This document shows positions 1 to 64,000 of a stretch of 64,000 nucleotides of DNA, in pieces. Made by a program: the position numbers and the translations under genes. The notes under the pieces are model-generated. The model searched no databases. It had not been told where the DNA came from and saw only the letters and a program-made list of their open reading frames with translations. The stretch covers positions 3,296,001-3,360,000 of the forward strand of contig OX638340.1 in NCBI GenBank assembly GCA_951812955.1, written 5' to 3'. The stretch comes from an uncultured Gemmatimonadota bacterium (GTDB lineage: Bacteria > JAAXHH01). Each line of letters opens with the position of its first letter. Positions within the stretch are counted from its first letter, which is position 1.

Positions 1-58
1 CAGCTTCACGCCAGTTGAACCGCCCTTGTGGCGGTGGCACCTGTCGTGTCCACAAAAC

Positions 59-829
59 CTAGGCGGAAAAAACCCCATAGAATAGTGTCTGCACTAGCGT
101 TGAATTGAAAAACTGTGTGCCTTTTTCCCCCTCGAATCGGACACCAAGCGCGGCTTCTATCGCAGCCCGCACCGATTCTAGAGACGGCGAATCGTCGACG
201 GCTTCGACACGAGAGAGCCCATCCCGAGCATAAGATGCTAACAACCACGCTAGGTCCTTAGGCTCGGTAAGCATAGTGCGATGTGACAAAGCTCGGGAAA
301 GATACTCACCCAAGCCCACGCTGACCTCTCGGGCAAAGGTTCGCGGAGTCGCTAACTTTAGATCAAATTCCTCAGCAGTCTCGGCTACCTTAAAGCACTC
401 CAATACCGTCTGCTTCCCGACATCGTCTTCTCCCACCAAAACGAATTCACAAGTGTCGGTCACCAGCACCTGACGATAGCGTGCCCAATACCGGGCGACC
501 TGTTCGCCGACCGCTGTCGCTGCAGCATCACCAGAGAGTGACTTCACCTCCACAACGCCACGTTCCGGCGCTTGCTCTTCGCGAGGTCTGCCTCTCCTAA
601 CCTGGTTTTCAGTAAAAAGCCCGAAGTCAGGATGGCCCGCACCTAGATCAGCAAGCTCTCCAACGCAATGCACCTTAGGATTGAGCATTCCACCGATGGC
701 GTTCAGCAGATTTGCGATTGGTCCATAGCTAGAACGTTCTCCGGTCGCAGCCCCGGAAGCCTTTATTCTCTGCAAATCGGCGAAGTAGAGCTCAACTGCT
801 GCAGTTAGTTTATTGTTCAATACTGTCAT
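59..829 (-). CDS. PD-(D/E)xK nuclease-domain protein, 256 aa, resembling the N-terminal endonuclease domain of MmeI-like Type IIG / BREX PglX-like enzymes; possibly a truncated remnant
   Basis: Motifs HPDFGLF ... GVVEVKS form a D...E-x-K pattern. A following QVLVTDTCEFVL block lines up with MmeI PRYVLVCDFQRFRL. No methyltransferase domain follows. The region has lower GC than the flanks, and an overlapping out-of-frame ORF (6..248) hints at decay. Confidence 0.45.
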   Translation of the reverse strand: MTVLNNKLTAAVELYFADLQRIKASGAATGERSSYGPIANLLNAIGGMLNPKVHCVGELADLGAGHPDFGLFTENQVRRGRPREEQAPERGVVEVKSLSGDAAATAVGEQVARYWARYRQVLVTDTCEFVLVGEDDVGKQTVLECFKVAETAEEFDLKLATPRTFAREVSVGLGEYLSRALSHRTMLTEPKDLAWLLASYARDGLSRVEAVDDSPSLESVRAAIEAALGVRFEGEKGTQFFNSTLVQTLFYGVFSA

Positions 830-1224
830 GATTACAATTATAAGGTTGATGAATGCAGGCGCTATAGTGTGTTAGAGGAGTTATGCGAAAAGCGAGGAGT
901 GGTGTCTAATGTAACAGCGACCTTTAAATGCGGATGTTTGATGCTCGTAAGAGTCAGGGAATTCGGGTTCTTTTTCTTCAATTTTCAATGTCATCAATGC
1001 GAAACTTCACCCTGACGTATTTGCTGTCTTCGTTTTGTTCAAGCTCTGGTTCAGCGCCGTTGAGCTCGCTAATCGCTTTGCGCATCAACGGCCACACTCT
1101 TCCTCTTTTCCATATATCCTAACTGCCATCTAATTTGCCATCAGTTTATTTTAACGTGCATGTATTCAGATAAAGTACTGTATTAAGTTGAGGACATCCC
1201 AATTGATCTCCTGTTGTTCCGTCC

Positions 1225-1491
1225 TCAGCGATATATCTTATCCCGTCTGCCAACTCGAATTACCAAAACGCGCAACGCTCCGGTCTGTATGTCGCAGATC
1301 ACACGAAAGTCACCGACCCGATATCGCCACAATTTGCCCATCGGTCCGGCCAGTGCCCTTCCCGTGTTTCGTGGATCACTGGAGTCAGCAACGCGTTCTT
1401 CAATGTAATTGACGATGCGCAGTGTCGTCTGCTTGTCGAGCTTGCGAAGATCGTTAAGGGCGGTTTCAGTGTACTCAATCGTCCAGGGCAA
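1225..1491 (-). CDS. RelE/ParE-family type II toxin
   Basis: 88 aa. WTIEYTETALNDLRKLDK ... WRYRVGDFRVICDI ... VLVIRVGRRDKIYR is the classic RelE/ParE fold signature. It overlaps the upstream antitoxin by 17 nt. Confidence 0.8.
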   Translation of the reverse strand: MPWTIEYTETALNDLRKLDKQTTLRIVNYIEERVADSSDPRNTGRALAGPMGKLWRYRVGDFRVICDIQTGALRVLVIRVGRRDKIYR

Positions 1492-1702
1492 GGGACTTTC
1501 TCACTTCGGAAGCAGTGTAGACTTTTTCCGTCCCTCTTCTGAGGCGATTCAGTACGTCCGACGCAAAGTAGTAGTCTTCCAGGTCTTCGAGGCCACGCTC
1601 AATGATCTCACGTAAGTGGAAGTCCTTGCTGAGGCTCGTCTTGGATACCAATAACTCAAGCCGCTTTTCATCTTCGGGAGTCAGTTGTATCGAAGTCGCC
1701 AT
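1475..1702 (-). CDS. Type II antitoxin (RHH/RelB-DinJ-like) paired with the RelE toxin
   Basis: Small acidic protein starting MATSIQLTPEDEKRLELL. An AAGGA RBS precedes the ATG at 1702. It overlaps the toxin start, the typical TA arrangement. Confidence 0.65.
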   Translation of the reverse strand: MATSIQLTPEDEKRLELLVSKTSLSKDFHLREIIERGLEDLEDYYFASDVLNRLRRGTEKVYTASEVRKSLALDD

Positions 1703-1949
1703 GTCGGGTAATCCTTTGTCGATTAAACTACAACTGCGAAGAATCATCTAAGTTTCAACGTACTTCATAGAGGTACTTACGTCAATATCCTAATCCTTTT
1801 CGCGCGGACTGAGCCTGTCTTCATCTCAGTATAGTCACAATACTGTGGCCTAAGAAACCCCCCGCCACCCTGCATCCGCAATACCAACCCTTCCCCGCTC
1901 TGCCGCAGGCTATATTATCAGAAGGCGGCTCAAAATCCGGACGTCTGAA

Positions 1950-2960
1950 TCACGCCTCCTCGATAAACTTCTCCACGTCCACGCAGGCCCCGTCCCGTCT
2001 TGCCGATTCCCACCCGGCCAGAATAGGCGCAAGCGACTTGAGCCCATCGTGATAATCGCTCTGAAGCAGGCCGGGATTGTTCGACCTGACCGCTTCGACG
2101 AAGGTCCGGTCCTGGGCGAACCAGGGGTCAAAGGGGTCGGCCTCGTAGACGACCTCGTCATTCAGCTCGATACGCTCGTAGCCGAAGACCGCGAGTCTCC
2201 CGCCGTCGAAGTAGATTTTGAAGTAGGGCTCTTCGCCCGGCCCGGTCGGATCGGATTCGATGAAGGTCAGCGTCGCCGTGGCACCGGCAGACAACTGGTA
2301 GTGAAAAGACGAGGAGAGCGGCGTATGATATTCGTCCGGATGGTACAGGTACGCCTGGGAGCTGTGTACGTCCTGCCCGGTCATGAACCGGGTGTAGTCC
2401 GTGGCGTGCACGCCCCAGTCGAAGAACCGGACGCCGCCTTTCTCCACCTGGTGCGACCACTCGGTCCGGTCGGAGGCGGCCGGCTTGACGTTATGTGAGA
2501 TCTGCTGAAAGCGGACGTGCACCACGCGCTTGTCCTCTAGCAGCCGCCGGGCCTCTTGGAAGATGGGTCGATACCGTTCTCGGAAGCCTACTGTGCTGAT
2601 GACGCCGCCCTTCCGCACGGCCGCGTCGATCCGCTTCGCCAGGGCCATCTCCAGTGCCTGGGGCTTCTCGCTGAAGAGTTGTATGCCTCGTTCGGCTGCC
2701 GCGATTTCCACGTCGGTGCGGGCGAAGGCCGGTACGATAGACCACAATGCGTCGGGCTGTTCGGTTTCGAGCATTTCGTGGGCGTCCGAATATGTACGGG
2801 CGACCCCGAACTGCGCAGCCGCTTCACTGAGCGCGGTTTCGTTGATGTCACACAGCGCCGTGATTTCGGCACCGTCGATCCGGCTCAGGTTGGGCAGGTG
2901 CGTGGCCTGGGCAAACCTGCCGGTACCGTAAACGGCAACGCGGACGGGTCGATCAGTCAT
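1950..2960 (-). CDS. Gfo/Idh/MocA family NAD(P)-dependent oxidoreductase
   Basis: N-terminal Rossmann VRVAVYGTGRFAQATHLPNL and the EKP motif (FSEKPQAL) typical of the family. Start placed at MTDRPVRV. Confidence 0.8.
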   Translation of the reverse strand: MTDRPVRVAVYGTGRFAQATHLPNLSRIDGAEITALCDINETALSEAAAQFGVARTYSDAHEMLETEQPDALWSIVPAFARTDVEIAAAERGIQLFSEKPQALEMALAKRIDAAVRKGGVISTVGFRERYRPIFQEARRLLEDKRVVHVRFQQISHNVKPAASDRTEWSHQVEKGGVRFFDWGVHATDYTRFMTGQDVHSSQAYLYHPDEYHTPLSSSFHYQLSAGATATLTFIESDPTGPGEEPYFKIYFDGGRLAVFGYERIELNDEVVYEADPFDPWFAQDRTFVEAVRSNNPGLLQSDYHDGLKSLAPILAGWESARRDGACVDVEKFIEEA

Positions 2961-3073
2961 GGATGTTCTCCTAATCTCCTTCACGCCGGCGTGGTGTGGC
3001 GCGGTGCGACCGATGCGGTCCGGCCGGTGCGGCTATTGCTATTCCTGAATACTGATCTCTATCGATCGCCGGA

Positions 3074-4114
3074 CTATACGGACGGCATTTCCACGCTTAG
3101 TTCGGCCGCGGTTTCCGAGATCGAGTCCCAGGTCTTTTCCGGAATGTAAATCCCTTCGGCCAACCGCTTCCGCTTGGCGACTTCTTCGATCTCCCCCGGG
3201 GCGTACACCTTCTCGAATCCCGGCAGGGGTTTCGCCGAACCCACGTAGGCCACGTGGGCTTCGATTTCTGCGGTGTATGCGTCCAGGTCCATGAAGGCCC
3301 CGATGTCCATGGCGGCGATCAGGATCCCGCCGCCGCCCTTGCCACCCGTACACCCGGCCCTGGACAGGGGGCCGATGATCATCTCGATCATCATGGCCAG
3401 GCCGTGCCCCTTGTGGCCGAACTGCAGGCCGCCCAGGGGCAGCACGGCCACCTGGTCCGGTTCGGCGTGATACCGGCTCCCGTCGTTGACGTAGCGGCCC
3501 TGCTGGTCAATCAACCAGCCATCTGGCATCGGCTCACCGCGTTCGATCTTCTGTTCCACCTTGCCGCCCGCGACCACGCTGAGCGTCATGTCCAGCATGA
3601 GCGGCGGCCCCTTCTCCCGGGGCACGGCGAAGGCGATGGGCTCGGGACGGAGGCGCCGGTCGGCGCTACCGAAGGGCGCCACGAATTCGCCGCCGCCGTT
3701 CAACCCGACCATGCCGATCATGCCGTGTTCGGCGATCCGCGGAGGAAAGTCCCCCAGCCGGCCGATATGGGAAACGTTGCGCAGGGCGACCAGGCCGATC
3801 GCGGCGTTCCGCGCTTTTTCAACCGCGATGGAGAGCGCTTTCGTAACCGCCACGATGCCGTTTGCGCCGTTCCCGTCGACTTGCGCAAAGCCGGGTCGGT
3901 CTACGATCACGGAATGGTCTTCCCACGGCTTGTAATCCGACTGCAGGGACGGGACGTAACGCGGCATGAACCACACGCCGTGGGAATCGTGCCCGAGCAG
4001 ATTGCTGGTCGTCAGGTGATCGGCGAGAATATGCGCGTCGTCTTCTGGGATGCCGGTCGCCTCGAAGATCGACCGGCTCAGGCTGTTCAGCTTGTCGTAG
4101 GGCACTACGGGCAT
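3074..4114 (-). CDS. Ldh_2 family (malate/L-lactate/sulfolactate dehydrogenase-like) oxidoreductase
   Basis: HDSHG, GxxNGI, HIGRLGDF and GHKGHGLAMMIE motifs. Start assigned to MPVVPY with a GAGGAG RBS. The longer ORF upstream only reads through the tandem repeat. Confidence 0.75.
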   Translation of the reverse strand: MPVVPYDKLNSLSRSIFEATGIPEDDAHILADHLTTSNLLGHDSHGVWFMPRYVPSLQSDYKPWEDHSVIVDRPGFAQVDGNGANGIVAVTKALSIAVEKARNAAIGLVALRNVSHIGRLGDFPPRIAEHGMIGMVGLNGGGEFVAPFGSADRRLRPEPIAFAVPREKGPPLMLDMTLSVVAGGKVEQKIERGEPMPDGWLIDQQGRYVNDGSRYHAEPDQVAVLPLGGLQFGHKGHGLAMMIEMIIGPLSRAGCTGGKGGGGILIAAMDIGAFMDLDAYTAEIEAHVAYVGSAKPLPGFEKVYAPGEIEEVAKRKRLAEGIYIPEKTWDSISETAAELSVEMPSV

Positions 4115-4162
4115 GGGCCAACTCCTCTGGAATCTGAAGTTTGCTAACGCTGGGCATGGGCG

Positions 4163-4279
4163 TCGAGCCGGATCTCGCGGACCAGGAGGATCGAGCGCGA
4201 ACCGCGCCGGATCTGCAGGACCAGAAGAATCGAGCGAGGTTCGAGCCGGATCTGCAGGATCAGATGAGTAAAATATCAC
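4163..4279. repeat. 39-bp tandem repeat x3 (cgagccggatctgcaggaccag...)
   Basis: Three consecutive near-identical 39-bp units read directly from the sequence, upstream of the Ldh_2 start. Confidence 0.8.
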
Positions 4280-4525
4280 ATCGCGGGTCAATGACAATCA
4301 GAATTGCGAATGACCTTGACTAGCCATAACGACATGAATATATTGGCACAATGAACCATATTGGCATTGCCAAAATGGCCATATCGGGACATATGACAGA
4401 ATGACATGATCTGAGCGGACTGGATATTCCCGCGTGCGGTTCCGTTGTTTTGATGAATTAACGATATAAATTACAACATCTTAAGTATGTATTCGAGTGA
4501 TGCGCAGATTGAAGAAGGTCGATGT

Positions 4526-4541
4526 TGGCACGGAAATTGCA
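4526..4541 (+). promoter_or_regulatory. Candidate sigma54 (RpoN) -24/-12 promoter upstream of groES
   Basis: TGGCACGgaaaTTGCA matches the consensus TGGCACG-N4-TTGCA exactly. It sits about 95 bp upstream of the groES ATG, inside a 330-bp AT-rich island. Confidence 0.5.
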
Positions 4542-4635
4542 CCATTGCACGGAAGGAATATGGACGCTAGCATCGTCAACAATCGTGCTGATTGAAGATC
4601 AGCGTACTTTTCACAATGGAAAGGAGCAGTAAACG

Positions 4636-4923
4636 ATGAACGTACAACCTTTGGGCGACCGCGTCCTGGTCAAGCGCCTCGAGGAAGAAGAGGTACAGCG
4701 CGGCGGTATCATCATTCCCGATACGGCGAAGGAAAAGCCGCAGCAGGGCGAGGTCGTGGCGGCCGGTCCGGGTCGCGTCGGCGACAACGGCGGCCGCGTG
4801 GAGCTGGAAGTCAAGGTCGGGGACAAGATCCTCTTTGGCAAATACTCCGGCACGGAAGTCAAGCTGGATGACGATGAGTATCTCATGATGCGCGAGGAAG
4901 ACATCCTGGGTATCGTGTCGTAG
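4636..4923 (+). CDS. groS: Co-chaperonin GroES
   Basis: 95 aa, [14 protein letters not shown]...[18 protein letters not shown]. Confidence 0.97.
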
Positions 4924-4967
4924 AGAATCACGTGTTGAACCGCAGCCGCGATCGGGCTTGCGGATGA

Positions 4968-6638
<1,671 letters not shown>

Positions 6639-6667
6639 TGCCTGCCGGGCAGTCCAAATGCATGAAG

Positions 6668-6704
6668 ACCGGCGCCGGCTGTTCAAGTCGGCGCCGGTTT
6701 TGTT
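6668..6704 (+). terminator. Rho-independent terminator after groEL
   Basis: Perfect 9-bp GC stem CCGGCGCCG/CGGCGCCGG with an 11-nt loop, followed by TTTTGTT. Confidence 0.65.
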
Positions 6705-6716
6705 AGGAAGGAATAC

Positions 6717-7067
6717 ATGCCTACCTACCAGTATCGCTGCAACGAATGCAATTACGAGTTTTCCGAGTTCCAGTCGATTACCGCAGATCCCCTATCGACG
6801 TGCCCGGAATGCGGCGGCGCCGTGCAACGCCTCATCAGCGGCGGCGCGGGTTTCCTTTTCAAGGGTGACGGATTCTACGCCACGGATTACCGCAGCGAGA
6901 ACTACAAGAAGGCGGAAAAAGCCGATAAGGAATCCTCGTCGGCCAAATCCGACGGGTCCAAGTCCGACGGGTCCGGATCCTCCGACGCTTCAGGTACCGG
7001 CAAAGAGTCGAAATCCAGCGCCTCTTCAAAGGTCGATTCGTCTTCGGGTTCGTCCGAGTCCAACTGA
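6717..7067 (+). CDS. FmdB-family zinc-ribbon protein with Ser/Lys-rich acidic tail
   Basis: MPTYQYRCNECNYEF...CPECGG is the CxxC-N-CxxC FmdB signature. Low-complexity SSSAKSDGSKSDGSGSS tail. It ends 10 nt before moxR. Confidence 0.7.
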   Translation: MPTYQYRCNECNYEFSEFQSITADPLSTCPECGGAVQRLISGGAGFLFKGDGFYATDYRSENYKKAEKADKESSSAKSDGSKSDGSGSSDASGTGKESKSSASSKVDSSSGSSESN

Positions 7068-7076
7068 AGGATCAAC

Positions 7077-8090
7077 ATGACCACGGAAAACGTGAAATCA
7101 CCGGACGACATCAAGGCCATCCACGACCGAATATACGAGCAGAGCGTCTTCGTCGACCGGCTGGTATCGGAAATCGGCAAGGTGATCGTCGGTCAGCATT
7201 ACATGGTCGAACGCCTCCTGATCGGCCTGCTGACCAATGGGCACATTCTGCTCGAAGGCGTGCCGGGGCTGGCCAAGACCCTGGCCGTCAAGACCCTGGC
7301 GTCGACGGTCGCGGCACGGTTCCACCGCATTCAGTTCACGCCCGACCTGCTCCCCGCCGATCTGACGGGCACCATGATCTACGAAGCGGGCAGCGGCGAG
7401 TTCATCGCCAAGAAGGGACCGATCTTCGCCCATCTCATCCTCGCGGACGAAATCAACCGTGCGCCGGCGAAAGTGCAGAGCGCCCTACTGGAGGCCATGC
7501 AGGAGCACCAGGTCACCATAGGCGACGAGACCTTTCCGCTCGAGGACCCCTTCCTGGTGCTCGCCACGCAGAATCCCATCGAGCAGGAAGGCACCTACCC
7601 CCTTCCGGAGGCCCAGGTCGACCGATTCATGCTCAAGCTGACCACGACCTATCCCCGCAAGGAAGAGGAACTCGAGATCCTGAACCGCATGACGACCGGC
7701 GAGTCGGTTGAAGTGGAACAGGTCGTGTCGCTGGAGGATATCGTCCGTGCGAGATCGATCATCAACCAGGTCTACATGGACGAGAAGATCAAGCAATACA
7801 TCGTCGACCTCGTCTTCGCGACCCGCAACCCGGAGGACTACGGCGAGCTCACCGACATCCGCGACCTGGTGGAGTACGGCGCCTCGCCCCGTGCGACGAT
7901 CTACCTGGCGACGGCCGCGCGCGCGCACGCCTTCCTGCGCCGCAGAGGCTATGTCACCCCGGAGGACGTAAAGTCGATCGGAATGGACGTGTTGCGCCAC
8001 CGCGTCATCGTTACCTACGAGGCGGAGGCGGAAGACATGACCGCGGAACAAATCCTTCAGCGCGTGTTCGACTGTGTAGAGATCCCTTGA
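7077..8090 (+). CDS. MoxR-family AAA+ ATPase
   Basis: GVPGLAKT Walker A, LADEINRAP Walker B/sensor, 337 aa. Confidence 0.9.
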   Translation: MTTENVKSPDDIKAIHDRIYEQSVFVDRLVSEIGKVIVGQHYMVERLLIGLLTNGHILLEGVPGLAKTLAVKTLASTVAARFHRIQFTPDLLPADLTGTMIYEAGSGEFIAKKGPIFAHLILADEINRAPAKVQSALLEAMQEHQVTIGDETFPLEDPFLVLATQNPIEQEGTYPLPEAQVDRFMLKLTTTYPRKEEELEILNRMTTGESVEVEQVVSLEDIVRARSIINQVYMDEKIKQYIVDLVFATRNPEDYGELTDIRDLVEYGASPRATIYLATAARAHAFLRRRGYVTPEDVKSIGMDVLRHRVIVTYEAEAEDMTAEQILQRVFDCVEIP

Positions 8091-8968
8091 TACCCAGGCA
8101 GATTATCCAGAAAATCCGGCAGATCGAGATCCGGACCAAGCATCTCGTGAACGACGTGTTCAGCGGAGAGTACCACAGCGTCTTCAAGGGCCGCGGCATG
8201 GAATTCGCCGAGGTGCGCGAATACGAGCCGGGAGACGAGATCCGATCGATCGACTGGAACGTCACCGCCCGGCTGGGACGTCCCTATGTCAAGCGGTTCA
8301 TCGAGGAAAGGGAACTGACGGTCATTCTCATGGCCGACGTCAGCGCATCGGGCCATTTCGGCACGGCGAGCCAGATGAAGAGCGAGATTACCGCGGAAAT
8401 CTGCGCGCTGCTTGCTTTTGCGGCGATCCAGAACAATGACCGTGTCGGCCTCCTCATGTTCACCGATCAGATCGAGAAGTTCATCCCGCCGAAGAAGGGC
8501 CGGACCCATATTCTGCGGGTCATCCGGGAAGTGCTGTACACCCGGCCCGATCACACCGGCACCGACATCACACAAGCGCTCGATTACCTGAACCGGTTGC
8601 TGACGCGCAGGAGCATAGTCTTCATCATATCGGATTTTCTCGATTCGGACTATGCCAAGCCGCTGCGGGTGGCCAGCAAACGGCATGACGTGGTCGCCGT
8701 AACGATCACGGACCCGAGGGAACTCGATCTGCCCGGCATCGGGCTGATCGAACTGCAGGACGCGGAATCGGGAGAGGAAGCGCTCATCGACACCACCGAC
8801 GCCGCATGGCGCAAGCAGTATGCCGAGTACAACGAGGCCATTCGTGAAGACCGCGACCGGCAATTCAGGGTGACCGGCGTGGACGCAATCCATATCCGTA
8901 CGGACGAACCCTACATCGATCCGCTGATGCAGTTCTTCAAGCTGCGCGAACGCAAAATCGCGCGGTGA
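8087..8968 (+). CDS. DUF58 (vWA-like) protein partner of MoxR
   Basis: EYEPGDEIRSIDWNVTAR and LMADVSASG motifs. Start overlaps the moxR stop (ATGA). Confidence 0.85.
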   Translation: MIPRQIIQKIRQIEIRTKHLVNDVFSGEYHSVFKGRGMEFAEVREYEPGDEIRSIDWNVTARLGRPYVKRFIEERELTVILMADVSASGHFGTASQMKSEITAEICALLAFAAIQNNDRVGLLMFTDQIEKFIPPKKGRTHILRVIREVLYTRPDHTGTDITQALDYLNRLLTRRSIVFIISDFLDSDYAKPLRVASKRHDVVAVTITDPRELDLPGIGLIELQDAESGEEALIDTTDAAWRKQYAEYNEAIREDRDRQFRVTGVDAIHIRTDEPYIDPLMQFFKLRERKIAR

Positions 8969-9118
8969 ATCGAAAACGGCGCGCCGGACCTGTCCGCGGG
9001 ATCGGGTCGAAAGGCAACAAAGGCTTGCATTTCATCACTTTGTGCGGTAAATTAGGTTACTTTGAAAACCGCTGTCCGTTTCGCGCGAAACTTGCGGGAA
9101 AGGCACTGGGAGCCTGAC

Positions 9119-10066
9119 GTGATAGAAGTAAAGAATCTGACCAAGAAATACGGTAATTTCACCGCGGTCCGGGACGTGAGTTTCCAGGTCGAAAAGGGCG
9201 AGATTCTCGGATTCCTCGGGCCGAACGCCGCGGGCAAGACCACTACCATGCGGGTGCTGACCTGCTTCATGCCCGCGACGGCCGGCACCGCCCGGGTGGC
9301 AGGGTTCGACACGTTCAACCAATCCCTCGAGGTGCGCCGCAGGGTGGGATACCTCCCGGAAAACGTACCCCTTTACCTGGACATGCGGGTCCGTCCATAC
9401 CTGGAGTTTATCGCCCGGATCAAGGATATCCCTTCCCGCGATCGCAAAAAGGCCGTCAACCGCGTAATCGAGCTGGCCGCGCTGGAAGATGTCGAAAACC
9501 GGATTATCGGACATTGCTCCAAGGGATTTCGCCAACGGGTGGGACTGGCCCAGGCGCTGATACACGACCCCGACGTCCTGATCCTGGACGAGCCGACCAA
9601 CGGATTGGACCCGAAGCAGATCAACGAGGTCCGTGAGGTGATCAGGAGCCTGTCCGGGGACCATACCATTATTCTCAGCAGTCATATTCTGCCCGAAGTG
9701 AGCAAGACCTGCGAGCGTGTGCTCATTATCGACCGGGGACGGATCGTGGCCGGGGACACGCCGGCCAACCTGGACGCGCGGCTGCGGGGTTCGCAATCCA
9801 TCTCGGTACAAATCCGCGGTCCGGTCAAGGAAGTGATGGACCTGCTGAAGAAGAAGGATGGCGTGGTGGACGTGAAGACCAGGTCTTCACTCGGCGAAAG
9901 CCTCTGGCAATATGACATCGACATCATTCCCGGCAGGGATCTCCGTCCCGAGCTGGCATCGTCGGTGGTCGAAAACAACTGGGACCTCCTGGAACTCACC
10001 ACGGCCGGCATGAGCCTGGAAGAGATCTTCCTGGAGCTGACGACCCAGGAAGAGGAGGTATCCTGA
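9119..10066 (+). CDS. ABC transporter ATP-binding protein (GldA-like)
   Basis: GPNAAGKTT Walker A, LSGG-like CSKGFRQRV, ILDEPTNGLD. GTG start after a GGGAG RBS; the ORF-track start at 9062 is TTG and less likely. Confidence 0.85.
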   Translation: MIEVKNLTKKYGNFTAVRDVSFQVEKGEILGFLGPNAAGKTTTMRVLTCFMPATAGTARVAGFDTFNQSLEVRRRVGYLPENVPLYLDMRVRPYLEFIARIKDIPSRDRKKAVNRVIELAALEDVENRIIGHCSKGFRQRVGLAQALIHDPDVLILDEPTNGLDPKQINEVREVIRSLSGDHTIILSSHILPEVSKTCERVLIIDRGRIVAGDTPANLDARLRGSQSISVQIRGPVKEVMDLLKKKDGVVDVKTRSSLGESLWQYDIDIIPGRDLRPELASSVVENNWDLLELTTAGMSLEEIFLELTTQEEEVS

Positions 10067-10068
10067 CG

Positions 10069-10842
10069 ATGCAGGGATTACTGGCCATCTGGGAACGTGA
10101 ATTGAAAGCCTATTTCATTTCACCTATCTTCTACGCCCTTACCACCGTATTCATATTTATCGTAAGTTTCATGTTTTACCAGCAGTTAGGGAACTACACC
10201 GGGTATTTCATGCAGGCCGCGCAGTACCCGACGCTGATGGAGCGGATCAACATCAACGAGATGATCATGCGTCCGCTGTTCAATACCATGAGTTTCGTGG
10301 CCGTGCTGACCCTCATGCCCATGCTCACCATGCGGGTCTTTTCCGAGGAAAAGAAATCCGGCACGATCGAGCTGCTGCTGACTTCGCCGGTCAAGGACTG
10401 GCACGTGATCCTGGGCAAGTTTTTGGCGGCCTATACCCTGTACACGGTCATGATCGGGCTGACGATGATCTACCCGCTGGTGCTTCAGGCGTATGGCGAT
10501 CCCGACTGGGGTCCCATCTGGGCCGGCTACCTGGGCCTCCTGCTCCTCGGCGGCGGCGTGATAACCATCGGGTTGTTCGCCTCGTCGCTGACGGAGAACC
10601 AGATCGTGGCCGCCGTGATCTGCTTCGGCGCCGCGCTCATACTCTGGATGATGGACGTAGCCGCGGAATCGATGACCGGTACTTTGGGGGAAATTGTCGG
10701 CTACCTGTCCGTGCTGAGGCACTACAATACCTTTGAAAAAGGGATCATCGACTCGACGGACTGCCTGTTTTTCCTCAGTTTCATTTTCCTGGGCCTGTTC
10801 ATCACGGTCCGGTCGGTGGAATCGACGCGGTGGCGAGGATAA
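10069..10842 (+). CDS. ABC-2 family permease (GldF-like)
   Basis: Six predicted TM segments. Immediately follows the ATPase. Confidence 0.75.
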   Translation: MQGLLAIWERELKAYFISPIFYALTTVFIFIVSFMFYQQLGNYTGYFMQAAQYPTLMERININEMIMRPLFNTMSFVAVLTLMPMLTMRVFSEEKKSGTIELLLTSPVKDWHVILGKFLAAYTLYTVMIGLTMIYPLVLQAYGDPDWGPIWAGYLGLLLLGGGVITIGLFASSLTENQIVAAVICFGAALILWMMDVAAESMTGTLGEIVGYLSVLRHYNTFEKGIIDSTDCLFFLSFIFLGLFITVRSVESTRWRG

Positions 10843-10913
10843 CGCGTGTCCCGAATGGACGACATAGCCCGCGCCTTCGATAGTGCGGATCTGGCCAGGG
10901 GAGAAACCCTTAC

Positions 10914-12533
10914 ATGAAAAGTCTCGTTTCGTCCGCCGGTTACCTGGGTCTTATCCTGATCCTGGTCAGCGGGTACCTTTACGTCTCGGATGCGACGACG
11001 CAGCGCACGGCGTTGATCGCCCTGCTGGTAGGTCTGGCGCTCGGATCGACCTGGATGGTCTTCGAATGGGAGAAGGTATGGAACCTGCTCGGACGTCGTA
11101 CAACAAGATACGGCGCCAACACCGCCGTACTGGTGCTGCTGGTTATTGGAATCCTGGCATTCGCGAACATGATCGGCTCGCGATACACCCAGCGGTATGA
11201 CGCGACGGCCAACAAGCGGTTCAGCCTTGCCGACTTGTCCGTCAGCGTATTGAGCGAACTGGACCAGGAAGTTCACATCGTGGGGTTTTTCAGATCCAGC
11301 GGGCCCGATGCCACGAATCGGTATCTGCTCGACGACATGTTGAATCAGTTTCAGTACCATTCGGATCACATCACGTACGAATTCATAGACCCCGATCTCG
11401 AGCCGAGTATAGCGCGCCAGTACAACATCTCCGCCTACGGAACGGTCGTGTTCGAAAGCGAGGGCAAGACCGAGCACATCAACCGTTATCTCGAAGAAAG
11501 CGTGACCAACGCGCTGGTCAAGGTCACGCGCGAAGGCCAGAAGACCATTTACTTCCTGGAAGGCCACGGCGAACATAACGTCAACCTGACCGACCAGGCC
11601 GGCTACAACAGGATTATGCAGTTGCTCGAGAACCAGAGTTACACCGTCAGGAGCTTTTCGCTGCTCAGTGAGGTGGAGGTGCCGGCGGACTGTAACGTGC
11701 TGGTGGTGGCCGGTCCCCGGACCAACCTGGTGGGAAACGAGCAGGAAGCCATTCGCAACTACCTGGACCGCGGCGGCCGCGCCCTGTTCCTGATCAACCC
11801 CGACTATCCCGAAGAAAGCGCCGATCTGTCCGCGCTGCTCGCACACTGGAAGGTGCGGATCGGCGACAACGTCGTGATCGACGAAAGCGCCGTGGGCAGG
11901 TTGCCTGGCATGAACGAGTACATGCCGGCCGTCATGCAATACCCGGCCCATCCCATCACGCGCCCCCTTGGCAACACCGTGAGTTTCTTCCCACTGGTGC
12001 GGTCCATCGAAACGGCGTCGGCCTCAGACGATACCGTGGAGATTCAGACCATCGCCATGACCGGGGCCCGCAGCTGGGCGGAAACCACGCTGCCGGGATC
12101 GCCGGACGAAGCCATGGAGTACGTGCCCGTGCTGGATCCGGAAACGGACGAGCCTGGCCCGGTTTCCATCGCCGTGGCCATCACGGCCGTCCCCAGGGCG
12201 CTTCCGCGCAGGGACATGGCCACGCTGACGCCGCAGGAGATGGCGATGCGGCCGGAGGAGCACGAACTGAAAACCCGCATCGTGGTCGTTGGAAATTCAT
12301 CCTTTGCATCCAATGCCTACATCATGCTGCCGGGCAATGGCGACCTGGCCCTGAACATCCTCAACTGGCTCGCCCAGGAGGAGGACCTGCTCGCGATCCG
12401 GCCCAAGTCCAGCGACACCAGGCTGGTTCAGATTTCACTGAGCCAGATGTGGGATATCTTTATCTTCACCGGCATCCTCTCGCCCATCGCCATCCTGATC
12501 GCTGGCGTAGTGGTGTGGTGGAGAAGGAAATAG
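10914..12533 (+). CDS. GldG-like ABC-transport auxiliary protein
   Basis: 539 aa with N- and C-terminal TM anchors and conserved order after the ABC-2 permease (Gldg family). Confidence 0.7.
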   Translation: MKSLVSSAGYLGLILILVSGYLYVSDATTQRTALIALLVGLALGSTWMVFEWEKVWNLLGRRTTRYGANTAVLVLLVIGILAFANMIGSRYTQRYDATANKRFSLADLSVSVLSELDQEVHIVGFFRSSGPDATNRYLLDDMLNQFQYHSDHITYEFIDPDLEPSIARQYNISAYGTVVFESEGKTEHINRYLEESVTNALVKVTREGQKTIYFLEGHGEHNVNLTDQAGYNRIMQLLENQSYTVRSFSLLSEVEVPADCNVLVVAGPRTNLVGNEQEAIRNYLDRGGRALFLINPDYPEESADLSALLAHWKVRIGDNVVIDESAVGRLPGMNEYMPAVMQYPAHPITRPLGNTVSFFPLVRSIETASASDDTVEIQTIAMTGARSWAETTLPGSPDEAMEYVPVLDPETDEPGPVSIAVAITAVPRALPRRDMATLTPQEMAMRPEEHELKTRIVVVGNSSFASNAYIMLPGNGDLALNILNWLAQEEDLLAIRPKSSDTRLVQISLSQMWDIFIFTGILSPIAILIAGVVVWWRRK

Positions 12534-12546
12534 GAGACGAAACGCC

Positions 12547-14325
12547 GTGAGCGGTGGCCGATACACGATCATGCTGGCCTTGATTCTGGGTCTGCTGGCG
12601 TCCTACTTCTTCCTTTTCGTTAACGAGGAAGATCAGGTTGCGGAGATCGAGCGTGTATTCGAGATCAACCCCGAGGAGGTCGTCGAGATCAAGGTGACCG
12701 TGGACGGAGCGGCCACAACGATCGAGAAGGTACCCATGGAAGGTTGGGAGATTACCGATCCGGTCAGGTACGCCGCGGATCCCGACATCGTGGGTGCGTT
12801 GCTGCGTGAATTCTCCACTCTGTCCCCCGCACGTACTGTCGCCGATTCGGCGGAAGCCCTTTCGGAATACGGCCTTGAGAATCCGTCGGCGTCCGTCGAG
12901 GTCATCCGGGGTCTCGACAGGCCCATGGTGTTGCTGCTGGGAGACGTGAACCCGACGGGCGCAGCCCATTATGCCGTGGAAAGTGGTAAACGGAGGGTAT
13001 TCCTCATTTCCTCGCAGATCAATGGGAACCTGCGAAGGACGTCCGACGCATTGCGCGACCGCAGTCTGATTCGCGTCGAACGGGACGACGTGGAAGAGCT
13101 CATCCTCGAAAAGGGCGACCGCCGGATCGTCATCGGCCTGGACCCCTTCGGAACATGGCGCGTAGAAGCGCCGTACCGGCTCCCTGCCGAGCGCGATGAG
13201 GTGGTCAACGCCTTGACCACGATTATCGGGGCCTCGGCCATTTCCTTCGTCGACGAAGCGCCGTCTTCGCTTGATGAATACGGTTTGGCGAATCCGGTGA
13301 TGACGGCGACCGTGAAATCCGGCGACGGCAGCATTCTCCAGACGCTTTCACTGGGCAATGATCATTTGGGCCAGGTTTTTGCCATGACCAGCGAAAGACG
13401 CAACGTATACTCGGTATCGACTTCGATCCTGCGCCAGCTGGACCGGGAACCCGAGTTTTACAGGCGGGTCACGGCTTTCGATTTTCAATCCTACAGGATC
13501 CCCGACTTTTCGATGGAACTGGGAGACGAGACCGTAACCCTGGTCAAGCATGCCTTCGAAGACTGGCGTATGACGTCTCCCTACGAATTGAGAGCCAACG
13601 ACCGTTTTATCACGGCCATGCTGGACAGCCTGGAGATCATGCGTGTGCGGGAACACATACCGCTGACGGACGCGAACAAAGCGACTTACGGTTTCGAGAA
13701 CCCGGCTGCCAGCCTCTCGCTAACGATCGAGGACCGGGTGAGACCCCAGGAAATCCTGGTCGGCTCGGCCTCCGGCGATGGGCAGTATGAATATGTGATG
13801 GACCCCGCGGAGGAGTGGATCTACGCAGTGGATGAAACTACGCTGCAGCGTCTGCCTGCCTCCGCGATCGACTTGCGCGACAATAAGATCCTTCGGTTCA
13901 AAGGCTATCAGGTACACATGTTCGAGGTGGTCACGCCCGACGAACGTTTGCGGGTGCGCCGCGACCAGAAGCAAAGAGTCGTATGGAAAATCGAAGAGCC
14001 TTCATCGGGCGACGCCGACGCGATCTCGGTCGGCCGGGCGTTCAGCGAGCTGGATTCACTGTATTCGCAGGCCTTCATAACGGCAGACCCCGACGCTGAC
14101 CTGTCAACCTATGGACTGGACAGACCGATCATGGAACTTACGCTGCAGATCGGGGGCCGGGACGACGTGCTGGAAGAACGCTTATCGCTCCTGGTGGGCA
14201 AATCGTTTCCCGGGGACCAGAACCTGGTCTACGTCAAGCAAAGGAACAGCCCCGTCGTGTCCCTGGCCAGGGCCGGGTTCGTGGCCCGTATCAATGATAT
14301 GGTCGCCCAGACACCGAAATCGTGA
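12547..14325 (+). CDS. DUF4340-domain protein
   Basis: 592 aa, N-terminal TM, repeated beta-rich modules. It is the canonical fourth gene of ABC/ABC-2/GldG/DUF4340 clusters. Confidence 0.6.
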   Translation: MSGGRYTIMLALILGLLASYFFLFVNEEDQVAEIERVFEINPEEVVEIKVTVDGAATTIEKVPMEGWEITDPVRYAADPDIVGALLREFSTLSPARTVADSAEALSEYGLENPSASVEVIRGLDRPMVLLLGDVNPTGAAHYAVESGKRRVFLISSQINGNLRRTSDALRDRSLIRVERDDVEELILEKGDRRIVIGLDPFGTWRVEAPYRLPAERDEVVNALTTIIGASAISFVDEAPSSLDEYGLANPVMTATVKSGDGSILQTLSLGNDHLGQVFAMTSERRNVYSVSTSILRQLDREPEFYRRVTAFDFQSYRIPDFSMELGDETVTLVKHAFEDWRMTSPYELRANDRFITAMLDSLEIMRVREHIPLTDANKATYGFENPAASLSLTIEDRVRPQEILVGSASGDGQYEYVMDPAEEWIYAVDETTLQRLPASAIDLRDNKILRFKGYQVHMFEVVTPDERLRVRRDQKQRVVWKIEEPSSGDADAISVGRAFSELDSLYSQAFITADPDADLSTYGLDRPIMELTLQIGGRDDVLEERLSLLVGKSFPGDQNLVYVKQRNSPVVSLARAGFVARINDMVAQTPKS

Positions 14326-14326
14326 C

Positions 14327-15400
14327 ATGAGGCGGCATGCGGTGAGGTGTTCAAGCTTACTCGCCACCATCCTGGTGGCCGTCTCAACGAATCCGGCTGA
14401 TACCGAAGCCTTCCCGGCGCCGCAGGATGAAGACAACGGTTTCTCGATCGAGGCCTCGGTAGATCGCGACCGGATCACCGTGGGCGACCCCTTCCTGTAC
14501 CGGATCACCGTGAAGAGCCCCGGCAACTCCGCGGTCGAGTGGCCGGAATCAGGCCGCCCCCCGGAAGGTTTCGATCTCCTATCCTTCGAGCACGAGGGGC
14601 CCCTGTCCGGCCCCGGCGGAGTGAACGTCGATTCACTCCGCTACGAACTTACCCTTTATCGGACGGGCGAACATTCCATACCGTCATTCGCGCTGAAGTG
14701 CGTCCTGCTGGACGGTACCGAAATATCCGCCGAGTCGGATTCCATTTCCGTTACCGTCCTCAGCGTTATAGACGATGAGGCAGAGGATATACGCGATCTG
14801 AAGGATCCGGTGGAGATCCCTGGCGAAGTGCCCTGGTACTTCTGGGCGATCGGCGGACTGGTGCTGCTCGCCGTCGCGACGGGCCTCTTTCTGTACTTCA
14901 GGCGCCGCGGGAAACGGAACGATGCGAACGGCCCGGATACGGCTATCGAACGCCTTCCCGAAGAGATCGCCCTGGAGGAGCTGGATCGACTGGCTCTCAA
15001 GGAGTGGCTGGTCCAGGGACACGTGAAAGCACATTACTCCGCGCTGTCTGAAATCCTGCGACGGTACCTGTCCGTGCGCTACGGGATAGCCGCCATGGAA
15101 TATACGACTTCCGAATTGATAGCGGCGTTGAACGCACTCGATCTCGGCCATGAGGAGTCACGGACCGTCCGTGTACTGTTCGAAGAATGCGACATGGTTA
15201 AATTCGCAAGGTATACACCCGAAACGCACCGGCAGTCACTTTCCTTGGGGGAAGGACGGGAGATCGTCGAGCTGACGAGCCCTCCCCCCGCGCCGGAGTA
15301 TGCCGCGCTGGACCGGAATGACGCCGAAGCCGATTCACCGGTATCCGGCGAGGTTTCCGCCGGCGATGCGGGTTCCGTACGAGCACCGTCTAAGGACTGA
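14327..15400 (+). CDS. Short BatD-like membrane protein (BatD paralog)
   Basis: Signal peptide, single TM (WYFWAIGGLVLLAVATGLFLYF) and a C-terminal helical domain ending ...CDMVKFARY. This parallels the BatD C-terminus ...CDLARFART at 21812..23704. Confidence 0.55.
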   Translation: MRRHAVRCSSLLATILVAVSTNPADTEAFPAPQDEDNGFSIEASVDRDRITVGDPFLYRITVKSPGNSAVEWPESGRPPEGFDLLSFEHEGPLSGPGGVNVDSLRYELTLYRTGEHSIPSFALKCVLLDGTEISAESDSISVTVLSVIDDEAEDIRDLKDPVEIPGEVPWYFWAIGGLVLLAVATGLFLYFRRRGKRNDANGPDTAIERLPEEIALEELDRLALKEWLVQGHVKAHYSALSEILRRYLSVRYGIAAMEYTTSELIAALNALDLGHEESRTVRVLFEECDMVKFARYTPETHRQSLSLGEGREIVELTSPPPAPEYAALDRNDAEADSPVSGEVSAGDAGSVRAPSKD

Positions 15401-15407
15401 AGCACTC

Positions 15408-16415
15408 ATGTTTTTTTCCATGCCCTTGATTCTTGTTCTGCTCGTGATCCTCCCAGTCCTACTATGGTGGTATCGCCGCCGGTTGAAGGGACGCCGGGGC
15501 GGCCTGACGTTCTCCGACATCTCCTTCGTAAACAAGCTGAAACCCGCGTCAATCCTCAAGTACCGCCACATTCCCGTCGTGCTGCGTGCCATGGCCATAG
15601 GACTGGCAATACTTGCCCTTGCCCGTCCGCAGACGGGTACCGAGGGCGCGGAAGTGATGACCGAGGGTATCGATATCGTGCTGGCGCTCGACATATCCGG
15701 CAGCATGGGGGCCGAGGACTATAAGCCCCGCAACCGGCTTTATGTTGCTAAAACCGTGATTTCCAGTTTTATCCGGGAGCGGCAAAACGACCGGATCGGC
15801 ATGGTGGTCTTCGCGGGACGTAGCTTCACGCAGTGCCCGCTTACGCTGGACTACGATGTACTGCTAGGCCTGTTGGAACAGGTGGAGATCGGGTTGACCG
15901 AGGACGGCACGGCCATTGGAATGGGAATCGCCAATTCCGTCAACCGGTTGCGCCAGAGCAGCGCCGAAAGCAAAGTGGTCATCCTGTTGACCGACGGCGT
16001 GAACAACACGGGTGCGATCGACCCGATCACCGCGGCCAAGGCGGCCAATGCGCTGGGGATCAAGATCTACTCGGTCGGCATAGGAAAGGAAGAAGGCGCG
16101 CCGATTCCCGTCGATGACCCTGTGCTCGGACGCACGTATGCCCGAAATCGGGACGGCAGCCTCGCACTCACGGAAATCGACGAGGAAACCCTGCGGCAGG
16201 TCGCAAGTATAACGGGCGGATTCTATTTCAAAGCGACCGATGGCGAGATGCTGTCCCACATTTATCAACGAATAGACGCGCTTGAACGCACGGAAATGAG
16301 CGTCATAGCCTACTCGAGGTATACCGAGTTATTCGGTTTTTTCCTGTTGCCGGCCATGTTTCTTGTGCTGGCCGAGGTCCTGTTGACACACACCCGGCTG
16401 AGGAGACTCCCCTAG
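15408..16415 (+). CDS. batA: BatA, vWA-domain membrane protein
   Basis: N-terminal TM pair, vWA MIDAS DISGSM, TDGVNNTG. Confidence 0.8.
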   Translation: MFFSMPLILVLLVILPVLLWWYRRRLKGRRGGLTFSDISFVNKLKPASILKYRHIPVVLRAMAIGLAILALARPQTGTEGAEVMTEGIDIVLALDISGSMGAEDYKPRNRLYVAKTVISSFIRERQNDRIGMVVFAGRSFTQCPLTLDYDVLLGLLEQVEIGLTEDGTAIGMGIANSVNRLRQSSAESKVVILLTDGVNNTGAIDPITAAKAANALGIKIYSVGIGKEEGAPIPVDDPVLGRTYARNRDGSLALTEIDEETLRQVASITGGFYFKATDGEMLSHIYQRIDALERTEMSVIAYSRYTELFGFFLLPAMFLVLAEVLLTHTRLRRLP

Positions 16416-16451
16416 GCCGGGGAGGACGCGTACCGGTTCTCCGGAGCAGAC

Positions 16452-17483
16452 ATGCGATTTGCCCAACCCGAGTTTCTTTACCTGCTTGCGATTGCGCCGC
16501 TGCTCATCCTTTTCTTTATCGTTCGGTTCCGGCACAGGCGCGACGTGCTCAGGAAGTTAGGCGAGCAGGCACTGCTGGACAGACTGTCCCGTTCAACCGT
16601 AGTTGGCAGGCAGCCGGTCAAGGCGGCGCTCGTGGTCCTGGCCCTGGTCTGCTTTGTTCTGGCACTCGCGCGTCCGCAGTTCGGAACCCGGTCCGAAACA
16701 ATTCGTCAGACCGGATTTTCTGTCATGGCCGCACTGGATGTTTCCAATAGTATGCTGGCCGAGGATGTCCGGCCGAATCGCCTCATACGGGCCAAGTATG
16801 CCGTTCGGTCCCTGGTGAGAAAACTCCGGAACGATCAGATCGGGCTGGTTGTTTTCGCCGGTTCCGCTTTTCTGCAGTGTCCGCTGACTTCCGATTACAG
16901 CATCGTCGAGCTCTTTCTGGACGGCATCGATACCCGGACTGTGGGCACGCAGGGAACGGCCATTTCGCAAGCGCTGCAAATCGCGGGCCAGTCGTTTCAA
17001 CAGGACCATAGGGGATACAAAGCCATCGTACTGATCACAGACGGAGAAGACCACCAGGAAGACCCGGTCGCCGTCGCAGCGGAACTGGCAGCCCAGGGCG
17101 TACGCGTTTACGTGGTGGGCATCGGTACCCCGAACGGCGTACCCATACCCATCATGGGCGAGGACGGCACGGTCGCCGGCCACATGCGGGACCGGTCCGG
17201 CGCAGTGGTCATGAGCCGTCTGGACGAGTCCACGTTGCGTCAGATCGCGGAAACGACCGGAGGGGCTTACTACAGGGCGTTGCCGGGGGGTGAAGAAATG
17301 GACCTGGTATACGATACCATCTCCTCGCTGGAGAGGGCGGAATTCGAAAGCAGGGAATTTACGCAGTACGTTGAACGTTTCCAGTATATATTGTTGTTCG
17401 GTTTGCTGTTACTGGTCGCGGATACCGTTATACGGGACCGCAGATTGCTCGACGAATCGCCGGAATCGGAACCAAAGCCATGA
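16452..17483 (+). CDS. batB: BatB, vWA-domain membrane protein
   Basis: DVSNSM MIDAS, TDGEDH, C-terminal TM. Confidence 0.8.
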   Translation: MRFAQPEFLYLLAIAPLLILFFIVRFRHRRDVLRKLGEQALLDRLSRSTVVGRQPVKAALVVLALVCFVLALARPQFGTRSETIRQTGFSVMAALDVSNSMLAEDVRPNRLIRAKYAVRSLVRKLRNDQIGLVVFAGSAFLQCPLTSDYSIVELFLDGIDTRTVGTQGTAISQALQIAGQSFQQDHRGYKAIVLITDGEDHQEDPVAVAAELAAQGVRVYVVGIGTPNGVPIPIMGEDGTVAGHMRDRSGAVVMSRLDESTLRQIAETTGGAYYRALPGGEEMDLVYDTISSLERAEFESREFTQYVERFQYILLFGLLLLVADTVIRDRRLLDESPESEPKP

Positions 17484-18190
17484 GCGTAATCCTGGTCATC
17501 CTGTTGTTTCTTGGTTGGCAGCCGGCCGCGAAGAATGCTCGTGGAAACCAGCTGTACCAACAGGAAAAATACGAAGAGGCGCTGGCGTCCTATACTGAAG
17601 CACTGGCGGAGGACGGCGAAAACCCGGCCTTGCACTACAATCGGGCCAACGCGCTGTACCGCTCCGAGCAGTATCCCTCTGCCGTGCAGTCGTATACGAA
17701 CGCATTGGACGGCGAAGCGCCGCTCGATGGCCGGGCCCGGTACAACCTGGGCAACAGCCTGTATCGCATGGGCCGGCTTGAAGACTCCATCGAGGCTTAC
17801 AAGGAGGCGCTTCGGATCAAGTCGGACGATCTCGACATGAAATACAACCTGGAATTCGTGACACGACAGCTACAGGAGCAGCAGGAAGAACAGGAACGCC
17901 GGAACGCGCAGAACCGTCAGGAAGACGGGGAAGATCAGGAAGACCGGGAGGATCAGGAGAATCAGAATGACCAGGAAGACCAGGAGGATCAGGAGAATCA
18001 GGAAGACGACGAGGGTCAGCAGCCGGAAGGAGAGGATGAGCCGCAACGGCAGCAGGCTCCCCGGGAGGGTGAACTGAGCAAAGCAGAGGCAGAACGACTC
18101 CTGAATGCCCTGAACAGGGACGAGCAGGATATACAGCGCCGGCTGCGCAGACAGCAGGCCACCCAGGTCAATCCGGAGAAAGACTGGTAA
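17480..18190 (+). CDS. batC: BatC, TPR-repeat protein with acidic (QEDxED) tail
   Basis: TPR helices (YNRANALYRSEQY, YNLGNSLYRMGRLEDSIEAYKEAL) plus a low-complexity EDQED repeat. Confidence 0.75.
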   Translation: MSVILVILLFLGWQPAAKNARGNQLYQQEKYEEALASYTEALAEDGENPALHYNRANALYRSEQYPSAVQSYTNALDGEAPLDGRARYNLGNSLYRMGRLEDSIEAYKEALRIKSDDLDMKYNLEFVTRQLQEQQEEQERRNAQNRQEDGEDQEDREDQENQNDQEDQEDQENQEDDEGQQPEGEDEPQRQQAPREGELSKAEAERLLNALNRDEQDIQRRLRRQQATQVNPEKDW

Positions 18191-18218
18191 CCGTTCCACG
18201 AATCGCGATGAAAACACC

Positions 18219-19622
18219 ATGATTGTCATGAAATTCGGCGGCACTTCAGTCGGCAGCGCGGAGGCCATTCAACAAGTCGTCGAGATCGTCAGAAAATACC
18301 GCGAACGCGACCTGTTGGTGGTCCTGTCCGCCATGAGCACGGTAACCGACTCGCTTCGGGAAATGGCCGCGGAGGCCTGCGGGGGGACGGAGCCCTCGTC
18401 TTCCCTCTCGGCTTTGAGGAAACGCCATGACGAGACGATTCGCGCCTTGGCCGAAGGGGAGGAGCGGAACCGGGCCCTCGAAGTCTGTGAGGGACTGATC
18501 GATGAACTATCGGGAATCCTGCACGGTATCACGCTGCTCAAGGAGCTTTCCCCGCGTTCGGTCGACCTGGTCAGTTCCTTCGGCGAACGCCTTTCCGTGG
18601 TTGTCGTCTCCGCGGCCCTCAGGTCGGCCGGCCTGTCGTCTCTTCCTGTCGATGCGCGCGAATACGTGAAGACGAACGAGCGCTACACCGAAGCGGAAGT
18701 GAATTTCGCCGAAACGGAACGCCGCCTGTCGGCGGGACTGGTCCCCATGGTATCCGACGGACGCATTCCCATCATAACGGGGTTTATCGGTTCGACCGAT
18801 GAAGGTGTCACCACGACCCTCGGGCGGGGCGCTTCGGACTACACCGCCTCCCTTGTCGCCGGTGCGATACAGGCAGAAGAAGTATGGATCTGGACGGACG
18901 TGGACGGCGCGATGACGGCCGACCCGCGCATGGTCGAGGACGCCCGCGTACTCAAGGAGATTTCGTATCTCGAGGCCGCCGAGATGTCCTATTTCGGCGC
19001 CAAGGTGCTCCATCCCATGACCATGCAGCCCGCGGTAAAACAGGAGATTCCCATCCGGATCCGGAACACCTTCCGGACCGAAAACGGCGGTACGGTCATT
19101 TCTTCGCGCACCTTTGAGGCCCCGCTGGGGGTGAAGGCCGTGACAAGCATCGACCGGCTCTGCCTGATCGTGGTCGAAGGAACCAGTCTCAGCAGAACGC
19201 CGGATACGCACGCCCGGCTCTTCAAGACCACGGCGGAACGCAAGACCCAGGTCATCATGATTACGCAGGCTTCCTCCGAACACGACATCTGCCTGGTCGT
19301 TGACGAAAAGGACAGCCAGGGAACCGTCCGGGCGCTGAAGAAGGAATTCCGTCATGAAGTCGCCGAAGGCAGCCTGGAGGAAATCTCGGTTCAACCCGAC
19401 CTGGCCGTGGTGGCGGTGGTCGGCGGCGGCATGAAGGGAACCCCGGGCATCGCGGCCCGCACATTCGGCATCCTCGGCGAACACGGGGTCAATATCATCG
19501 CCATCGCCCAGGGTTCATCCGAGCTGAACATTTCATTCATTGTCGAACGGAACGACCTGCAGAAGACCGTTCAACTGGTACACGCGTCCTTTGGACTCGG
19601 AGAGGACGGAGATTTTGAGTAA
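18219..19622 (+). CDS. Aspartate kinase with C-terminal ACT domains
   Basis: MKFGGTSV ... two ACT regions (VAVVGGGMKGTPGIAARTF). Confidence 0.9.
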   Translation: MIVMKFGGTSVGSAEAIQQVVEIVRKYRERDLLVVLSAMSTVTDSLREMAAEACGGTEPSSSLSALRKRHDETIRALAEGEERNRALEVCEGLIDELSGILHGITLLKELSPRSVDLVSSFGERLSVVVVSAALRSAGLSSLPVDAREYVKTNERYTEAEVNFAETERRLSAGLVPMVSDGRIPIITGFIGSTDEGVTTTLGRGASDYTASLVAGAIQAEEVWIWTDVDGAMTADPRMVEDARVLKEISYLEAAEMSYFGAKVLHPMTMQPAVKQEIPIRIRNTFRTENGGTVISSRTFEAPLGVKAVTSIDRLCLIVVEGTSLSRTPDTHARLFKTTAERKTQVIMITQASSEHDICLVVDEKDSQGTVRALKKEFRHEVAEGSLEEISVQPDLAVVAVVGGGMKGTPGIAARTFGILGEHGVNIIAIAQGSSELNISFIVERNDLQKTVQLVHASFGLGEDGDFE

Positions 19623-20721
19623 ATTAAACCTGTTTCAGTTCGGGAAGGGCAATATAGGCGGCGCATTGATCAGGCAGGTGGTGGACCGTACCGGGTCCCT
19701 GGCCGAAGCGAGCGGCCTTTGTTTCGAGTACGTAGGGATCTGCGGCCGGGACCAGGTGGTTTTCGATCCAGGGGGACTCAACGAGGCGCTTCAAGTAACC
19801 GGTGGACTCGACCGGTTGCTCGACGACGGGGACAGGCGTGCGGCCTACCCGGGCGCTGTTGCCATGATGGAACGTCTGCTGGATGATCCACCCGCGAACC
19901 TGTGCGTTATCGATACTACGTCCGCCGATATGACCGAAGTGCACCTGGGCTGTCTGCGCCGCGGCATTCCGGTCGTGACGGCCAACAAGAAACCCATAAC
20001 CGATCGGAGCAGTGCGTACGAAGAGATCCAGCGGCTCGGGCGCGCCCGGCGAATGCGATACTGGTACGAAACGACCGCCGGCGCCGGGCTGCCCGTCGTC
20101 AGTACGGTCAAGGAACTGGTGGACACCGGCGACGTGGTGACCGAAATCGCAGGATGCCTCAGCGGTACGCTGGGATACATCTGTTCCCGGCTTGACAGCG
20201 GGGGAGCCTTCTCGGAGATCGTCCGGGAAGCGAAGGAACTCGGTTTTACGGAACCAGATCCGCGGGACGACCTGAACGGAATGGACGTAGCAAGGAAAGC
20301 GCTGATCCTCGCGCGTGAGATCGGATACCGGCTTGAAATCGAAGAGCTGGAGATCAAGGGTATGGTCTCCGACGCCTTGCTGGAAGCCCCTTCGGTCGAG
20401 GCGTTCATGGATAAGCTCACCCTGGAAGACGCGGACTACGCACAGCGGGTCCAATCCTGCGGAAACAACGGGCAGGTGCTGCGATTCGTCGCGACGGTGG
20501 GAGACGACACTTGCCGGGTGGGACTCGAAAGTGTGGACCGGGAGAGTCCCCTGGGAAGCCTGGCCGGTCCGGATAACATGGTCGTATGCACCACGAAACG
20601 ATACCGAGACAACCCGCTGATCGTGCGGGGGCCGGGCGCCGGACCGGAGGTTACCGCCGGTGGCCTGTTTGGAGACCTGATCAAGGCCGCGAGAATGCTG
20701 TCCGGCAGCAATCATCCTTAA
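19615..20721 (+). CDS. hom: Homoserine dehydrogenase
   Basis: [11 protein letters not shown] Rossmann; HSD catalytic and C-terminal regions. Proposed TTG start overlaps the aspartate-kinase stop by 8 nt; an alternative ATG at 19540 lies inside the upstream gene. Confidence 0.8.
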
Positions 20722-20748
20722 CCTGTACACCTGATTCGGGAGCATGAA

Positions 20749-21807
20749 GTGTCGAAGAATGAGATCAAAGTGGGTATCCTGGGCGCCACCGGGGCGGTAG
20801 GACAGCGGTTCGTCCAGTTACTCGAAAACCATCCGTGGTTCAGGGTCACCGCGCTTGCGGCTTCGGAGCGGTCGGCCGGCAAACCCTACTCGGAAGCCGT
20901 GACCTGGCGGCTGGATACGCCGATCCCGGCAGCCGTCGTCGAGATACCCGTATCGCTTTGCGAGCCGGGACTGGACTGCGACCTGGTATTCTCCGGCCTG
21001 GATTCCGCGGTGGCTGGCCCCATCGAGGCGGCTTTCGCGGCGGCCGACTACGCCGTGGTGAGCAATTCGAAGAACCACCGCATGGACGAAGACGTTCCCC
21101 TGCTCGTTCCCGAGGTCAACGCGGACCATTGCGGGATCATCGACCGGCAGCGTAAGCGCAGGGGGTATGGGCGCGGATTCATCGCGACCAATCCGAACTG
21201 TTCCACCATCGGTCTTGCGATGGCGCTGAAACCGATTGCCGACCGCTTTGGAATAACGCGGGTCGCGGTTACCACCATGCAGGCCCTGTCCGGCGCCGGT
21301 TATCCGGGGGTTTCTTCGCTCGAAATCCTGGATAACGTGCTTCCCTACATCGGGGAAGAAGAAGAGAAGATGGAGCGGGAAACCCTGAAGCTGCTGGGCA
21401 GGTTCCACGACGGCCGGATTAAAAACGCCCGGACCGTCGTCAGCGCCCAGTGCAACCGGGTACACGTCCAGGACGGACACATGGAATGCGTCTCGGTGGC
21501 CCTGGAGAACGAGACAGACGTAAACGGCCTCGCCGAAGCGCTGCGCAACCACCGGGGGCCGCCCCAGGAACTCGGCCTGCCATTTGCCCCCAGGCGCCCG
21601 ATTATCGTCCGCGATGAACCGGACCGGCCGCAGCCGAGGATAGACCGCGACGCCGAAAACGGCATGGCCGTGACGGTGGGGCGCATACGGCCCTGCCCCG
21701 TACTCGACATGAAATTCGTGGTGCTGTCACACAATACCGTCCGTGGGGCCGCCGGAACCGCCATTTTGAACGCGGAACTGCTGCGGACCCGGGGATTTCT
21801 GGACTGA
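20749..21807 (+). CDS. asd: Aspartate-semialdehyde dehydrogenase (archaeal/Bacteroidetes type)
   Basis: [15 protein letters not shown], active-site CSTIGL, 352 aa. Confidence 0.9.
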
Positions 21808-21811
21808 GCTC

Positions 21812-23704
21812 ATGAAACGCTGGATACACAGCAGCCTCATCGCGTTGCTGCTTCTCATCACTCCATCCGTATCGGGGCAGGAGATCTCCGTCACCGCGGA
21901 GGTGAGCCGTAACCGAATGACGGTCGACGAAACACTGGTGCTGACTGTCTCGGTCTCCGGTTCCAATCTGGGCGACGTCCCGAAGCCCGTGTTGCCCGAC
22001 ATGCAGTCGTTCATCGTCATCGGCAGCACCTCCTCCACGTCCTCCAGCTTCAATCTGGTTAACGGGAAACTGTCCTCGTCCAAATCGGTCCGGTTCATCT
22101 ACCAGTTGAAGCCCCGGAATTCAGGGACCTTCGTCATCGACCCGGCAGAGGTGACTTACGACGGCGTCAAGCACGAAACCACGCCTATTTCGATAGAAGT
22201 TGCTCCGTCCGCCTCAGGCGCCGCGCCTGCGGCAGGAAACCGTGTCGCACCGGGGGGCGGTTCCCCTTCCTCGGCCATGGGTTCAATGCCGGATGACACG
22301 GCACAACCGGACCTGGGCGACGCAGTCTACATCCGGACCACCCTGGACAAGAAGCAGGCCTACGTGGGTGAGCAGGTAACGGTGACCTATACGCTATATA
22401 CCCGCCTGGGTCTTTCGAATGCGCGTTACGACGTAGTCCCCTCCTATACCGGTTTCTGGATGGAAGAGCAGTTTACCGCGCATCACCTCGATTTCATGGA
22501 AGAGATCATCGCCGGCCGGCGGTACGCCGTATCGAAACTGCGTCAGATCGCGTTGTTCCCCACCGTGACCGGGGAGCTGACCATCGACCCGTTGTCGATG
22601 GTCTGTGACGTACAGGGCGAAAGGTCCCGAAGAAGCCTCTTCGACAGCTTTCTCAACGATCCCTTCGATACGTTTTTCTCGAACACGCGCCAGGTCAGGG
22701 TGGCATCCGTGGAGCAGACCGTGCGGGTACTGCCATTGCCGGACGCGGGCCGCCCTGCCGGTTTCAGCAACGCGGTGGGCGATTTCTCACTCGAGGCGAC
22801 CGTGGATCAGGCCACCACCGAAGTAAACCAGCCAGTGACGCTGACGGTCGTGCTGGCCGGCGAGGGCAACCTGAAGACCGTGGAAGATCCCGTCCTGCCG
22901 CCGCTCGGGGTTTTCAATGAATACCAGTCCGGCAACAAGGCGGAATACGAGTCGGGCGGGTTGCGCATTTCCGGCACAAAAACCTGGGAACACGTGCTGA
23001 TCCCCACGGCCCCCGGCGAACACATCATCGCGCCGCTCGAATTTCCGTTTTTCAATCCCGATACGGATTCCTACCGGATTACGACAACCGATCCGGTAAC
23101 GGTAACCGTCCTGCCGGCCAGCGGAGTGCAGGCGGCTGCCGCCGTTATACCGCGCAAGACTCCCGTCCGGCAAATACGCAAGGATATACAATACATCAAA
23201 CCCGAAACGGTTTTCCTCGGCGACCAGGGAGAGGTTCTGTACCAGTCGTCCTGGTACCTGCTATTGCATGTCCTGCCCGTCGCGGCGGTCCTGGCCACGG
23301 TACTTTACAGGTCGCATGCCCATCGCCTCCGGCGCGACGCCGGTTATGCCCGCCGGCGACGGGCGAAAAGCAACGCCCTGGGCGAACTGAGGCAGTCCGG
23401 AGAGAAGCTGAAGCGGGATGCGCTCGACCAGGCCATCACCGGCATATCCAACGCGTTGTACGGTTATATCGCCGCCAGGTGCAATCTGCCGACGGCCGGC
23501 CTGACGTCGGCCCGCGTCGTCGAACTCCTCAGGGAACGAGGCGTGGACGAAGAGACGGTCGGTCTGGTCAGGGACTGCCTGGACTCCTGTGACCTGGCCC
23601 GTTTCGCCCGGACGGCGCATTCGGCCGAACACACCGAAAACCTTCTTGGCAGGGCACGGAACGGAATCGAATCCATCGAATCGCAGTTAAACGGTGACCG
23701 GTGA
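21812..23704 (+). CDS. batD: BatD (oxygen-tolerance protein)
   Basis: 630 aa, signal peptide, beta-rich ectodomain, TM near residue 470, cytoplasmic helical tail. Confidence 0.75.
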   Translation: MKRWIHSSLIALLLLITPSVSGQEISVTAEVSRNRMTVDETLVLTVSVSGSNLGDVPKPVLPDMQSFIVIGSTSSTSSSFNLVNGKLSSSKSVRFIYQLKPRNSGTFVIDPAEVTYDGVKHETTPISIEVAPSASGAAPAAGNRVAPGGGSPSSAMGSMPDDTAQPDLGDAVYIRTTLDKKQAYVGEQVTVTYTLYTRLGLSNARYDVVPSYTGFWMEEQFTAHHLDFMEEIIAGRRYAVSKLRQIALFPTVTGELTIDPLSMVCDVQGERSRRSLFDSFLNDPFDTFFSNTRQVRVASVEQTVRVLPLPDAGRPAGFSNAVGDFSLEATVDQATTEVNQPVTLTVVLAGEGNLKTVEDPVLPPLGVFNEYQSGNKAEYESGGLRISGTKTWEHVLIPTAPGEHIIAPLEFPFFNPDTDSYRITTTDPVTVTVLPASGVQAAAAVIPRKTPVRQIRKDIQYIKPETVFLGDQGEVLYQSSWYLLLHVLPVAAVLATVLYRSHAHRLRRDAGYARRRRAKSNALGELRQSGEKLKRDALDQAITGISNALYGYIAARCNLPTAGLTSARVVELLRERGVDEETVGLVRDCLDSCDLARFARTAHSAEHTENLLGRARNGIESIESQLNGDR

Positions 23705-24558
23705 AAGCCACTAAACCATCCAGCATGCGCGCAAAGGGCCAATTGAAAGCCGGCACGAACCCGCTGGGACGACCGGAAATCCAGGGTTTTCGCAACCTGG
23801 TCTCGGGGTTGATCGTGGCCGTTTTTGTCAGCGGTTTCGCGTCCGCGGGTTGCGCCGGGGAAACGGCAGACAGGCAGACCGTGGAGTTGTACCGGCAGGG
23901 CAACCTGCTCTACGAGGGCGGAAAGTATGCGGAAGCGAGCCGGACGTACGAACGCATCATCGAACGCGGTATACGTAATGGGCACGTGTACTACAATCTG
24001 GGCAACGCGTATTACAAACAGGACCAGATAGGCCGTGCCATCCTGGCCTACGAGAGGGCATCCCGGCTCATGCCCCGGGACGTGGATTTGAGGAGCAACC
24101 TGGACCTGGCCAACGAACGGACGACCGACCGTATAGCCGTGGACGTGCCCTGGTTCGGCAGGCAGGCGCTGGACGCGGTGACCGTGAACCAGGCCACGGC
24201 CGCTGCAACCGCGGCCGGGTTCCTCGCGTCGCTGGCCCTGGTGTTCTACCTGCTCGCTACACGGCCTCGTGCGCGGTCCGCCGCCGGTTACGCACTGCTG
24301 GCCACGAGCCTTGTCCTACTTATGGCCATCGGGTTCATAAGTATAAAAATATACGACGTTCTGGAGAACCGGAATGGTATCGTCCTGAGTCCGGCGGCCG
24401 TCGTCAGGACGAGTCCGGACGCTTCATCCGAACCGGTTTTCACCCTGCACGAAGGCGCAAAGGTCCAGTTGGTCGAACACCGGGACGAATGGACGAGAAT
24501 CCGCCTGCCGGACGGCAAAAACGGTTGGCTTTCCCGGGAAGACCTGGAAGGCATCTGA
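23701..24558 (+). CDS. batE: BatE, TPR + SH3b-domain membrane protein
   Basis: TPR (YYNLGNAYYKQDQIGRAILAYERA), TM, C-terminal SH3b-like domain (GWLSREDLEG). GTG start overlaps the batD stop. Confidence 0.7.
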   Translation: MKATKPSSMRAKGQLKAGTNPLGRPEIQGFRNLVSGLIVAVFVSGFASAGCAGETADRQTVELYRQGNLLYEGGKYAEASRTYERIIERGIRNGHVYYNLGNAYYKQDQIGRAILAYERASRLMPRDVDLRSNLDLANERTTDRIAVDVPWFGRQALDAVTVNQATAAATAAGFLASLALVFYLLATRPRARSAAGYALLATSLVLLMAIGFISIKIYDVLENRNGIVLSPAAVVRTSPDASSEPVFTLHEGAKVQLVEHRDEWTRIRLPDGKNGWLSREDLEGI

Positions 24559-24621
24559 CCCGCGACGGGACAGCGTAACCATTTTATAGTTTCGAACCCG
24601 GAAGCAGAACGGTGAGGCCCA

Positions 24622-25818
24622 ATGTTTACAGCTATATCAGGACCGCAGACCTGCCGCATCGATCCCAGAGACCGGGACTACTGGGCCGAGGTACGTTCCC
24701 GGTTCATCCTGGAACCGGGTCACGCCTATCTCAACAACGCCGCACTGGGCATGCCCCCAAAACCCGTTCAGGACTCCGTCGCCGAGGGCTTTCGGCTGAT
24801 GTCCGAAAACCCATCGAAGGCCAAGCGGGTGTTCCACGACTACATCGAAGGAGAACTCAGGCCGGCCATGACCGGGTTTCTGCGTGCGAAGACCGGTGAA
24901 ATCGCCCTGGCTCGCAACGCGACAGAGGGCCTCTACCATATCATAAACGGCCTGGACCTGGCGCCCGGTGACCGCATCCTGATGACTACGCAGGAGCATC
25001 CCAGCGCCGTGCGGCCCTGGAAGGTCAGGTCGGAAAGGGACGGGATCGAGATCAGGGAGGTCCATATCCCCAGTCCGCTGGCCGGTGAAGACGATATCCT
25101 GGAACGCATTTCCGAGGCGATAGACGAACGGGTGAAAGTGCTCTTCTTCTGTCACGTCACCCGAGGGGGATACCTGTATCCGGTCAAACGACTTTGCGCT
25201 TTGGCCAGGGAGCGGGGATTGATTACGGCCATAGACGGCGCCCAGGCGGTGGGGATGATGGACGTCGACCTGACGGAAATAGACTGCGACATGTACACCA
25301 ACAGCCTGCACAAGTGGTTTCTCGGTCCGGCCGGTACCGGGTTTCTATACGTCAACCACGCCATGCAGCCATCTTTCAGCTCATTGTACGCGCCGGCATC
25401 CGAACCCGGCGGGGACGCCCGTCACTACGAGATCCAGGGGACCTACGATCTGCCCGTGCGCGCGGCGCTCGGCACCGCACTGGACTTCCTGAACCGAATC
25501 GGTATAGACAACATAGAGCGGCGACTGCGCATGCTGTCGGATTACCTGAGAAAAGCCCTCCTGGACATCCCCCGGCTGCGGCTGCTCACCAGCCTGTCCC
25601 ACGACATATCGTCGCCAGGTTCCACCATCTTCGAGTTCGACGGAATCAATGCGGCGCGGTGGCGCGGTCCCCTGGAGGAGGAAGCGAATCTCCACGTGGA
25701 CGACCACGACCGGGACGGTCACCGGGGCATCCGGATCTCGACCCACTACTACAACACAACGGACGAAATCGACCGGTGCGTGGACAAGTTAAAAGAAATG
25801 CTAAGGCGGGAAGGTTAG
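24622..25818 (+). CDS. Aminotransferase class V-fold PLP-dependent enzyme
   Basis: SLHKWFLGPAGTGFLYV PLP-lysine region, 398 aa. Confidence 0.8.
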   Translation: MFTAISGPQTCRIDPRDRDYWAEVRSRFILEPGHAYLNNAALGMPPKPVQDSVAEGFRLMSENPSKAKRVFHDYIEGELRPAMTGFLRAKTGEIALARNATEGLYHIINGLDLAPGDRILMTTQEHPSAVRPWKVRSERDGIEIREVHIPSPLAGEDDILERISEAIDERVKVLFFCHVTRGGYLYPVKRLCALARERGLITAIDGAQAVGMMDVDLTEIDCDMYTNSLHKWFLGPAGTGFLYVNHAMQPSFSSLYAPASEPGGDARHYEIQGTYDLPVRAALGTALDFLNRIGIDNIERRLRMLSDYLRKALLDIPRLRLLTSLSHDISSPGSTIFEFDGINAARWRGPLEEEANLHVDDHDRDGHRGIRISTHYYNTTDEIDRCVDKLKEMLRREG

Positions 25819-25851
25819 GAAGGCGTGGAGGTTTTCAGCCGGTCTTACGGT

Positions 25852-25943
25852 AGCCTGAGCATCGCGCCGTGCGCAGCCTGAGCGTCGCGCCAACGGCAGT
25901 GTAAGCATCGCGCCAACGGCAGTGTAAGCATCGCGCCGCCGAC
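25852..25943. repeat. 23-bp tandem repeat x4 between convergent genes
   Basis: agcctgagcatcgcgccgtgcgc / agcctgagcgtcgcgccaacggc / agtgtaagcatcgcgccaacggc / agtgtaagcatcgcgccgccgac. Confidence 0.8.
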
Positions 25944-26663
25944 TCAGTCCCCGTACCCCAGTTCCGCCAGCGCTTCGCCCAGCAGGTCCAGCTGAAGATC
26001 GCCGCCTGCCTTCTTCCAACGGCCCACGGCCTCGGGTCGTACGACGATCCGGCTCAGGGGAATGCCGAGAAAGGCTTCGAGTCGGAGAAGCGTCTCCTCC
26101 TGTTTCAGCACGAAGTCTTCAAACCGGACAGTAATGAGATGGCCGGGGTTCGGCGTGGCCTTCATGAGCTGGTACTGGTACAGCCAGGAAATTGCCCTCT
26201 GCCGCCGGATGTTCTCCGTGGCGGGATACGCAATTCCGAAATCTCCAAGATCGTCCGTCCTGTGCGGGGCAAGGATGCCGTCCCTCGGATCCCGGATCCA
26301 GTGAATGTAGCGGATATCGGGAAACATGCGGACGATCCAGGGATAGATGAGCGTGGTCTCCGGCAGTTTCCAACCGCGGCAGGGGTTTCCGTTTTCCATC
26401 ACGTCCGCCAGGTACGATTCCACCTTCTCCACGAATGACGAATCGATATCCATCTCCATCACCCGAGAGAAATCCCAGGATAGACCGCCCTCCCACCGGA
26501 CGTACCCGGCGAAGATCCGGCAGGCGTCGTACAGGTCGCCAGGCGGTACTTTGTCGCCCGACGTATTGATCGTCCTGCCCATGAACACGCCGCTGGTATA
26601 GAGCGTGTGCGACATGGCTCTCGTTCCGGAATGTCCCCGGCCTATGATGGTGACGATGGGCAT
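25944..26663 (-). CDS. Sulfotransferase-family protein
   Basis: N-terminal P-loop-like 5'-PSB motif IIGRGHSGTR; 239 aa. Confidence 0.65.
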   Translation of the reverse strand: MPIVTIIGRGHSGTRAMSHTLYTSGVFMGRTINTSGDKVPPGDLYDACRIFAGYVRWEGGLSWDFSRVMEMDIDSSFVEKVESYLADVMENGNPCRGWKLPETTLIYPWIVRMFPDIRYIHWIRDPRDGILAPHRTDDLGDFGIAYPATENIRRQRAISWLYQYQLMKATPNPGHLITVRFEDFVLKQEETLLRLEAFLGIPLSRIVVRPEAVGRWKKAGGDLQLDLLGEALAELGYGD

Positions 26664-26702
26664 GACGGTAACCTGACTGCGATCGATTCGCGTTCTGCCG
26701 GG

Positions 26703-27386
26703 TCAGACCCTGATCGTGGACATGGTGATATGCCCGTCGAAACACAGGTCGACATCACTGCCTGTCTTCCGGGGTCGTTCGTGGTAGACCCCGGTATGTA
26801 AATACCCGTTCCCTTCGGCGGTGAACGTGTTCTTGAAGGGGCTGGTATCCACGGGGGCGGTTCTCGTTTCCAACCGGGTCTCTCCGTGATCCGGGTGGGG
26901 CAGGTTGATGTTGAGGAAGCATCCCGCATCCAGGTTCTGGCGAAACAGGCGTTCCAGGACCGGCTGCAGGCGTGCAGCGGCCAGCTGCCAGTCGACCGGG
27001 CGGTCGTCTATGGTGTAGTGAGAGAGCGCCATGGCCTTGCAGCCGTGGAAAACGGCCTCCCTGGCGGCGGCCACGGTGCCGGATTCGTAGACGTCCACCC
27101 CGAGATTGGCCCCGTGGTTGATGCCCGAAAGCACCCAGTCCCCATCGACCGCAAGCTCGTTGAGCGCCAGGCGCGCGCAGTCGGCCGGCGTCCCCCATAC
27201 CCTGTAACGGTTCTCCGAGAGAGCATCCACCCGGATGGGCCGGTTGTTGGTCAACTGGTGGCTGATACCGGACTGATGTTCCGCCGGTGCAACGACGACC
27301 ACGTCGCCCCACCGGGATGCAAGGCGGGCGAGGGTCAGCAGACCCTGCGCCTCAATGCCGTCGTCGTTGGTTACGATCAATTTCAC
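26703..27386 (-). CDS. surE: 5'/3'-nucleotidase SurE
   Basis: MKLIVTNDDGIEAQGL ... SGINHGANLG. Confidence 0.9.
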   Translation of the reverse strand: MKLIVTNDDGIEAQGLLTLARLASRWGDVVVVAPAEHQSGISHQLTNNRPIRVDALSENRYRVWGTPADCARLALNELAVDGDWVLSGINHGANLGVDVYESGTVAAAREAVFHGCKAMALSHYTIDDRPVDWQLAAARLQPVLERLFRQNLDAGCFLNINLPHPDHGETRLETRTAPVDTSPFKNTFTAEGNGYLHTGVYHERPRKTGSDVDLCFDGHITMSTIRV

Positions 27387-27392
27387 CGCGGC

Positions 27393-27611
27393 CTACTTGC
27401 CCTGTGTGATCGAAGTTCCGGAAGGATTATAATGCGATCGGGATGTGGTCGAAGTGCGGGGAGCATCCGTTCCCTGACGGTTCCAGGTACCATTTATTCG
27501 GCGCCAGCAGGGATAGATCAGGCGGAAAACCGGGTAGATGACGATGATGGCGATTCCGCCGCTGATCCACTGGATGAAACGGGCAAGGAGCAGGTTGTTC
27601 TTTTTTCTCAT
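27393..27611 (-). CDS. Small hypothetical membrane protein
   Basis: 72 aa with an N-terminal hydrophobic helix; sits between SurE and the PspC gene. Confidence 0.3.
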   Translation of the reverse strand: MRKKNNLLLARFIQWISGGIAIIVIYPVFRLIYPCWRRINGTWNRQGTDAPRTSTTSRSHYNPSGTSITQGK

Positions 27612-27775
27612 GTAGATTACACACGGGTTGTCGAACTTGCGAAAACAAAAAACGACCGGTCCATGGTGCCGACTGATCGTGGATTATCTTAGTCGATTTT
27701 GTACCGGTTGTCAAGCCCGATCACACGGCCGCAGTCGAAGCGAGAGGTCGGCCGGGTGATAAAAGACGCCGCGAT

Positions 27776-28696
27776 CTACGCGTCTTGGGCGGGACGCTCG
27801 GGACGACCCTCGGGCATGACAAATGCCATGAAAAGGTAGATCAGCGTAACCATTCCCACGGAAAAGAGAAAAGCGATGAAGAACCCGATGCGTACGAGGG
27901 TGGGATCCAGATCGAACGCATCCGCGAGGCCGTTGCACACGCCGAAGATCTTTTTGCCTTCCCGTAACCGGTACAGTCGTCGATGTCTGAAGACCTCCAT
28001 GATTTGTCCTCTGAAAACGATCAGGATGAATACCGCCGCGCCAATGGCCACGATGGGTACCATCGGAAGAATGAAGGAGAATCGTCCGAATTCCGGTGTG
28101 TATGAATAGGTCAGCACCATCACGGCCAACAGCGTCAGCAAGATACCCCAGACCATGCTGTTGTTCTGAGTGGTACTCCGGTATCCCTTGCCGGCCTGTT
28201 TCGCCTGATCCGCCTGTTCGGTCTGGCCGGCTTGGTCCACCTGTTCGGCCTGTTTCGCTTGTTCGGTCTGGCCGGCTTGGTCCGCCTGTTCGGTCTGGCC
28301 GGCTTGGTCCGCCTGTGCCTTCTGATCCACGTGGTCCACCTGTTTAACCTGGTCCACCTGGGTCACCTGGTCCGCGAGGACCTTCCGGGCCGCCCGATCT
28401 CCCTCATCCGCCAGGTCTGCCTGGACTTTCCGGACCGCCTGGTCCGCCTGTCCGGAGCCTGGAGGCGAGCCGGCCGCGGCCGCGGAAGCCGGGACCGGAT
28501 TCCGGGGTATGATGAAAATGCAAACCAGATACGCCAGAAAGACAAAAGGTCCAAAGACGGGCAATGTAATCACCGTGAAGGCGACCATGGCGATCCGGAG
28601 TACGGAGGGATCCACGTCGAAGTATTCGGCCAGTCCACCGCAGATGCCGCTGATCATCCGGTTGGATGTGGATCTGTAGAGAGTTTTCTCAGGCAT
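27776..28696 (-). CDS. Tandem PspC-domain membrane protein with a central Gln/Ala/Asp-rich repeat
   Basis: Two PspC motifs: RSTSNRMISGICGGLAEYFDVDPSVLRIAMV and GKKIFGVCNGLADAFDLDPTLVRIGFF. Start assigned to MPEKTLYR; the upstream Arg-rich extension is judged non-coding. Confidence 0.7.
   Translation of the reverse strand: MPEKTLYRSTSNRMISGICGGLAEYFDVDPSVLRIAMVAFTVITLPVFGPFVFLAYLVCIFIIPRNPVPASAAAAGSPPGSGQADQAVRKVQADLADEGDRAARKVLADQVTQVDQVKQVDHVDQKAQADQAGQTEQADQAGQTEQAKQAEQVDQAGQTEQADQAKQAGKGYRSTTQNNSMVWGILLTLLAVMVLTYSYTPEFGRFSFILPMVPIVAIGAAVFILIVFRGQIMEVFRHRRLYRLREGKKIFGVCNGLADAFDLDPTLVRIGFFIAFLFSVGMVTLIYLFMAFVMPEGRPERPAQDA
28196..28380. repeat. In-frame degenerate 30-45 bp tandem repeats inside the PspC gene
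   Basis: Repeated cctgttcggtctggccggcttggtcc units encode (QADQAGQTEQ)n. Confidence 0.7.
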
Positions 28697-28701
28697 GGTC
28701 G

Positions 28702-29196
28702 CTAAACCTTGTCTTTTCCTGCCGTTGCCCGTCCTTCGACACCGGGGGCATCGCCTCCGGGAGCAACGACACCGGGAGCATCGCCGGCCGGTCCCGGTGG
28801 AAGGGCTTCCTGCTCTTTTGCCCTGTTGCGCAGCAACCTGGCGCGTATAATAAGGCCGAGGCCCACGAACAGCAGGGCGAAGCCGAAGAACTCCGCATCG
28901 CTCGCGATGACCGTGGCCAGGCCTATGCCCACCAGGAGTACCACGGCCAGGGAGGGTACGCCGGACTCGCGCTTCCTGGCTTCGATGAATATCCCTTTCT
29001 CGATCATAGCCAACCGTTCCAGGTGCCGGATTTCCCTGCCCCTTTTCAGATACCCCAGCAATGCGCAGAAGACGCCCAGCCCGAAGGGAATGGCAACGGC
29101 AACAATGGCTGCGCCTTGGTAGTCCAGGTTTGCGAGGACGACGACCATGATGCACACGCTCAGAAACATTACCGCCCAGGCTTTCCAGCTATCCAT
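28702..29196 (-). CDS. Hypothetical 4-TM membrane protein upstream of and co-oriented with the PspC gene
   Basis: 164 aa, four hydrophobic helices; ends 6 nt before the PspC start. Confidence 0.55.
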   Translation of the reverse strand: MDSWKAWAVMFLSVCIMVVVLANLDYQGAAIVAVAIPFGLGVFCALLGYLKRGREIRHLERLAMIEKGIFIEARKRESGVPSLAVVLLVGIGLATVIASDAEFFGFALLFVGLGLIIRARLLRNRAKEQEALPPGPAGDAPGVVAPGGDAPGVEGRATAGKDKV

Positions 29197-29285
29197 AAAC
29201 CGCCTCCGATACGAGATCGTTCACAGGACTTCCAGCCCTCACTCATTATCCCCTCATGATTTCGACACGGAATCCGGTCGTTTTG

Positions 29286-29300
29286 TTTCAGATTCTGAAA
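29286..29300. promoter_or_regulatory. Perfect palindrome TTTCAGA-T-TCTGAAA in the divergent promoter region
   Basis: Read directly from the AT-rich 280-bp spacer between the membrane-protein gene and the ECF sigma gene. Confidence 0.35.
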
Positions 29301-29484
29301 TTTAAATCGATTTGACGTGATTGCCATCAGAAAAACATGACCGTGATCTGAAACATTTGTAGATTCCCATTAGTCTTACTCATGAGAGGGATACCGACCC
29401 GGGATCTCTTAAAGGGGTCGAATCAGTCCGGCGAAACGGCCCTGTACGCGGCTGAGACTCGCTTGAGGCAGAATGAGGCGACCC

Positions 29485-30072
29485 ATGGATTTGAGCGATG
29501 AGGAACTCGTCGCAAGGGCCAGGGACGGGGACAGATCGGCCTTCGCCGGTCTCGTCGACAGGCATAGTGTATCGGTGTTCAACCTGACACTGCGGATCGT
29601 AGGGAACAGGGAAGACGCGGAAGAGGCTGCCCAGGATGTATTTGTCCGGGCTTACAGGAATCTCGGCAGGTTTCGCGGAGACGCAAGATTCTCTACCTGG
29701 CTTTATCGAATCGCCGTGAACGTAAGCCTGAGTTCGGCGCGGCGTTCCCGTCGGGACCTTTCCACGACATCCCTGTCTGGATCGGAAGACGAAGATGAAG
29801 GATTGCCGTTGCAGTTGCCGGATCTGTCGGCGAATCCCGCGGAGCGGTTCGAACAGGCCGAATTCAGGGAACAGGTCAGGAATATGGTGGCGGCACTGCC
29901 GCCTATTTACAGCGCGGTGATTTCGATGTATCATATGCAAAGCCTGTCTTACGACGAGATATCCGAAGCGCTGGAATTGCCGATCGGCACGGTCAAGGCG
30001 CGGCTTTTTCGTGCACGCGCCGCATTGAGGAAACTGATTTATCGGTCCATCGAGCCCGATACGCTGAGTTAA
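29485..30072 (+). CDS. ECF-family RNA polymerase sigma factor
   Basis: Region 2 (FSTWLYRIAVN) and region 4 (LSYDEISEALELPIGTVKARLFRAR). Confidence 0.85.
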   Translation: MDLSDEELVARARDGDRSAFAGLVDRHSVSVFNLTLRIVGNREDAEEAAQDVFVRAYRNLGRFRGDARFSTWLYRIAVNVSLSSARRSRRDLSTTSLSGSEDEDEGLPLQLPDLSANPAERFEQAEFREQVRNMVAALPPIYSAVISMYHMQSLSYDEISEALELPIGTVKARLFRARAALRKLIYRSIEPDTLS

Positions 30073-30102
30073 CGCGAACTGGCGTCCCAGGAGTAGAAGG
30101 CA

Positions 30103-30678
30103 ATGAACTGCGAGTCTACCCAAAGAATGCTCTATGAGGCGGTCGACCGGGCGCTTACATCGGATGAGCGCCGTCTGGTGGACGCCCATCTTTCGGCCTG
30201 CGAACGCTGCAGATCGGAAGTGGCGGTCCTCGACGCAATGATCGAGACGGTCGAAACGACCCCCCTGTCAAGTCCCTCCGAAGCCTTCCTTACAAACGTG
30301 ATGGACAGCCTCCCCGCGCCCAGGCAATCCCTGTCCGTGCCATCCCTGTTCATCCCCCGGATGGTATTTGCCGCTACGTTGGCGGCCGCTGCGCTGGTCT
30401 GGCTATACCGCGCCATGTTTGTCGAAATCGTGGAGAATCTCCTGCCCGTTCAGACAGTTATCGGTCCGGTGACGACCGTGTTTCGCGACACCCAGGCCTA
30501 TTTGCAGTCGCAGGCCGGCGCCGTCCTTGCCCGTCTCCCGGAACAGGTATCCAACTCGGTTGAGTGGGGTTCCATGCTGCTGGTTGTCACCACCCTGGCA
30601 GTCGGTTATGTACTGGTACGCACGGCCGAGAAACTGGATGTGGGCGGTTCGCGCTTCGAGATCGGCAGACGGACCTGA
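30103..30678 (+). CDS. Zinc-finger (zf-HC2) anti-sigma factor, single-pass membrane
   Basis: HLSACERC motif, central TM; immediately downstream of the ECF sigma. Confidence 0.7.
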
Positions 30679-30812
30679 AAAGCGCGCTCGAGCAGTCGGC
30701 ATTTCCATTGCCCCGCGGCCATGGAAACCCTCGCTCCGCACCCTCGAACCGGACCCTTCGAATCCCGCATACCTGTTGACATTCCGCGCATTTCCCCTTT
30801 TATTCCAACCTG

Positions 30813-30829
30813 TTGCATACGGTATGCAA
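30813..30829. promoter_or_regulatory. Palindrome TTGCATAC-G-GTATGCAA upstream of lepA
   Basis: Perfect 8-bp arms; a TTGACA -35-like hexamer lies about 45 bp upstream. Confidence 0.3.
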
Positions 30830-30874
30830 CGAGGCGGCATCGCCCTGTTTACCGGAAGACCCGGCGGGACCTTC

Positions 30875-32692
30875 ATGTCAACGGAACATATTCGTAACTT
30901 CTCCATCATCGCGCACATAGATCACGGTAAATCGACGCTGGCGGATCGCCTGCTGGAGATGACGGGTACCATATCTCCCCTGAAGATGCGCGCCCAGATG
31001 CTCGACAATCTGGACCTGGAACGGGAGCGGGGCATCACGATCAAGGCCCACGCGATCCGCATGTCCTACGATTCGCCGGACGGAATGACTTTCGCTCTGA
31101 ACCTGATCGACACGCCCGGCCACGTGGATTTCTCCTACGAGGTTTCCCGAAGTCTCGCCGCCTGCGAAGGAGCGCTCCTGATCGTTGACGCGGTGCAGGG
31201 TATCGAGGCGCAGACGATCAGCAATCTCTACCTGGCCCTCGAGAACGATCTGACGATCATTCCCATCATCAACAAGATCGATCTGCCCAATGCCCGGGTA
31301 GATGTGGTCACCGGTCAGATCGTGGACCTCCTCGGGGTCGAGCCAGAAGACGTCATCCTGACCAGTGCACGGGACGGTATCGGGGTCGAGCAGGTGCTTC
31401 AGGCCATCCTGGACCGCATTCCGCCCCCGGAACCGGACGACGGGCCACTGCGGGCGCTCATCTTCGATTCGGCTTTCGACCAGTACCGCGGCGCAGTGCC
31501 CTACGTGCGCGTCATGAGCGGCGAAATACGGCCGGGCATGGACATTGAGATGTGCTCCAACGGCAAGCGGTTCGAGGTGGCGGAGACCGGCGTGCTCCGG
31601 TTCGACAAGGCTCCGGTTGACGTGCTCACGGCGGGCGAGGTCGGCTATCTGATCGGGAACATCCGGAATGTGGCGGACGCCAGCGTGGGCGATACCGTCA
31701 CCGACGCCGCGCGGCCCTGCGACGAACCTCTTCCCGGTTACCGGGAGGCCAAGTCCATGGTGTTCAGCGGGCTCTACCCTGTGATGTCGGAAGACTACGA
31801 ACCGCTCAAGGAAGCCCTCGAGAAGTACCGGCTGAACGACGCCGCCCTGATATACGAACCCGAAACTTCGATCGCGCTCGGATTCGGGTTTCGATGCGGA
31901 TTCCTGGGATTGCTGCACATGGAGGTCGTGCAGGAGCGCCTCGAGCGGGAGTACGGACTCACGATCCTGGCCACCATGCCCAGTGTCGAATACCGGATCA
32001 CGACCACCTCGGGCGAGGAACTCATGGTGGACAACCCGGCCGACATGCCCGACGCATCGCTCATCGACAGCGTGGAGGAGCCGTTTATCCAGGCCCAGAT
32101 CGTGGTACCGCAGGACTATATCGGCAACATCATGAAACTGACCCGTGACCGCCGGGGTGTATACAAGGCCATGGAATACCTCGACCCGACCCGGGTCGCC
32201 CTGCAGTACGAACTGCCGCTGTCGGAGATCGTATTCGATTTCTACGACCGGCTGAAATCGATCAGTCGCGGGTATGCTTCCTTCGACTACGACTTCCTCG
32301 AATACCGCGCCTCCCCGCTGGTCAGACTGAACCTGCTGCTCAACGGGGACCTGGTGGACGCCCTGTCGATCATCATCCACAAGGACAAGGCCTATGAATG
32401 GGGCCGTGAGCTTTGCCAGCGGCTGCGCAAGATCATACCGCGGCAGATGTTCGAGGTCGCCGTCCAGGCCGCCATCGGAGGCAGGGTCATCGCTCGGGAG
32501 TCGATCCGTCCCCTGCGCAAGAACGTCACGGCCAAGTGTTACGGCGGCGACGTCACCCGTAAGCGCAAACTGCTGGAGAGACAGAAGGAAGGCAAACGGC
32601 GCATGAAGCAGGTCGGAAACGTCGAGCTGCCGCAGGAAGCCTTCCTGGCCGTGCTCGATATCCGGGGCGAAGGTGCGGCGGTAGGTGGCTGA
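30875..32692 (+). CDS. lepA: Elongation factor 4 (LepA)
   Basis: [34 protein letters not shown]; 605 aa from the internal ATG. Confidence 0.95.
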
Positions 32693-32747
32693 CACCCGGT
32701 ACCGCGCATCATTCAGGTTTAATCTTAACGCAAGAGGATAGGGAATC

Positions 32748-33455
32748 TTGGCGAAAGAAAAGTCCCTGCTTAGAGAGTACCTGGAAATTGTGCTGTTCAC
32801 GGTGCTCCTCTTTCTCTTCATCAGGGCGGAGGTCGTCCAGGCCTTTCGAATCCCGTCGGAGTCCATGGAAGCCACCCTGCAGGTGGGAGATTTCCTGTTG
32901 GTCAACAAGTTCATCTACGGACCCGGCGTTCCATTCACCGATTTACGCATGCCCGCCTGGCGCGATCCGGAACCCGGCGATATCCTGGTATTTCCCTATC
33001 CCCGCAACCCGGCGCAGATGTTCATCAAGCGGTGTATCGCCGTCGCCGGCCAGAAGGTCGAGATCCGGGACAAGCAGGTATACGTGGACGACGCGCTGGT
33101 GGAGAATCCGCCGCACGTCAAGTTCGATGACCCGTCGGTCAGGGCGGCGACCCGCAGCACGCGGGACAACTGGGGACCCAAGATCGTACCCGCGGGATCC
33201 CTGTTCGTCATGGGCGACAACCGGGACTACAGCTCGGACAGCCGGTACTGGGGTTTCGTGGAAATGAAGGACGTCGTCGGAAACGCCTTCATCATCTACT
33301 GGTCCTGGGAACGTCACCGGGAAGACCCCGAACTGGTCTGGCAGTCGTCCAGACCCCTGGAGAGCGTTGCCTCCATAGTCTACGTACTGGGTTACAACAT
33401 CGTGCATGTCCCCTGGCGCGTGCGCTGGAATCGCGTCGGAAGATTCGTCATGTAG
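32748..33455 (+). CDS. lepB: Signal peptidase I
   Basis: SESMEATL catalytic Ser box, KRCIAVAGQ Lys box, GDNRDYSSDSRYWGFV. Confidence 0.9.
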   Translation: MAKEKSLLREYLEIVLFTVLLFLFIRAEVVQAFRIPSESMEATLQVGDFLLVNKFIYGPGVPFTDLRMPAWRDPEPGDILVFPYPRNPAQMFIKRCIAVAGQKVEIRDKQVYVDDALVENPPHVKFDDPSVRAATRSTRDNWGPKIVPAGSLFVMGDNRDYSSDSRYWGFVEMKDVVGNAFIIYWSWERHREDPELVWQSSRPLESVASIVYVLGYNIVHVPWRVRWNRVGRFVM

Positions 33456-33472
33456 ATCGGGACTCAAACACT

Positions 33473-34606
33473 TTGGCCGGTCTTTACATCCACATCCCCT
33501 TCTGTACCCGCGCCTGTCCATATTGCGATTTTTCCTTCGAGCTGCTGAAAGACGGACGGGTGGACGGTTTGCTGGCGGCCGTGGAGAAAGAAGCCGGGCG
33601 CCGTGGCCGGGAAGCGCCCTGGTCCGACCACGTCATCAACACGATCTTCCTGGGCGGAGGCACCCCCACCTGCCTTACGGATCCTCAGTTGGAACGGGTC
33701 TTCGGGATGATCCACGATCGTTTTCGCATCGATCCCGACGCCGAAATCACCGTAGAAGCCAATCCCGAAACCATCAGAGTCTCCAAGCTGCAGCGGCTTC
33801 GAGGTCTGGGTGTCAACAGGATCAGCATCGGCGTCCAGTCCTTCTCCGATGAAATCCTGCGACGTCTCGGACGAAGTCACACGGCGGACCAGGCCGCCCG
33901 CGCGATCGCCCATGCCCGTGAAACCGGTTTTGATCATATCAACATCGATCTCATGTTCGGCGCGCCTGGACAAATGCCGTCGGAATGGGCGGAAACGCTG
34001 GATCACGCGGTGGACCACGATCCGGATCACGTGTCGATCTACGGGTTGACGATAGAGCCGGGAACGGAATTCGCCCGGCTGGAGGAAGAGGGCCTGCTCG
34101 ACCTGCCGGACGATGACCGGCACGTCGGTTGTTATTTCCAGGCCCTGGACCGGCTGACCGGTGCGGGTTACCGGCATTACGAAGTTTCCAACCTGTCTAA
34201 ACCCGGCGCCGAATGCAGGCATAACGTATCTTGCTGGAACGGCGGCGACTACCTGGGACTGGGTCCGTCGGCCCATACACACTCGGGTGGAAGGAGAACG
34301 GCCAACACCCGCGACCTCGCCGGATACCTGACGGCCATGGAGGAACGGGGGGAGGCCGTTGACATGGATGAAACGCTCTCGGTGGATGAGCGTATACACG
34401 AGTATATCCTGCTGAGCCTGCGCTCCATCGAGGGCATGGACACCCTGGCCTTCCGCGACCGCTATGGCGACGATGCCATGGGGAGGCGGGAACCGGCGAT
34501 TCGAACGCTCGCCGCCGAGGGGTTGCTGTCGGAGCGCGGATCGCGGCTGTGCCTGACTCGAAAAGGGCTGGCCCTGGCGGACAGCGTCTGCGCATATCTC
34601 ATGTAG
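33473..34606 (+). CDS. hemW: Radical SAM HemW/HemN-like protein
   Basis: CTRACPYCDF radical-SAM cysteine triad; conserved position downstream of lepA. Confidence 0.85.
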   Translation: MAGLYIHIPFCTRACPYCDFSFELLKDGRVDGLLAAVEKEAGRRGREAPWSDHVINTIFLGGGTPTCLTDPQLERVFGMIHDRFRIDPDAEITVEANPETIRVSKLQRLRGLGVNRISIGVQSFSDEILRRLGRSHTADQAARAIAHARETGFDHINIDLMFGAPGQMPSEWAETLDHAVDHDPDHVSIYGLTIEPGTEFARLEEEGLLDLPDDDRHVGCYFQALDRLTGAGYRHYEVSNLSKPGAECRHNVSCWNGGDYLGLGPSAHTHSGGRRTANTRDLAGYLTAMEERGEAVDMDETLSVDERIHEYILLSLRSIEGMDTLAFRDRYGDDAMGRREPAIRTLAAEGLLSERGSRLCLTRKGLALADSVCAYLM

Positions 34607-34648
34607 CGTGATGGCAAGATCGAAATGGAGACAGAAAGTGAAGACGCC

Positions 34649-35737
34649 ATGAAGAAGATCAGGGTAGGGATACTGTGCGGAGGCAGGTCTGCGGAACACC
34701 AGGTCTCGCTCCAGTCGGCACGCAACATCGTGGACGCTATCGACCGGAATCGCTACGAGGTAGTCCTGATCGGAATCGACCGCGCCGGTCAGTGGCACCT
34801 GGGCGATACGGCGGAATTCCTCCTCAACGCCCACGATCCGAAACTGATCGCCTTGAATCGCCTGAGCGAGACCGTGGCCCTGGCTCCGGGCGCGGACAGC
34901 GATCAGGTGACGACGAGGACGTCCAATCGTCCTGCCGGAAACATCGACGTCATATTCCCCGTTCTCCATGGACCGTTCGGCGAGGACGGCACGGTACAGG
35001 GACTGCTCAAACTGGCCAATCTGCCCTTTGTCGGATCGGGCGTCCTGGGTTCGGCGGTAGCCATGGACAAGGACGTGATGAAGCGTCTGCTTCGCGATGC
35101 CGGCATCGCCACACCCCGTTTTCTGACCTTTACGTTATCCGGCAGGGACCGGATCGATTTCGAAGCCGTGCGAGACCGGCTGGGCATCCCGTGTTTCATA
35201 AAACCCGCCAACCTGGGTTCATCCGTCGGCATCACCAAGGCGCACGATGCCGGAGAATTCGAAGCAGGCGTCCGGGAAGCCTTTCGGTACGACCGGAAAA
35301 TCCTGGTAGAGGAGTATGTGCGCGGCCGCGAGATCGAATGCGCGGTGCTGGGGAATGACCATCCCGAAGCTTCCGGCCTGGGTGAAGTCCGGTCCAACCA
35401 CGCATTCTATTCCTACGAGGCGAAGTACATCGACGAGCACGGCGCCGAGCTCGTTATACCTGCCGCGCTGCCGCCAGAACTGACGGAGAAAATCCGCGCG
35501 ACCGCCGTGGAAGCCCACCAGGTCGTGGCCTGCGAGGGCATGTCCCGGGTCGATTTCTTCCTGAGGGAAGACGGCGAGATCCTGGTCAACGAGCTCAACA
35601 CGATACCGGGTTTTACCCGGATCAGCATGTTCCCCAAGCTCTGGGAGGTCGCCGGGATCTCATACGGCGACCTGGTCGACCGGTTGATTCAGCTCGCGTT
35701 GGAACGGTTCGATGAAGAGAAATCGCTTGAAACATGA
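34649..35737 (+). CDS. ddl: D-alanine--D-alanine ligase
   Basis: MKKIRVGILCGGRSAEHQVS ... ATP-grasp; the alternative upstream ATG at 34625 is in frame. Confidence 0.9.
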   Translation: MKKIRVGILCGGRSAEHQVSLQSARNIVDAIDRNRYEVVLIGIDRAGQWHLGDTAEFLLNAHDPKLIALNRLSETVALAPGADSDQVTTRTSNRPAGNIDVIFPVLHGPFGEDGTVQGLLKLANLPFVGSGVLGSAVAMDKDVMKRLLRDAGIATPRFLTFTLSGRDRIDFEAVRDRLGIPCFIKPANLGSSVGITKAHDAGEFEAGVREAFRYDRKILVEEYVRGREIECAVLGNDHPEASGLGEVRSNHAFYSYEAKYIDEHGAELVIPAALPPELTEKIRATAVEAHQVVACEGMSRVDFFLREDGEILVNELNTIPGFTRISMFPKLWEVAGISYGDLVDRLIQLALERFDEEKSLET

Positions 35738-35850
35738 CCGGAGCAGGTGACGGCATGACTGGAGCAGGTGGCGGTCTGACCGAAGCAGGTGGCGGTTTGA
35801 CCGGGAGCGCGGGTTACGGAGCAGGTGACGTCCTGACCGGAAGCGAAGGG
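35737..35850. repeat. 21-bp tandem repeat x5 (accggagcaggtgacggcatg-like)
   Basis: Begins at the ddl stop codon and runs to about 90 bp before tRNA-Gly. Confidence 0.75.
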
Positions 35851-35939
35851 TCGCGGGCCGGACCCTATTTCGCTTGACAGGACGCGGTGCGTCTGGTTAG
35901 AATCAGACGGGCAGTGGCCATTATAGACCGAGCCCACCC

Positions 35940-36012
35940 GCGGGAATAGCTCAGTTGGTAGAGCATCAGCTTCCCAAGCTGAGGGTCGCGGGTTCGAGCC
36001 CCGTTTCCCGCC
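35940..36012 (+). tRNA. tRNA-Gly (anticodon CCC)
   Basis: Manual cloverleaf: acceptor GCGGGAA/TTCCCGC, D-arm GCTC-AGTTGGTA-GAGC, anticodon loop TTCCCAA, T-arm GCGGG-TTCGAGC-CCCGT. No encoded CCA. Confidence 0.85.
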
Positions 36013-36052
36013 TGTCCGCCCTGTGGTCCGTCCATTCGCAGGGCCTTTTCAT

Positions 36053-36682
36053 ATGAGGGAGGTACCCGTGCGCCGATCGGCGGTCTGTCTGGGTCTGGTC
36101 ATCGCGGCACTGGTGTTCGCCCGATGCGGGGTGAGCACCATGCAGTATTCCGATTCGCTCGATACGCCCGAGGCCGAGTATGCGAAGGCGCTGAGTCTGT
36201 TGGAATCCGGCGCCCTTGACGAGGCGGAAGCGGCTTTGCGCAGGACGATGCAGCTCGATGACGGCTTCGCGCCGGCCTACGTGGGGATGAGCCGCCTGTT
36301 CTTCGAACGGGGCGACGTGAAGGAGGCCATCCGGTACGTGCACATGGCCAGGGTTCGGGACGTCGATTACGTGCCCTGCTGGCTGATGGCCGCCCGCCTG
36401 TACGATGCCGCCGGCCGGTACGAAGCGGCGGTGGTCGAATACCGGGAAGCGATTTCCAGGGACCGGAACCGGCTATGGGCGGTCGAGAGCTATTTCGATC
36501 TGGGCCGAACCCTGGAGAAGCTGGATAGACTGGAAGAAGCCCACGACGCCTACATGGAGACGATCGCCCTCGACCCCCTTCATCTGGAAGCCCGGTCCTC
36601 GGTCACGCGAATCTGGAAGACGCTCGGTCCCGAATTCCTGATGCGGCTGCGATACGAGAACCGGGATATCATTCTGCCTTGA
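36053..36682 (+). CDS. TPR-repeat lipoprotein
   Basis: Lipobox VFARC, TPR helices; start chosen at MREVPV because the ORF-track start abuts the tRNA. Confidence 0.65.
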   Translation: MREVPVRRSAVCLGLVIAALVFARCGVSTMQYSDSLDTPEAEYAKALSLLESGALDEAEAALRRTMQLDDGFAPAYVGMSRLFFERGDVKEAIRYVHMARVRDVDYVPCWLMAARLYDAAGRYEAAVVEYREAISRDRNRLWAVESYFDLGRTLEKLDRLEEAHDAYMETIALDPLHLEARSSVTRIWKTLGPEFLMRLRYENRDIILP

Positions 36683-36686
36683 CGGG

Positions 36687-37502
36687 TCAGTATAATTCCC
36701 CAATCATGCCCTGGATGAACTTCACCGACCACGTCAGGGCCTCGCGTCTCTCCGTTTCGTCGTCCCCCGTGATACCGCATTCATAGGCCAGGTACCCGTC
36801 GAAACCGATGTCCTTGAGGGCCGAAAGCCCCGCCCTCCAGTCGATGTCCCCCGAACCCGGCTCCTGGCGCGTATTGTCGGCCATGTGAACGTGGCCCACG
36901 TACCGCCGTCCCGCTCTTCGCAGCGTGGCGGGCGTGTCCGTCTCCTCGATGTGCATGTGGAAGAAGTCGCACAGCAGGCTGGCCGACGGCGGATCGCCGG
37001 CCCGCTTGATGATCTCGATACCCCGCTCCTGCTGCCTGAGCAGGTGCTCCTCATAGCGGTTCAACGGTTCCAGCAGCACTTTCGTGTTCTGCTCCTCGGC
37101 GCATTCCGCCAGATCCCGGACGATCTCCGTCAATAGCTGCATTTCCAGGGTGATGGCGTCGGCCAGCGGCGTGAGGTCCGGGAGTCGAGGCGGTCCGAAT
37201 ATGGGCGGCAGGATCAGGCCCACGGCGCCGAAATGCCCGCACACCCGCAGATTTTCCTTCGCCTCGGCGATGCTGTGGTTCCGCTTGTCGATGTCTGGAT
37301 CCAGGAAGTCGAAAGTGCCCTGGCCGCACAGCGAGACCAGCCGTATGCCGCGATTGCGGAGCGCGGACTCGAGTTCATCGATCCGCCGGGCCGGACCTCG
37401 TCCGGAGATCTCGAGGCCCTCGACGTTCAGGGACTCGGCGAAATCGAGTTTTTCGTCCAGCGTGCCGCCCGGTAGCAGGCCTTCCTGCAGCGCGATTTTC
37501 AT
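36687..37502 (-). CDS. Sugar phosphate isomerase/epimerase (xylose-isomerase-like TIM barrel)
   Basis: AP-endonuclease-2 / TIM-barrel motifs (LEPLNRYE, HVHMAD); start MKIALQE with an AAGGAGA RBS. Confidence 0.75.
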   Translation of the reverse strand: MKIALQEGLLPGGTLDEKLDFAESLNVEGLEISGRGPARRIDELESALRNRGIRLVSLCGQGTFDFLDPDIDKRNHSIAEAKENLRVCGHFGAVGLILPPIFGPPRLPDLTPLADAITLEMQLLTEIVRDLAECAEEQNTKVLLEPLNRYEEHLLRQQERGIEIIKRAGDPPSASLLCDFFHMHIEETDTPATLRRAGRRYVGHVHMADNTRQEPGSGDIDWRAGLSALKDIGFDGYLAYECGITGDDETERREALTWSVKFIQGMIGELY

Positions 37503-37521
37503 TTCGTCTCCTTGGTATGGA

Positions 37522-38202
37522 TCAGACAGCGTCGGCAATCCGTTTCGAAGTCGCCCAGACCGTCGATGAATCGGGCACATCCGCGTTTCGGTAGGTGGGG
37601 ATGAAGGACCAGCGTTCACGGCCGGACCGGTTCGGATGGGAACTGTGCAGCAGCCTGTCGTGAAATACCAACGCGTCCCCGCGTTGCATTACCACGTCCA
37701 TCATCTGTTCGTCCCCCAGATCATCGTCCGAGATGCGGTTATTGAATCCCCGGGCGTCCCGCACGGACGCATGGTCCCACTTCCGGAGGTGGGAGCCGGG
37801 AATGACTCGCAGGCACCCGTTCTCCGGCGTTGCGTCTTCGAGCGCGATCCACGCGGACATCTTGGTCGCGCCGCCCCAGTAGGCCTCGTCCTGGTGCCAG
37901 GGCGAGGCAAAGTGGACCCTGGGAGACTTGTAAACGGGCTTTGCACTGAGGAACTCGATGCGGGAACCGATCAGCGGCCGGAGGATGTCCGCCATCCGGG
38001 GATCGCAGGAAATCGATTCGAAAAGGGGCGGGATAGTGTCGCACATCCAGACATGTACGCCCGACGACCCCGATGTGTTTTCGACCAGCTCTTTTGCCGC
38101 GGCCTTGCAGGCCATCATTTCTTCCGCAGTGAAAACGGCTTCGGCCATGAGGAAGCCGTTCTTTGCAAAAGATGATCGGGCTTTGTCCGTTACTTTCTGC
38201 AT
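37522..38202 (-). CDS. Phytanoyl-CoA dioxygenase (PhyH) family Fe(II)/2-oxoglutarate oxygenase
   Basis: HQDEAYW (His-x-Asp), distal H in LHSSHPN, R in RxS; start MQKVTD with a GGGAGA RBS. Confidence 0.7.
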   Translation of the reverse strand: MQKVTDKARSSFAKNGFLMAEAVFTAEEMMACKAAAKELVENTSGSSGVHVWMCDTIPPLFESISCDPRMADILRPLIGSRIEFLSAKPVYKSPRVHFASPWHQDEAYWGGATKMSAWIALEDATPENGCLRVIPGSHLRKWDHASVRDARGFNNRISDDDLGDEQMMDVVMQRGDALVFHDRLLHSSHPNRSGRERWSFIPTYRNADVPDSSTVWATSKRIADAV

Positions 38203-38218
38203 TTCAGTCTCCCAGGAT

Positions 38219-39934
38219 CTAGTGCGAGTCTCTCGCCACCGGGGCGCCACTTCCGCCGACCAGGAAATCGAAGTCCACGCCCCGGTCGGCCTGGAGCACG
38301 TGGTCCACGTATAATCGGCAGTACCCCCGGTCCGTTGCCGGTTCGGGCGGTGACCAGCGGGTCCTCCTCCGGGTCAGTTCATTCTCGGGCACATCGAGCT
38401 CAAGACGACGTTCGCCCACGTCAAGCTCGATGATGTCGTCGTCCTGCACGAGGGCCAGCGTGCCGCCCGCCGCGGCTTCAGGCGCCGTGTGGAGCACGAC
38501 CGTGCCGAAGGCCGTGCCGCTCATGCGCGCGTCGGAGATGCGGACCATGTCCGTGACGCCCTGTTGAAGCAGTTTCGACGGCAGGGGCATGTTTCCCACC
38601 TCGGCCATGCCGGGATAGCCCTTCGGTCCGCAATTTTTGAGCACCAGGACGCTGCCGGCCTCCACGTCCAGATCCGGGTCGTCGATGCGGTCGTGAAGGT
38701 CTTCAATGTTCTCGAAAACCACGGCGCGGCCGCGGTGCTTCATCAGCTCGGGCGACGCTGCCGAGGGTTTGATGATGGCGCCGTCGGGACACAGGTTGCC
38801 TTTCAGCACGGCGAGTCCGCCGGTCGGGGTCAACGGCGTGGACAGCGTCCGGATCACGTCCCTGTCGTGGCAGGGCGCGTCGGCCGTGTTTTCGCCGATG
38901 GTCTTGCCGTTCACGGTCAGGGCGTCGCGATGGATCACACTGCCCAGTTCCCGGATCACGGCAGGCAACCCGCCCGCGTAGTAGAAATCCTCCATCAGGT
39001 ACCGACCCGACGGCATCAGGTTCACAATACACGGGATGTCGCAACCCAGGCGGTCCCAGTCCTGCAGGGAAAGATCGACACCGAGCCTGCCGGCGATGGC
39101 CAGCAGGTGCACGACCGAGTTGGTGGAGCCCCCGATGGCGCCGACTACCCGTATGGCGTTTTCGAGGGCCTTGCGCGTGACGATATGGGACATGCGCAGG
39201 TCCTCCCGGACCATCTCCACCACCCGCCGGCCCGCCTCGTGAGCCAGCTTCATCCGCCGTGCATCGGCCGCGGGAATAGCGGCGTTGCCGGGCATGCCCA
39301 GGCCCAGCGCTTCCACGACGCTGGCCATGGTGGAGGCCGTACCCATGGTCATACAGTGACCCGTGGACCGGTTCATGCACGATTCCGCTTCGAGGAAATC
39401 CTCCTCGCTCATCGTGCCGGCGCGCACCTCGTCGCTGAACTTGTAGACGTCCGTCCCGGACCCGATATCCCTGCCCCTGAACCGTCCGTTTAGCATGGGG
39501 CCGCCCGAGATCGCCAGGGTAGGCAGATCGCAGCTCGCAGCGCCCATGAGCAGGGCCGGGGTCGTCTTGTCGCAACCGACGAGCAATATGACTCCGTCGA
39601 GGGGATTGGCCCGGATGGTCTCCTCCACATCCATGCTGACCAGGTTCCGGAAGAGCATGGTGGTGGGCCGCATCAGGGGCTCGCCCAGGGACATGACGGG
39701 AAACTCGACCGGGAATCCCCCCGCTTCGTAAACCCCGCGGCGAACCCGCTCCGCGATGATCCGGAAATGGGCGTTGCACGGCGTCAGATCCGACCAGGTG
39801 TTGCAGATGCCGATGACTGGCCGGCCGTCGAAGACGTGATCCGGATGCCCCTGGTTCTTCATCCAGCTTCGGTGAATGAATCCCACTTTGTCTTTGGGAC
39901 CGAACCAGCGGGTGCTGCGAAGGGGTGATGACAT
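38219..39934 (-). CDS. IlvD/EDD-family dehydratase (sugar-acid dehydratase-like subgroup)
   Basis: 571 aa, CDKTTP, SGGPM and CMTMGTA Fe-S/Mg motifs. The N-terminus SPLRSTRWFGP resembles arabinonate/xylonate dehydratases more than canonical IlvD. Confidence 0.8.
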   Translation of the reverse strand: MSSPLRSTRWFGPKDKVGFIHRSWMKNQGHPDHVFDGRPVIGICNTWSDLTPCNAHFRIIAERVRRGVYEAGGFPVEFPVMSLGEPLMRPTTMLFRNLVSMDVEETIRANPLDGVILLVGCDKTTPALLMGAASCDLPTLAISGGPMLNGRFRGRDIGSGTDVYKFSDEVRAGTMSEEDFLEAESCMNRSTGHCMTMGTASTMASVVEALGLGMPGNAAIPAADARRMKLAHEAGRRVVEMVREDLRMSHIVTRKALENAIRVVGAIGGSTNSVVHLLAIAGRLGVDLSLQDWDRLGCDIPCIVNLMPSGRYLMEDFYYAGGLPAVIRELGSVIHRDALTVNGKTIGENTADAPCHDRDVIRTLSTPLTPTGGLAVLKGNLCPDGAIIKPSAASPELMKHRGRAVVFENIEDLHDRIDDPDLDVEAGSVLVLKNCGPKGYPGMAEVGNMPLPSKLLQQGVTDMVRISDARMSGTAFGTVVLHTAPEAAAGGTLALVQDDDIIELDVGERRLELDVPENELTRRRTRWSPPEPATDRGYCRLYVDHVLQADRGVDFDFLVGGSGAPVARDSH

Positions 39935-39998
39935 GTAGGCTCCTGACTTGATTCGAAAACGGCACGGCCGCGGCCTGAGACTTATCGCGACTTACGGC

Positions 39999-40640
39999 CT
40001 ACCCGGTCCGCCTGGACGCCGCCCAGGCCGCGCGAAGCGTGGAGGGAGATAGGACGAACCTGGCAGCGGGCAGAAACAGGGAAAAGGGGATTATACGGAT
40101 CTCGCCCCGTCCATCCAACTCGAATACGGCCTCGTTAAATTCGGGTTCGACTTGAAACCTCACGCGTTTCGAACCATGAAGGAACCCCACGAACGCGCAA
40201 ATGCTTCCCCAGAGGCGGCCGGTGTCACAGGGATCGTCCAGTCCGATGCGGCCCGCGACGTGCAGAGATACGATACGCACGCATCCTGTCAGGCCACGCA
40301 GCAACTTCAGCACGCCCCGCACGAATCCCCGGCTTTTCAGCAACCGGGTGAAGCGTTTCGCCGTGGAACGCGGTGCCTTAGGGGACGCTTTGCGGGGCGC
40401 CTCCTCCGTTTCGGTCCGTGGACTGTCCGGACGCCTTCGCTTCTTCCGGTCATCGCGGCGCCCGGTGACTGAAGGGGTAAAACGCAGCAGTCCGTACAAC
40501 CACCCGATGGTGATCGTGGCCGAGCATGATTCCCTTCGAACGATCGAGAAGGAAATCGTCACGGGGATGAGGAGAATAAACAGGACCGCGAGCAGTACCG
40601 CGGCGGGTACAAGTAAAACCGGTTCGAAGATCGGGGCCAC
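39999..40640 (-). CDS. DUF2953 (YtfI-like) membrane protein
   Basis: N-terminal TM, basic linker; conserved pairing with the downstream GerW/YtfJ gene. Confidence 0.5.
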   Translation of the reverse strand: MAPIFEPVLLVPAAVLLAVLFILLIPVTISFSIVRRESCSATITIGWLYGLLRFTPSVTGRRDDRKKRRRPDSPRTETEEAPRKASPKAPRSTAKRFTRLLKSRGFVRGVLKLLRGLTGCVRIVSLHVAGRIGLDDPCDTGRLWGSICAFVGFLHGSKRVRFQVEPEFNEAVFELDGRGEIRIIPFSLFLPAARFVLSPSTLRAAWAASRRTG

Positions 40641-40643
40641 GGC

Positions 40644-41000
40644 TCAGCTTTCTTTTTCCGGCCTGGATTTCCTCCACCGGTCCAGCGCCGACTTCACGAG
40701 ATCCACCACCGTGTGCGTGGCCGAGGAGAACCCGGACTGGCCCGACATGCGCTCCAGCCGGACTTCGCCGTCCCTGACCACCAGCACGGCGACCGGTTGC
40801 ACGCCTCCGCCGCCGCCGGTGCCGCCGCGTTCCCCATCTTTTCCCGATGTGCCACCCCCGCCGAAGCCGAATCCGAGTTTGACCAGGGGGATGACCGTCG
40901 TCTTCCCGACTTCGACGGGATCGCCTACGACGGACTGTGCCTTCGCCACTTCCCTGAGTTCGCCCAGCGTGGTCTTGACAAGATTCTCCAGATCAGCCAT
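40644..41000 (-). CDS. GerW/YtfJ-family protein
   Basis: 118 aa, VIPLVKLGFGFGGGG ... glycine-rich core typical of the GerW family. Confidence 0.65.
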   Translation of the reverse strand: MADLENLVKTTLGELREVAKAQSVVGDPVEVGKTTVIPLVKLGFGFGGGGTSGKDGERGGTGGGGGVQPVAVLVVRDGEVRLERMSGQSGFSSATHTVVDLVKSALDRWRKSRPEKES

Positions 41001-41065
41001 GCAAATTCTCCATTTTGGTTATCGGACCGTAATTCCGGTTGCCGAACGAGTTACGAAATACCCGG

Positions 41066-51670: not shown

Positions 51671-52207
51671 ATGGCTGGCGGACCGCGCGAGGCGCAAGGA
51701 CCATTCGTACTCTGGCTCACCGGTCTGTCGGGATCGGGAAAGAGTACCATCGCGGACCGGATCTACACGAGACTTAAAGAAAAAGGCATCAAGGCGGAGC
51801 GGCTGGATGGCGACGAAATCCGGGCCGTTTTCCCCGACACGGGTTTCGACAGAGCGGGACGCATGGCCCATATCGCCCGCGTGGGTTATCTGGCGTCGGT
51901 CCTTGAGCGGAACGGCATCTGTACGATCGTGTCCCTCATTTCACCTTACAGGGAAGCCAGGGACGAAGTCAGGCAACGCTGCGACCGGTTCATCGAAGTG
52001 CACGTTTCCACTCCCCTGGAAGTGTGCGAGGAACGGGACGTTAAGGGACTGTACGCAAAATCGAGACGGGGCGAAATCATTGGTTTTACCGGAATAGACG
52101 ATCCCTACGAAGAACCGGTAGAGCCGGAACTGCATATCGACACCTCGCGGCTGACGGTCGCGGATGCCGAGGCGGCGGTCATGAACCACATTGCGTCCTA
52201 TCTGTAG
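51671..52207 (+). CDS. cysC: Adenylyl-sulfate kinase (standalone)
   Basis: LTGLSGSGKST P-loop, DGD, 178 aa. Confidence 0.9.
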   Translation: MAGGPREAQGPFVLWLTGLSGSGKSTIADRIYTRLKEKGIKAERLDGDEIRAVFPDTGFDRAGRMAHIARVGYLASVLERNGICTIVSLISPYREARDEVRQRCDRFIEVHVSTPLEVCEERDVKGLYAKSRRGEIIGFTGIDDPYEEPVEPELHIDTSRLTVADAEAAVMNHIASYL

Positions 52208-52370
52208 ACGCATGTTTTTAAGGTGCACCGCGTTTCCGGCGAGAAGATTACTTGTGGAAGACATGAAGAAAGCGCTGGGGAAAAGGCGCTAGGGAAGAAA
52301 ACGCTAAAGAAGAAGGCACTGAGTTTCAAAAACTACCCGTTCATTCTGTCAGCCGGTTACTGATCCGTCC

Positions 52371-53276
52371 ATGCCCAAGTATTCCATTTCCCACCTGATG
52401 CAGCTCGAAGCCGAGAGCATCCACGTCATGCGCGAAGTCGTCGCCGAATTCGAACGCCCGGTGATGCTGTATTCGGTCGGGAAGGATTCCTCGGTCATGC
52501 TGCACCTCGCGCGCAAAGCCTTCCATCCGGAGAAACTGCCCTTCCCGCTCATGCACGTGGATACGGGGTACAAGTTCGAGGAGATGTACGACTTTCGAAG
52601 GCGCATGGCCGAGGAATACGACGCGGACCTGATCGTCTACCGCAACGAGGAAGCCATCTCCGACGGCGCCAATCCCTACGACCTGGGCACGCAGCGTTGC
52701 TGCGGCCTGTTGAAGACGCAGGCCCTGCTGGATGGGCTTCGGGCGGGACGTTTCGACGCCGCGCTGGGCGGCGCACGGCGAGAAGAGGAGAAGTCGCGAG
52801 CCAAGGAGCGGTTTTTCTCTTTCAGGGACCGTTTCGGCCAGTGGGACCCGAAAAACCAGCGGCCCGAACTGTGGAACCTGTACAACTGCCGCATCGGCCA
52901 GGAGGAGTCCATCCGGGTGTTTCCGCTCTCCAACTGGACCGAACTGGACATCTGGATGTACATTCACCGGGAAAACATCCCCGTCGTTCCCCTGTATTTT
53001 GCCAGGGAGCGCCCGGTCGTGATCCGCGGGGACCAACTGATACCCGTGGAGGGACAGGCCCGCATCCTTCCCGGCGAGACGCCGCGGTCCATGGTCTGCC
53101 GTTTCCGCACGCTGGGCTGCTCACCCTGCACGGGCGCCGTCAAGTCCACCGCATCTTCCGTCGAAGAGATCATCGAGGAAATGATGGTGGAACGCATTTC
53201 CGAACGTTCCACGCGCATCATCGATCACGACCAGGAAGGATCGATGGAACTGAAGAAGCGGGAAGGCTATTTCTAA
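52371..53276 (+). CDS. cysD: Sulfate adenylyltransferase subunit 2
   Basis: PAPS-reductase fold [12 protein letters not shown]. Confidence 0.9.
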
Positions 53277-53323
53277 AGGCGATCCGATCGCCGGCCCCGA
53301 TCCGAACGCCGGCCCATGGTGAA

Positions 53324-55237
53324 ATGACCGACATTCAGACATTCCTCGCGCAGAACGAAGAAAAGGAATTGCTCCGCTTCAGTACGGCGGGTAGCGTGGA
53401 CGACGGCAAATCCACGCTGATCGGCCGGCTGCTGGCCGACTCGAAGAACATCTACGAGGACCACCTCGCCTCGCTCAAGAAGATGGTCCGCCAGGACGAG
53501 GCGCCCGATCTGGCCATGTTGCTGGACGGTCTCAAGGCCGAACGGGAGCAGGGCATCACCATCGACGTGGCCTACCGGTATTTTTCGACGCCACGGCGGA
53601 AGTTCATCATCGCCGACACGCCGGGCCACGAACAATACACCCGAAACATGGCGACCGGCGCGTCCAGCGCCAACCTGGCCATCGTGCTGGTCGACGCGCG
53701 ACACGGGATCCTGACGCAGACCCGGCGCCACGCTTTCATCACCTCTCTGCTGGGCATTCATCACCTCGTGGTAGCCGTGAACAAAATGGACATGGTGGAT
53801 TTCGACGAACAGATCTTCGACGACATCCGCCGGGCGTTCCTGGATTACGCCGCCAAGTTAAACGTGAGCGACATCCGCATCGTGCCGGTCAGCGCGCTCC
53901 TCGGCGACAACGTGGTGGAAAGGAGCAGCCGCACGCCATGGTATCACGGACAGACCGTGCTGGACATCCTGGAGGACGTGCAGTTCCTGACCGACCGCAA
54001 CCTGGTCGACCTGCGCTTTCCGGTGCAGTACATCATTCGACCCCGCCAGAAGGAGCGATACTACGCGGGATCGGTGTTGTCCGGCGTGGTGCGACCGGGA
54101 GACGAGGTGCTGGTTCTCCCGGGCCAGAACCGCACCCGGGTGAAGTCCGTCTCCAGCTACGACGGCGACCTGGACGAGGCCTACCCGCCCATGTCCGTTT
54201 CGCTTCAGTTGGAAGACGAAGTGGATGTAAGCCGGGGTGACATGATCGTTCATCCGAAGAACCTGCCCCACGTGGATCGGCGGTTCGAGGCGATGTTGGT
54301 CTGGATGGACGAGACCCCCATGGATCCTTCCCGTCACTACCTGATCAAGCAAACCACCCAGACCGCCCGCGCGAGCATCGACCACGTCGACTACCGCATC
54401 GACGTGGATACCCTGCACAAAGTCGGCGTTCCCCACCTTTCGCTCAATGAGATCGGCCGGGTCGCGCTGACTTCCAACCGGGCACTCTTCCACGACGCGT
54501 ACCAGAACAACCGGCTGACCGGCAGTTTCATCCTGGTGGATTATCTTTCCAACAACACCGTTGCCGCGGGCATGATCATCGATCGGCTGCCGGAAGACCG
54601 CGTGCCCATGGACGTTGACGCCGATTCCGAACCCAGGGCCTCGACTGCGCGCAGATCCAGCCTGGTGGATCCGGATCACCGTACGGAACGGTATGGGCAG
54701 AAACCGTGTACGATCTGGATCACGGGCCTGGTGGGCTCGGGAAAATCTTCCGTCACTTACGGCCTGGAGAAAGTACTGTACGAGGAAGGTTATTCGGTGG
54801 TCGTGCTGGACAGTTCGGTCGTTCGCAGCGGCCTCAGCCGCGACCTCGGCTTTTCGGCGGCGGACCAGGCGGAGAACCTCCGGCGGGTATCCGAAACCGC
54901 GCGCATGCTCAACGACACGGGACTCATCGTCCTCGCCTCTTTCATCTCTCCGAGCGAAGACGGCCGCCGCCAGGTAGCTGAACGCATTGGAACGGACCGG
55001 TACGTGGAGGTCTTCGTCGACGCGCCTATGGCCTGGTGCCGAAAGCATGACGCCACGGGGTGTTACGAGCAGTCCGACCGCGGCCTGCTGCGCAATCTCG
55101 CGGGTGTGGACTATCCCTACGAAAAGCCCCGCGATCCGGCGGTGACCGTCTCGTCTGAGACCGATCCGGTTGACCGGTCGGTCGATCGCATCGTTGCTTT
55201 GATGAAAGAAAAAGGTTACCTGCTGCCCGGGCGGTAG
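53324..55237 (+). CDS. cysN: Bifunctional sulfate adenylyltransferase subunit 1 / APS kinase (CysNC)
   Basis: GTPase [17 protein letters not shown] and NKMD, followed by a C-terminal APS-kinase domain [14 protein letters not shown] at 53324; the ORF-track start is too far upstream. Confidence 0.9.
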
Positions 55238-55362
55238 TGCCTGGACCCAGTCCCCCGCCTACCCTTGTCAGACCTCGAATCCCGATCTTAGGCCGCGCTC
55301 CTGACCTCAGGCCGTGCGCCTGAAACCGTCAGGAGTCGCCCGCCTGCCGGCAGAAGTCTCCG

Positions 55363-56781
55363 TCACCACCCCGCCAGTCCCATGATCCAGTAGGCCGTCT
55401 GGGCGACGATGAAGAGCAGGATGAAGGCGATGGCCAGAGGCATAAGACCGCTGACGACGGTCCACTTCACGCTCTTGGTTTCGCGGTAGACCGTCCACAT
55501 GGTCGTGGAACACGGATTGTGCAACAGGGAAAAGAGCATGAGGCAGACGGCGGTGAGGAGCGTCCATCCCTCCTGGACCACCAGGAGTTGCCGCAGTTCC
55601 GCCATCGTATCCAGTTCAATCATCATCCCGGCGCCCGTATAGGCCATGATGATGGTCGGGACCACGATTTCGTTGGCCGGGATGGCGATGATGTAGGCCA
55701 GCAGGATCACGCCGTCCAGACCGATGGCCCGTCCCACGGGTTCCAGCCACTGTGAAACCCACACCGTCAGGCTCTGACCCCCGGCGTAAATGTTACTCAG
55801 CAGCCAGATCGCGCCGCCCGCCGGCACGGCCATGACCACCGCGCGCCAGAGGACGAATATCGTCCGGTCTATGAGCGAGGTGTACAGCACGCGAAGAATA
55901 CTGGGACGCCGGTAGGGCGGAAGTTCCAGCGTGAAACTGCTGGCTTCGCCCCGCAGGAAGGACCGGGACAGGATGGCCGACACTAGCAGGGTCGTCGCGG
56001 CGCCGATCAGGACGATCAGAACCAGGGACCCGGCCGCGGCCATGGCCGCGAAGGCCGGCGGGAAGGCAGCCGCCACGAAGAGGGTGGCCAGTATGATCAG
56101 CGTGGGCCACCTGCCGTTGCAGGGCATGAAATTATTGGTGAGGATGGCGATCAGCCGCTCACGGGGCGAATCGATGACCCGGCAGGCCACGACCCCGGCC
56201 GCGTTGCAACCCAGGCCCATACTCATGGTGAGGGCCTGCTTGCCGTGGGCGCCGGCTTTCTTGAACAGCGCGTCGACGTTGAACGCCACGCGGGGAAGGT
56301 ACCCCAGGTCCTCCAGTATGGTGAAAATGGGGAAGAATATGGCCATGGGAGGAAGCATAACGGCGATCACCCAGGCCAGTCCCCTGTAGACGCCGTGCCA
56401 GATGAACCCGGTGACCCACCAGGGCATGCCCAGGGCTTCGAACAATGCGACGCCCTGCGCGCCCAGCCAGAAAAGCCCTTCGGCCAGCATGGCGGAGGGC
56501 ACGTTCGCCCCCGAAATCGTGATCCAGAAGACGACGGCCAGGAGCAGGGCCATGAAGGGCAGTCCCCAGATCCTCGAGGTAACGATGCGGTCCAGCTTCT
56601 GGTCCCAGGGATAAGAAGCCGTTTCGCCGGTTTGAACCACCTTCCGGGTGATGGCCTCGGCGTCCTGGTAGATGGCCTCCACGATTTCGTCGCGATACGA
56701 TCCGTCCAGGTCCCTCTGCATTTCTTCCACCCGGCCCAGGATGTCCTCGCCGGTGGAAGGTGTTGCCGTCGTTTTGCTCAT
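55363..56781 (-). CDS. feoB: FeoB C-terminal polytopic membrane (gate) domain as a separate ORF
   Basis: 472 aa, about 10 TM, FeoB_C / nucleoside-recognition-like segments. Confidence 0.8.
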   Translation of the reverse strand: MSKTTATPSTGEDILGRVEEMQRDLDGSYRDEIVEAIYQDAEAITRKVVQTGETASYPWDQKLDRIVTSRIWGLPFMALLLAVVFWITISGANVPSAMLAEGLFWLGAQGVALFEALGMPWWVTGFIWHGVYRGLAWVIAVMLPPMAIFFPIFTILEDLGYLPRVAFNVDALFKKAGAHGKQALTMSMGLGCNAAGVVACRVIDSPRERLIAILTNNFMPCNGRWPTLIILATLFVAAAFPPAFAAMAAAGSLVLIVLIGAATTLLVSAILSRSFLRGEASSFTLELPPYRRPSILRVLYTSLIDRTIFVLWRAVVMAVPAGGAIWLLSNIYAGGQSLTVWVSQWLEPVGRAIGLDGVILLAYIIAIPANEIVVPTIIMAYTGAGMMIELDTMAELRQLLVVQEGWTLLTAVCLMLFSLLHNPCSTTMWTVYRETKSVKWTVVSGLMPLAIAFILLFIVAQTAYWIMGLAGW

Positions 56782-57587
56782 GTCGTTTGATCCCCGGCGG
56801 GTAGTTCCGCCTGGACGCCCATCCGGCTGAATTCGCCCTGTTCAAGAGCCTGGCGCACCCGGTAGTCGCCGTCGAGCAGCCTGAAGGCGATCCAGCGGGG
56901 GTTCGGAAGGTCAGGGTAGGATGCGTGCAGCATGCCCGTGATCGTATCCACGGTCCGGTCTAGTTCGTCGTTGCCCGTTATGCGCCGGGGCGCGTTCTTG
57001 ATCGTACCCTGGATCACGTCGGCGACGGTGCGCATCAACAGGCCCAGCCCCTCCTTCTTCCTGGCCGAAACCGGCACGACCGGCACGCCCAGTTCCCGTG
57101 ACAGGGCGCGGTGATCCACTGAGATCCCCTTGCGTTCGGCTTCGTCCATCAGATTCAGGCAGACTACCGTTTTTTCCGTGATCTCCAGCACCTGGAGCAC
57201 CAGGTTGAGATTGCGCTCGAGCATGGTGGCATCGACGACGGCCAACGTGCAGTCAGGCCTGCCGAAGAGGATGAAGTCCCTGGCGATCTCCTCGTCGATG
57301 GACGCCGAGAGCAGGGAGTAGGTCCCGGGCAGGTCGATCATCTTGAACCTTCTGCCGTTGAACTCGAATCCTCCCTCGGCCCGGTTCACCGTCTTTCCGG
57401 GCCAGTTCCCCGTATGCTGCTTCAGTCCGGTCAACGCGTTGAAGACCGTGCTCTTGCCCACGTTCGGGTTCCCTGCCAGGGCGATGACATAGTCCCACCG
57501 GTCCAGCGTAATACCCATCTGTACCAGGTTCTCCTGCAGCGCGCACGACGCGCAGTCGTGTCCGGGCGGTGCGGAATCGATGCTCAT
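56778..57587 (-). CDS. feoB: FeoB N-terminal GTPase domain as a separate ORF
   Basis: IALAGNPNVGKST G1, DLPG G3, NLMD G4. Stop overlaps the membrane-domain start by 4 nt. The true start may be the internal MGITLDRW. Confidence 0.8.
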   Translation of the reverse strand: MSIDSAPPGHDCASCALQENLVQMGITLDRWDYVIALAGNPNVGKSTVFNALTGLKQHTGNWPGKTVNRAEGGFEFNGRRFKMIDLPGTYSLLSASIDEEIARDFILFGRPDCTLAVVDATMLERNLNLVLQVLEITEKTVVCLNLMDEAERKGISVDHRALSRELGVPVVPVSARKKEGLGLLMRTVADVIQGTIKNAPRRITGNDELDRTVDTITGMLHASYPDLPNPRWIAFRLLDGDYRVRQALEQGEFSRMGVQAELPAGDQTT

Positions 57588-58600
57588 ACGGTGATCTCCC
57601 GTTCCTGCCGCGTTCCTTGGTCAATTAAGATCAGGTCGGACTGTTCCCGGCGCAGCGCGATCATCGTACCGCGCACCCGGTAAGCCGTGGGATCGCTGAA
57701 GGCGCTTTGCATGACGCGCTCGACACGGACGCCGGGCGTGAGGCCCAGGTCCAGGAACCTTCGGCGGGTCAAGCCCTGGCAGGCCGGTGACAGCGCGACG
57801 ACCCGGCCCTGCTCGCCGTGTTTCAGCGCCGTGAGCGGCACGCCTGACGGTTCGACCCGGTCAATGGGCGCCTCCCGCACGGATATGTTTGCCGCGACGA
57901 CCGGAGCCAGCACGTGCTCGTTTTCCGGTGTGCCTATGACCACCCGTACGGATGAGATGTCCAGGATCGTGATCACCATGCCGGGATGGAGATCCTCGGC
58001 GATGATCTGGGCGTACACTTCCGGTGGTTCGTCCTCGATATGCACGATCTGCGCCGGAACGCCCGCCGGCCATTCGACGAGTTTCTGGCTCTTGATCTCC
58101 TTCATGTCGCCCGCGGCGTTCGGGATCGGATCTCCCTGGGGATCGAAGGCGGGGTGGCCCATGTCGGCGTCCATCTTGTCGACCTGCGCCTCGCTCACCG
58201 TGTGTTCCAACTGGTGGGCATGGGCATGTATTTTCTCCCGGGGCACGGAGGTCTCGTCGGCCAGGTACCGCTCGAACAGGCGATGCGCCCTGACGATCTG
58301 GAGCGCCCAGCGATGGCCGGCGGCCGTGAGGCGCATCCCCTGGCCCGTCACGGCTACCAGATCCATCTGCGCCATTCGGTCGACCAGGATCAGCGTGTGA
58401 CCGGTCGAAGTGCCCAGGGTATTGGAAAGGGATTCCACGGACGCCGGCCGTCCGTCGTGCTGGAACTGGTGCAGATGGGCCAGGGCGTCCTCGACGGCCT
58501 GGCGGGATTGCACCCACCTCCTGCGCCGGTAGCGCCAGTACAGTCCGTATTGGGGCAGGAAGAGCACCCCGAGGGCAATCAGCACGATGATACCGGTCAT
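57584..58600 (-). CDS. DtxR-family metalloregulator fused to two FeoA domains with an N-terminal TM helix
   Basis: TM IIVLIALGVLFL, DtxR HTH and metal-binding region (HRLFERYL, HxxH), then two FeoA/SH3-like modules. Stop overlaps the feoB G-domain start. Confidence 0.65.
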   Translation of the reverse strand: MTGIIVLIALGVLFLPQYGLYWRYRRRRWVQSRQAVEDALAHLHQFQHDGRPASVESLSNTLGTSTGHTLILVDRMAQMDLVAVTGQGMRLTAAGHRWALQIVRAHRLFERYLADETSVPREKIHAHAHQLEHTVSEAQVDKMDADMGHPAFDPQGDPIPNAAGDMKEIKSQKLVEWPAGVPAQIVHIEDEPPEVYAQIIAEDLHPGMVITILDISSVRVVIGTPENEHVLAPVVAANISVREAPIDRVEPSGVPLTALKHGEQGRVVALSPACQGLTRRRFLDLGLTPGVRVERVMQSAFSDPTAYRVRGTMIALRREQSDLILIDQGTRQEREITV

Positions 58601-59334
58601 GAACCTGCCCGCCCATCGTTTTTCGTTTCCTCGGCCGGTACGCTTTCGACCAGGACGCTGCGGGCGACCTGGTGCCCGACGTGTTGTTCCTCACCGCCAA
58701 CACGCAGAAACATGGGTCCATCGAAGGGCTCTTTGCTCAGTACTTCCACGACGTTTTCCGGCCGGAGGCCGAGTTTCGCAAGATAACGGAGCAGGGCCGG
58801 ATCCGTGTCTTTCACGCGGCGAACAATCACAGTGCGACCGGGTTCCATGTCGGACAGCCTGTCGTGGTTGGTACTGGCAATGGATAGATCTTTCGCCGGT
58901 ATGGGCGAGCCGTGAGGGTCCGTGGTCGGGTGCCCCAGCATGGCATCGATCTTGTCCTCGAATTCTTCGGAGATCACGTGTTCGAGACGCTCCGCTTCCG
59001 CGTCCACCTGGTCCCACGTAAATCCAAGCGCTTCAGCCATGTACACCTCCAGCAACCGGTGATGGCGAATGATCTCGAGCGCGATCTTTCTTCCGGCGTC
59101 GGTCAGCCTGATCGCCTGGTAGGGCCGGTGTTCGACCAGGCCCGACTCCGACAGCCTCTTCATCATGTTGGTGACGGAGGCGGCCGATACGCCCATCCGG
59201 TCCGCTATGGCATTGGTCGACGCGGCTACTGCGTTCTCCTGCAACTTGTAGATGGCCTTCAGGTAATCTTCCGTGGCGGGCGTGGGCATGAGTATATCCG
59301 AAAACCGGTCTCGACTTTGCATGGAGTGTGCCAT
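58597..59334 (-). CDS. DtxR/IdeR-family metal-dependent transcriptional regulator with C-terminal FeoA/SH3-like domain
   Basis: DYLKAIYKL HTH, HHRLLEVYM, FeoA-like C-terminus; an alternative start MPTPATEDYL sits at 59289. Confidence 0.75.
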   Translation of the reverse strand: MAHSMQSRDRFSDILMPTPATEDYLKAIYKLQENAVAASTNAIADRMGVSAASVTNMMKRLSESGLVEHRPYQAIRLTDAGRKIALEIIRHHRLLEVYMAEALGFTWDQVDAEAERLEHVISEEFEDKIDAMLGHPTTDPHGSPIPAKDLSIASTNHDRLSDMEPGRTVIVRRVKDTDPALLRYLAKLGLRPENVVEVLSKEPFDGPMFLRVGGEEQHVGHQVARSVLVESVPAEETKNDGRAGS

Positions 59335-59340
59335 CGATTT

Positions 59341-59356
59341 TTTAGTTGAGACTAAA
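59341..59356. promoter_or_regulatory. Palindrome TTTAGT-TGAG-ACTAAA, candidate DtxR-family operator
   Basis: Sits 7 bp upstream of the DtxR gene start in an AT-rich divergent promoter region. Confidence 0.35.
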
Positions 59357-59546
59357 TATATAGTTAAATAATATATGTGTCAATAATTAGATTTGAAAAA
59401 AGTCTAAGCCGGTCCGGTCGGCGCATGGCAAATCCATCCGCGGAACATGCGTCGAGCCGAAACAATACCCTTGTTTCAGGTGGAATACCGCCCTTATATT
59501 CGGATTGCCGAAGCGCAATAAACCGATTTTATGCGACCCTGGAGCC

Positions 59547-59933
59547 ATGATGGCCGGCCATATCGTCCTCGTCGTGGTGGACGACCTGTTTTTCTCTTCG
59601 AAGATCGGTGAGACCATACGTCAACTGGGCGGCGAACCACGTTTCGCGGCGGAAGCGGGCGAGATCCCGGATGATCCCGAATGCGGTCCGCCGTCCGCGA
59701 TCATCGTGGACCTCGATCTCACGCGGACCGACGCCGTGGACCTGGTATCTCTCCTGAAAGACCGTGAAGCGACCAGGGATATACCGATGATGGCGTACGG
59801 CCGGCATACGCGGCCCGAAGCCTTCGTGCGCGCCCGGGAGGCGGGCTGCGAACGGGCCGTGCCGAGGTCGGAGTTCGTAAAGAGGCTGCCGGAATTCATC
59901 GAATCCTGTTGGCGGCATGGCCGCGACGCATGA
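59547..59933 (+). CDS. Single-domain CheY-like receiver protein
   Basis: VLVVVDD, IIVDLDL (phospho-Asp position), MMAYG; GGAG RBS before ATGATG. Confidence 0.5.
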   Translation: MMAGHIVLVVVDDLFFSSKIGETIRQLGGEPRFAAEAGEIPDDPECGPPSAIIVDLDLTRTDAVDLVSLLKDREATRDIPMMAYGRHTRPEAFVRAREAGCERAVPRSEFVKRLPEFIESCWRHGRDA

Positions 59934-59961
59934 AGAACGAGCGCCGGTACGGAAACCAGAT

Positions 59962-61683
59962 ATGACCAACAAACAGATCGGCAAAGTCCTCAGCCAGATT
60001 GGATCGCTACTGATCCTTCAGGGCGAGAATACCTTCAAGACTCGTGCCTACGCGAATGCCGCGCGCCGGGTGGAAACCCTCTCCGAGCCGGTGGAGGACA
60101 TGGTGCATGAAGATCGGCTGGGCAAGGTTCCCGGCCTGGGCGCGTCCATGGTTCGTCACATCACGGAACTCGTCCGGGACGGGCAGTCGAGCTATCACCA
60201 GTCCCTCGTGAATACGGTGCCGGCCGGGTTCCAGGAAATGCTTACCATATCGGGACTCGGCGCGAAGAAAATCAGAACGATTCACGACCATCTCGGCATC
60301 GATACCGTGGGGGAACTGGAATACGCCTGCATGGAAAACAGGCTGGTCAAGCTGAACGGGTTCGGCGCCAAGACACAGGAGCGCGTGCTGAAGGGGATCG
60401 ATCTGATTAAGCGGTCGCGCGGATTCCATCGCCTGGACCGGGCATTGAAGGAGGCGAAATCCCTGGCGGACGACCTGCTGCGCCACCCCGACGTCTGGCG
60501 GGTCGAGATAGCGGGAGATGTCAGACGCAGGATGGAAGTCATCAGCGAGATCGACCTGGTCGTCAGTCATCCTGACCGGGACAGGATCAGGCCCATCCTG
60601 GATCGTTTCGGCCAGGTGCAGGCGGAGGACGGCCAGGACTTGACCGTCATCGGCCCAACCGGACTGCCCGTGCGGGTCCACTGCGTACCGGATGAGACTT
60701 TTGCCGTAACGCTGTATCACTGGACGGGCAGCGATGGTCACCGAACACGGATCGCCCGGCACGCCGACGACCGGGGGATCACCATTACCGACCGGCACGT
60801 CATTCACGACCGCACCGTGATTCCCTGTCCCGACGAATCCGCGATCTATGACCTGCTCGGTCTTCAATTCGTTCCCCCGGAACTGCGCGAAGGGGGTGAA
60901 GAGGTCGCCAGGGCCGCGGAAAACACGCTGCCGAAACTGCCGGTCAGGTCGGATATCCAAGGTGTGATCCACAACCACACGTCCTACAGTGACGGGATGC
61001 ACAGCCTCCGCGAAATGGCCGAGGGCGCACGGGCCAGGGGATTCGGTTATATCGCGGTCTGCGATCACAGCCGGACCGCCGCTTATGCCCATGGACTGAG
61101 CATTGAACGGGTATTGGAACAGCAGGAGGAAATCGATGCCCTGAATGCCCAATTCGACGATTTCCGCATCCTCAAGGGCATCGAGTCCGACATCCTGCCC
61201 GACGGAAGCCTGGATTATCCCGACGAGGTCCTGGCCTCCTTCGACCTGGTCGTGGCATCCGTGCACTCCATGTTCAATATGTCCGAAGCGGATATGACCG
61301 AACGCATGGTCAAGGCGATACGGAATCCGCACACGACCATACTCGGACATCCCACGGGCCGGCTGCTGCTGGCCCGGGACGGCTATCCGGTGGACGTGGT
61401 ACGCCTCATCGACGAAGCGGTCGCAAATGACGTCGCCATCGAGGTCAACGCCAATCCCCACCGCCTCGACCTGGACTGGCGGCATCTCGAGTATGGCATG
61501 AACAGGGGCGCCCGGTTCAGCATCGGACCCGACGCCCATCACGTGGATGAATTGGATTACGTGGACTATGGACTTTACATGGTCCGCAAGGGCGGAGTAA
61601 CGCCGGATCGGCTCCTGAACACACTGACTGCGGAAGAACTGATCCGGATGAAGACCGGGAGTCTCAGCACGGCGGCGAGTTGA
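59962..61683 (+). CDS. polX: DNA polymerase X family protein with C-terminal PHP domain (PolX)
   Basis: HhH GLGAKK / GFGAKT, Pol-beta palm, PHP HNHTSYSDG ... CDHS ... HP ... SIGPDAHH. Confidence 0.85.
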   Translation: MTNKQIGKVLSQIGSLLILQGENTFKTRAYANAARRVETLSEPVEDMVHEDRLGKVPGLGASMVRHITELVRDGQSSYHQSLVNTVPAGFQEMLTISGLGAKKIRTIHDHLGIDTVGELEYACMENRLVKLNGFGAKTQERVLKGIDLIKRSRGFHRLDRALKEAKSLADDLLRHPDVWRVEIAGDVRRRMEVISEIDLVVSHPDRDRIRPILDRFGQVQAEDGQDLTVIGPTGLPVRVHCVPDETFAVTLYHWTGSDGHRTRIARHADDRGITITDRHVIHDRTVIPCPDESAIYDLLGLQFVPPELREGGEEVARAAENTLPKLPVRSDIQGVIHNHTSYSDGMHSLREMAEGARARGFGYIAVCDHSRTAAYAHGLSIERVLEQQEEIDALNAQFDDFRILKGIESDILPDGSLDYPDEVLASFDLVVASVHSMFNMSEADMTERMVKAIRNPHTTILGHPTGRLLLARDGYPVDVVRLIDEAVANDVAIEVNANPHRLDLDWRHLEYGMNRGARFSIGPDAHHVDELDYVDYGLYMVRKGGVTPDRLLNTLTAEELIRMKTGSLSTAAS

Positions 61684-61735
61684 CCGGTCGGCGGCGAGTT
61701 GACCGGTCGGCGGCGAGATGACCGTTTGGCGGCGG
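61671..61735. repeat. 19-bp tandem repeat x3.4 (ggcggcgagttgaccggtc)
   Basis: First unit overlaps the polX stop codon. Confidence 0.75.
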
Positions 61736-61828
61736 ACGCTGATCCGAGTTACCGTCCCTGCCGGATTCCGCCGCGTTTGCAGAACGGCAATCGCCCGGCA
61801 CGGACCGGTCCCCAGGAGCAACTGACAG

Positions 61829-62467
61829 ATGCCGAGCAGGAAAGCCCAGCAGGAACGCATGGGTGAAGCGCTGGACCGCCTGAAGAAGACCTACCCCGCC
61901 GTTGCCCCCGCATTGAACTTCACCACGCCGTTCGAACTGCTGGTCGCGACCATCCTGTCGGCGCAGTGCACGGACAAACAGATAAACGTGGTCACGGAAC
62001 CACTCTTCAGGAAGTATCCATCCCCCGGACACTTTCTGGATGCCGCGCCGGAAGAACTTGAAGCGGATATCTTCACGACAGGCTTCTACCGCAACAAGGC
62101 GGCCAATATCCGGAAATGCTGCCAGGCGTTGATCGATCTCCACGGCGGTGAGGTCCCCACTGGCATGGAGGAACTAACGAACCTGGCCGGTGTGGGGCGT
62201 AAGACGGCCAACGTCGTGCGGGGTAACGCCTTCGGTATACCGGGGATCGCCGTGGACACCCACGTAAAGCGACTGTCCGCTCTGCTCGGTTTTACGAAAC
62301 ACACCGACCCCGACCGGATCGAGTCAGACCTGATGCAAATCGTGCCGGAGTCCGACTGGACCGGCCTGGGACACCTCCTGGCGGCCCACGGCAGGAAGAC
62401 CTGCGTCGCCAGGCGGCCGAAATGCGACGAATGCGTCCTGAGCGACCTGTGTCCATCGGCCAAGTAG
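61829..62467 (+). CDS. nth: Endonuclease III
   Basis: HhH-GPD LAGVGRKTANVV, catalytic Lys, C-x6-C-x2-C-x5-C 4Fe-4S cluster at the C-terminus. Confidence 0.9.
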   Translation: MPSRKAQQERMGEALDRLKKTYPAVAPALNFTTPFELLVATILSAQCTDKQINVVTEPLFRKYPSPGHFLDAAPEELEADIFTTGFYRNKAANIRKCCQALIDLHGGEVPTGMEELTNLAGVGRKTANVVRGNAFGIPGIAVDTHVKRLSALLGFTKHTDPDRIESDLMQIVPESDWTGLGHLLAAHGRKTCVARRPKCDECVLSDLCPSAK

Positions 62468-62529
62468 GCGTCAGTAGCCGTCCCGGACGCTGTTTTGTAT
62501 TTTCAACAGGTCCCTCGCCGGGTATATTT

Positions 62530-62568
62530 CCTGTACCTGGTTACTGTACCTGGTTCAGGTACCTGGTG
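62530..62568. promoter_or_regulatory. 13-bp direct repeats x3 (CTGTACCTGGTTA-like)
   Basis: ctgtacctggtta / ctgtacctggttc / aggtacctggtgg, 85 bp upstream of an OmpR-family regulator gene. Confidence 0.35.
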
Positions 62569-62574
62569 GAGATC

Positions 62575-62609
62575 CACCCGCGCATGCGGCGTTTTTTTGC
62601 TTTTTTGCC
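62575..62609 (+). terminator. Hairpin (CGCATGCG core) followed by TTTTTTTGCTTTTTT, terminator-like, after nth
   Basis: GC-rich palindrome plus two T-runs. Confidence 0.45.
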
Positions 62610-62653
62610 CGGCGAATGGGTAAAGACCCGATAGGGAACCGAGGGGATCGAAA

Positions 62654-63331
62654 ATGCGCCATACGATACTGGTCGTAGACGACGAACCGGATATCGTGGA
62701 AATTATCCAGTATAACCTGGAGAAATCGGGCTTCGACGTCACCGTTGCGGCGGACGGACCCACCGCCGTTGAAAAAGCCCGCGACGAGACCCCCGATCTC
62801 ATCGTGCTCGACCTCATGCTGCCCGGGCTTGAAGGCACCGATGTATGCCGGATTCTGAAACAGGACGACCGCACGAGATCCATTCCCATCCTGATGCTCA
62901 CCGCGAAAAGCGAGGAAATCGACCGGATCATCGGCCTCGAACTGGGGGCGGACGACTATGTGGTCAAACCCTTCAGCCCCCGGGAGATCGCGCTGCGCAT
63001 CCGAAACATCCTGCGCCGTCGCTCCGCGCCGGATTCCCCGGGCCCGGTCCGGGCGGGTCCCCTGGTCATTGACGTGGAAGGCCATCACGTGTCCGTATCG
63101 AACCGTACCGTATCCCTGACGGCCACCGAGTTCAAATTACTGGCCATTCTATATCAGCGCCGCGGCAGGGTGCAGACGAGAGAGGAACTGCTCGACGTGG
63201 TGTGGGGATATGATTACATGGGGTACGGCCGTACCGTAGACGCCCACATCAAGCGCCTCAGAGAGAAACTCGGCGAGGCCAGCGGCATGGTGGAAACGGT
63301 GCGCGGGGTGGGTTACCGCTTCACCAGGTAG
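62654..63331 (+). CDS. OmpR/PhoB-family response regulator
   Basis: ILVVDDEPDI, LDLMLPG, winged helix GYRFTR terminus. Confidence 0.9.
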   Translation: MRHTILVVDDEPDIVEIIQYNLEKSGFDVTVAADGPTAVEKARDETPDLIVLDLMLPGLEGTDVCRILKQDDRTRSIPILMLTAKSEEIDRIIGLELGADDYVVKPFSPREIALRIRNILRRRSAPDSPGPVRAGPLVIDVEGHHVSVSNRTVSLTATEFKLLAILYQRRGRVQTREELLDVVWGYDYMGYGRTVDAHIKRLREKLGEASGMVETVRGVGYRFTR

Positions 63332-63339
63332 ACCGTGTC

Positions 63340-64000
63340 ATGCGATTTTCGCTCCAGACAAAGATATTGGTAGGCTACGTCGCCTTCACCCTGGTGGTGG
63401 CGGCCGCGGTGTACATCTACCTGAACACTTCCCTGCGCGCGGATGTCAGCGGCCATACCCGGCAGCAGTTGCTCAACGACGCGCGCCTGATCCAGTCCTA
63501 CCTCGAAAACACGCCTCTCCAGTCGCTTGCCCCCGGGACGATCGATCCGATCGCCGACCGGCTGGGCGAGCAGTGCGGCGCCCGGGTCACCGTGGTGAAG
63601 GACGACGGCGTCGTGGCCGGTGATTCGTCCATCCCCCTTTCCTCCGTTCCCCTCATGGAGAACCATGGCGACCGGCCGGAAATCCTGGAAGCCGTCGCGT
63701 CGGGCATCGGAAATAGCATTCGCTACAGCAATACGCTGGAAACCGACATGGCCTACGTGGCCGTCCCCTTCCGGACCGAACGGGCAAGAGGCGTCGTACG
63801 CGTCGCCCTGCCGCTACAGCAGTTCCAGTGGATCGAGTCCCACATATGGAAGATCGTGCTCGCGGCCCTTGGCATCGGCCTCGTGTTGAGCGTTGTGTTG
63901 AGCTGGGGCACGGAAAGACTGGTATCCCGTCCGATCGAACGCATGACGGAGGTCGCTCGGCGCCAGGCTGCCGGCGATCTCACGGTCACGGCTTCCGCGC
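63340..64000 (+). CDS. Sensor histidine kinase, N-terminal part (periplasmic sensor, TM, HAMP); truncated by window end
   Basis: Own translation from the ATG at 63340: MRFSLQTKILVGYVAFTLVVAAAVYIYL ... second TM ... RPIERMTEVARRQAAGDLT (HAMP). Absent from the ORF track because no stop lies in the window. Confidence 0.6.
   Translation, partial: MRFSLQTKILVGYVAFTLVVAAAVYIYLNTSLRADVSGHTRQQLLNDARLIQSYLENTPLQSLAPGTIDPIADRLGEQCGARVTVVKDDGVVAGDSSIPLSSVPLMENHGDRPEILEAVASGIGNSIRYSNTLETDMAYVAVPFRTERARGVVRVALPLQQFQWIESHIWKIVLAALGIGLVLSVVLSWGTERLVSRPIERMTEVARRQAAGDLTVTASA

Follow-up and report, generated by a model that had tools for sequence, protein, structure and literature searches.

A sigma-54 promoter and enhancer-like palindromes before groES-groEL in a Latescibacterota-like bacterium: a probable activator-dependent chaperone circuit

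Introduction

What switches on the chaperonin genes groES and groEL in a bacterium where an exact match to the -24/-12 consensus of sigma-54 stands before the operon, in the place usually given to a heat-shock operator? The question is raised by a locus within a 64-kb stretch of DNA (hereafter the window, meaning the whole stretch that was analysed) from a Latescibacterota-like bacterium. In the textbook view, heat-shock control is exerted by sigma-32 or by a repressor such as HrcA, activation through sigma-54 being a third route. Evidence for this third route has so far come from one Flavobacterium, in which transcription starts were mapped, and from motif surveys, and the available text of those reports identifies neither the activator nor its DNA site. 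In Flavobacterium psychrophilum, starts with -24/-12 elements were mapped by 5'-end RNA sequencing before groES-groEL, dnaK, grpE-dnaJ, htpG, lon and clpB, with the same sigma-54 motif (SM4) also preceding skp and a rhomboid protease gene; the accessible portion of the report notes three candidate activators and assigns none (PMC9723704). A survey published in 2025, in the part available, describes predicted sigma-54 promoters of Bacteroidota and Planctomycetota as enriched at the genes for GroEL, GroES, IbpA, GrpE, DnaJ and DnaK (PMC12316311).

A sequence-only reading of the window had called sigma-54 control of the main chaperonin operon unusual. Considering the F. psychrophilum promoters, the predictions for Bacteroidota and Planctomycetota and the groESL3 operon of Bradyrhizobium japonicum, that was an overstatement. 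The sigma-54 groESL arrangement is known from Flavobacterium and is new for the lineage of the window; a literature search for Latescibacterota and sigma-54 together returned nothing on the subject.

The groES-groEL operon

The operon and its surroundings comprise the following features:

3074-4117, minus strand: Ldh_2-family gene, the divergent neighbour upstream of groES
4636-4923, plus strand: groES (95 aa; Pfam Cpn10, E = 5.8e-37; NCBIfam co-chaperone GroES)
4998-6638, plus strand: groEL (546 aa, with a Gly-Gly-Met tail; Pfam Cpn60_TCP1; TIGR02348 equivalog)
6668-6704, plus strand: terminator-like hairpin after groEL (ACCGGCGCCGGC...GTCGGCGCCGGT, then TTTTGTT), recognised by direct reading of the sequence

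The groEL product scores 876 bits against the TIGR02348 GroEL equivalog, for which the cut-off is 582, and the operon looks like a housekeeping copy. The hairpin found 3' of groEL, which an automated terminator scan did not report, suggests that groES and groEL form a two-gene transcription unit. Across positions 4200-4600 the GC content drops to 0.40-0.47, the sequence on both sides being at about 0.60-0.65 and the value elsewhere about 0.61. The AT-rich island proposed earlier is thus real as a dip in GC but not as a foreign insertion, since it corresponds to the 520-bp divergent intergenic region that separates the Ldh_2-family gene from groES.

The sigma-54 promoter and its conservation

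The element on which the question turns lies in this intergenic region:

4526-4541, plus strand: sigma-54 promoter P2, TGGCACG-gaaa-TTGCA, an exact match to the -24/-12 consensus with a predicted start near 4552

The sequence TGGCACGGAAATTGCA at 4526-4541 (+) is indeed the exact -24/-12 match that had been claimed, with GG at 4527-4528 and GC at 4539-4540, that is, the GG of the -24 and the GC of the -12 element at their fixed spacing within TGGCAC-N5-TTGCW. The proposed distance of about 95 bp to groES also holds, the motif ending 95 bp before the start codon at 4636. With zero mismatches, TGGCACG-N4-TTGCW occurs once in the 64 kb, against 0.018 occurrences expected from base composition on both strands. 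Matches with one or two mismatches number 10, against 8.7 expected, so that looser -24/-12 matches occur at the chance rate and only the exact site at 4526-4541 stands out.

Relatives of the locus were collected through GroES. Scanning one genome per species gave three close loci, namely L001 (complete MAG chromosome OY762445.1, GroES 99% identical to that of the window), L002 (source name Candidatus Latescibacterota, 95%) and L003 (89%); beyond these, GroES identity was about 72% or lower, in many phyla. A metagenome scan with GroES found no close relatives, the best identity being 73%. A protein search revealed GroES clusters at 73-97% identity, some of them source-named Latescibacteria or Zixibacteria, and contig look-ups added eight more distinct loci (L161, L162, L165, L167, L168, L169, L170 and L172). 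The syntenic set accordingly consists of the window and 11 relatives, whose GroES is 73-99% identical to that of the window. Its common gene order is groES, groEL, FmdB-family zinc ribbon, MoxR and DUF58, the zinc-ribbon gene 3' of groEL being specific to the set. The gene upstream of groES differs between the loci; in the distant relatives, groES is preceded by an uncharacterised protein of ~310 aa that has no Pfam match.

A -24/-12 motif precedes groES on the same strand in all of these relatives (11/11), at 74-222 bp from the start codon. It takes the form TGGCA(C/T)-N5-TTGC, as in CTGGCACGATAATTGCA, CTGGCACGCGTTTTGCG, ATGGCACACGCTTTGCA and TTGGCACGCGCTTTGCA or, in L003, TGGCATAATCATTGCG, with a weaker version in L172 (CGGCAT-N5-TTGC, CGGCATAGAAGTTGCT). 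The GG, the GC and their spacing are invariant across the 11 relatives, and outside the closest clade the flanks of the motif cannot be aligned. Retention of these positions while the surrounding sequence has become unalignable indicates selection on the element. Judged by this comparison, the -24/-12 element before groES is a real, selected feature, and the copy at 4526-4541 is almost certainly a functional sigma-54 promoter. Across the fetched loci, which total 1.21 Mb, TGGCA(C/T)-N5-TTGC(A/T/G) was counted 21 times, 19 of them before groES or hsp operons: 18 lie just upstream of groES (a count that includes repeat assemblies of the same contig) and one upstream of an hsp20-groES operon, the other two being elsewhere.

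CIRCE and other heat-shock operators

The reported absence of CIRCE extends well beyond the leader. No CIRCE is present at up to 3 mismatches in the whole window, the best match in the leader being wrong at 8 of 18 positions, and the inverted repeat TTAGCACTC-N9-GAGTGCTAA has no match in the 11 syntenic relatives, each of which differs from it at 6 or more positions. In other lineages, a recognisable CIRCE is present at about half of the ~155 groES loci scanned. Exact sigma-54 motifs with CIRCE absent were found in a few other lineages (L005, a Nitrospinota MAG, and L010/L096), and at one locus (L118) a sigma-54 motif coexists with a repeat resembling CIRCE.

Other known operators fare no better at the window. 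The best match to a sigma-32 promoter (CTTGAAA, 13-17 bp, CCCCATNT) reaches 10/14 at a position that is not conserved in the relatives; the HspR/HAIR operator CTTGAGT-N7-ACTCAAG and the CtsR operator (A/G)GTCAAA-NAN-(A/G)GTCAAA have best matches with 5/14 and 3/15 mismatches, respectively, neither of them conserved. The NifA site TGT-N10-ACA is absent up to 260 bp upstream in every one of 17 loci searched. As far as sequence comparison can tell, the sigma-54 module takes the place of CIRCE before groESL in this Latescibacterota/Zixibacteria-like clade.

An enhancer-like palindrome upstream of the promoter

A sigma-54 promoter would be expected to come with binding sites for an activator, and the upstream part of the intergenic region contains candidates for them:

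4355-4365: enhancer-like site 1, ACCATATTGGC, which departs from GCCA-WWW-TGGC at one position and lies 171 bp upstream of the -24 box
4369-4379: enhancer-like site 2, GCCAAAATGGC, exact GCCA-WWW-TGGC, candidate site for an NtrC-type activator
4380-4525: AT-rich spacer between the enhancer-like sites and the promoter, a possible bending region

Exact copies of GCCA-WWW-TGGC occur in 8 of the 12 syntenic loci, confined to 129-165 bp upstream of the -24 box (counted from the T of TGGCA) and found nowhere else in 195 kb. When one mismatch is allowed, 10 of the 12 loci have one to three sites, at -111 to -198 and often 14 bp apart, and an equivalent of site 1 is found in L001 and several other relatives. 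In the zone from -210 to -100 there are 19 one-mismatch matches, against 0.08 expected from the remaining sequence, a count that overstates independence because the syntenic loci are related to one another. The palindromes persist at syntenic loci whose flanks have fully diverged. Two loci, L165 and L167, keep the promoter and have no palindrome even at one mismatch.

Parts of this region had been noticed before. The palindrome TGGCA-T-TGCCA is present, at 4362-4372 rather than one base further on at 4363-4373, and the region was rightly singled out as enhancer-like; the conserved unit is another one, TGGCA-T-TGCCA being the junction of two GCCA-WWW-TGGC sites. Similarly, a second TGGCAC does lie at 4344-4349, but its conservation does not go beyond the nearest relatives.

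The positions of GCCA-WWW-TGGC fall within the roughly 80-200 bp from the promoter that characterise upstream activator sequences, and position and tandem arrangement together are those that an enhancer serving a sigma-54 activator should have. Its 3-bp A/T spacer and inner CCA...TGG resemble the sites of the NtrC family, and we take the motif to correspond to the inner half-sites and 3-bp spacer (..CCA-N3-TGG..) of the NtrC site TGCACCA-N3-TGGTGCA. From these features we infer that GCCA-WWW-TGGC is the binding site of a sigma-54 activator. Over the 120 bp that precede the -24 box, the window has an AT content of 0.59 and the relatives have 0.47-0.78; no IHF consensus was found between the enhancer-like sites and the promoter.

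The activator itself has to be sought elsewhere in the genome. Pfam searches on essentially all ORFs of the 64-kb window, together with a motif search, found neither rpoN nor a gene for a sigma-54 activator, and neither the window nor the flanking DNA of the syntenic loci contains a GAFTGA or RpoN-box motif. Among the window ORFs, Pfam does recognise an ECF sigma factor and regulators of the OmpR type (one) and the DtxR type (several), as well as a protein with a PspC domain. Sigma-54 and an activator are presumably present in the genome to which the window belongs.

A sigma-70-like promoter in the closest relatives

Further upstream lies a second potential promoter:

4316-4344, plus strand: sigma-70-like promoter P1, TTGACT-17 bp-TATATT, 10/12 against the consensus, with a predicted start near 4351

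The window, L001, L002 and L161 share the sequence TTGAC(T/A/C)-17-TAT(A/T)TT at one and the same position, -210 relative to the -24 box, and no P1-type promoter is present in the seven more distant syntenic loci. With a start near 4351, both palindromes would fall at about +4 to +28. A conserved sigma-70-like promoter in this position means that groESL expression need not depend on the activator and sigma-54 alone. P1 may add basal expression in the closest relatives of the window, and in the distant ones read-through from the co-directional upstream gene could supply it. The circuit had been described as activator-dependent rather than repressor-based; the sigma-54 promoter and the enhancer-like sites agree with that description, whereas sole dependence on an activator is not sustained in view of P1.

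The arrangement recalls glnAp1/glnAp2 of E. coli, in which, as Reitzer and Magasanik are said to have found, NtrC sites overlap a sigma-70 promoter and repress it, while activating a sigma-54 promoter that lies downstream. The likeness lies in the succession of an upstream sigma-70 promoter, activator sites and a downstream sigma-54 promoter, all of them predicted in the window, L001, L002 and L161. The genes and the signal differ, and P1 is conserved in the four closest loci alone. By analogy, a two-promoter switch of this type seems conceivable in the clade of the window, and it would explain basal expression of an essential chaperonin while the activator is off.

Unrelated loci with activator genes

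The palindrome also recurs outside the syntenic set. In L115, from an unrelated metagenomic lineage with 42% GC and a GroES that is 64% identical, GCCATTTTGGC is present in two exact copies, at -157 and -116 relative to a TGGCATGATACTTGCG promoter, which precedes an operon for a 125-aa receiver protein, Hsp20, GroES and GroEL. Extension of this contig (L173/L174) revealed genes for a histidine kinase, an NtrC-type activator and clpB directly upstream of receiver-hsp20-groES-groEL. The L173 activator, 453 aa in length, has REC, sigma-54 interaction and HTH_8 domains and a GSFTGA loop, and its reading frame overlaps that of clpB. The kinase and activator of L173 are therefore a candidate cognate two-component system, found with a pair of the motifs in a heat-shock context.

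In the Nitrospinota MAG locus L005, an NtrC-type activator gene stands directly before a sigma-54-type groES promoter, which lacks the GCCA-WWW-TGGC palindrome. The activators of L173 and L005 were considered as orthologues and rejected, their identity of 47% being too low. Homologues of the L173 activator are 81-100% identical within its own lineage and 50-56% identical beyond it, a level that is generic for the family. One of the latter, the 467-aa P0280 (Zixiibacteriota-named, locus L175), is encoded in an operon whose promoter, TTGACA-17-TATGAT, is immediately followed by GCCATTTTGGC; this single site may reflect autoregulation. The L175 neighbourhood is devoid of heat-shock genes, and so is that of L176 (P0248), where a kinase/activator pair is encoded. 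Assignment of the activator by homology to that of L173 was consequently abandoned: with two homologues away from heat-shock genes and an identity of 50-56%, the activator family cannot be assigned in this way.

Interpretation

The explanation that we favour, with a probability of roughly 0.72, is that this Latescibacterota-like bacterium transcribes groES-groEL, as part of a chaperone circuit, from a sigma-54 promoter that depends on an activator. In the proposed mechanism, the two adjacent copies of GCCA-WWW-TGGC (4355-4365 and 4369-4379), which lie upstream of the -24 box by about 150-170 bp, would constitute the enhancer and be bound by an NtrC-type response regulator, encoded outside the window and probably accompanied by a histidine kinase. 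The bound activator would contact the closed sigma-54 polymerase complex by looping of the AT-rich spacer and open it through ATP hydrolysis, with transcription starting near 4552. This module would replace the HrcA/CIRCE repressor system. In the closest relatives, P1 would fire into the enhancer sites, giving basal expression that would be blocked by the activator as P2 is switched on. The signal, judging from gene content only, would be protein-folding stress.

A wider version of this model is more tentative, and we regard it as possible rather than probable. It proposes that a histidine kinase and an NtrC-type activator acting on GCCA-WWW-TGGC govern a sigma-54 regulon of chaperone genes, with groESL and hsp20 and probably also clpB and others, across Latescibacterota, Zixibacteria and the L115 lineage, replacing HrcA/CIRCE and sigma-32, with a glnA-like switch in the clade of the window. 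If true, this multi-phylum reading would name the activator and the enhancer behind the sigma-54 proteostasis regulons of Bacteroidota.

The most serious competitor accepts that the sigma-54 promoter works and has its activator respond to nitrogen, redox, envelope or developmental signals, in which case the operon would not belong to a heat-shock circuit. The sequence itself names no signal, and the downstream genes of the window are MoxR/DUF58/Bat-like. Precedents can also be cited: B. japonicum groESL3 is RpoN-dependent for symbiosis and not for heat (PMC4842269), and the available text on F. psychrophilum describes an induction of its sigma-54 chaperone promoters both on blood agar and upon osmotic stress (PMC9723704). 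This explanation nevertheless appears unlikely, since the NifA-type TGT-N10-ACA site is absent, the window groEL is a standard equivalog in conserved synteny and not an accessory copy of a nif cluster, and the same enhancer motif is found in L115/L173 at hsp20-groESL beside clpB, a typical proteostasis grouping.

According to another explanation, P1 (4316-4344) drives transcription, the palindromes are the operator of some repressor that has replaced HrcA/CIRCE, and the -24/-12 element is functionless. The positions of the palindromes at +4 to +28 of the predicted start would be classic for an operator, P1 matches the consensus at 10/12 and has been retained by the four closest loci, and the L175 palindrome likewise comes after a TTGACA-17-TATGAT promoter. 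Against this, the seven distant loci that lack P1 keep the -24/-12 element and, mostly, the palindromes 110-200 bp from it; a functionless motif would not hold its GG, GC and spacing through complete turnover of the flanks; and in L115 the palindromes precede a sigma-54 motif and adjoin a sigma-54 activator gene. We therefore consider it improbable, clearly more so than a different signal acting through the same promoter. As for a chance -24/-12 match in an AT-rich intergenic region, the chance-level frequency of one- and two-mismatch matches in the window might invite the idea, which is effectively refuted by conservation, given 0.018 exact matches expected in 64 kb, a motif in 11/11 syntenic relatives and 19/21 occurrences in 1.21 Mb lying before groES or hsp operons.

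Comparison with known systems

The favoured explanation, an activator-dependent sigma-54 promoter for groESL, has its closest counterpart in F. psychrophilum, where a -24/-12 element likewise stands directly before groES-groEL without CIRCE logic. The starts were mapped experimentally in that organism, whereas the promoter of the window is known from comparison alone; conversely, the activator and its site are undefined there, whereas the clade of the window provides a candidate enhancer and another lineage a candidate kinase/activator pair. Latescibacterota belong to the same Fibrobacterota-Chlorobiota-Bacteroidota group as Flavobacterium. With the 2025 survey the locus shares the occurrence of sigma-54 motifs at chaperone genes outside Proteobacteria; the main text of that survey, in the part available, does not include Latescibacterota, Nitrospinota or Acidobacteria and reports no chaperone enhancer motif (PMC12316311).

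In Myxococcus xanthus, the histidine kinase HsfB and HsfA, a response regulator of NtrC-like type, directly activate the heat-shock gene lonD (Ueki and Inouye 2002, via PMC9109919); HsfB is a kinase of the hybrid type, and genes for secondary metabolites and pili are controlled by HsfA as well, according to the available text of the same source (PMC9109919). The L173 cluster of kinase, activator and clpB beside hsp20-groESL follows the same kinase/NtrC-like logic. It differs in its target, that of HsfA being lonD and not groESL, and the homology of the L173 proteins is at the level of the NtrC family only. Bradyrhizobium groESL3 is similar in having a -24/-12 promoter before groESL, but it is one of several copies, with NifA sites and co-regulation with nitrogen fixation, and the window operon has no TGT-N10-ACA. 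As regards HrcA/CIRCE, the target operon and the position in the leader are alike, the difference being that the clade of the window lacks CIRCE and would follow a logic of activation, not repression.

The locus and its relatives thus extend the sigma-54 chaperone route to Latescibacterota and neighbouring candidate phyla. What they add to it is a candidate enhancer motif at a fixed distance, its recurrence at an hsp20-groESL operon beside kinase, activator and clpB genes, and a possible two-promoter switch. If confirmed, this would offer a handle on the sensing of protein-folding stress in a large group of uncultured bacteria.

The groES leader

Transcription from P2 would produce a leader with the following elements:

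4552-4635, plus strand: predicted 5' untranslated leader of 84 nt, deduced from the position of the -12 GC
4587-4603, plus strand: leader hairpin GCUGAUU-gaa-GAUCAGC, predicted fold with a 7-bp stem
4620-4626, plus strand: ribosome-binding site AAAGGAG, predicted to pair in part with a CUUUUC upstream of it

The fold energy of the leader is -22.1 kcal/mol (z = -1.6), and in the predicted structure CUUUUC pairs with the GAAAGG of the ribosome-binding site. Occlusion of this site, compared with shuffled leaders, gave p of about 0.1 in the close clade and no effect in the other relatives. Since occlusion is thus no better than in shuffles and not general among relatives, a role of the leader as an RNA thermometer is only a side possibility suggested by the modelled fold. 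A search of 4050-5050 against Rfam returned nothing meaningful and no match to an RNA thermometer family (ROSE, fourU). The consensus fold of four leader sequences is weak (-4.4 kcal/mol). The hairpin described earlier as GCTGAT-tgaag-ATCAGC is present exactly at 4587-4603 and folds with the 7-bp stem given above; L001, L002 and L161 retain the stem sequence, with loops of varying length, and the equivalent position of the L003 leader is taken by another stable hairpin.

Sigma-54 Motifs and Palindromes in Other Lineages

One such arrangement was found in a metagenomic lineage of 42% GC, unrelated to that of the window and represented by locus L115 and its extended form L173.

L115 1817-4936; L173 5893-11470: compact sigma-54 heat-shock gene cluster

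The cluster opens with genes for a histidine kinase and an NtrC-type activator followed by clpB, after which come two exact GCCATTTTGGC sites and then a sigma-54 promoter; the genes beyond it are hsp20, groES and groEL, preceded by one for a stand-alone receiver protein. The same palindrome was encountered at an activator gene in a Zixiibacteriota MAG.

L175 7795-7845: TTGACA-17-TATGAT promoter with GCCATTTTGGC directly after it

Downstream of this promoter and palindrome lie a PMT_2/TPR gene and the gene of a 467-aa NtrC-type activator (P0280). The arrangement may reflect autoregulation by the protein recognising that palindrome.

Sigma-54 motifs were also present before groES in further lineages.

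L005 3522-7934: rhomboid protease gene, NtrC-type activator gene, sigma-54 motif TGGCATAGCAATTGCT and groES-groEL, in this sequence
L118 740-1020: metagenomic groES leader with a CIRCE-like inverted repeat and a sigma-54 motif
L010 5927; L096 2923: exact sigma-54 motifs 74-78 bp upstream of groES

The first of these loci, from a Nitrospinota MAG, carries neither CIRCE (the HrcA repressor site) nor a GCCA-WWW-TGGC site, and has the palindrome ATGCCAAGGCAT about 35 bp upstream of the -24 box; the F. psychrophilum sigma-54 set (PMC9723704) likewise includes a rhomboid protease. In the L118 leader, the CIRCE-like repeat (CTGGCACTC-N9-GAGTGCCAA) occurs together with the sigma-54 motif TGGCATCGAGCTTGCG, the -24 box of which is included in an exact GCCAATTTGGC palindrome. 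L010 and L096 represent one further lineage (one of the two is labelled as an Acidobacteria MAG), lack CIRCE at their groES loci and have in common an upstream motif, AATTCTCCAGCAT, unlike those of the other loci.

Genes Downstream of groEL

Window 6717-7067: FmdB-family CxxC-CxxC zinc-ribbon gene (TIGR02605)
Window 7077-24558: long cluster resembling a Bat (Bacteroides aerotolerance) operon

The zinc-ribbon gene is invariably next after groEL in the clade (window, L001, L002 and L161-L172) and was found after groEL at no other groES locus fetched; a regulatory tie to groESL or sigma-54 is conceivable. Nine bp past it starts the MoxR AAA+ ATPase gene of the Bat-like cluster, which continues with DUF58, an ABC-2 transporter with auxiliary proteins (DUF4340, DUF4381), two BatA/VWA proteins, a TPR protein, BatD and a TPR-SH3 protein, being broken at 18219-21807 by genes for aspartate kinase, homoserine dehydrogenase and aspartate-semialdehyde dehydrogenase.

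Other Features of the Window

27776-30072: divergent gene pair encoding a PspC-domain protein (- strand, 459 aa) and a 199-aa ECF-type sigma-70 family factor
16975-16990, - strand: one-mismatch sigma-54-like motif
59318-59333, - strand: one-mismatch sigma-54-like motif
4164-4264: 39-bp tandem repeat, GC-rich unit CGAGCCGGATCTGCAGGACCAGAAGAATCGAGCGAGAAC, 2.6 copies

The PspC-domain/ECF-type pair may constitute an envelope-stress module. Both sigma-54-like motifs look like chance matches, the first having no same-strand gene downstream and the second overlapping a DtxR/FeoA-type regulator gene at its start. The tandem repeat, which occurs nowhere else in the window, has the start of an Ldh_2-family gene (- strand, 4117) on one side and the AT-rich regulatory region on the other. 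Among close syntenic relatives, it is missing from L002 and L161, and L001 appears to hold one extra copy relative to the window.

Follow-up and report, generated by a model that had tools for sequence, protein, structure and literature searches.

The Bat/MoxR-vWA system is widespread across many bacterial phyla, where it affects stress tolerance and virulence, and we know of no molecular function for it, a question unexplained since 1999. Its canonical gene order is MoxR-DUF58-(DUF4381)-BatA-BatB-BatC-BatD-BatE. In the 64-kb stretch of DNA analyzed here (the window), a preliminary description made from the sequence reported this module as interrupted by an exporter-like ABC gene set and by three genes of the threonine/lysine branch, all of them forming a single co-transcribed unit of 18 genes, and proposed that both insertions could point at the substrate or physiological role of Bat. 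The locus raises the question of what these two gene sets are doing inside a Bat operon, and whether either of them informs on Bat function.

Searches with Pfam and NCBIfam models confirmed each of 16 genes on the + strand within positions 6717–24558, from fmdB to batE, of which 15 lie in 7077–24558, so that the count of 18 was too high; the Bat module is complete, co-directional and interrupted at the two places indicated. The series starts with a gene for an FmdB-family Zn-ribbon protein (6717–7067; TIGR02605, 67.9 bits, above cutoff), with a Ser-rich tail visible in its translation, that adjoins moxR as had been described, with a gap of 9 nt. The MoxR AAA+ ATPase (7077–8090; PF07726 AAA_3, 217 bits, plus AAA_lid_2) is followed, as in other Bat operons, by DUF58 (8087–8968; PF01882, 285 bits), with the two genes overlapping by 4 nt; the DUF58 product, devoid of TM segments, is the cytoplasmic vWA-type partner of MoxR. 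The gene situated upstream of batA, described at first as coding for a short membrane protein, specifies a DUF4381 protein of 357 aa (14327–15400; PF14316), here called mini-BatD, whose TM and C-terminal domain align with the C-terminus of BatD (E = 9e-6) and whose orthologue in Gemmatimonadota CP070758 (L008) is scored as a PF13584 BatD. BatA (15408–16415) and BatB (16452–17483) are membrane-anchored vWA proteins that contain both PF07584 and VWA domains (PF00092/PF13519), for each of which a TM scan gave two segments near the N-terminus and one near the C-terminus; the Leptospira-specific NCBIfam models scored below cutoff for both. BatC (17480–18190) matches TPR families and has an acidic tail (NF047507 BatC, 75.7 bits, below cutoff), BatD (21812–23704) matches PF13584 with 119.5 bits, and BatE (23701–24558) combines TPR and SH3b domains (SH3_3, 41 bits). 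MoxR, DUF58 and the ABC ATPase lack TM segments, and the remaining Bat and ABC-cassette proteins, except BatC, have TM-like anchors.

All eight families of the Bat operons of Bacteroides, Leptospira, Francisella and Riemerella are thus present here, and keep their canonical order and orientation with respect to one another. The arrangement differs from the canonical one in being split after DUF58 by the ABC cassette and after BatC by genes for aspartate kinase (AK), homoserine dehydrogenase (Hom) and aspartate-semialdehyde dehydrogenase (Asd), in being preceded by groESL and fmdB, and in an internal promoter that probably separates moxR-DUF58 from batA-E. With two interruptions and a promoter-like block after DUF58, the genes do not form a contiguous single operon led by moxR. 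Most junctions are as tight as had been noted (gaps of 0–40 nt), ranging from −8 to +36 nt, but the DUF58-ABC and ABC2-GldG spacers are larger, with 150 and 71 nt, respectively. A class-V aminotransferase gene, SufS/PvdN-like (24622–25818, + strand; PF00266), lies 63 nt past batE with no terminator in between, and also follows BatE in related loci of the same clade; it may be co-transcribed with batE.

The first insertion contains four co-directional genes matching ABC_tran, ABC2_membrane, ABC_transp_aux and DUF4340. The GldA-like ABC ATPase (9119–10066) starts at the GTG at 9119, preceded by a GGGAG ribosome binding site, and not at the TTG at 9062, its homologues being 313–315 aa long. It is followed by a GldF-like ABC-2 permease (10069–10842; PF12679) with six TM segments in a TM scan, by a GldG-like auxiliary protein (10914–12533; PF09822 ABC_transp_aux, PF23357 DUF7088 and PF14258 DUF4350) in which TM anchors at both termini flank a large extracytoplasmic domain, and by a DUF4340 protein (12547–14325; PF14238, 232 bits in four stretches), whose stop codon is separated by 1 nt from the start of mini-BatD. 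The cassette shares the three-part design of GldA/GldF/GldG from Flavobacterium johnsoniae, which are the best NCBIfam matches of its first three products. However, their scores are well under the equivalog cutoffs (TIGR03522, 320.6 vs 402.6 bits; TIGR03518, 145.8 vs 288.5; TIGR03521, 85.9 vs 389.85), DUF4340 is a fixed fourth member, a scan of ORFs throughout the window revealed no other gld, spr or T9SS genes, and the cassette is widespread in phyla that do not glide. The DUF4340 protein comprises an N-terminal TM anchor and four repeated alpha/beta modules; its AlphaFold2 model (pLDDT 88.6) retrieved no informative structural relative and gave no functional clue. A PDB sequence search with DUF4340, GldG and BatD likewise returned nothing useful beyond a sub-threshold hint of IFT52 for GldG. 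Elsewhere, DUF4340 has been described as a predicted transporter subunit in SAR11 and as an essential gene in Verrucomicrobium spinosum (bioRxiv 10.64898/2025.12.11.693642, PMC12283558).

The gene order of the window's cluster is found again in some 20 independent public contigs from an uncultured clade, whose records are variously labelled Latescibacterota, Gemmatimonadetes or Zixibacteria (shared order in L001, L005, L006, L009–L014, L089, L093, L094 and L169), and the layout holds down to identities of 67 % for BatA and 59 % for AK. Because it has been kept across a deep clade, the arrangement is beyond chance, and is neither an assembly accident nor a one-off. The presence of fmdB upstream extends further, to the Bat operons of the KSB1-like loci L021, L035, L051 and L076. 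Likewise, GroEL is encoded upstream of fmdB/moxR in every clade locus that reaches that far; in the window, groES (4637–4924, + strand) was read from the sequence and groEL (4998–6638, + strand) matches TIGR02348 with 876 bits.

Alignment of relatives revealed two transcription signals that a generic promoter and terminator scan had overlooked. The first is an intrinsic-terminator hairpin after groEL (6665–6704, + strand), with a 16-bp GC-rich stem followed by UUUUGUU, an RNA fold centroid of −36.8 kcal/mol (z = −3.5), and conservation in the clade that includes compensatory changes; it ends some 12 nt ahead of the fmdB ribosome binding site. The second is a promoter-like block in the DUF58-ABC spacer (9016–9053, + strand; AACAAAGGCTTGCAT-17 nt-TAAATT). 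Its core, TTGCAT-17-TAAATT, is present at this junction, as a single copy, in 17 of 19 clade loci; L169 has a degenerate version, and the 64-kb window contains no second match. Among 12 aligned relatives it is the sole conserved part of the spacer, which is otherwise variable (102–233 nt), and it is retained even in relatives with 40–50 % GC. The block was not flagged by a simple sigma-70 scan, its −35 element matching at three of six positions; a sigma-54 reading was rejected on the GG-GC spacing of 12 nt instead of 10. The generic scan detected no intergenic terminator-like site on the + strand within the cluster, in agreement with the preliminary description, and Rfam identified in the whole window only a tRNA-Gly, with neither riboswitches nor leaders in the vicinity of the AK and ABC genes.

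Since a terminator precedes fmdB and a promoter-like block precedes the ABC gene, the cluster probably consists of at least two transcription units, and not of the one simple operon originally envisaged. The start of fmdB, 12 nt behind the strong groEL terminator, leaves no room for a promoter, so that transcription of fmdB-moxR-DUF58 probably arises by read-through from groESL. These signals suggest a likely connection of the cluster to the heat-shock regulon by read-through from groEL, in addition to a promoter of its own, and the adjacency to groESL is the only indirect hint here of a contribution of Bat to oxygen or stress tolerance. Induction of the Riemerella Bat operons by heat and oxidative stress (PMC11834572) fits with such read-through.

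At least six lineages, with four architectures among them, have the ABC/GldG/DUF4340 cassette, or DUF4340 alone, joined to MoxR-DUF58-Bat genes. This number of apparently independent events could be inflated by deep shared ancestry or en-bloc transfer, because several of the lineages are part of a single broad FCB-type radiation. Outside the clade, the cassette occupies the junction between DUF58 and mini-BatD in Gemmatimonadota CP070758 (L008), Zixibacteria SM23_81 (L036), L097 and L099, and that between mini-BatD and BatA in Calditrichota (L055, L063). It is situated directly upstream of moxR in L141, and DUF4340 is found alone between mini-BatD and BatA in L062. A seven-gene operon in L153, MoxR-DUF58-DUF4381-ABC-ABC2-GldG-DUF4340, is not followed by BatA-E; L105 and L118 share its gene order, their contigs ending at or just past DUF4340. 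Overlaps of start and stop codons are frequent in these linked loci, and in L008, L036 and L063 gaps are of 33 nt or less or the genes overlap. In a rough NJ tree, too crude for counting independent joining events, the GldGs linked to Bat are distributed over several separate branches. Additionally, an unbiased metagenome scan seeded with GldG yielded 23 informative loci, of which six were linked to Bat/MoxR and 17, counted when their flanks were of at least 7 kb, had no Bat genes. The four-gene cassette was found in dozens of loci, and its free-standing copies (L096, L100, L106, L133 and L154, among others) have an order identical to that in the window, where the cassette is instead inside a Bat operon. 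Literature searches retrieved no description of a connection in bacteria between Bat genes and GldG or DUF4340. The association of Bat with the exporter-like ABC system is non-random, since several lineages beyond the clade share it with differing insertion points, and this points to functional coupling. The partnership is facultative at best, because most Bat operons (56 of 75 non-clade loci have contiguous bat genes) and most GldG cassettes (17/23) are unlinked.

The second insertion, located between BatC and BatD (18219–21807, + strand), has a different distribution. AK (18219–19622; Pfam match, and TIGR00657, 408 bits vs a cutoff of 209) and Hom (19615–20721; PF00742, 164 bits) best match the two halves of bifunctional ThrA, with AK just below the cutoff of equivalog NF004938 (515.6 vs 528), and Asd (20749–21807) matches TIGR00978 asd_EA (451 bits vs 301); all three are standard members of their families. 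The trio has persisted from 100 % to 59 % AK identity, which is longer than one would expect of a neutral passenger. One could imagine a single supra-operon, transcribed from upstream of fmdB/moxR, in which the three modules act together, with an aspartate-derived product, or a derivative of it, serving as cargo or cofactor for both the ABC exporter and the Bat complex. This would agree with the co-directional genes, the short gaps and overlaps (28 nt for BatC-AK, an 8-nt overlap for AK/Hom and 4 nt for Asd-BatD), the lack of internal terminator-like sites and the persistence of the full order, trio included, down to the most divergent AKs. We consider it improbable, because the conserved promoter-like block interrupts such a unit at the DUF58-ABC junction, the enzymes are of standard biosynthetic types, and L003 and L004, which keep all else, including the ABC genes and Bat, have no trio between BatC and BatD. 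Moreover, AK, Hom and Asd were found within 10 kb in none of 75 non-clade BatA loci, in 54 of which BatC and BatD are adjacent, and none was detected at non-clade GldG loci. Even less probable is a coupling to envelope precursors, by which aspartate semialdehyde or homoserine would feed the envelope (as diaminopimelate, DAP, for peptidoglycan synthesis, or as a lipid or modification derived from homoserine) on a demand rising with Bat/ABC activity. Asd does feed the DAP/lysine branch, the neighboring products are all envelope proteins and the batC-batD position of the trio is stable over a deep clade; on the other hand, Hom draws flux away from DAP, no dap, thr, met or lipid-modifying genes accompany the trio, its loss in L003 and L004 left everything else unchanged, and it has no association with other Bat loci. 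The closest outgroup AK sampled, the one that was looked up (P0167, 49 % identity), is encoded by a lone gene, and no AK from contigs of the Tara sublineage without the insertion appeared among the best 120 hits. The trio is thus confined to this clade among the Bat loci compared, does not bear out the proposal that it points at a Bat substrate, and is most likely a housekeeping passenger.

Another alternative is a historical accident in which both insertions were neutral, occurred in one ancestor and were frozen by descent with no functional tie to Bat. It had been proposed that synteny in relatives would distinguish this possibility: the layout is conserved in the clade, whereas distant relatives carry contiguous bat genes in the majority of loci, which agrees in part with what a fortuitous juxtaposition would predict. 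Also in keeping with an accident are the predominance of free-standing GldG cassettes, the functioning of both modules alone in other genomes and the mixture of housekeeping genes (groESL, the AK trio and the aminotransferase) in the same stretch. Nevertheless, an accident is an unlikely explanation for the whole locus, since it does not account for the repeated joining of the cassette, or of DUF4340 alone, to Bat genes, nor for the four architectures with overlaps of the translational-coupling type. It also leaves aside an Omnitrophica MAG (L043) in which a differing ABC system, an unrelated ABC pair with a transglutaminase, occupies the same junction, as well as an analogous linkage in archaea. 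There, the GldG-like DUF4350 family arCOG01314 is encoded in operons with COG0714 MoxR, vWA and Ig-like membrane proteins, a neighborhood predicted to specify a secretion or membrane-remodelling complex (Makarova, Galperin and Koonin 2015, PMC5898192). Both systems associate a GldG-like protein, with an extracytoplasmic flavodoxin fold in the archaeal family and a DUF4350 match in the window, with MoxR, vWA proteins and membrane proteins bearing Ig-like ectodomains; the window differs in being bacterial, in having a bona fide ABC-2 transporter, DUF4340 and BatA-E, and in lacking S-layer-type proteins.

We therefore favor, with a probability of about 0.55, a composite cluster conserved in its lineage and made of three modules in at least two overlapping transcription units, with the ABC cassette as a partner of Bat and the trio as a passenger. 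A first unit, fmdB-moxR-DUF58, would owe its expression to partial read-through from groESL, transcribed on heat shock. The second would begin at the predicted sigma-70-like promoter of the DUF58-ABC spacer and include the ABC cassette, mini-BatD, BatA-C, AK-Hom-Asd, BatD-BatE and perhaps the aminotransferase, with several overlaps of start and stop codons and no recognisable terminator; we infer its transcription from the observed gene order and signals. The cassette, a widespread free-standing module that has repeatedly been joined to MoxR-DUF58-(mini-BatD)-Bat, would be a working partner of Bat: an ABC-2 exporter bearing large extracytoplasmic accessories (GldG-like and DUF4340), with the cytoplasmic MoxR/DUF58 chaperone pair and the membrane-anchored vWA, TPR and Ig-like Bat proteins serving its envelope assembly or its activity. 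Recurrent linkage, topology and the archaeal precedent suggest that exporter and Bat together may form a stress-induced machine for envelope secretion or remodelling. The trio, in turn, is an ordinary homoserine-branch set, with a split ThrA and an archaeal-type Asd, and would have been inserted once in the ancestor of the clade and kept by operon inertia or expression hitch-hiking, and not by any need of Bat.

A more specific and only tentative proposal is that the MoxR-DUF58-DUF4381 core, with or without BatA-E, is the dedicated assembly or gating module of a GldA/F/G-like ABC-2 exporter whose periplasmic arm is DUF4340, the whole being a stress-induced trans-envelope machine for secretion or surface remodelling that had not been recognised before. 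If true, Bat would gain a concrete molecular job, and the GldG-like/MoxR/vWA complex of archaea would have a counterpart in bacteria. The amino acid genes are probably the distracting part of a striking cluster. The recurrent joining to an ABC-2 exporter, including the operon of L153 without BatA-E and the insertion of DUF4340 alone, provides a specific and testable partner for Bat, and suggests an exported or surface-assembled cargo, rather than redox chemistry, as the thing to look for.

ORF listing and translation, combined with Pfam and NCBIfam scans and comparison with relatives, confirmed the existence of a Bat cluster with two embedded gene sets, with minor corrections. The cluster comprises 16 genes, instead of the 18 claimed in the preliminary description, in a single co-directional run on the + strand. 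It starts with the genes for an FmdB-family zinc ribbon with a Ser-rich tail (fmdB, 6717–7067), MoxR (7077–8090) and a DUF58 protein (8087–8968), followed by what we call the ABC cassette, which encodes an ABC ATPase (9119–10066), an ABC-2 permease (10069–10842), a GldG-like auxiliary protein (10914–12533) and a DUF4340 protein (12547–14325). The run continues with the genes for a DUF4381 protein, designated mini-BatD (14327–15400), BatA (15408–16415), BatB (16452–17483) and BatC (17480–18190), then with those for aspartate kinase (AK, 18219–19622), homoserine dehydrogenase (Hom, 19615–20721) and Asd (20749–21807), and ends with BatD (21812–23704) and BatE (23701–24558). Genes groES-groEL (4637–6638) directly precede the run, and a class-V aminotransferase gene (24622–25818) directly follows it. 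With start codons corrected from homologues, the consecutive gaps from groEL to the aminotransferase gene are 78, 9, −4, 150, 2, 71, 13, 1, 7, 36, −4, 28, −8, 27, 4, −4 and 63 nt (negative values are overlaps). The transmembrane (TM) segment of mini-BatD, together with its C-terminal domain, is homologous to the C-terminus of BatD, so that its initial labelling as "batD-like" was fair. The best NCBIfam matches of the ABC ATPase, the permease and the GldG-like protein were the GldA, GldF and GldG models, with scores far below the equivalog cutoffs.

The spacer between the permease and GldG genes contains a single copy of a short GC-rich hairpin unit, CGGTCCCGAATGGACGAC (10850–10870), which occurs as two to three tandem copies in close relatives (the same spacer in loci L010 and L011, and the BatC-AK spacer in L011) and looks like a small REP-like repeat expanding in intergenic spacers. 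The spacer separating the aminotransferase gene from a convergent sulfotransferase gene (25850–25940) lacks a classic terminator and contains a short tandem repeat, AACGGCAGTGTAAGCATCGCGCC, present twice together with related GCATCGCGCC units.

We examined conservation starting from BatA homologues and their contigs, followed by a BatA-profile scan across GTDB, with each species represented by one genome and with loci classified by phmmer using the window proteins, as well as by a GldG-profile scan of JGI metagenomes and an AK search. The full gene order with both insertions was found in loci L001, L005, L006, L009–L014, L089, L093, L094 and L169, and its BatA-BatB-BatC-AK-Hom-Asd-BatD part in L002, a short contig starting just upstream of BatA; the lowest identities to the window among these loci were 67 % for BatA, ca. 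48 % for DUF4340 and 59 % for AK. This clade is inconsistently labeled in public databases, as "bacterium", Gemmatimonadetes, Latescibacterota or Zixibacteria. An AT-rich planktonic sublineage (L003 and L004; L090 is truncated) retains groEL-fmdB-moxR-DUF58, the ABC cassette, mini-BatD and BatA-E; L003 and L004 lack AK-Hom-Asd, with BatD starting 27 nt after BatC.

AK and Hom have their best matches in the N- and C-terminal halves, respectively, of bifunctional ThrA, and their genes (18219–20721) overlap by 8 nt (TTGAGTAA); together they thus constitute a translationally coupled, split ThrA. Asd is, by its NCBIfam match, a true enzyme of the asd_EA type. None of the three genes occurred within 10 kb of BatA in any of the 75 BatA loci from outside the clade, BatC adjoined BatD in 54 of these, and the single outgroup AK that we looked up (49 % identity) was a lone gene. 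It follows that the trio consists of ordinary biosynthetic genes inserted once, specifically in this clade, whereas the ABC cassette recurs next to Bat genes elsewhere. The initial interpretation is supported in part: a functional link of Bat to amino acid metabolism is improbable, considering also the lack of the trio in the AT-rich sublineage, and the suggested link to an ABC exporter is probably correct.

The canonical contiguous order DUF58-DUF4381-BatA was found in 56 of the 75 non-clade loci, and the ABC cassette is mostly a free-standing four-gene module, as in 17 metagenomic loci with flanks of at least 7 kb and no Bat genes. It is nonetheless joined to MoxR/Bat clusters in several arrangements. 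The cassette occupies the same junction as in the window in L008 (a Gemmatimonadota chromosome), L036 (Zixibacteria SM23_81), L097 and L099, it lies between mini-BatD and BatA in L055 and L063 (Calditrichota), and it is directly upstream of moxR in L141; the junctions in L008, L036 and L063 are of 33 nt or less, or overlapping. In L153 (5214–12795), a seven-gene MoxR-DUF58-DUF4381-ABC-ABC2-GldG-DUF4340 operon (ABC2, the permease) is followed by a gene on the opposite strand, with no BatA-E, and is a minimal version of the cassette-MoxR coupling; this gene order is shared by L105 and L118, on contigs that break off at DUF4340 or immediately beyond it. Additionally, L062 (7491–10001, Calditrichaceae) has a DUF4340 gene (Pfam, 157 bits) between mini-BatD and BatA that is unaccompanied by ABC or GldG genes, and the DUF58/mini-BatD junction of the Omnitrophica MAG locus L043 (5469–9273) contains a transglutaminase-like gene and a different ABC pair (ABC_tran and PF16949 ABC_tran_2), whose stop and start codons overlap. 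The Bat-linked GldG proteins split into several separate groups in a rough NJ tree. This recurrence argues for selection on the linkage of the cassette to Bat, although it is not proof, given the crude tree and the relatedness of many of these lineages. FmdB-family zinc-ribbon genes were also found upstream of Bat operons, preceding an extra mini-BatD gene, in KSB1-like and "Cytophagia"-labeled MAGs (L021, L035, L051 and L076); the FmdB-Bat association therefore reaches beyond the window clade.

As had been proposed, a generic scan detected no + strand terminator in the intergenic regions of the cluster, and there were no Rfam matches within it. Alignment of the relatives' spacers revealed two elements missed by that scan. 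The first, a terminator 3′ of groEL (6665–6704), is a 16-bp GC-rich hairpin followed by UUUUGUU, with a centroid fold of −36.8 kcal/mol (z = −3.5), which is preserved by compensatory substitutions throughout the clade. The second lies in the DUF58-ABC spacer, which varies from 102 to 233 nt among relatives and is unconserved apart from an invariant block, A(A/T)CAAA-NN-CTTGC-N19-TAnATT, present in the window as TTGCAT-17-TAAATT (9025–9053). The core of this block has no other match within the 64-kb window; in 17 of 19 clade loci the block occurs exactly once, at the DUF58-ABC junction; it is retained even in members of 40–50 % GC and is degenerate in the most divergent locus. From this pattern of sequence conservation, we read it as a putative internal promoter. 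Thus, rather than the single co-transcribed supra-operon initially proposed, the groEL terminator and the promoter-like block suggest that the cluster is better described as two linked units. Between this block and the ribosome-binding site of the ABC gene there is also a palindrome, TTTCGCGCGAAA (9075–9090), retained in GC-rich relatives and not in AT-rich ones, that may act as an operator or fold into a small hairpin.

The Shine-Dalgarno sequence of fmdB is only ca. 12 nt past the end of the groEL hairpin, leaving no room for a promoter, and fmdB-moxR-DUF58 would most simply be expressed by read-through from groESL. This would fit the reported induction of the Riemerella bat operon by heat and oxidative stress (PMC11834572). 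In the AT-rich spacer ca. 100 nt upstream of groES (4523–4539) we observed a perfect sigma-54-type −24/−12 element, TGGCAC-GGAAA-TTGCA, with GG-N10-GC spacing, and no CIRCE-like inverted repeat stood out on reading this spacer; an RpoN-dependent groESL, if true, would be unusual. In L117 and L147, from another lineage, groEL is located 1.5–2 kb upstream of a free-standing ABC cassette, echoing its adjacency in the window clade.

Elsewhere in the window, the first 2,000 nt show a markedly lower GC content (0.505 vs. ca. 0.60) and contain a ParE-toxin gene (1225–1491, − strand) preceded by a small partner ORF (1475–1747), as well as an ORF without Pfam matches (59–829); this could be a short stretch of mobile or foreign DNA. 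Adjoining YtfJ-like (Spore_YtfJ) and DUF2953 genes (39999–41000, − strand), from families named after Firmicute sporulation proteins, occur here in a non-Firmicute genome.

A hydropathy scan identified TM-like anchors in the permease, GldG, DUF4340, mini-BatD, BatA, BatB, BatD and BatE, and no TM segments in MoxR, DUF58, the ABC ATPase, FmdB, AK, Hom or Asd. GldG and DUF4340 have large domains outside their anchors, and an AlphaFold2 model of DUF4340 (pLDDT 88.6) has four alpha/beta repeat modules after an N-terminal helix. Our literature search found no paper describing a Bat-GldG/DUF4340 linkage in bacteria, but its novelty is tempered by an archaeal precedent, the best published analogue of the window cluster: a neighborhood of GldG-like DUF4350, MoxR, vWA and Ig-like membrane proteins predicted to form a secretion or membrane-remodeling complex (PMC5898192). 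The window GldG also passes the threshold for DUF4350, the family of those archaeal proteins. Additionally, DUF4340 was predicted to act as a subunit of an ABC transporter in SAR11, and Verrucomicrobium has an essential DUF4340 gene (bioRxiv 10.64898/2025.12.11.693642; PMC12283558). Topology, the archaeal analogue and the DUF4340 literature together lead us to favor a model in which GldG and DUF4340 would be the periplasmic arms of an ABC-2 exporter that MoxR/DUF58 and the Bat membrane proteins would help to assemble or regulate, with AK-Hom-Asd as a passenger.

Follow-up and report, generated by a model that had tools for sequence, protein, structure and literature searches.

Two genes for DtxR-like proteins stand directly ahead of a feoB written as two open reading frames (ORFs), and one of these proteins is anchored in the membrane. 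The locus raises the question of which of the two reads DNA and what the other does. In the 64 kb stretch of DNA analysed here (the window), four co-directional genes lie on the minus strand at 59334..58597 (245 aa), 58600..57584 (338 aa), 57587..56778 (269 aa), and 56781..55363 (472 aa), with an ATGA overlap at all three junctions. The reading favoured here, with a probability of roughly 0.55, is that the operon would encode a metal-repressed, three-component Feo-type importer of divalent metal (Fe2+ or Mn2+) carrying its own repressor, with the anchored protein as post-translational sensor and FeoA subunit.

Pfam and NCBIfam models assign Fe_dep_repress, Fe_dep_repr_C, and FeoA/SH3 domains to DtxR1, a soluble DtxR/MntR-family metalloregulator (58597..59334; PF01325 1e-19, PF02742 2.7e-31, PF04023 5e-19). 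DtxR2 (tmDtxR-FeoA; 57584..58600), a membrane-anchored, PgMntR-like twin-SH3 protein, matches Fe_dep_repr_C and FeoA (PF02742 4e-21, PF04023 5e-20). FeoB-N (56778..57587) is a stand-alone NFeoB comprising the GTPase domain and most of the helical domain, with FeoB_N (PF02421 8.8e-62) and a sub-threshold FeoB_Cyto match, and FeoB-C (55363..56781), the permease half, holds two Gate domains (3.5e-27) and FeoB_C (2.5e-13). The operon was compared with 85 related loci from at least eight phyla, spanning Gemmatimonadota, Chloroflexota, Acidobacteriota, Planctomycetota, Verrucomicrobiota, Zixibacteria, Calditrichota, and Armatimonadota. A canonical dtxR1 sits directly upstream of dtxR2 in 57/85 loci, and the other 28 lack an adjacent dtxR1.

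Operator, soluble regulator, and transported metal

A sigma-70-type promoter lies on the minus strand at 59355..59383 (TTGACA at 59383-59378, a 17-nt spacer, TATATT at 59360-59355), matching 11 of 12 consensus positions as the best site within 55000-59700. Its -35 hexamer and -10 region (AACTATAT) are conserved in Gemmatimonadota relatives, with variable flanks. Overlapping the -10 hexamer and the predicted +1 is the palindrome TTTAGT-TGAG-ACTAAA (59341-59356), of the DtxR-box-like general form TTTAG-N6-CTAAA. The first-pass annotation had placed it correctly at these coordinates but 7 bp upstream of the gene, where the distance to the annotated ATG at 59334 is 6 nt. Translation of dtxR1 probably begins at Met16 (59289), giving 230 aa, because orthologues are called at that length and the sequence between operator and Met16 is variable with indels; the palindrome would then probably lie ~50 nt upstream.

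Taken alone, this single copy is within chance for the window (1 match against 0.22 expected; 21 of 100 shuffles contain one or more). Across 890 kb of related loci, 45 of the 51 instances of TT[TA]AG-N6-CT[AT]AA fall within -200..+30 of the operon's first gene, a zone making up ~2% of that sequence. The motif is found at the operon promoter in 43/85 loci, and in only five of the 28 without an adjacent dtxR1. The earlier proposal of a candidate operator is thus strengthened: by conservation, not by its lone occurrence, the palindrome is an operator-like site beyond chance over a near-consensus promoter, and a candidate as judged by sequence.

DtxR1 is the likely repressor of the operon. It had been described as one of two tandem DtxR-FeoA fusions, with a single FeoA/SH3-like tail; those domains are present, but their arrangement (wHTH, dimerisation/metal domain, SH3-like domain) is simply that of a canonical three-domain DtxR/MntR, and of the two proteins it is DtxR2 that carries FeoA. 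DtxR1 shares with canonical DtxR/IdeR/MntR proteins (5zr6, 1fx7/1u8r, DR2539 8pvt) the three domains, the ligands, the recognition helix, and a palindrome over the promoter. Its recognition helix, (A/S)PASVTGM, is basic and conserved, and it is this helix, not the variable one of DtxR2, that the cross-phylum conservation of the operator matches.

The same protein bears on the transported metal. Iron should not be assumed as the substrate, and Mn2+ may be carried rather than Fe2+, since the DtxR1 ligands in the window are all O/N donors and MntR-like (Asp at the DtxR Met10 position, Glu at Cys102, Asp at His98) and the closest characterised operon, PgMntR-FeoB2 of P. gingivalis, imports manganese. 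A FeoB2-type manganese importer in an MntR regulon, in place of a ferrous-iron importer, would fit either mechanism discussed below, and its chance is somewhat short of even. The O-donor pattern is that of manganese-specific BsMntR, unlike the Met/Cys of Fe-sensing DtxR (PMC4805248). The top NCBIfam match of DtxR1 is a Thermus-type MntR model, at 223 bits under a cut-off of 350 and with every equivalog cut-off likewise unreached; in structure and in sequence the nearest proteins are M. tuberculosis MntR and DR2539, a Mn sensor of D. radiodurans, and one related locus adjoins VIT1 and ABC-3 metal genes. Against manganese, the top-scoring models for both FeoB halves are ferrous-iron FeoB, the DtxR1 102 position is Cys in 20/56 related genomes (a mixed Fe/Mn pattern like that of PgMntR), and DtxR2 mostly has His there.

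The membrane-anchored DtxR-like protein

DtxR2 consists of a TM helix (residues 2-22; 58535-58597), a wHTH-like fold (33-91; 58328-58504), a dimerisation/metal domain (92-161; 58118-58327), a DtxR-type SH3 domain (175-243; 57872-58078), and a FeoA domain (254-326; 57623-57841). Hydropathy gives a single hydrophobic segment (residues 2-20) followed by RYRRRRW. The helix is not an artefact of a wrong start, as it is kept in 24/24 aligned homologues and 56/56 paired genomes, with a conserved FWPxxGL motif, P16 and G19 at least 90% conserved, and a basic RWRRxR cluster behind it. The family is large, with >5000 database matches and 335 clusters (50% identity) at E ≤ 1e-30. A split feoB also follows soluble variants whose HTH is degenerate in the same way (P0316/L087), so that the TM helix is not obligatory, and anchored variants are also found upstream of a fused feoB. 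Membrane anchor and feoB split are therefore separable features.

The AlphaFold2 model (mean pLDDT 84.7) has the fold of canonical DtxR/IdeR/MntR proteins (target TM-scores 0.7-0.9), with M. tuberculosis MntR (5zr6) as best Foldseek match (E 3e-15, target TM-score 0.85). DtxR2 differs from these in its TM helix, second FeoA domain, and degenerate HTH. Two FeoA modules had been reported. The C-terminal one stands, passing Pfam FeoA at 71.8 bits and matching solved FeoA structures and the FeoA domain of B. fragilis NFeoAB (7r7b, E 2.6e-7), whereas the first scores 18.3 bits, short of the 23 required, and is a DtxR-type SH3-like domain, not FeoA. No free-standing FeoA-like ORF was found in the whole 64 kb by family-built domain HMMs or phmmer with E. 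coli FeoA, within the limited sensitivity of these searches, in agreement with the first-pass annotation. The only bona fide FeoA domain in operon and window is that of DtxR2, and feoB lies directly downstream of dtxR2 in 84/85 loci (the remaining one stops at a contig edge), which bears out the view that an anchored DtxR-like protein holds the operon's FeoA.

The metal site is preserved. Residues E37, D38, H106, E110, H125, E132, H133, H187, E189, D190, and E191 are invariant in 56/56 genomes, and the ligands among them map one-to-one, at an offset of ~+21, onto the predicted PgMntR ligands D19, H85, E89, H104, C108, E111, H112, D132, H166, D169, and E170 (PMC4805248). While the TM helix and metal domain described earlier hold up, the DNA-binding domain is seen solely as a fold, PF01325 giving no match in DtxR2 even at E ≤ 10. 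In the 56 genomes carrying both genes, recognition-helix entropy is 2.19 bits for DtxR2 against 0.79 for DtxR1, although DtxR2 as a whole varies less (1.31 vs 1.50 bits). The stretch from helix 2 through the wing has a net charge of -1.5 in DtxR2 and +3.3 in DtxR1 (paired Wilcoxon p = 2e-10), and the acidic, variable HTH of DtxR2 is present with or without an adjacent dtxR1. For all its resemblance to a repressor, DtxR2 probably no longer binds DNA, and is best read from these comparisons as a membrane-tethered, metal-sensing FeoA subunit.

Membrane-anchored transcription factors such as ToxR and CadC do exist. These one-component factors carry a cytoplasmic winged-helix fold on a single TM helix, as in DtxR2, together with a sensor domain in the periplasm and a DNA-binding surface that is basic and conserved; DtxR2 differs in having practically no periplasmic residues, a cytoplasmic sensor, and a variable, acidic HTH surface. 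The first-pass annotation had suggested that a membrane-tethered DtxR2 could couple transport activity directly to repression. As a true repressor, DtxR2 would bind the operator or another site while tethered to the membrane beside FeoB, and DtxR1 would be a second repressor, redundant or metal-distinct. The confidently predicted wHTH fold, which superposes on DNA-bound IdeR/MntR structures, would suit this role, as would the intact helix-1 ED pair and metal ligands and the example of PgMntR, which has the same twin-FeoA architecture and binds its own promoter (PMC4805248). The proposal is nonetheless unlikely, as no element of DtxR2 is less conserved than its recognition helix, which lies on a net acidic surface outside the reach of PF01325, and the operator is near-identical across phyla when the DtxR2 reading helix is not. 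The look of a DNA-binding member is shown by P0356, a soluble twin-FeoA relative that keeps a canonical recognition helix (PF01325 61.5 bits). Since the model keeps the wHTH fold at high confidence, some DNA binding by DtxR2 at the membrane may persist, as a remnant or in particular lineages.

Transport could also feed back without contact between DtxR2 and DNA if DtxR2 heterodimerised with DtxR1 through the dimerisation domain and sequestered it at the membrane according to metal flux. Both proteins have PF02742 domains and are co-translated from overlapping ORFs, the genes occur together in 57/85 loci, and the DtxR2 dimer helix is extremely conserved (0.48 bits). At just 27% identity between the two proteins, and with identical DtxR2 features in the 28/85 loci without adjacent DtxR1, such anti-repression is improbable.

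The divided FeoB

The two FeoB ORFs with their 4-nt overlap, noted earlier, are genuine. FeoB is split in 73 related loci and fused in eight (81 informative), the split falls at the same protein position in 73/81 across independent assemblies and many phyla, and the C-terminal ORF occupies relative frame 2 in 44 loci, 1 in 18, and 0 in five. The gap between the halves ranges from -86 to +122 nt, with ATGA as the commonest junction, and each second ORF in split loci has its own start codon. The top 120 NFeoB homologues are all 231-290 aa (about 270 aa), and many orthologues are annotated by NCBI as 'FeoB small GTPase domain-containing protein'. The three frames, the variable gaps, and the homologue lengths indicate that the two halves are made as separate polypeptides. 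An assembly or sequencing frameshift, a pseudogene, or mending by programmed frameshifting could be suspected from the shared 4 nt and from a survey that took TM-less FeoA-NFeoB sequences as possible sequencing errors (PMC8980893), yet such explanations have a negligible chance given the evidence above and halves that are 92-94% identical to orthologues where regulator identity is 81-89%, with no decay; an assembly error is refuted by split conservation, frame spread, and the ~270-aa homologues.

The cut lies within the helical domain, near E. coli residue 240. NFeoB residues 34-246 align with E. coli NFeoB 5-217, behind a 33-residue N-terminal extension with a CxxC at residues 12-15 (57543-57554), of which C12 and C15 are invariant in 22/22 sequences. 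The first ~65 residues of FeoB-C are cytosolic and complete the helical domain; ~9 hydrophobic segments come next in the hydropathy profile, and FeoB-C residues 30-434 align to TIGR00437 positions 210-594.

Proposed mechanism and related systems

On the favoured reading, a metal-loaded, MntR-like DtxR1 dimer would bind TTTAG-N6-CTAAA over -10/+1 and repress all four genes, its own included, a step for which the comparative data are strong. After derepression the four ORFs would be translated in a coupled manner via the three ATGA overlaps, a coupling read from the sequence. DtxR2 would enter the inner membrane by an N-out/C-in signal-anchor helix, and its C-terminal FeoA domain would dock on the free-standing NFeoB G-protein, keeping it at the membrane beside the separate permease in place of the covalent link of ordinary FeoB. 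The DtxR2 core, with metal ligands and dimer interface kept and the conserved basic DNA-reading surface lost, would then serve as a cytoplasmic metal sensor that alters FeoA/SH3 engagement of NFeoB, the outcome being post-translational feedback on transport and not transcriptional control.

Precedent is offered by PgMntR (PG1044) and FeoB2 (PG1043), encoded in one operon (PMC4805248), and by B. fragilis FeoA, which is naturally tethered to NFeoB (PMC8980893). Like DtxR2, PgMntR has a metal/dimerisation domain and then two SH3/FeoA domains, and lies directly upstream of a FeoB homologue. It is however soluble, with a DNA-binding domain from residue 13, whereas DtxR2 has an added N-terminal TM helix and the degenerate HTH described above, and the present operon has a separate canonical DtxR and a split feoB. 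As the folding of PgMntR, like its binding of metal and DNA, depends on the second FeoA domain (PMC4805248), that of DtxR2 could have a structural role instead of serving as a FeoB adaptor. The FeoAB fusions of B. fragilis and P. gingivalis likewise keep FeoA physically near the FeoB G-domain, but covalently on full-length FeoB (PMC8980893), where here it is on an anchored DtxR-like sensor and FeoB is cut in two.

With canonical FeoAB(C) of E. coli and V. cholerae the operon shares the G-domain, helical domain, two Gate domains, FeoB_C, and an upstream FeoA domain (PMC8749426), but it differs in its two FeoB polypeptides, the NFeoB CxxC extension, and the lack of stand-alone FeoA and FeoC. The survey of FeoAB proteins excluded DtxR-fused FeoA (PMC8980893), a survey of how Feo evolved has no mention of split FeoB or of DtxR-linked FeoA (PMC8749426), and no description of split FeoB with a membrane-anchored DtxR-FeoA was found in the literature searched. 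The comparison points to a metal-uptake cassette common to many bacterial phyla, in which FeoB is made as two proteins and FeoA is fused to an anchored metal sensor.

A four-gene feo operon with a divided FeoB

Four co-directional minus-strand ORFs within 55363-59383 make up the operon: dtxR1, encoding a soluble DtxR/MntR-like regulator (59334..58597, 245 aa), dtxR2, encoding a membrane-anchored DtxR-like protein (58600..57584, 338 aa), feoB-N, a stand-alone FeoB G-domain gene (57587..56778, 269 aa), and feoB-C, a separate FeoB permease gene (56781..55363, 472 aa). An ATGA start/stop overlap is found at every junction, and the four ORFs are translationally coupled. Pfam and NCBIfam give DtxR1 the ordinary three-domain DtxR/MntR architecture (Fe_dep_repress, Fe_dep_repr_C and FeoA/SH3), DtxR2 an Fe_dep_repr_C domain (residues 92-161) and a FeoA domain (254-326), FeoB-N a FeoB_N domain with a just-sub-threshold FeoB_Cyto, and FeoB-C two Gate domains and FeoB_C. 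The first-pass annotation described FeoB as two ORFs of 269 and 472 aa overlapping by 4 nt and saw no free-standing feoA. Both statements hold, as the overlap is confirmed and domain-HMM and phmmer searches of the 64-kb window found no FeoA-like ORF apart from the operon's own. FeoA is here not a small stand-alone polypeptide; it is the C-terminal part of a 338-aa anchored DtxR-like protein.

The split was followed through 85 related loci, five from exact look-ups (L001-L005) and 80 representing one genome per species (L006-L085), against which the four window proteins were searched by tblastn. feoB lies directly 3' of dtxR2 in 84 of the 85, the remaining locus ending at a contig edge. The first-pass annotation raised the question of whether relatives share the division, and 73 of 81 informative loci do, with feoB fused into one ORF in the other eight; three further loci are truncated by contig ends and fall outside this tally. 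Fused genes occur in Armatimonadota, two Acidobacteria, one Planctomycetaceae and one other Gemmatimonadota. The commonest split junction (27 loci) is a 4-nt ATGA/GTGA overlap, as in the window, with ORF-to-ORF distances ranging from -86 to +122 nt. Relative to the first ORF, the second lies in frame 2 in 44 split loci, frame 1 in 18 and frame 0 in five, where a stop codon separates two ORFs of the same frame. An assembly frameshift or pseudogene is excluded by the occurrence of the split in 73 loci from independent assemblies, with second ORFs that have their own start codons and use all three frames. Programmed frameshifting to a fused FeoB fails for a related reason, as the varied frames and gaps and the five same-frame loci with an intervening stop leave no place for a conserved recoding signal. 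The feoB split is real and old.

The cut corresponds to about residue 240 of E. coli FeoB, within the helical domain. FeoB-N residues 34-246 align with E. coli NFeoB 5-217, and FeoB-C residues 29-317 with positions 240-519 of an E. coli-type model. The G-domain is matched by PF02421 at 8.8e-62, while FeoB_Cyto reaches 23.0 bits against a cut-off of 23.4 because the helical domain is cut. FeoB-C matches Gate (3.5e-27, two stretches) and FeoB_C (2.5e-13), and has about nine hydrophobic segments, the first starting at residue 66; it has no match among PDB sequences at E<=1e-5. The halves score 217.7 and 180.7 bits, each below the equivalog cut-off of 315.65 for single-polypeptide FeoB (TIGR00437). 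All of the 120 best FeoB-N matches in the database have lengths of 231-290 aa, and many are named 'FeoB small GTPase domain-containing protein' by NCBI annotation. One close relative, L007 (OY843748.1, a chromosome-level MAG), has an unusually long feoB-N ORF and a feoB-C match only from query residue 159 (~7900-9320), pointing to a local indel there, a misassembly or decay of the copy.

The stand-alone NFeoB clade has an N-terminal extension of ~30 residues that canonical FeoB does not have. It carries an invariant CxxC motif, GHDCxSC[A/P], with C12 and C15 present in 22 of 22 aligned sequences (residues 12-15, window 57543-57554, minus strand); C113 of FeoB-N is at least 90% conserved. The same extension opens the feoB gene 3' of P0356, a soluble dtxR2-family protein with twin FeoA domains and a canonical helix-turn-helix (HTH) (L086:1422-1547). 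The CxxC extension could bind metal or serve in redox chemistry, and Cys273 in the FeoA domain of DtxR2, which is mostly conserved, possibly contributes to the site.

The closest loci are in Gemmatimonadota MAGs (81-89% identity) and share the window's flanks, cysD/cysNC on one side and PolX with endonuclease III on the other, so the window itself belongs to a Gemmatimonadota genome. The adjoining sulfate-activation cluster (51671-55237, +) comprises a stand-alone APS kinase (51671-52207, +), cysD (52371-53276, +) and a fused cysN/cysC, placing two APS kinase domains side by side. The L001 fusion has 637 aa, and the 846-aa TTG ORF of the window is therefore probably over-extended. A divergent 142-aa ORF (59505-59933, +) weakly matches Response_reg (19.5 bits, cut-off 30.2). 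At the equivalent position L001 and L002 have a 126-aa gene without a Pfam match, and as in the window the next genes are PolX and endonuclease III. In the Anaerolineae-type loci L004 and L005 (10984-13035) the cassette lies beside VIT1, from a family for metal efflux or storage, and an ABC transporter of the ABC-3 Mn/Zn type, suggesting a wider metal-homeostasis neighbourhood. Base composition in the window is unremarkable around the operon. An Rfam scan of the whole window found no riboswitch near the operon, the only gathering-threshold match in the 64 kb being a single tRNA gene (35940-36012, +).

DtxR2, an anchored DtxR fold ending in FeoA

Homologues of DtxR2 number in the thousands and form 335 clusters at 50% identity (E<=1e-30); an exact-sequence database look-up of the window protein returned no record. 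All 24 aligned homologues (44-87% identity), and DtxR2 in 56 of 56 genomes that pair dtxR1 with dtxR2, begin with a hydrophobic helix and then a basic cluster, with the consensus LFWPxxGLxxRWRRxRxLxSR. The dtxR2 start codon overlaps the stop codon of dtxR1 in an ATGA. This coupled start, together with the retention of helix and RWRRxR cluster in all homologues, rules out a start-codon artefact, so the transmembrane (TM) helix that the first-pass annotation placed in the gene directly upstream of feoB is genuine. A cleavable signal peptide is ruled out by inference, as the basic residues come after the hydrophobic core and not before it. The charge order fits an N-out/C-in anchor with a cytoplasmic partner, and with the charges C-terminal to the helix the bulk of DtxR2 should be cytoplasmic.

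An AlphaFold2 model built with the family alignment (mean pLDDT 84.7) predicts a helix at residues 2-13, a kink at the conserved P16/G19, a second helix at 20-30, a winged-helix fold (33-91), a DtxR helical core (93-146) and two SH3-like barrels (182-243 and 264-327). In Foldseek it is closest to M. tuberculosis MntR (5zr6, target TM-score 0.85, E 3e-15); IdeR, SloR, ScaR and DtxR come next. By sequence, the core is nearest to DR2539, the Mn sensor of D. radiodurans, and the dimerisation/metal domain matches PF02742 at 4e-21. Of the two FeoA modules claimed initially, only the second is borne out. Residues 254-326 match PF04023 at 5.1e-20 (71.8 bits), and this last domain also matches the solved FeoA structures 2h3j, 2k5f, 2k4y and 7r7b, 7r7b being the FeoA domain from the FeoAB fusion of B. 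fragilis. A DtxR-type SH3 domain forms the first barrel; it scores 18.3 bits against the Pfam FeoA cut-off of 23 and aligns to the MntR C-terminal domain. All metal-ligand positions of DtxR2 are invariant in the 56 genomes (E37, D38, H106, E110, H125, E132 and H133), as are those of the first SH3 domain (H187, E189, D190 and E191).

The anchor and the FeoB split are separable. Anchored DtxR2 is also found with fused FeoB, while P0316, a dtxR2-family protein encoded before a split feoB (L087), is unanchored, its lack of a TM helix being confirmed by in-frame stops upstream. The anchor is thus not mere compensation for the split. P0316 also has a degenerate HTH of the 'EDALKH' type, which makes loss of the canonical HTH and gain of the anchor separate events. 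Some other representatives in the 335-cluster set, of ~300-325 aa, also have no TM helix, and they too combine the degenerate HTH with a position before a split feoB.

DNA reading and the candidate operator

The two paralogues were compared within the same 56 genomes. Over the whole protein DtxR2 is the more conserved, with a mean column entropy of 1.31 bits against 1.50 for DtxR1, whereas in the recognition helix the order is reversed (2.19 against 0.79 bits). DtxR1 retains a conserved (A/S)PASVTGM motif in this helix, and its net charge from helix 2 to the wing is +3.3 compared with -1.5 in DtxR2 (paired Wilcoxon p = 2e-10). The DNA-binding domain originally attributed to DtxR2 survives as a predicted winged-helix fold; its first 96 residues have no PF01325 match even at E<=10. 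A better-kept DtxR2 HTH was not found where dtxR1 is not adjacent, the surface being just as acidic and variable. P0356, with a canonical KPASATGM helix and a PF01325 score of 61.5 bits, appears to show what a DNA-binding relative in this family looks like.

DtxR1 matches PF01325 (E 1e-19, 70.9 bits) and PF02742 (2.7e-31). Among NCBIfam models the Thermus-type MntR scores highest, reaching 223 bits where 350 is required, and the DtxR model reaches 115.7 against 290, so that neither specific equivalog is assigned. The positions equivalent to DtxR 10/79/83/98/102/105/106 are D23, H92, E96, D111, E115, E118 and H119, all ligand-capable, and H92, E96, E118 and H119 are invariant in the 56 genomes.

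A sigma-70-like promoter, TTGACA-17-TATATT (59383..59355, minus strand), matches at 11 of 12 positions and is the best in the region. The palindrome TTTAGT-N4-ACTAAA (59356..59341) shares sequence with its -10 hexamer and covers the expected +1 near 59348. No further copy occurs in the window with up to two mismatches allowed. Related loci typically have TTGACA-17-TAnAAT 5' of dtxR1, followed immediately by ATTTAGGnnnnCCTAAAT, a motif that we take to resemble the core of the DtxR/IdeR box. In 890 kb of loci the pattern TT[TA]AG-N6-CT[AT]AA has 51 instances, 45 of them within -200..+30 of the operon's first gene; as this zone is ~2% of the sequence, roughly one chance match is expected there. 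It is present in 38 of 57 loci whose operon starts with dtxR1, compared with 5 of 28 starting with dtxR2. Many loci, including L025, L027, L028, L053, L056 and other Chloroflexota, have a further element resembling the operator, ATTTAGCC or GATTAGCC, which lies ~10 nt 3' of the main palindrome and either adjoins the ATG of dtxR1 or extends across it; this suggests tandem operators or a site extending into the coding region.

In Gemmatimonadota relatives the -35, the -10 and TTTAG...CTAAAAA are conserved, and the stretch from the operator to Met16 is variable, with indels of which some are non-triplet. Orthologues of dtxR1 are called from the Met16 equivalent, at 230 aa. The real dtxR1 start is on these grounds probably 59289, and the longest-ORF ATG at 59334 is probably wrong, the 45 nt at 59289-59334 being a likely 5'-UTR. 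The palindrome proposed earlier as a candidate operator is a conserved site, and its distance from dtxR1 needs revision from 6-7 nt to probably ~50 nt 5' of the gene, which puts it where transcription is expected to start. Such a site, kept from phylum to phylum, accords with the conserved recognition helix of DtxR1 and not with the variable one of DtxR2. From these patterns, the repressor of the operon is most likely DtxR1 and not the anchored protein. The earlier proposal that a membrane DtxR both supplies FeoA and represses the operon is most likely correct in its first part, with the second role most likely belonging to DtxR1.

A proposed tethered FeoA subunit and its relation to known systems

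The sequence comparisons show the gene order and translational coupling, the conserved split, anchor and operator position, and the contrast between the two HTH domains, and the observation in the first-pass annotation is confirmed. In the mechanism proposed here, metal-loaded DtxR1 would repress the operon at the candidate operator. DtxR2 would act as the FeoA component held at the membrane, its FeoA domain engaging free NFeoB near the permease, and through its intact DtxR metal sites this engagement would depend on metal, a form of post-translational feedback. The DtxR fold would then have turned from a transcription factor into a membrane-tethered, metal-gated transporter subunit that recruits NFeoB to the permease, a reading to which we assign a probability of roughly 40%. 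Such a subunit would have kept its metal sites and dimer interface, given up DNA reading and gained a TM anchor.

The closest characterised protein is PgMntR of P. gingivalis, which binds its own promoter and loses both Mn2+ and DNA binding when its last FeoA domain is removed (PMC4805248). Based on the residue numbers in that paper, each predicted ligand of PgMntR has one invariant counterpart in DtxR2, at an offset of ~21, the length of the added anchor. Both proteins have a dimerisation/metal domain followed by two SH3/FeoA domains and are encoded in an operon with a FeoB homologue, dtxR2 overlapping feoB-N by 4 nt. However, PgMntR is soluble and binds DNA, while DtxR2 is anchored and by sequence looks unfit to read the conserved operator.

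A serious alternative concerns the substrate, which may be manganese rather than iron. DtxR1 of the window has Asp, Asp and Glu at the DtxR Met10, His98 and Cys102 positions, an O-donor pattern of the kind contrasted with the Met/Cys iron site of DtxR in the PgMntR study (PMC4805248). The MntR-type best matches and the precedent of P. gingivalis FeoB2 point the same way.

The cassette is a variant within the known DtxR/PgMntR and Feo kinds that is widespread in poorly studied phyla, with no description found in the searched literature. Phrase searches for a split FeoB or a TM-bearing DtxR-FeoA returned nothing relevant. A survey of Feo evolution mentions neither split FeoB nor DtxR-linked FeoA (PMC8749426), and a study of FeoAB fusions dropped DtxR-fused FeoA proteins from its dataset and regarded FeoA-NFeoB sequences without a TM region as possible sequencing errors (PMC8980893). 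The 'split feo operon' of H. pylori refers to feoA lying apart from feoB, not to a split FeoB itself, and a paper on archaeal Fe/S does not mention DtxR (PMC8351635). Published Feo surveys have filtered such architectures out or read them as errors.

For the most widespread bacterial Fe2+ importer, the action of FeoA on FeoB and the coupling of the G-domain to the permease are open questions (PMC8980893, PMC8749426). The cassette is a natural dissection of this system, with G-protein and permease separate and FeoA on its own anchor, fused to a metal-binding module of known fold. Since the parts can be expressed separately, it becomes testable which surfaces interact, whether proximity is needed and whether metal gives feedback. 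DtxR2 seems no longer to act in transcription and is probably an example of a transcription-factor fold recruited as part of a transporter, and the label 'DtxR family Mn-dependent transcriptional regulator' given to hundreds of such proteins by automated annotation may mislead functionally. If the tethered-subunit reading is correct, cytoplasmic metal would shut the importer post-translationally, and a three-component Feo system with a built-in sensor would be widespread in uncultured phyla, having been missed by Feo surveys.
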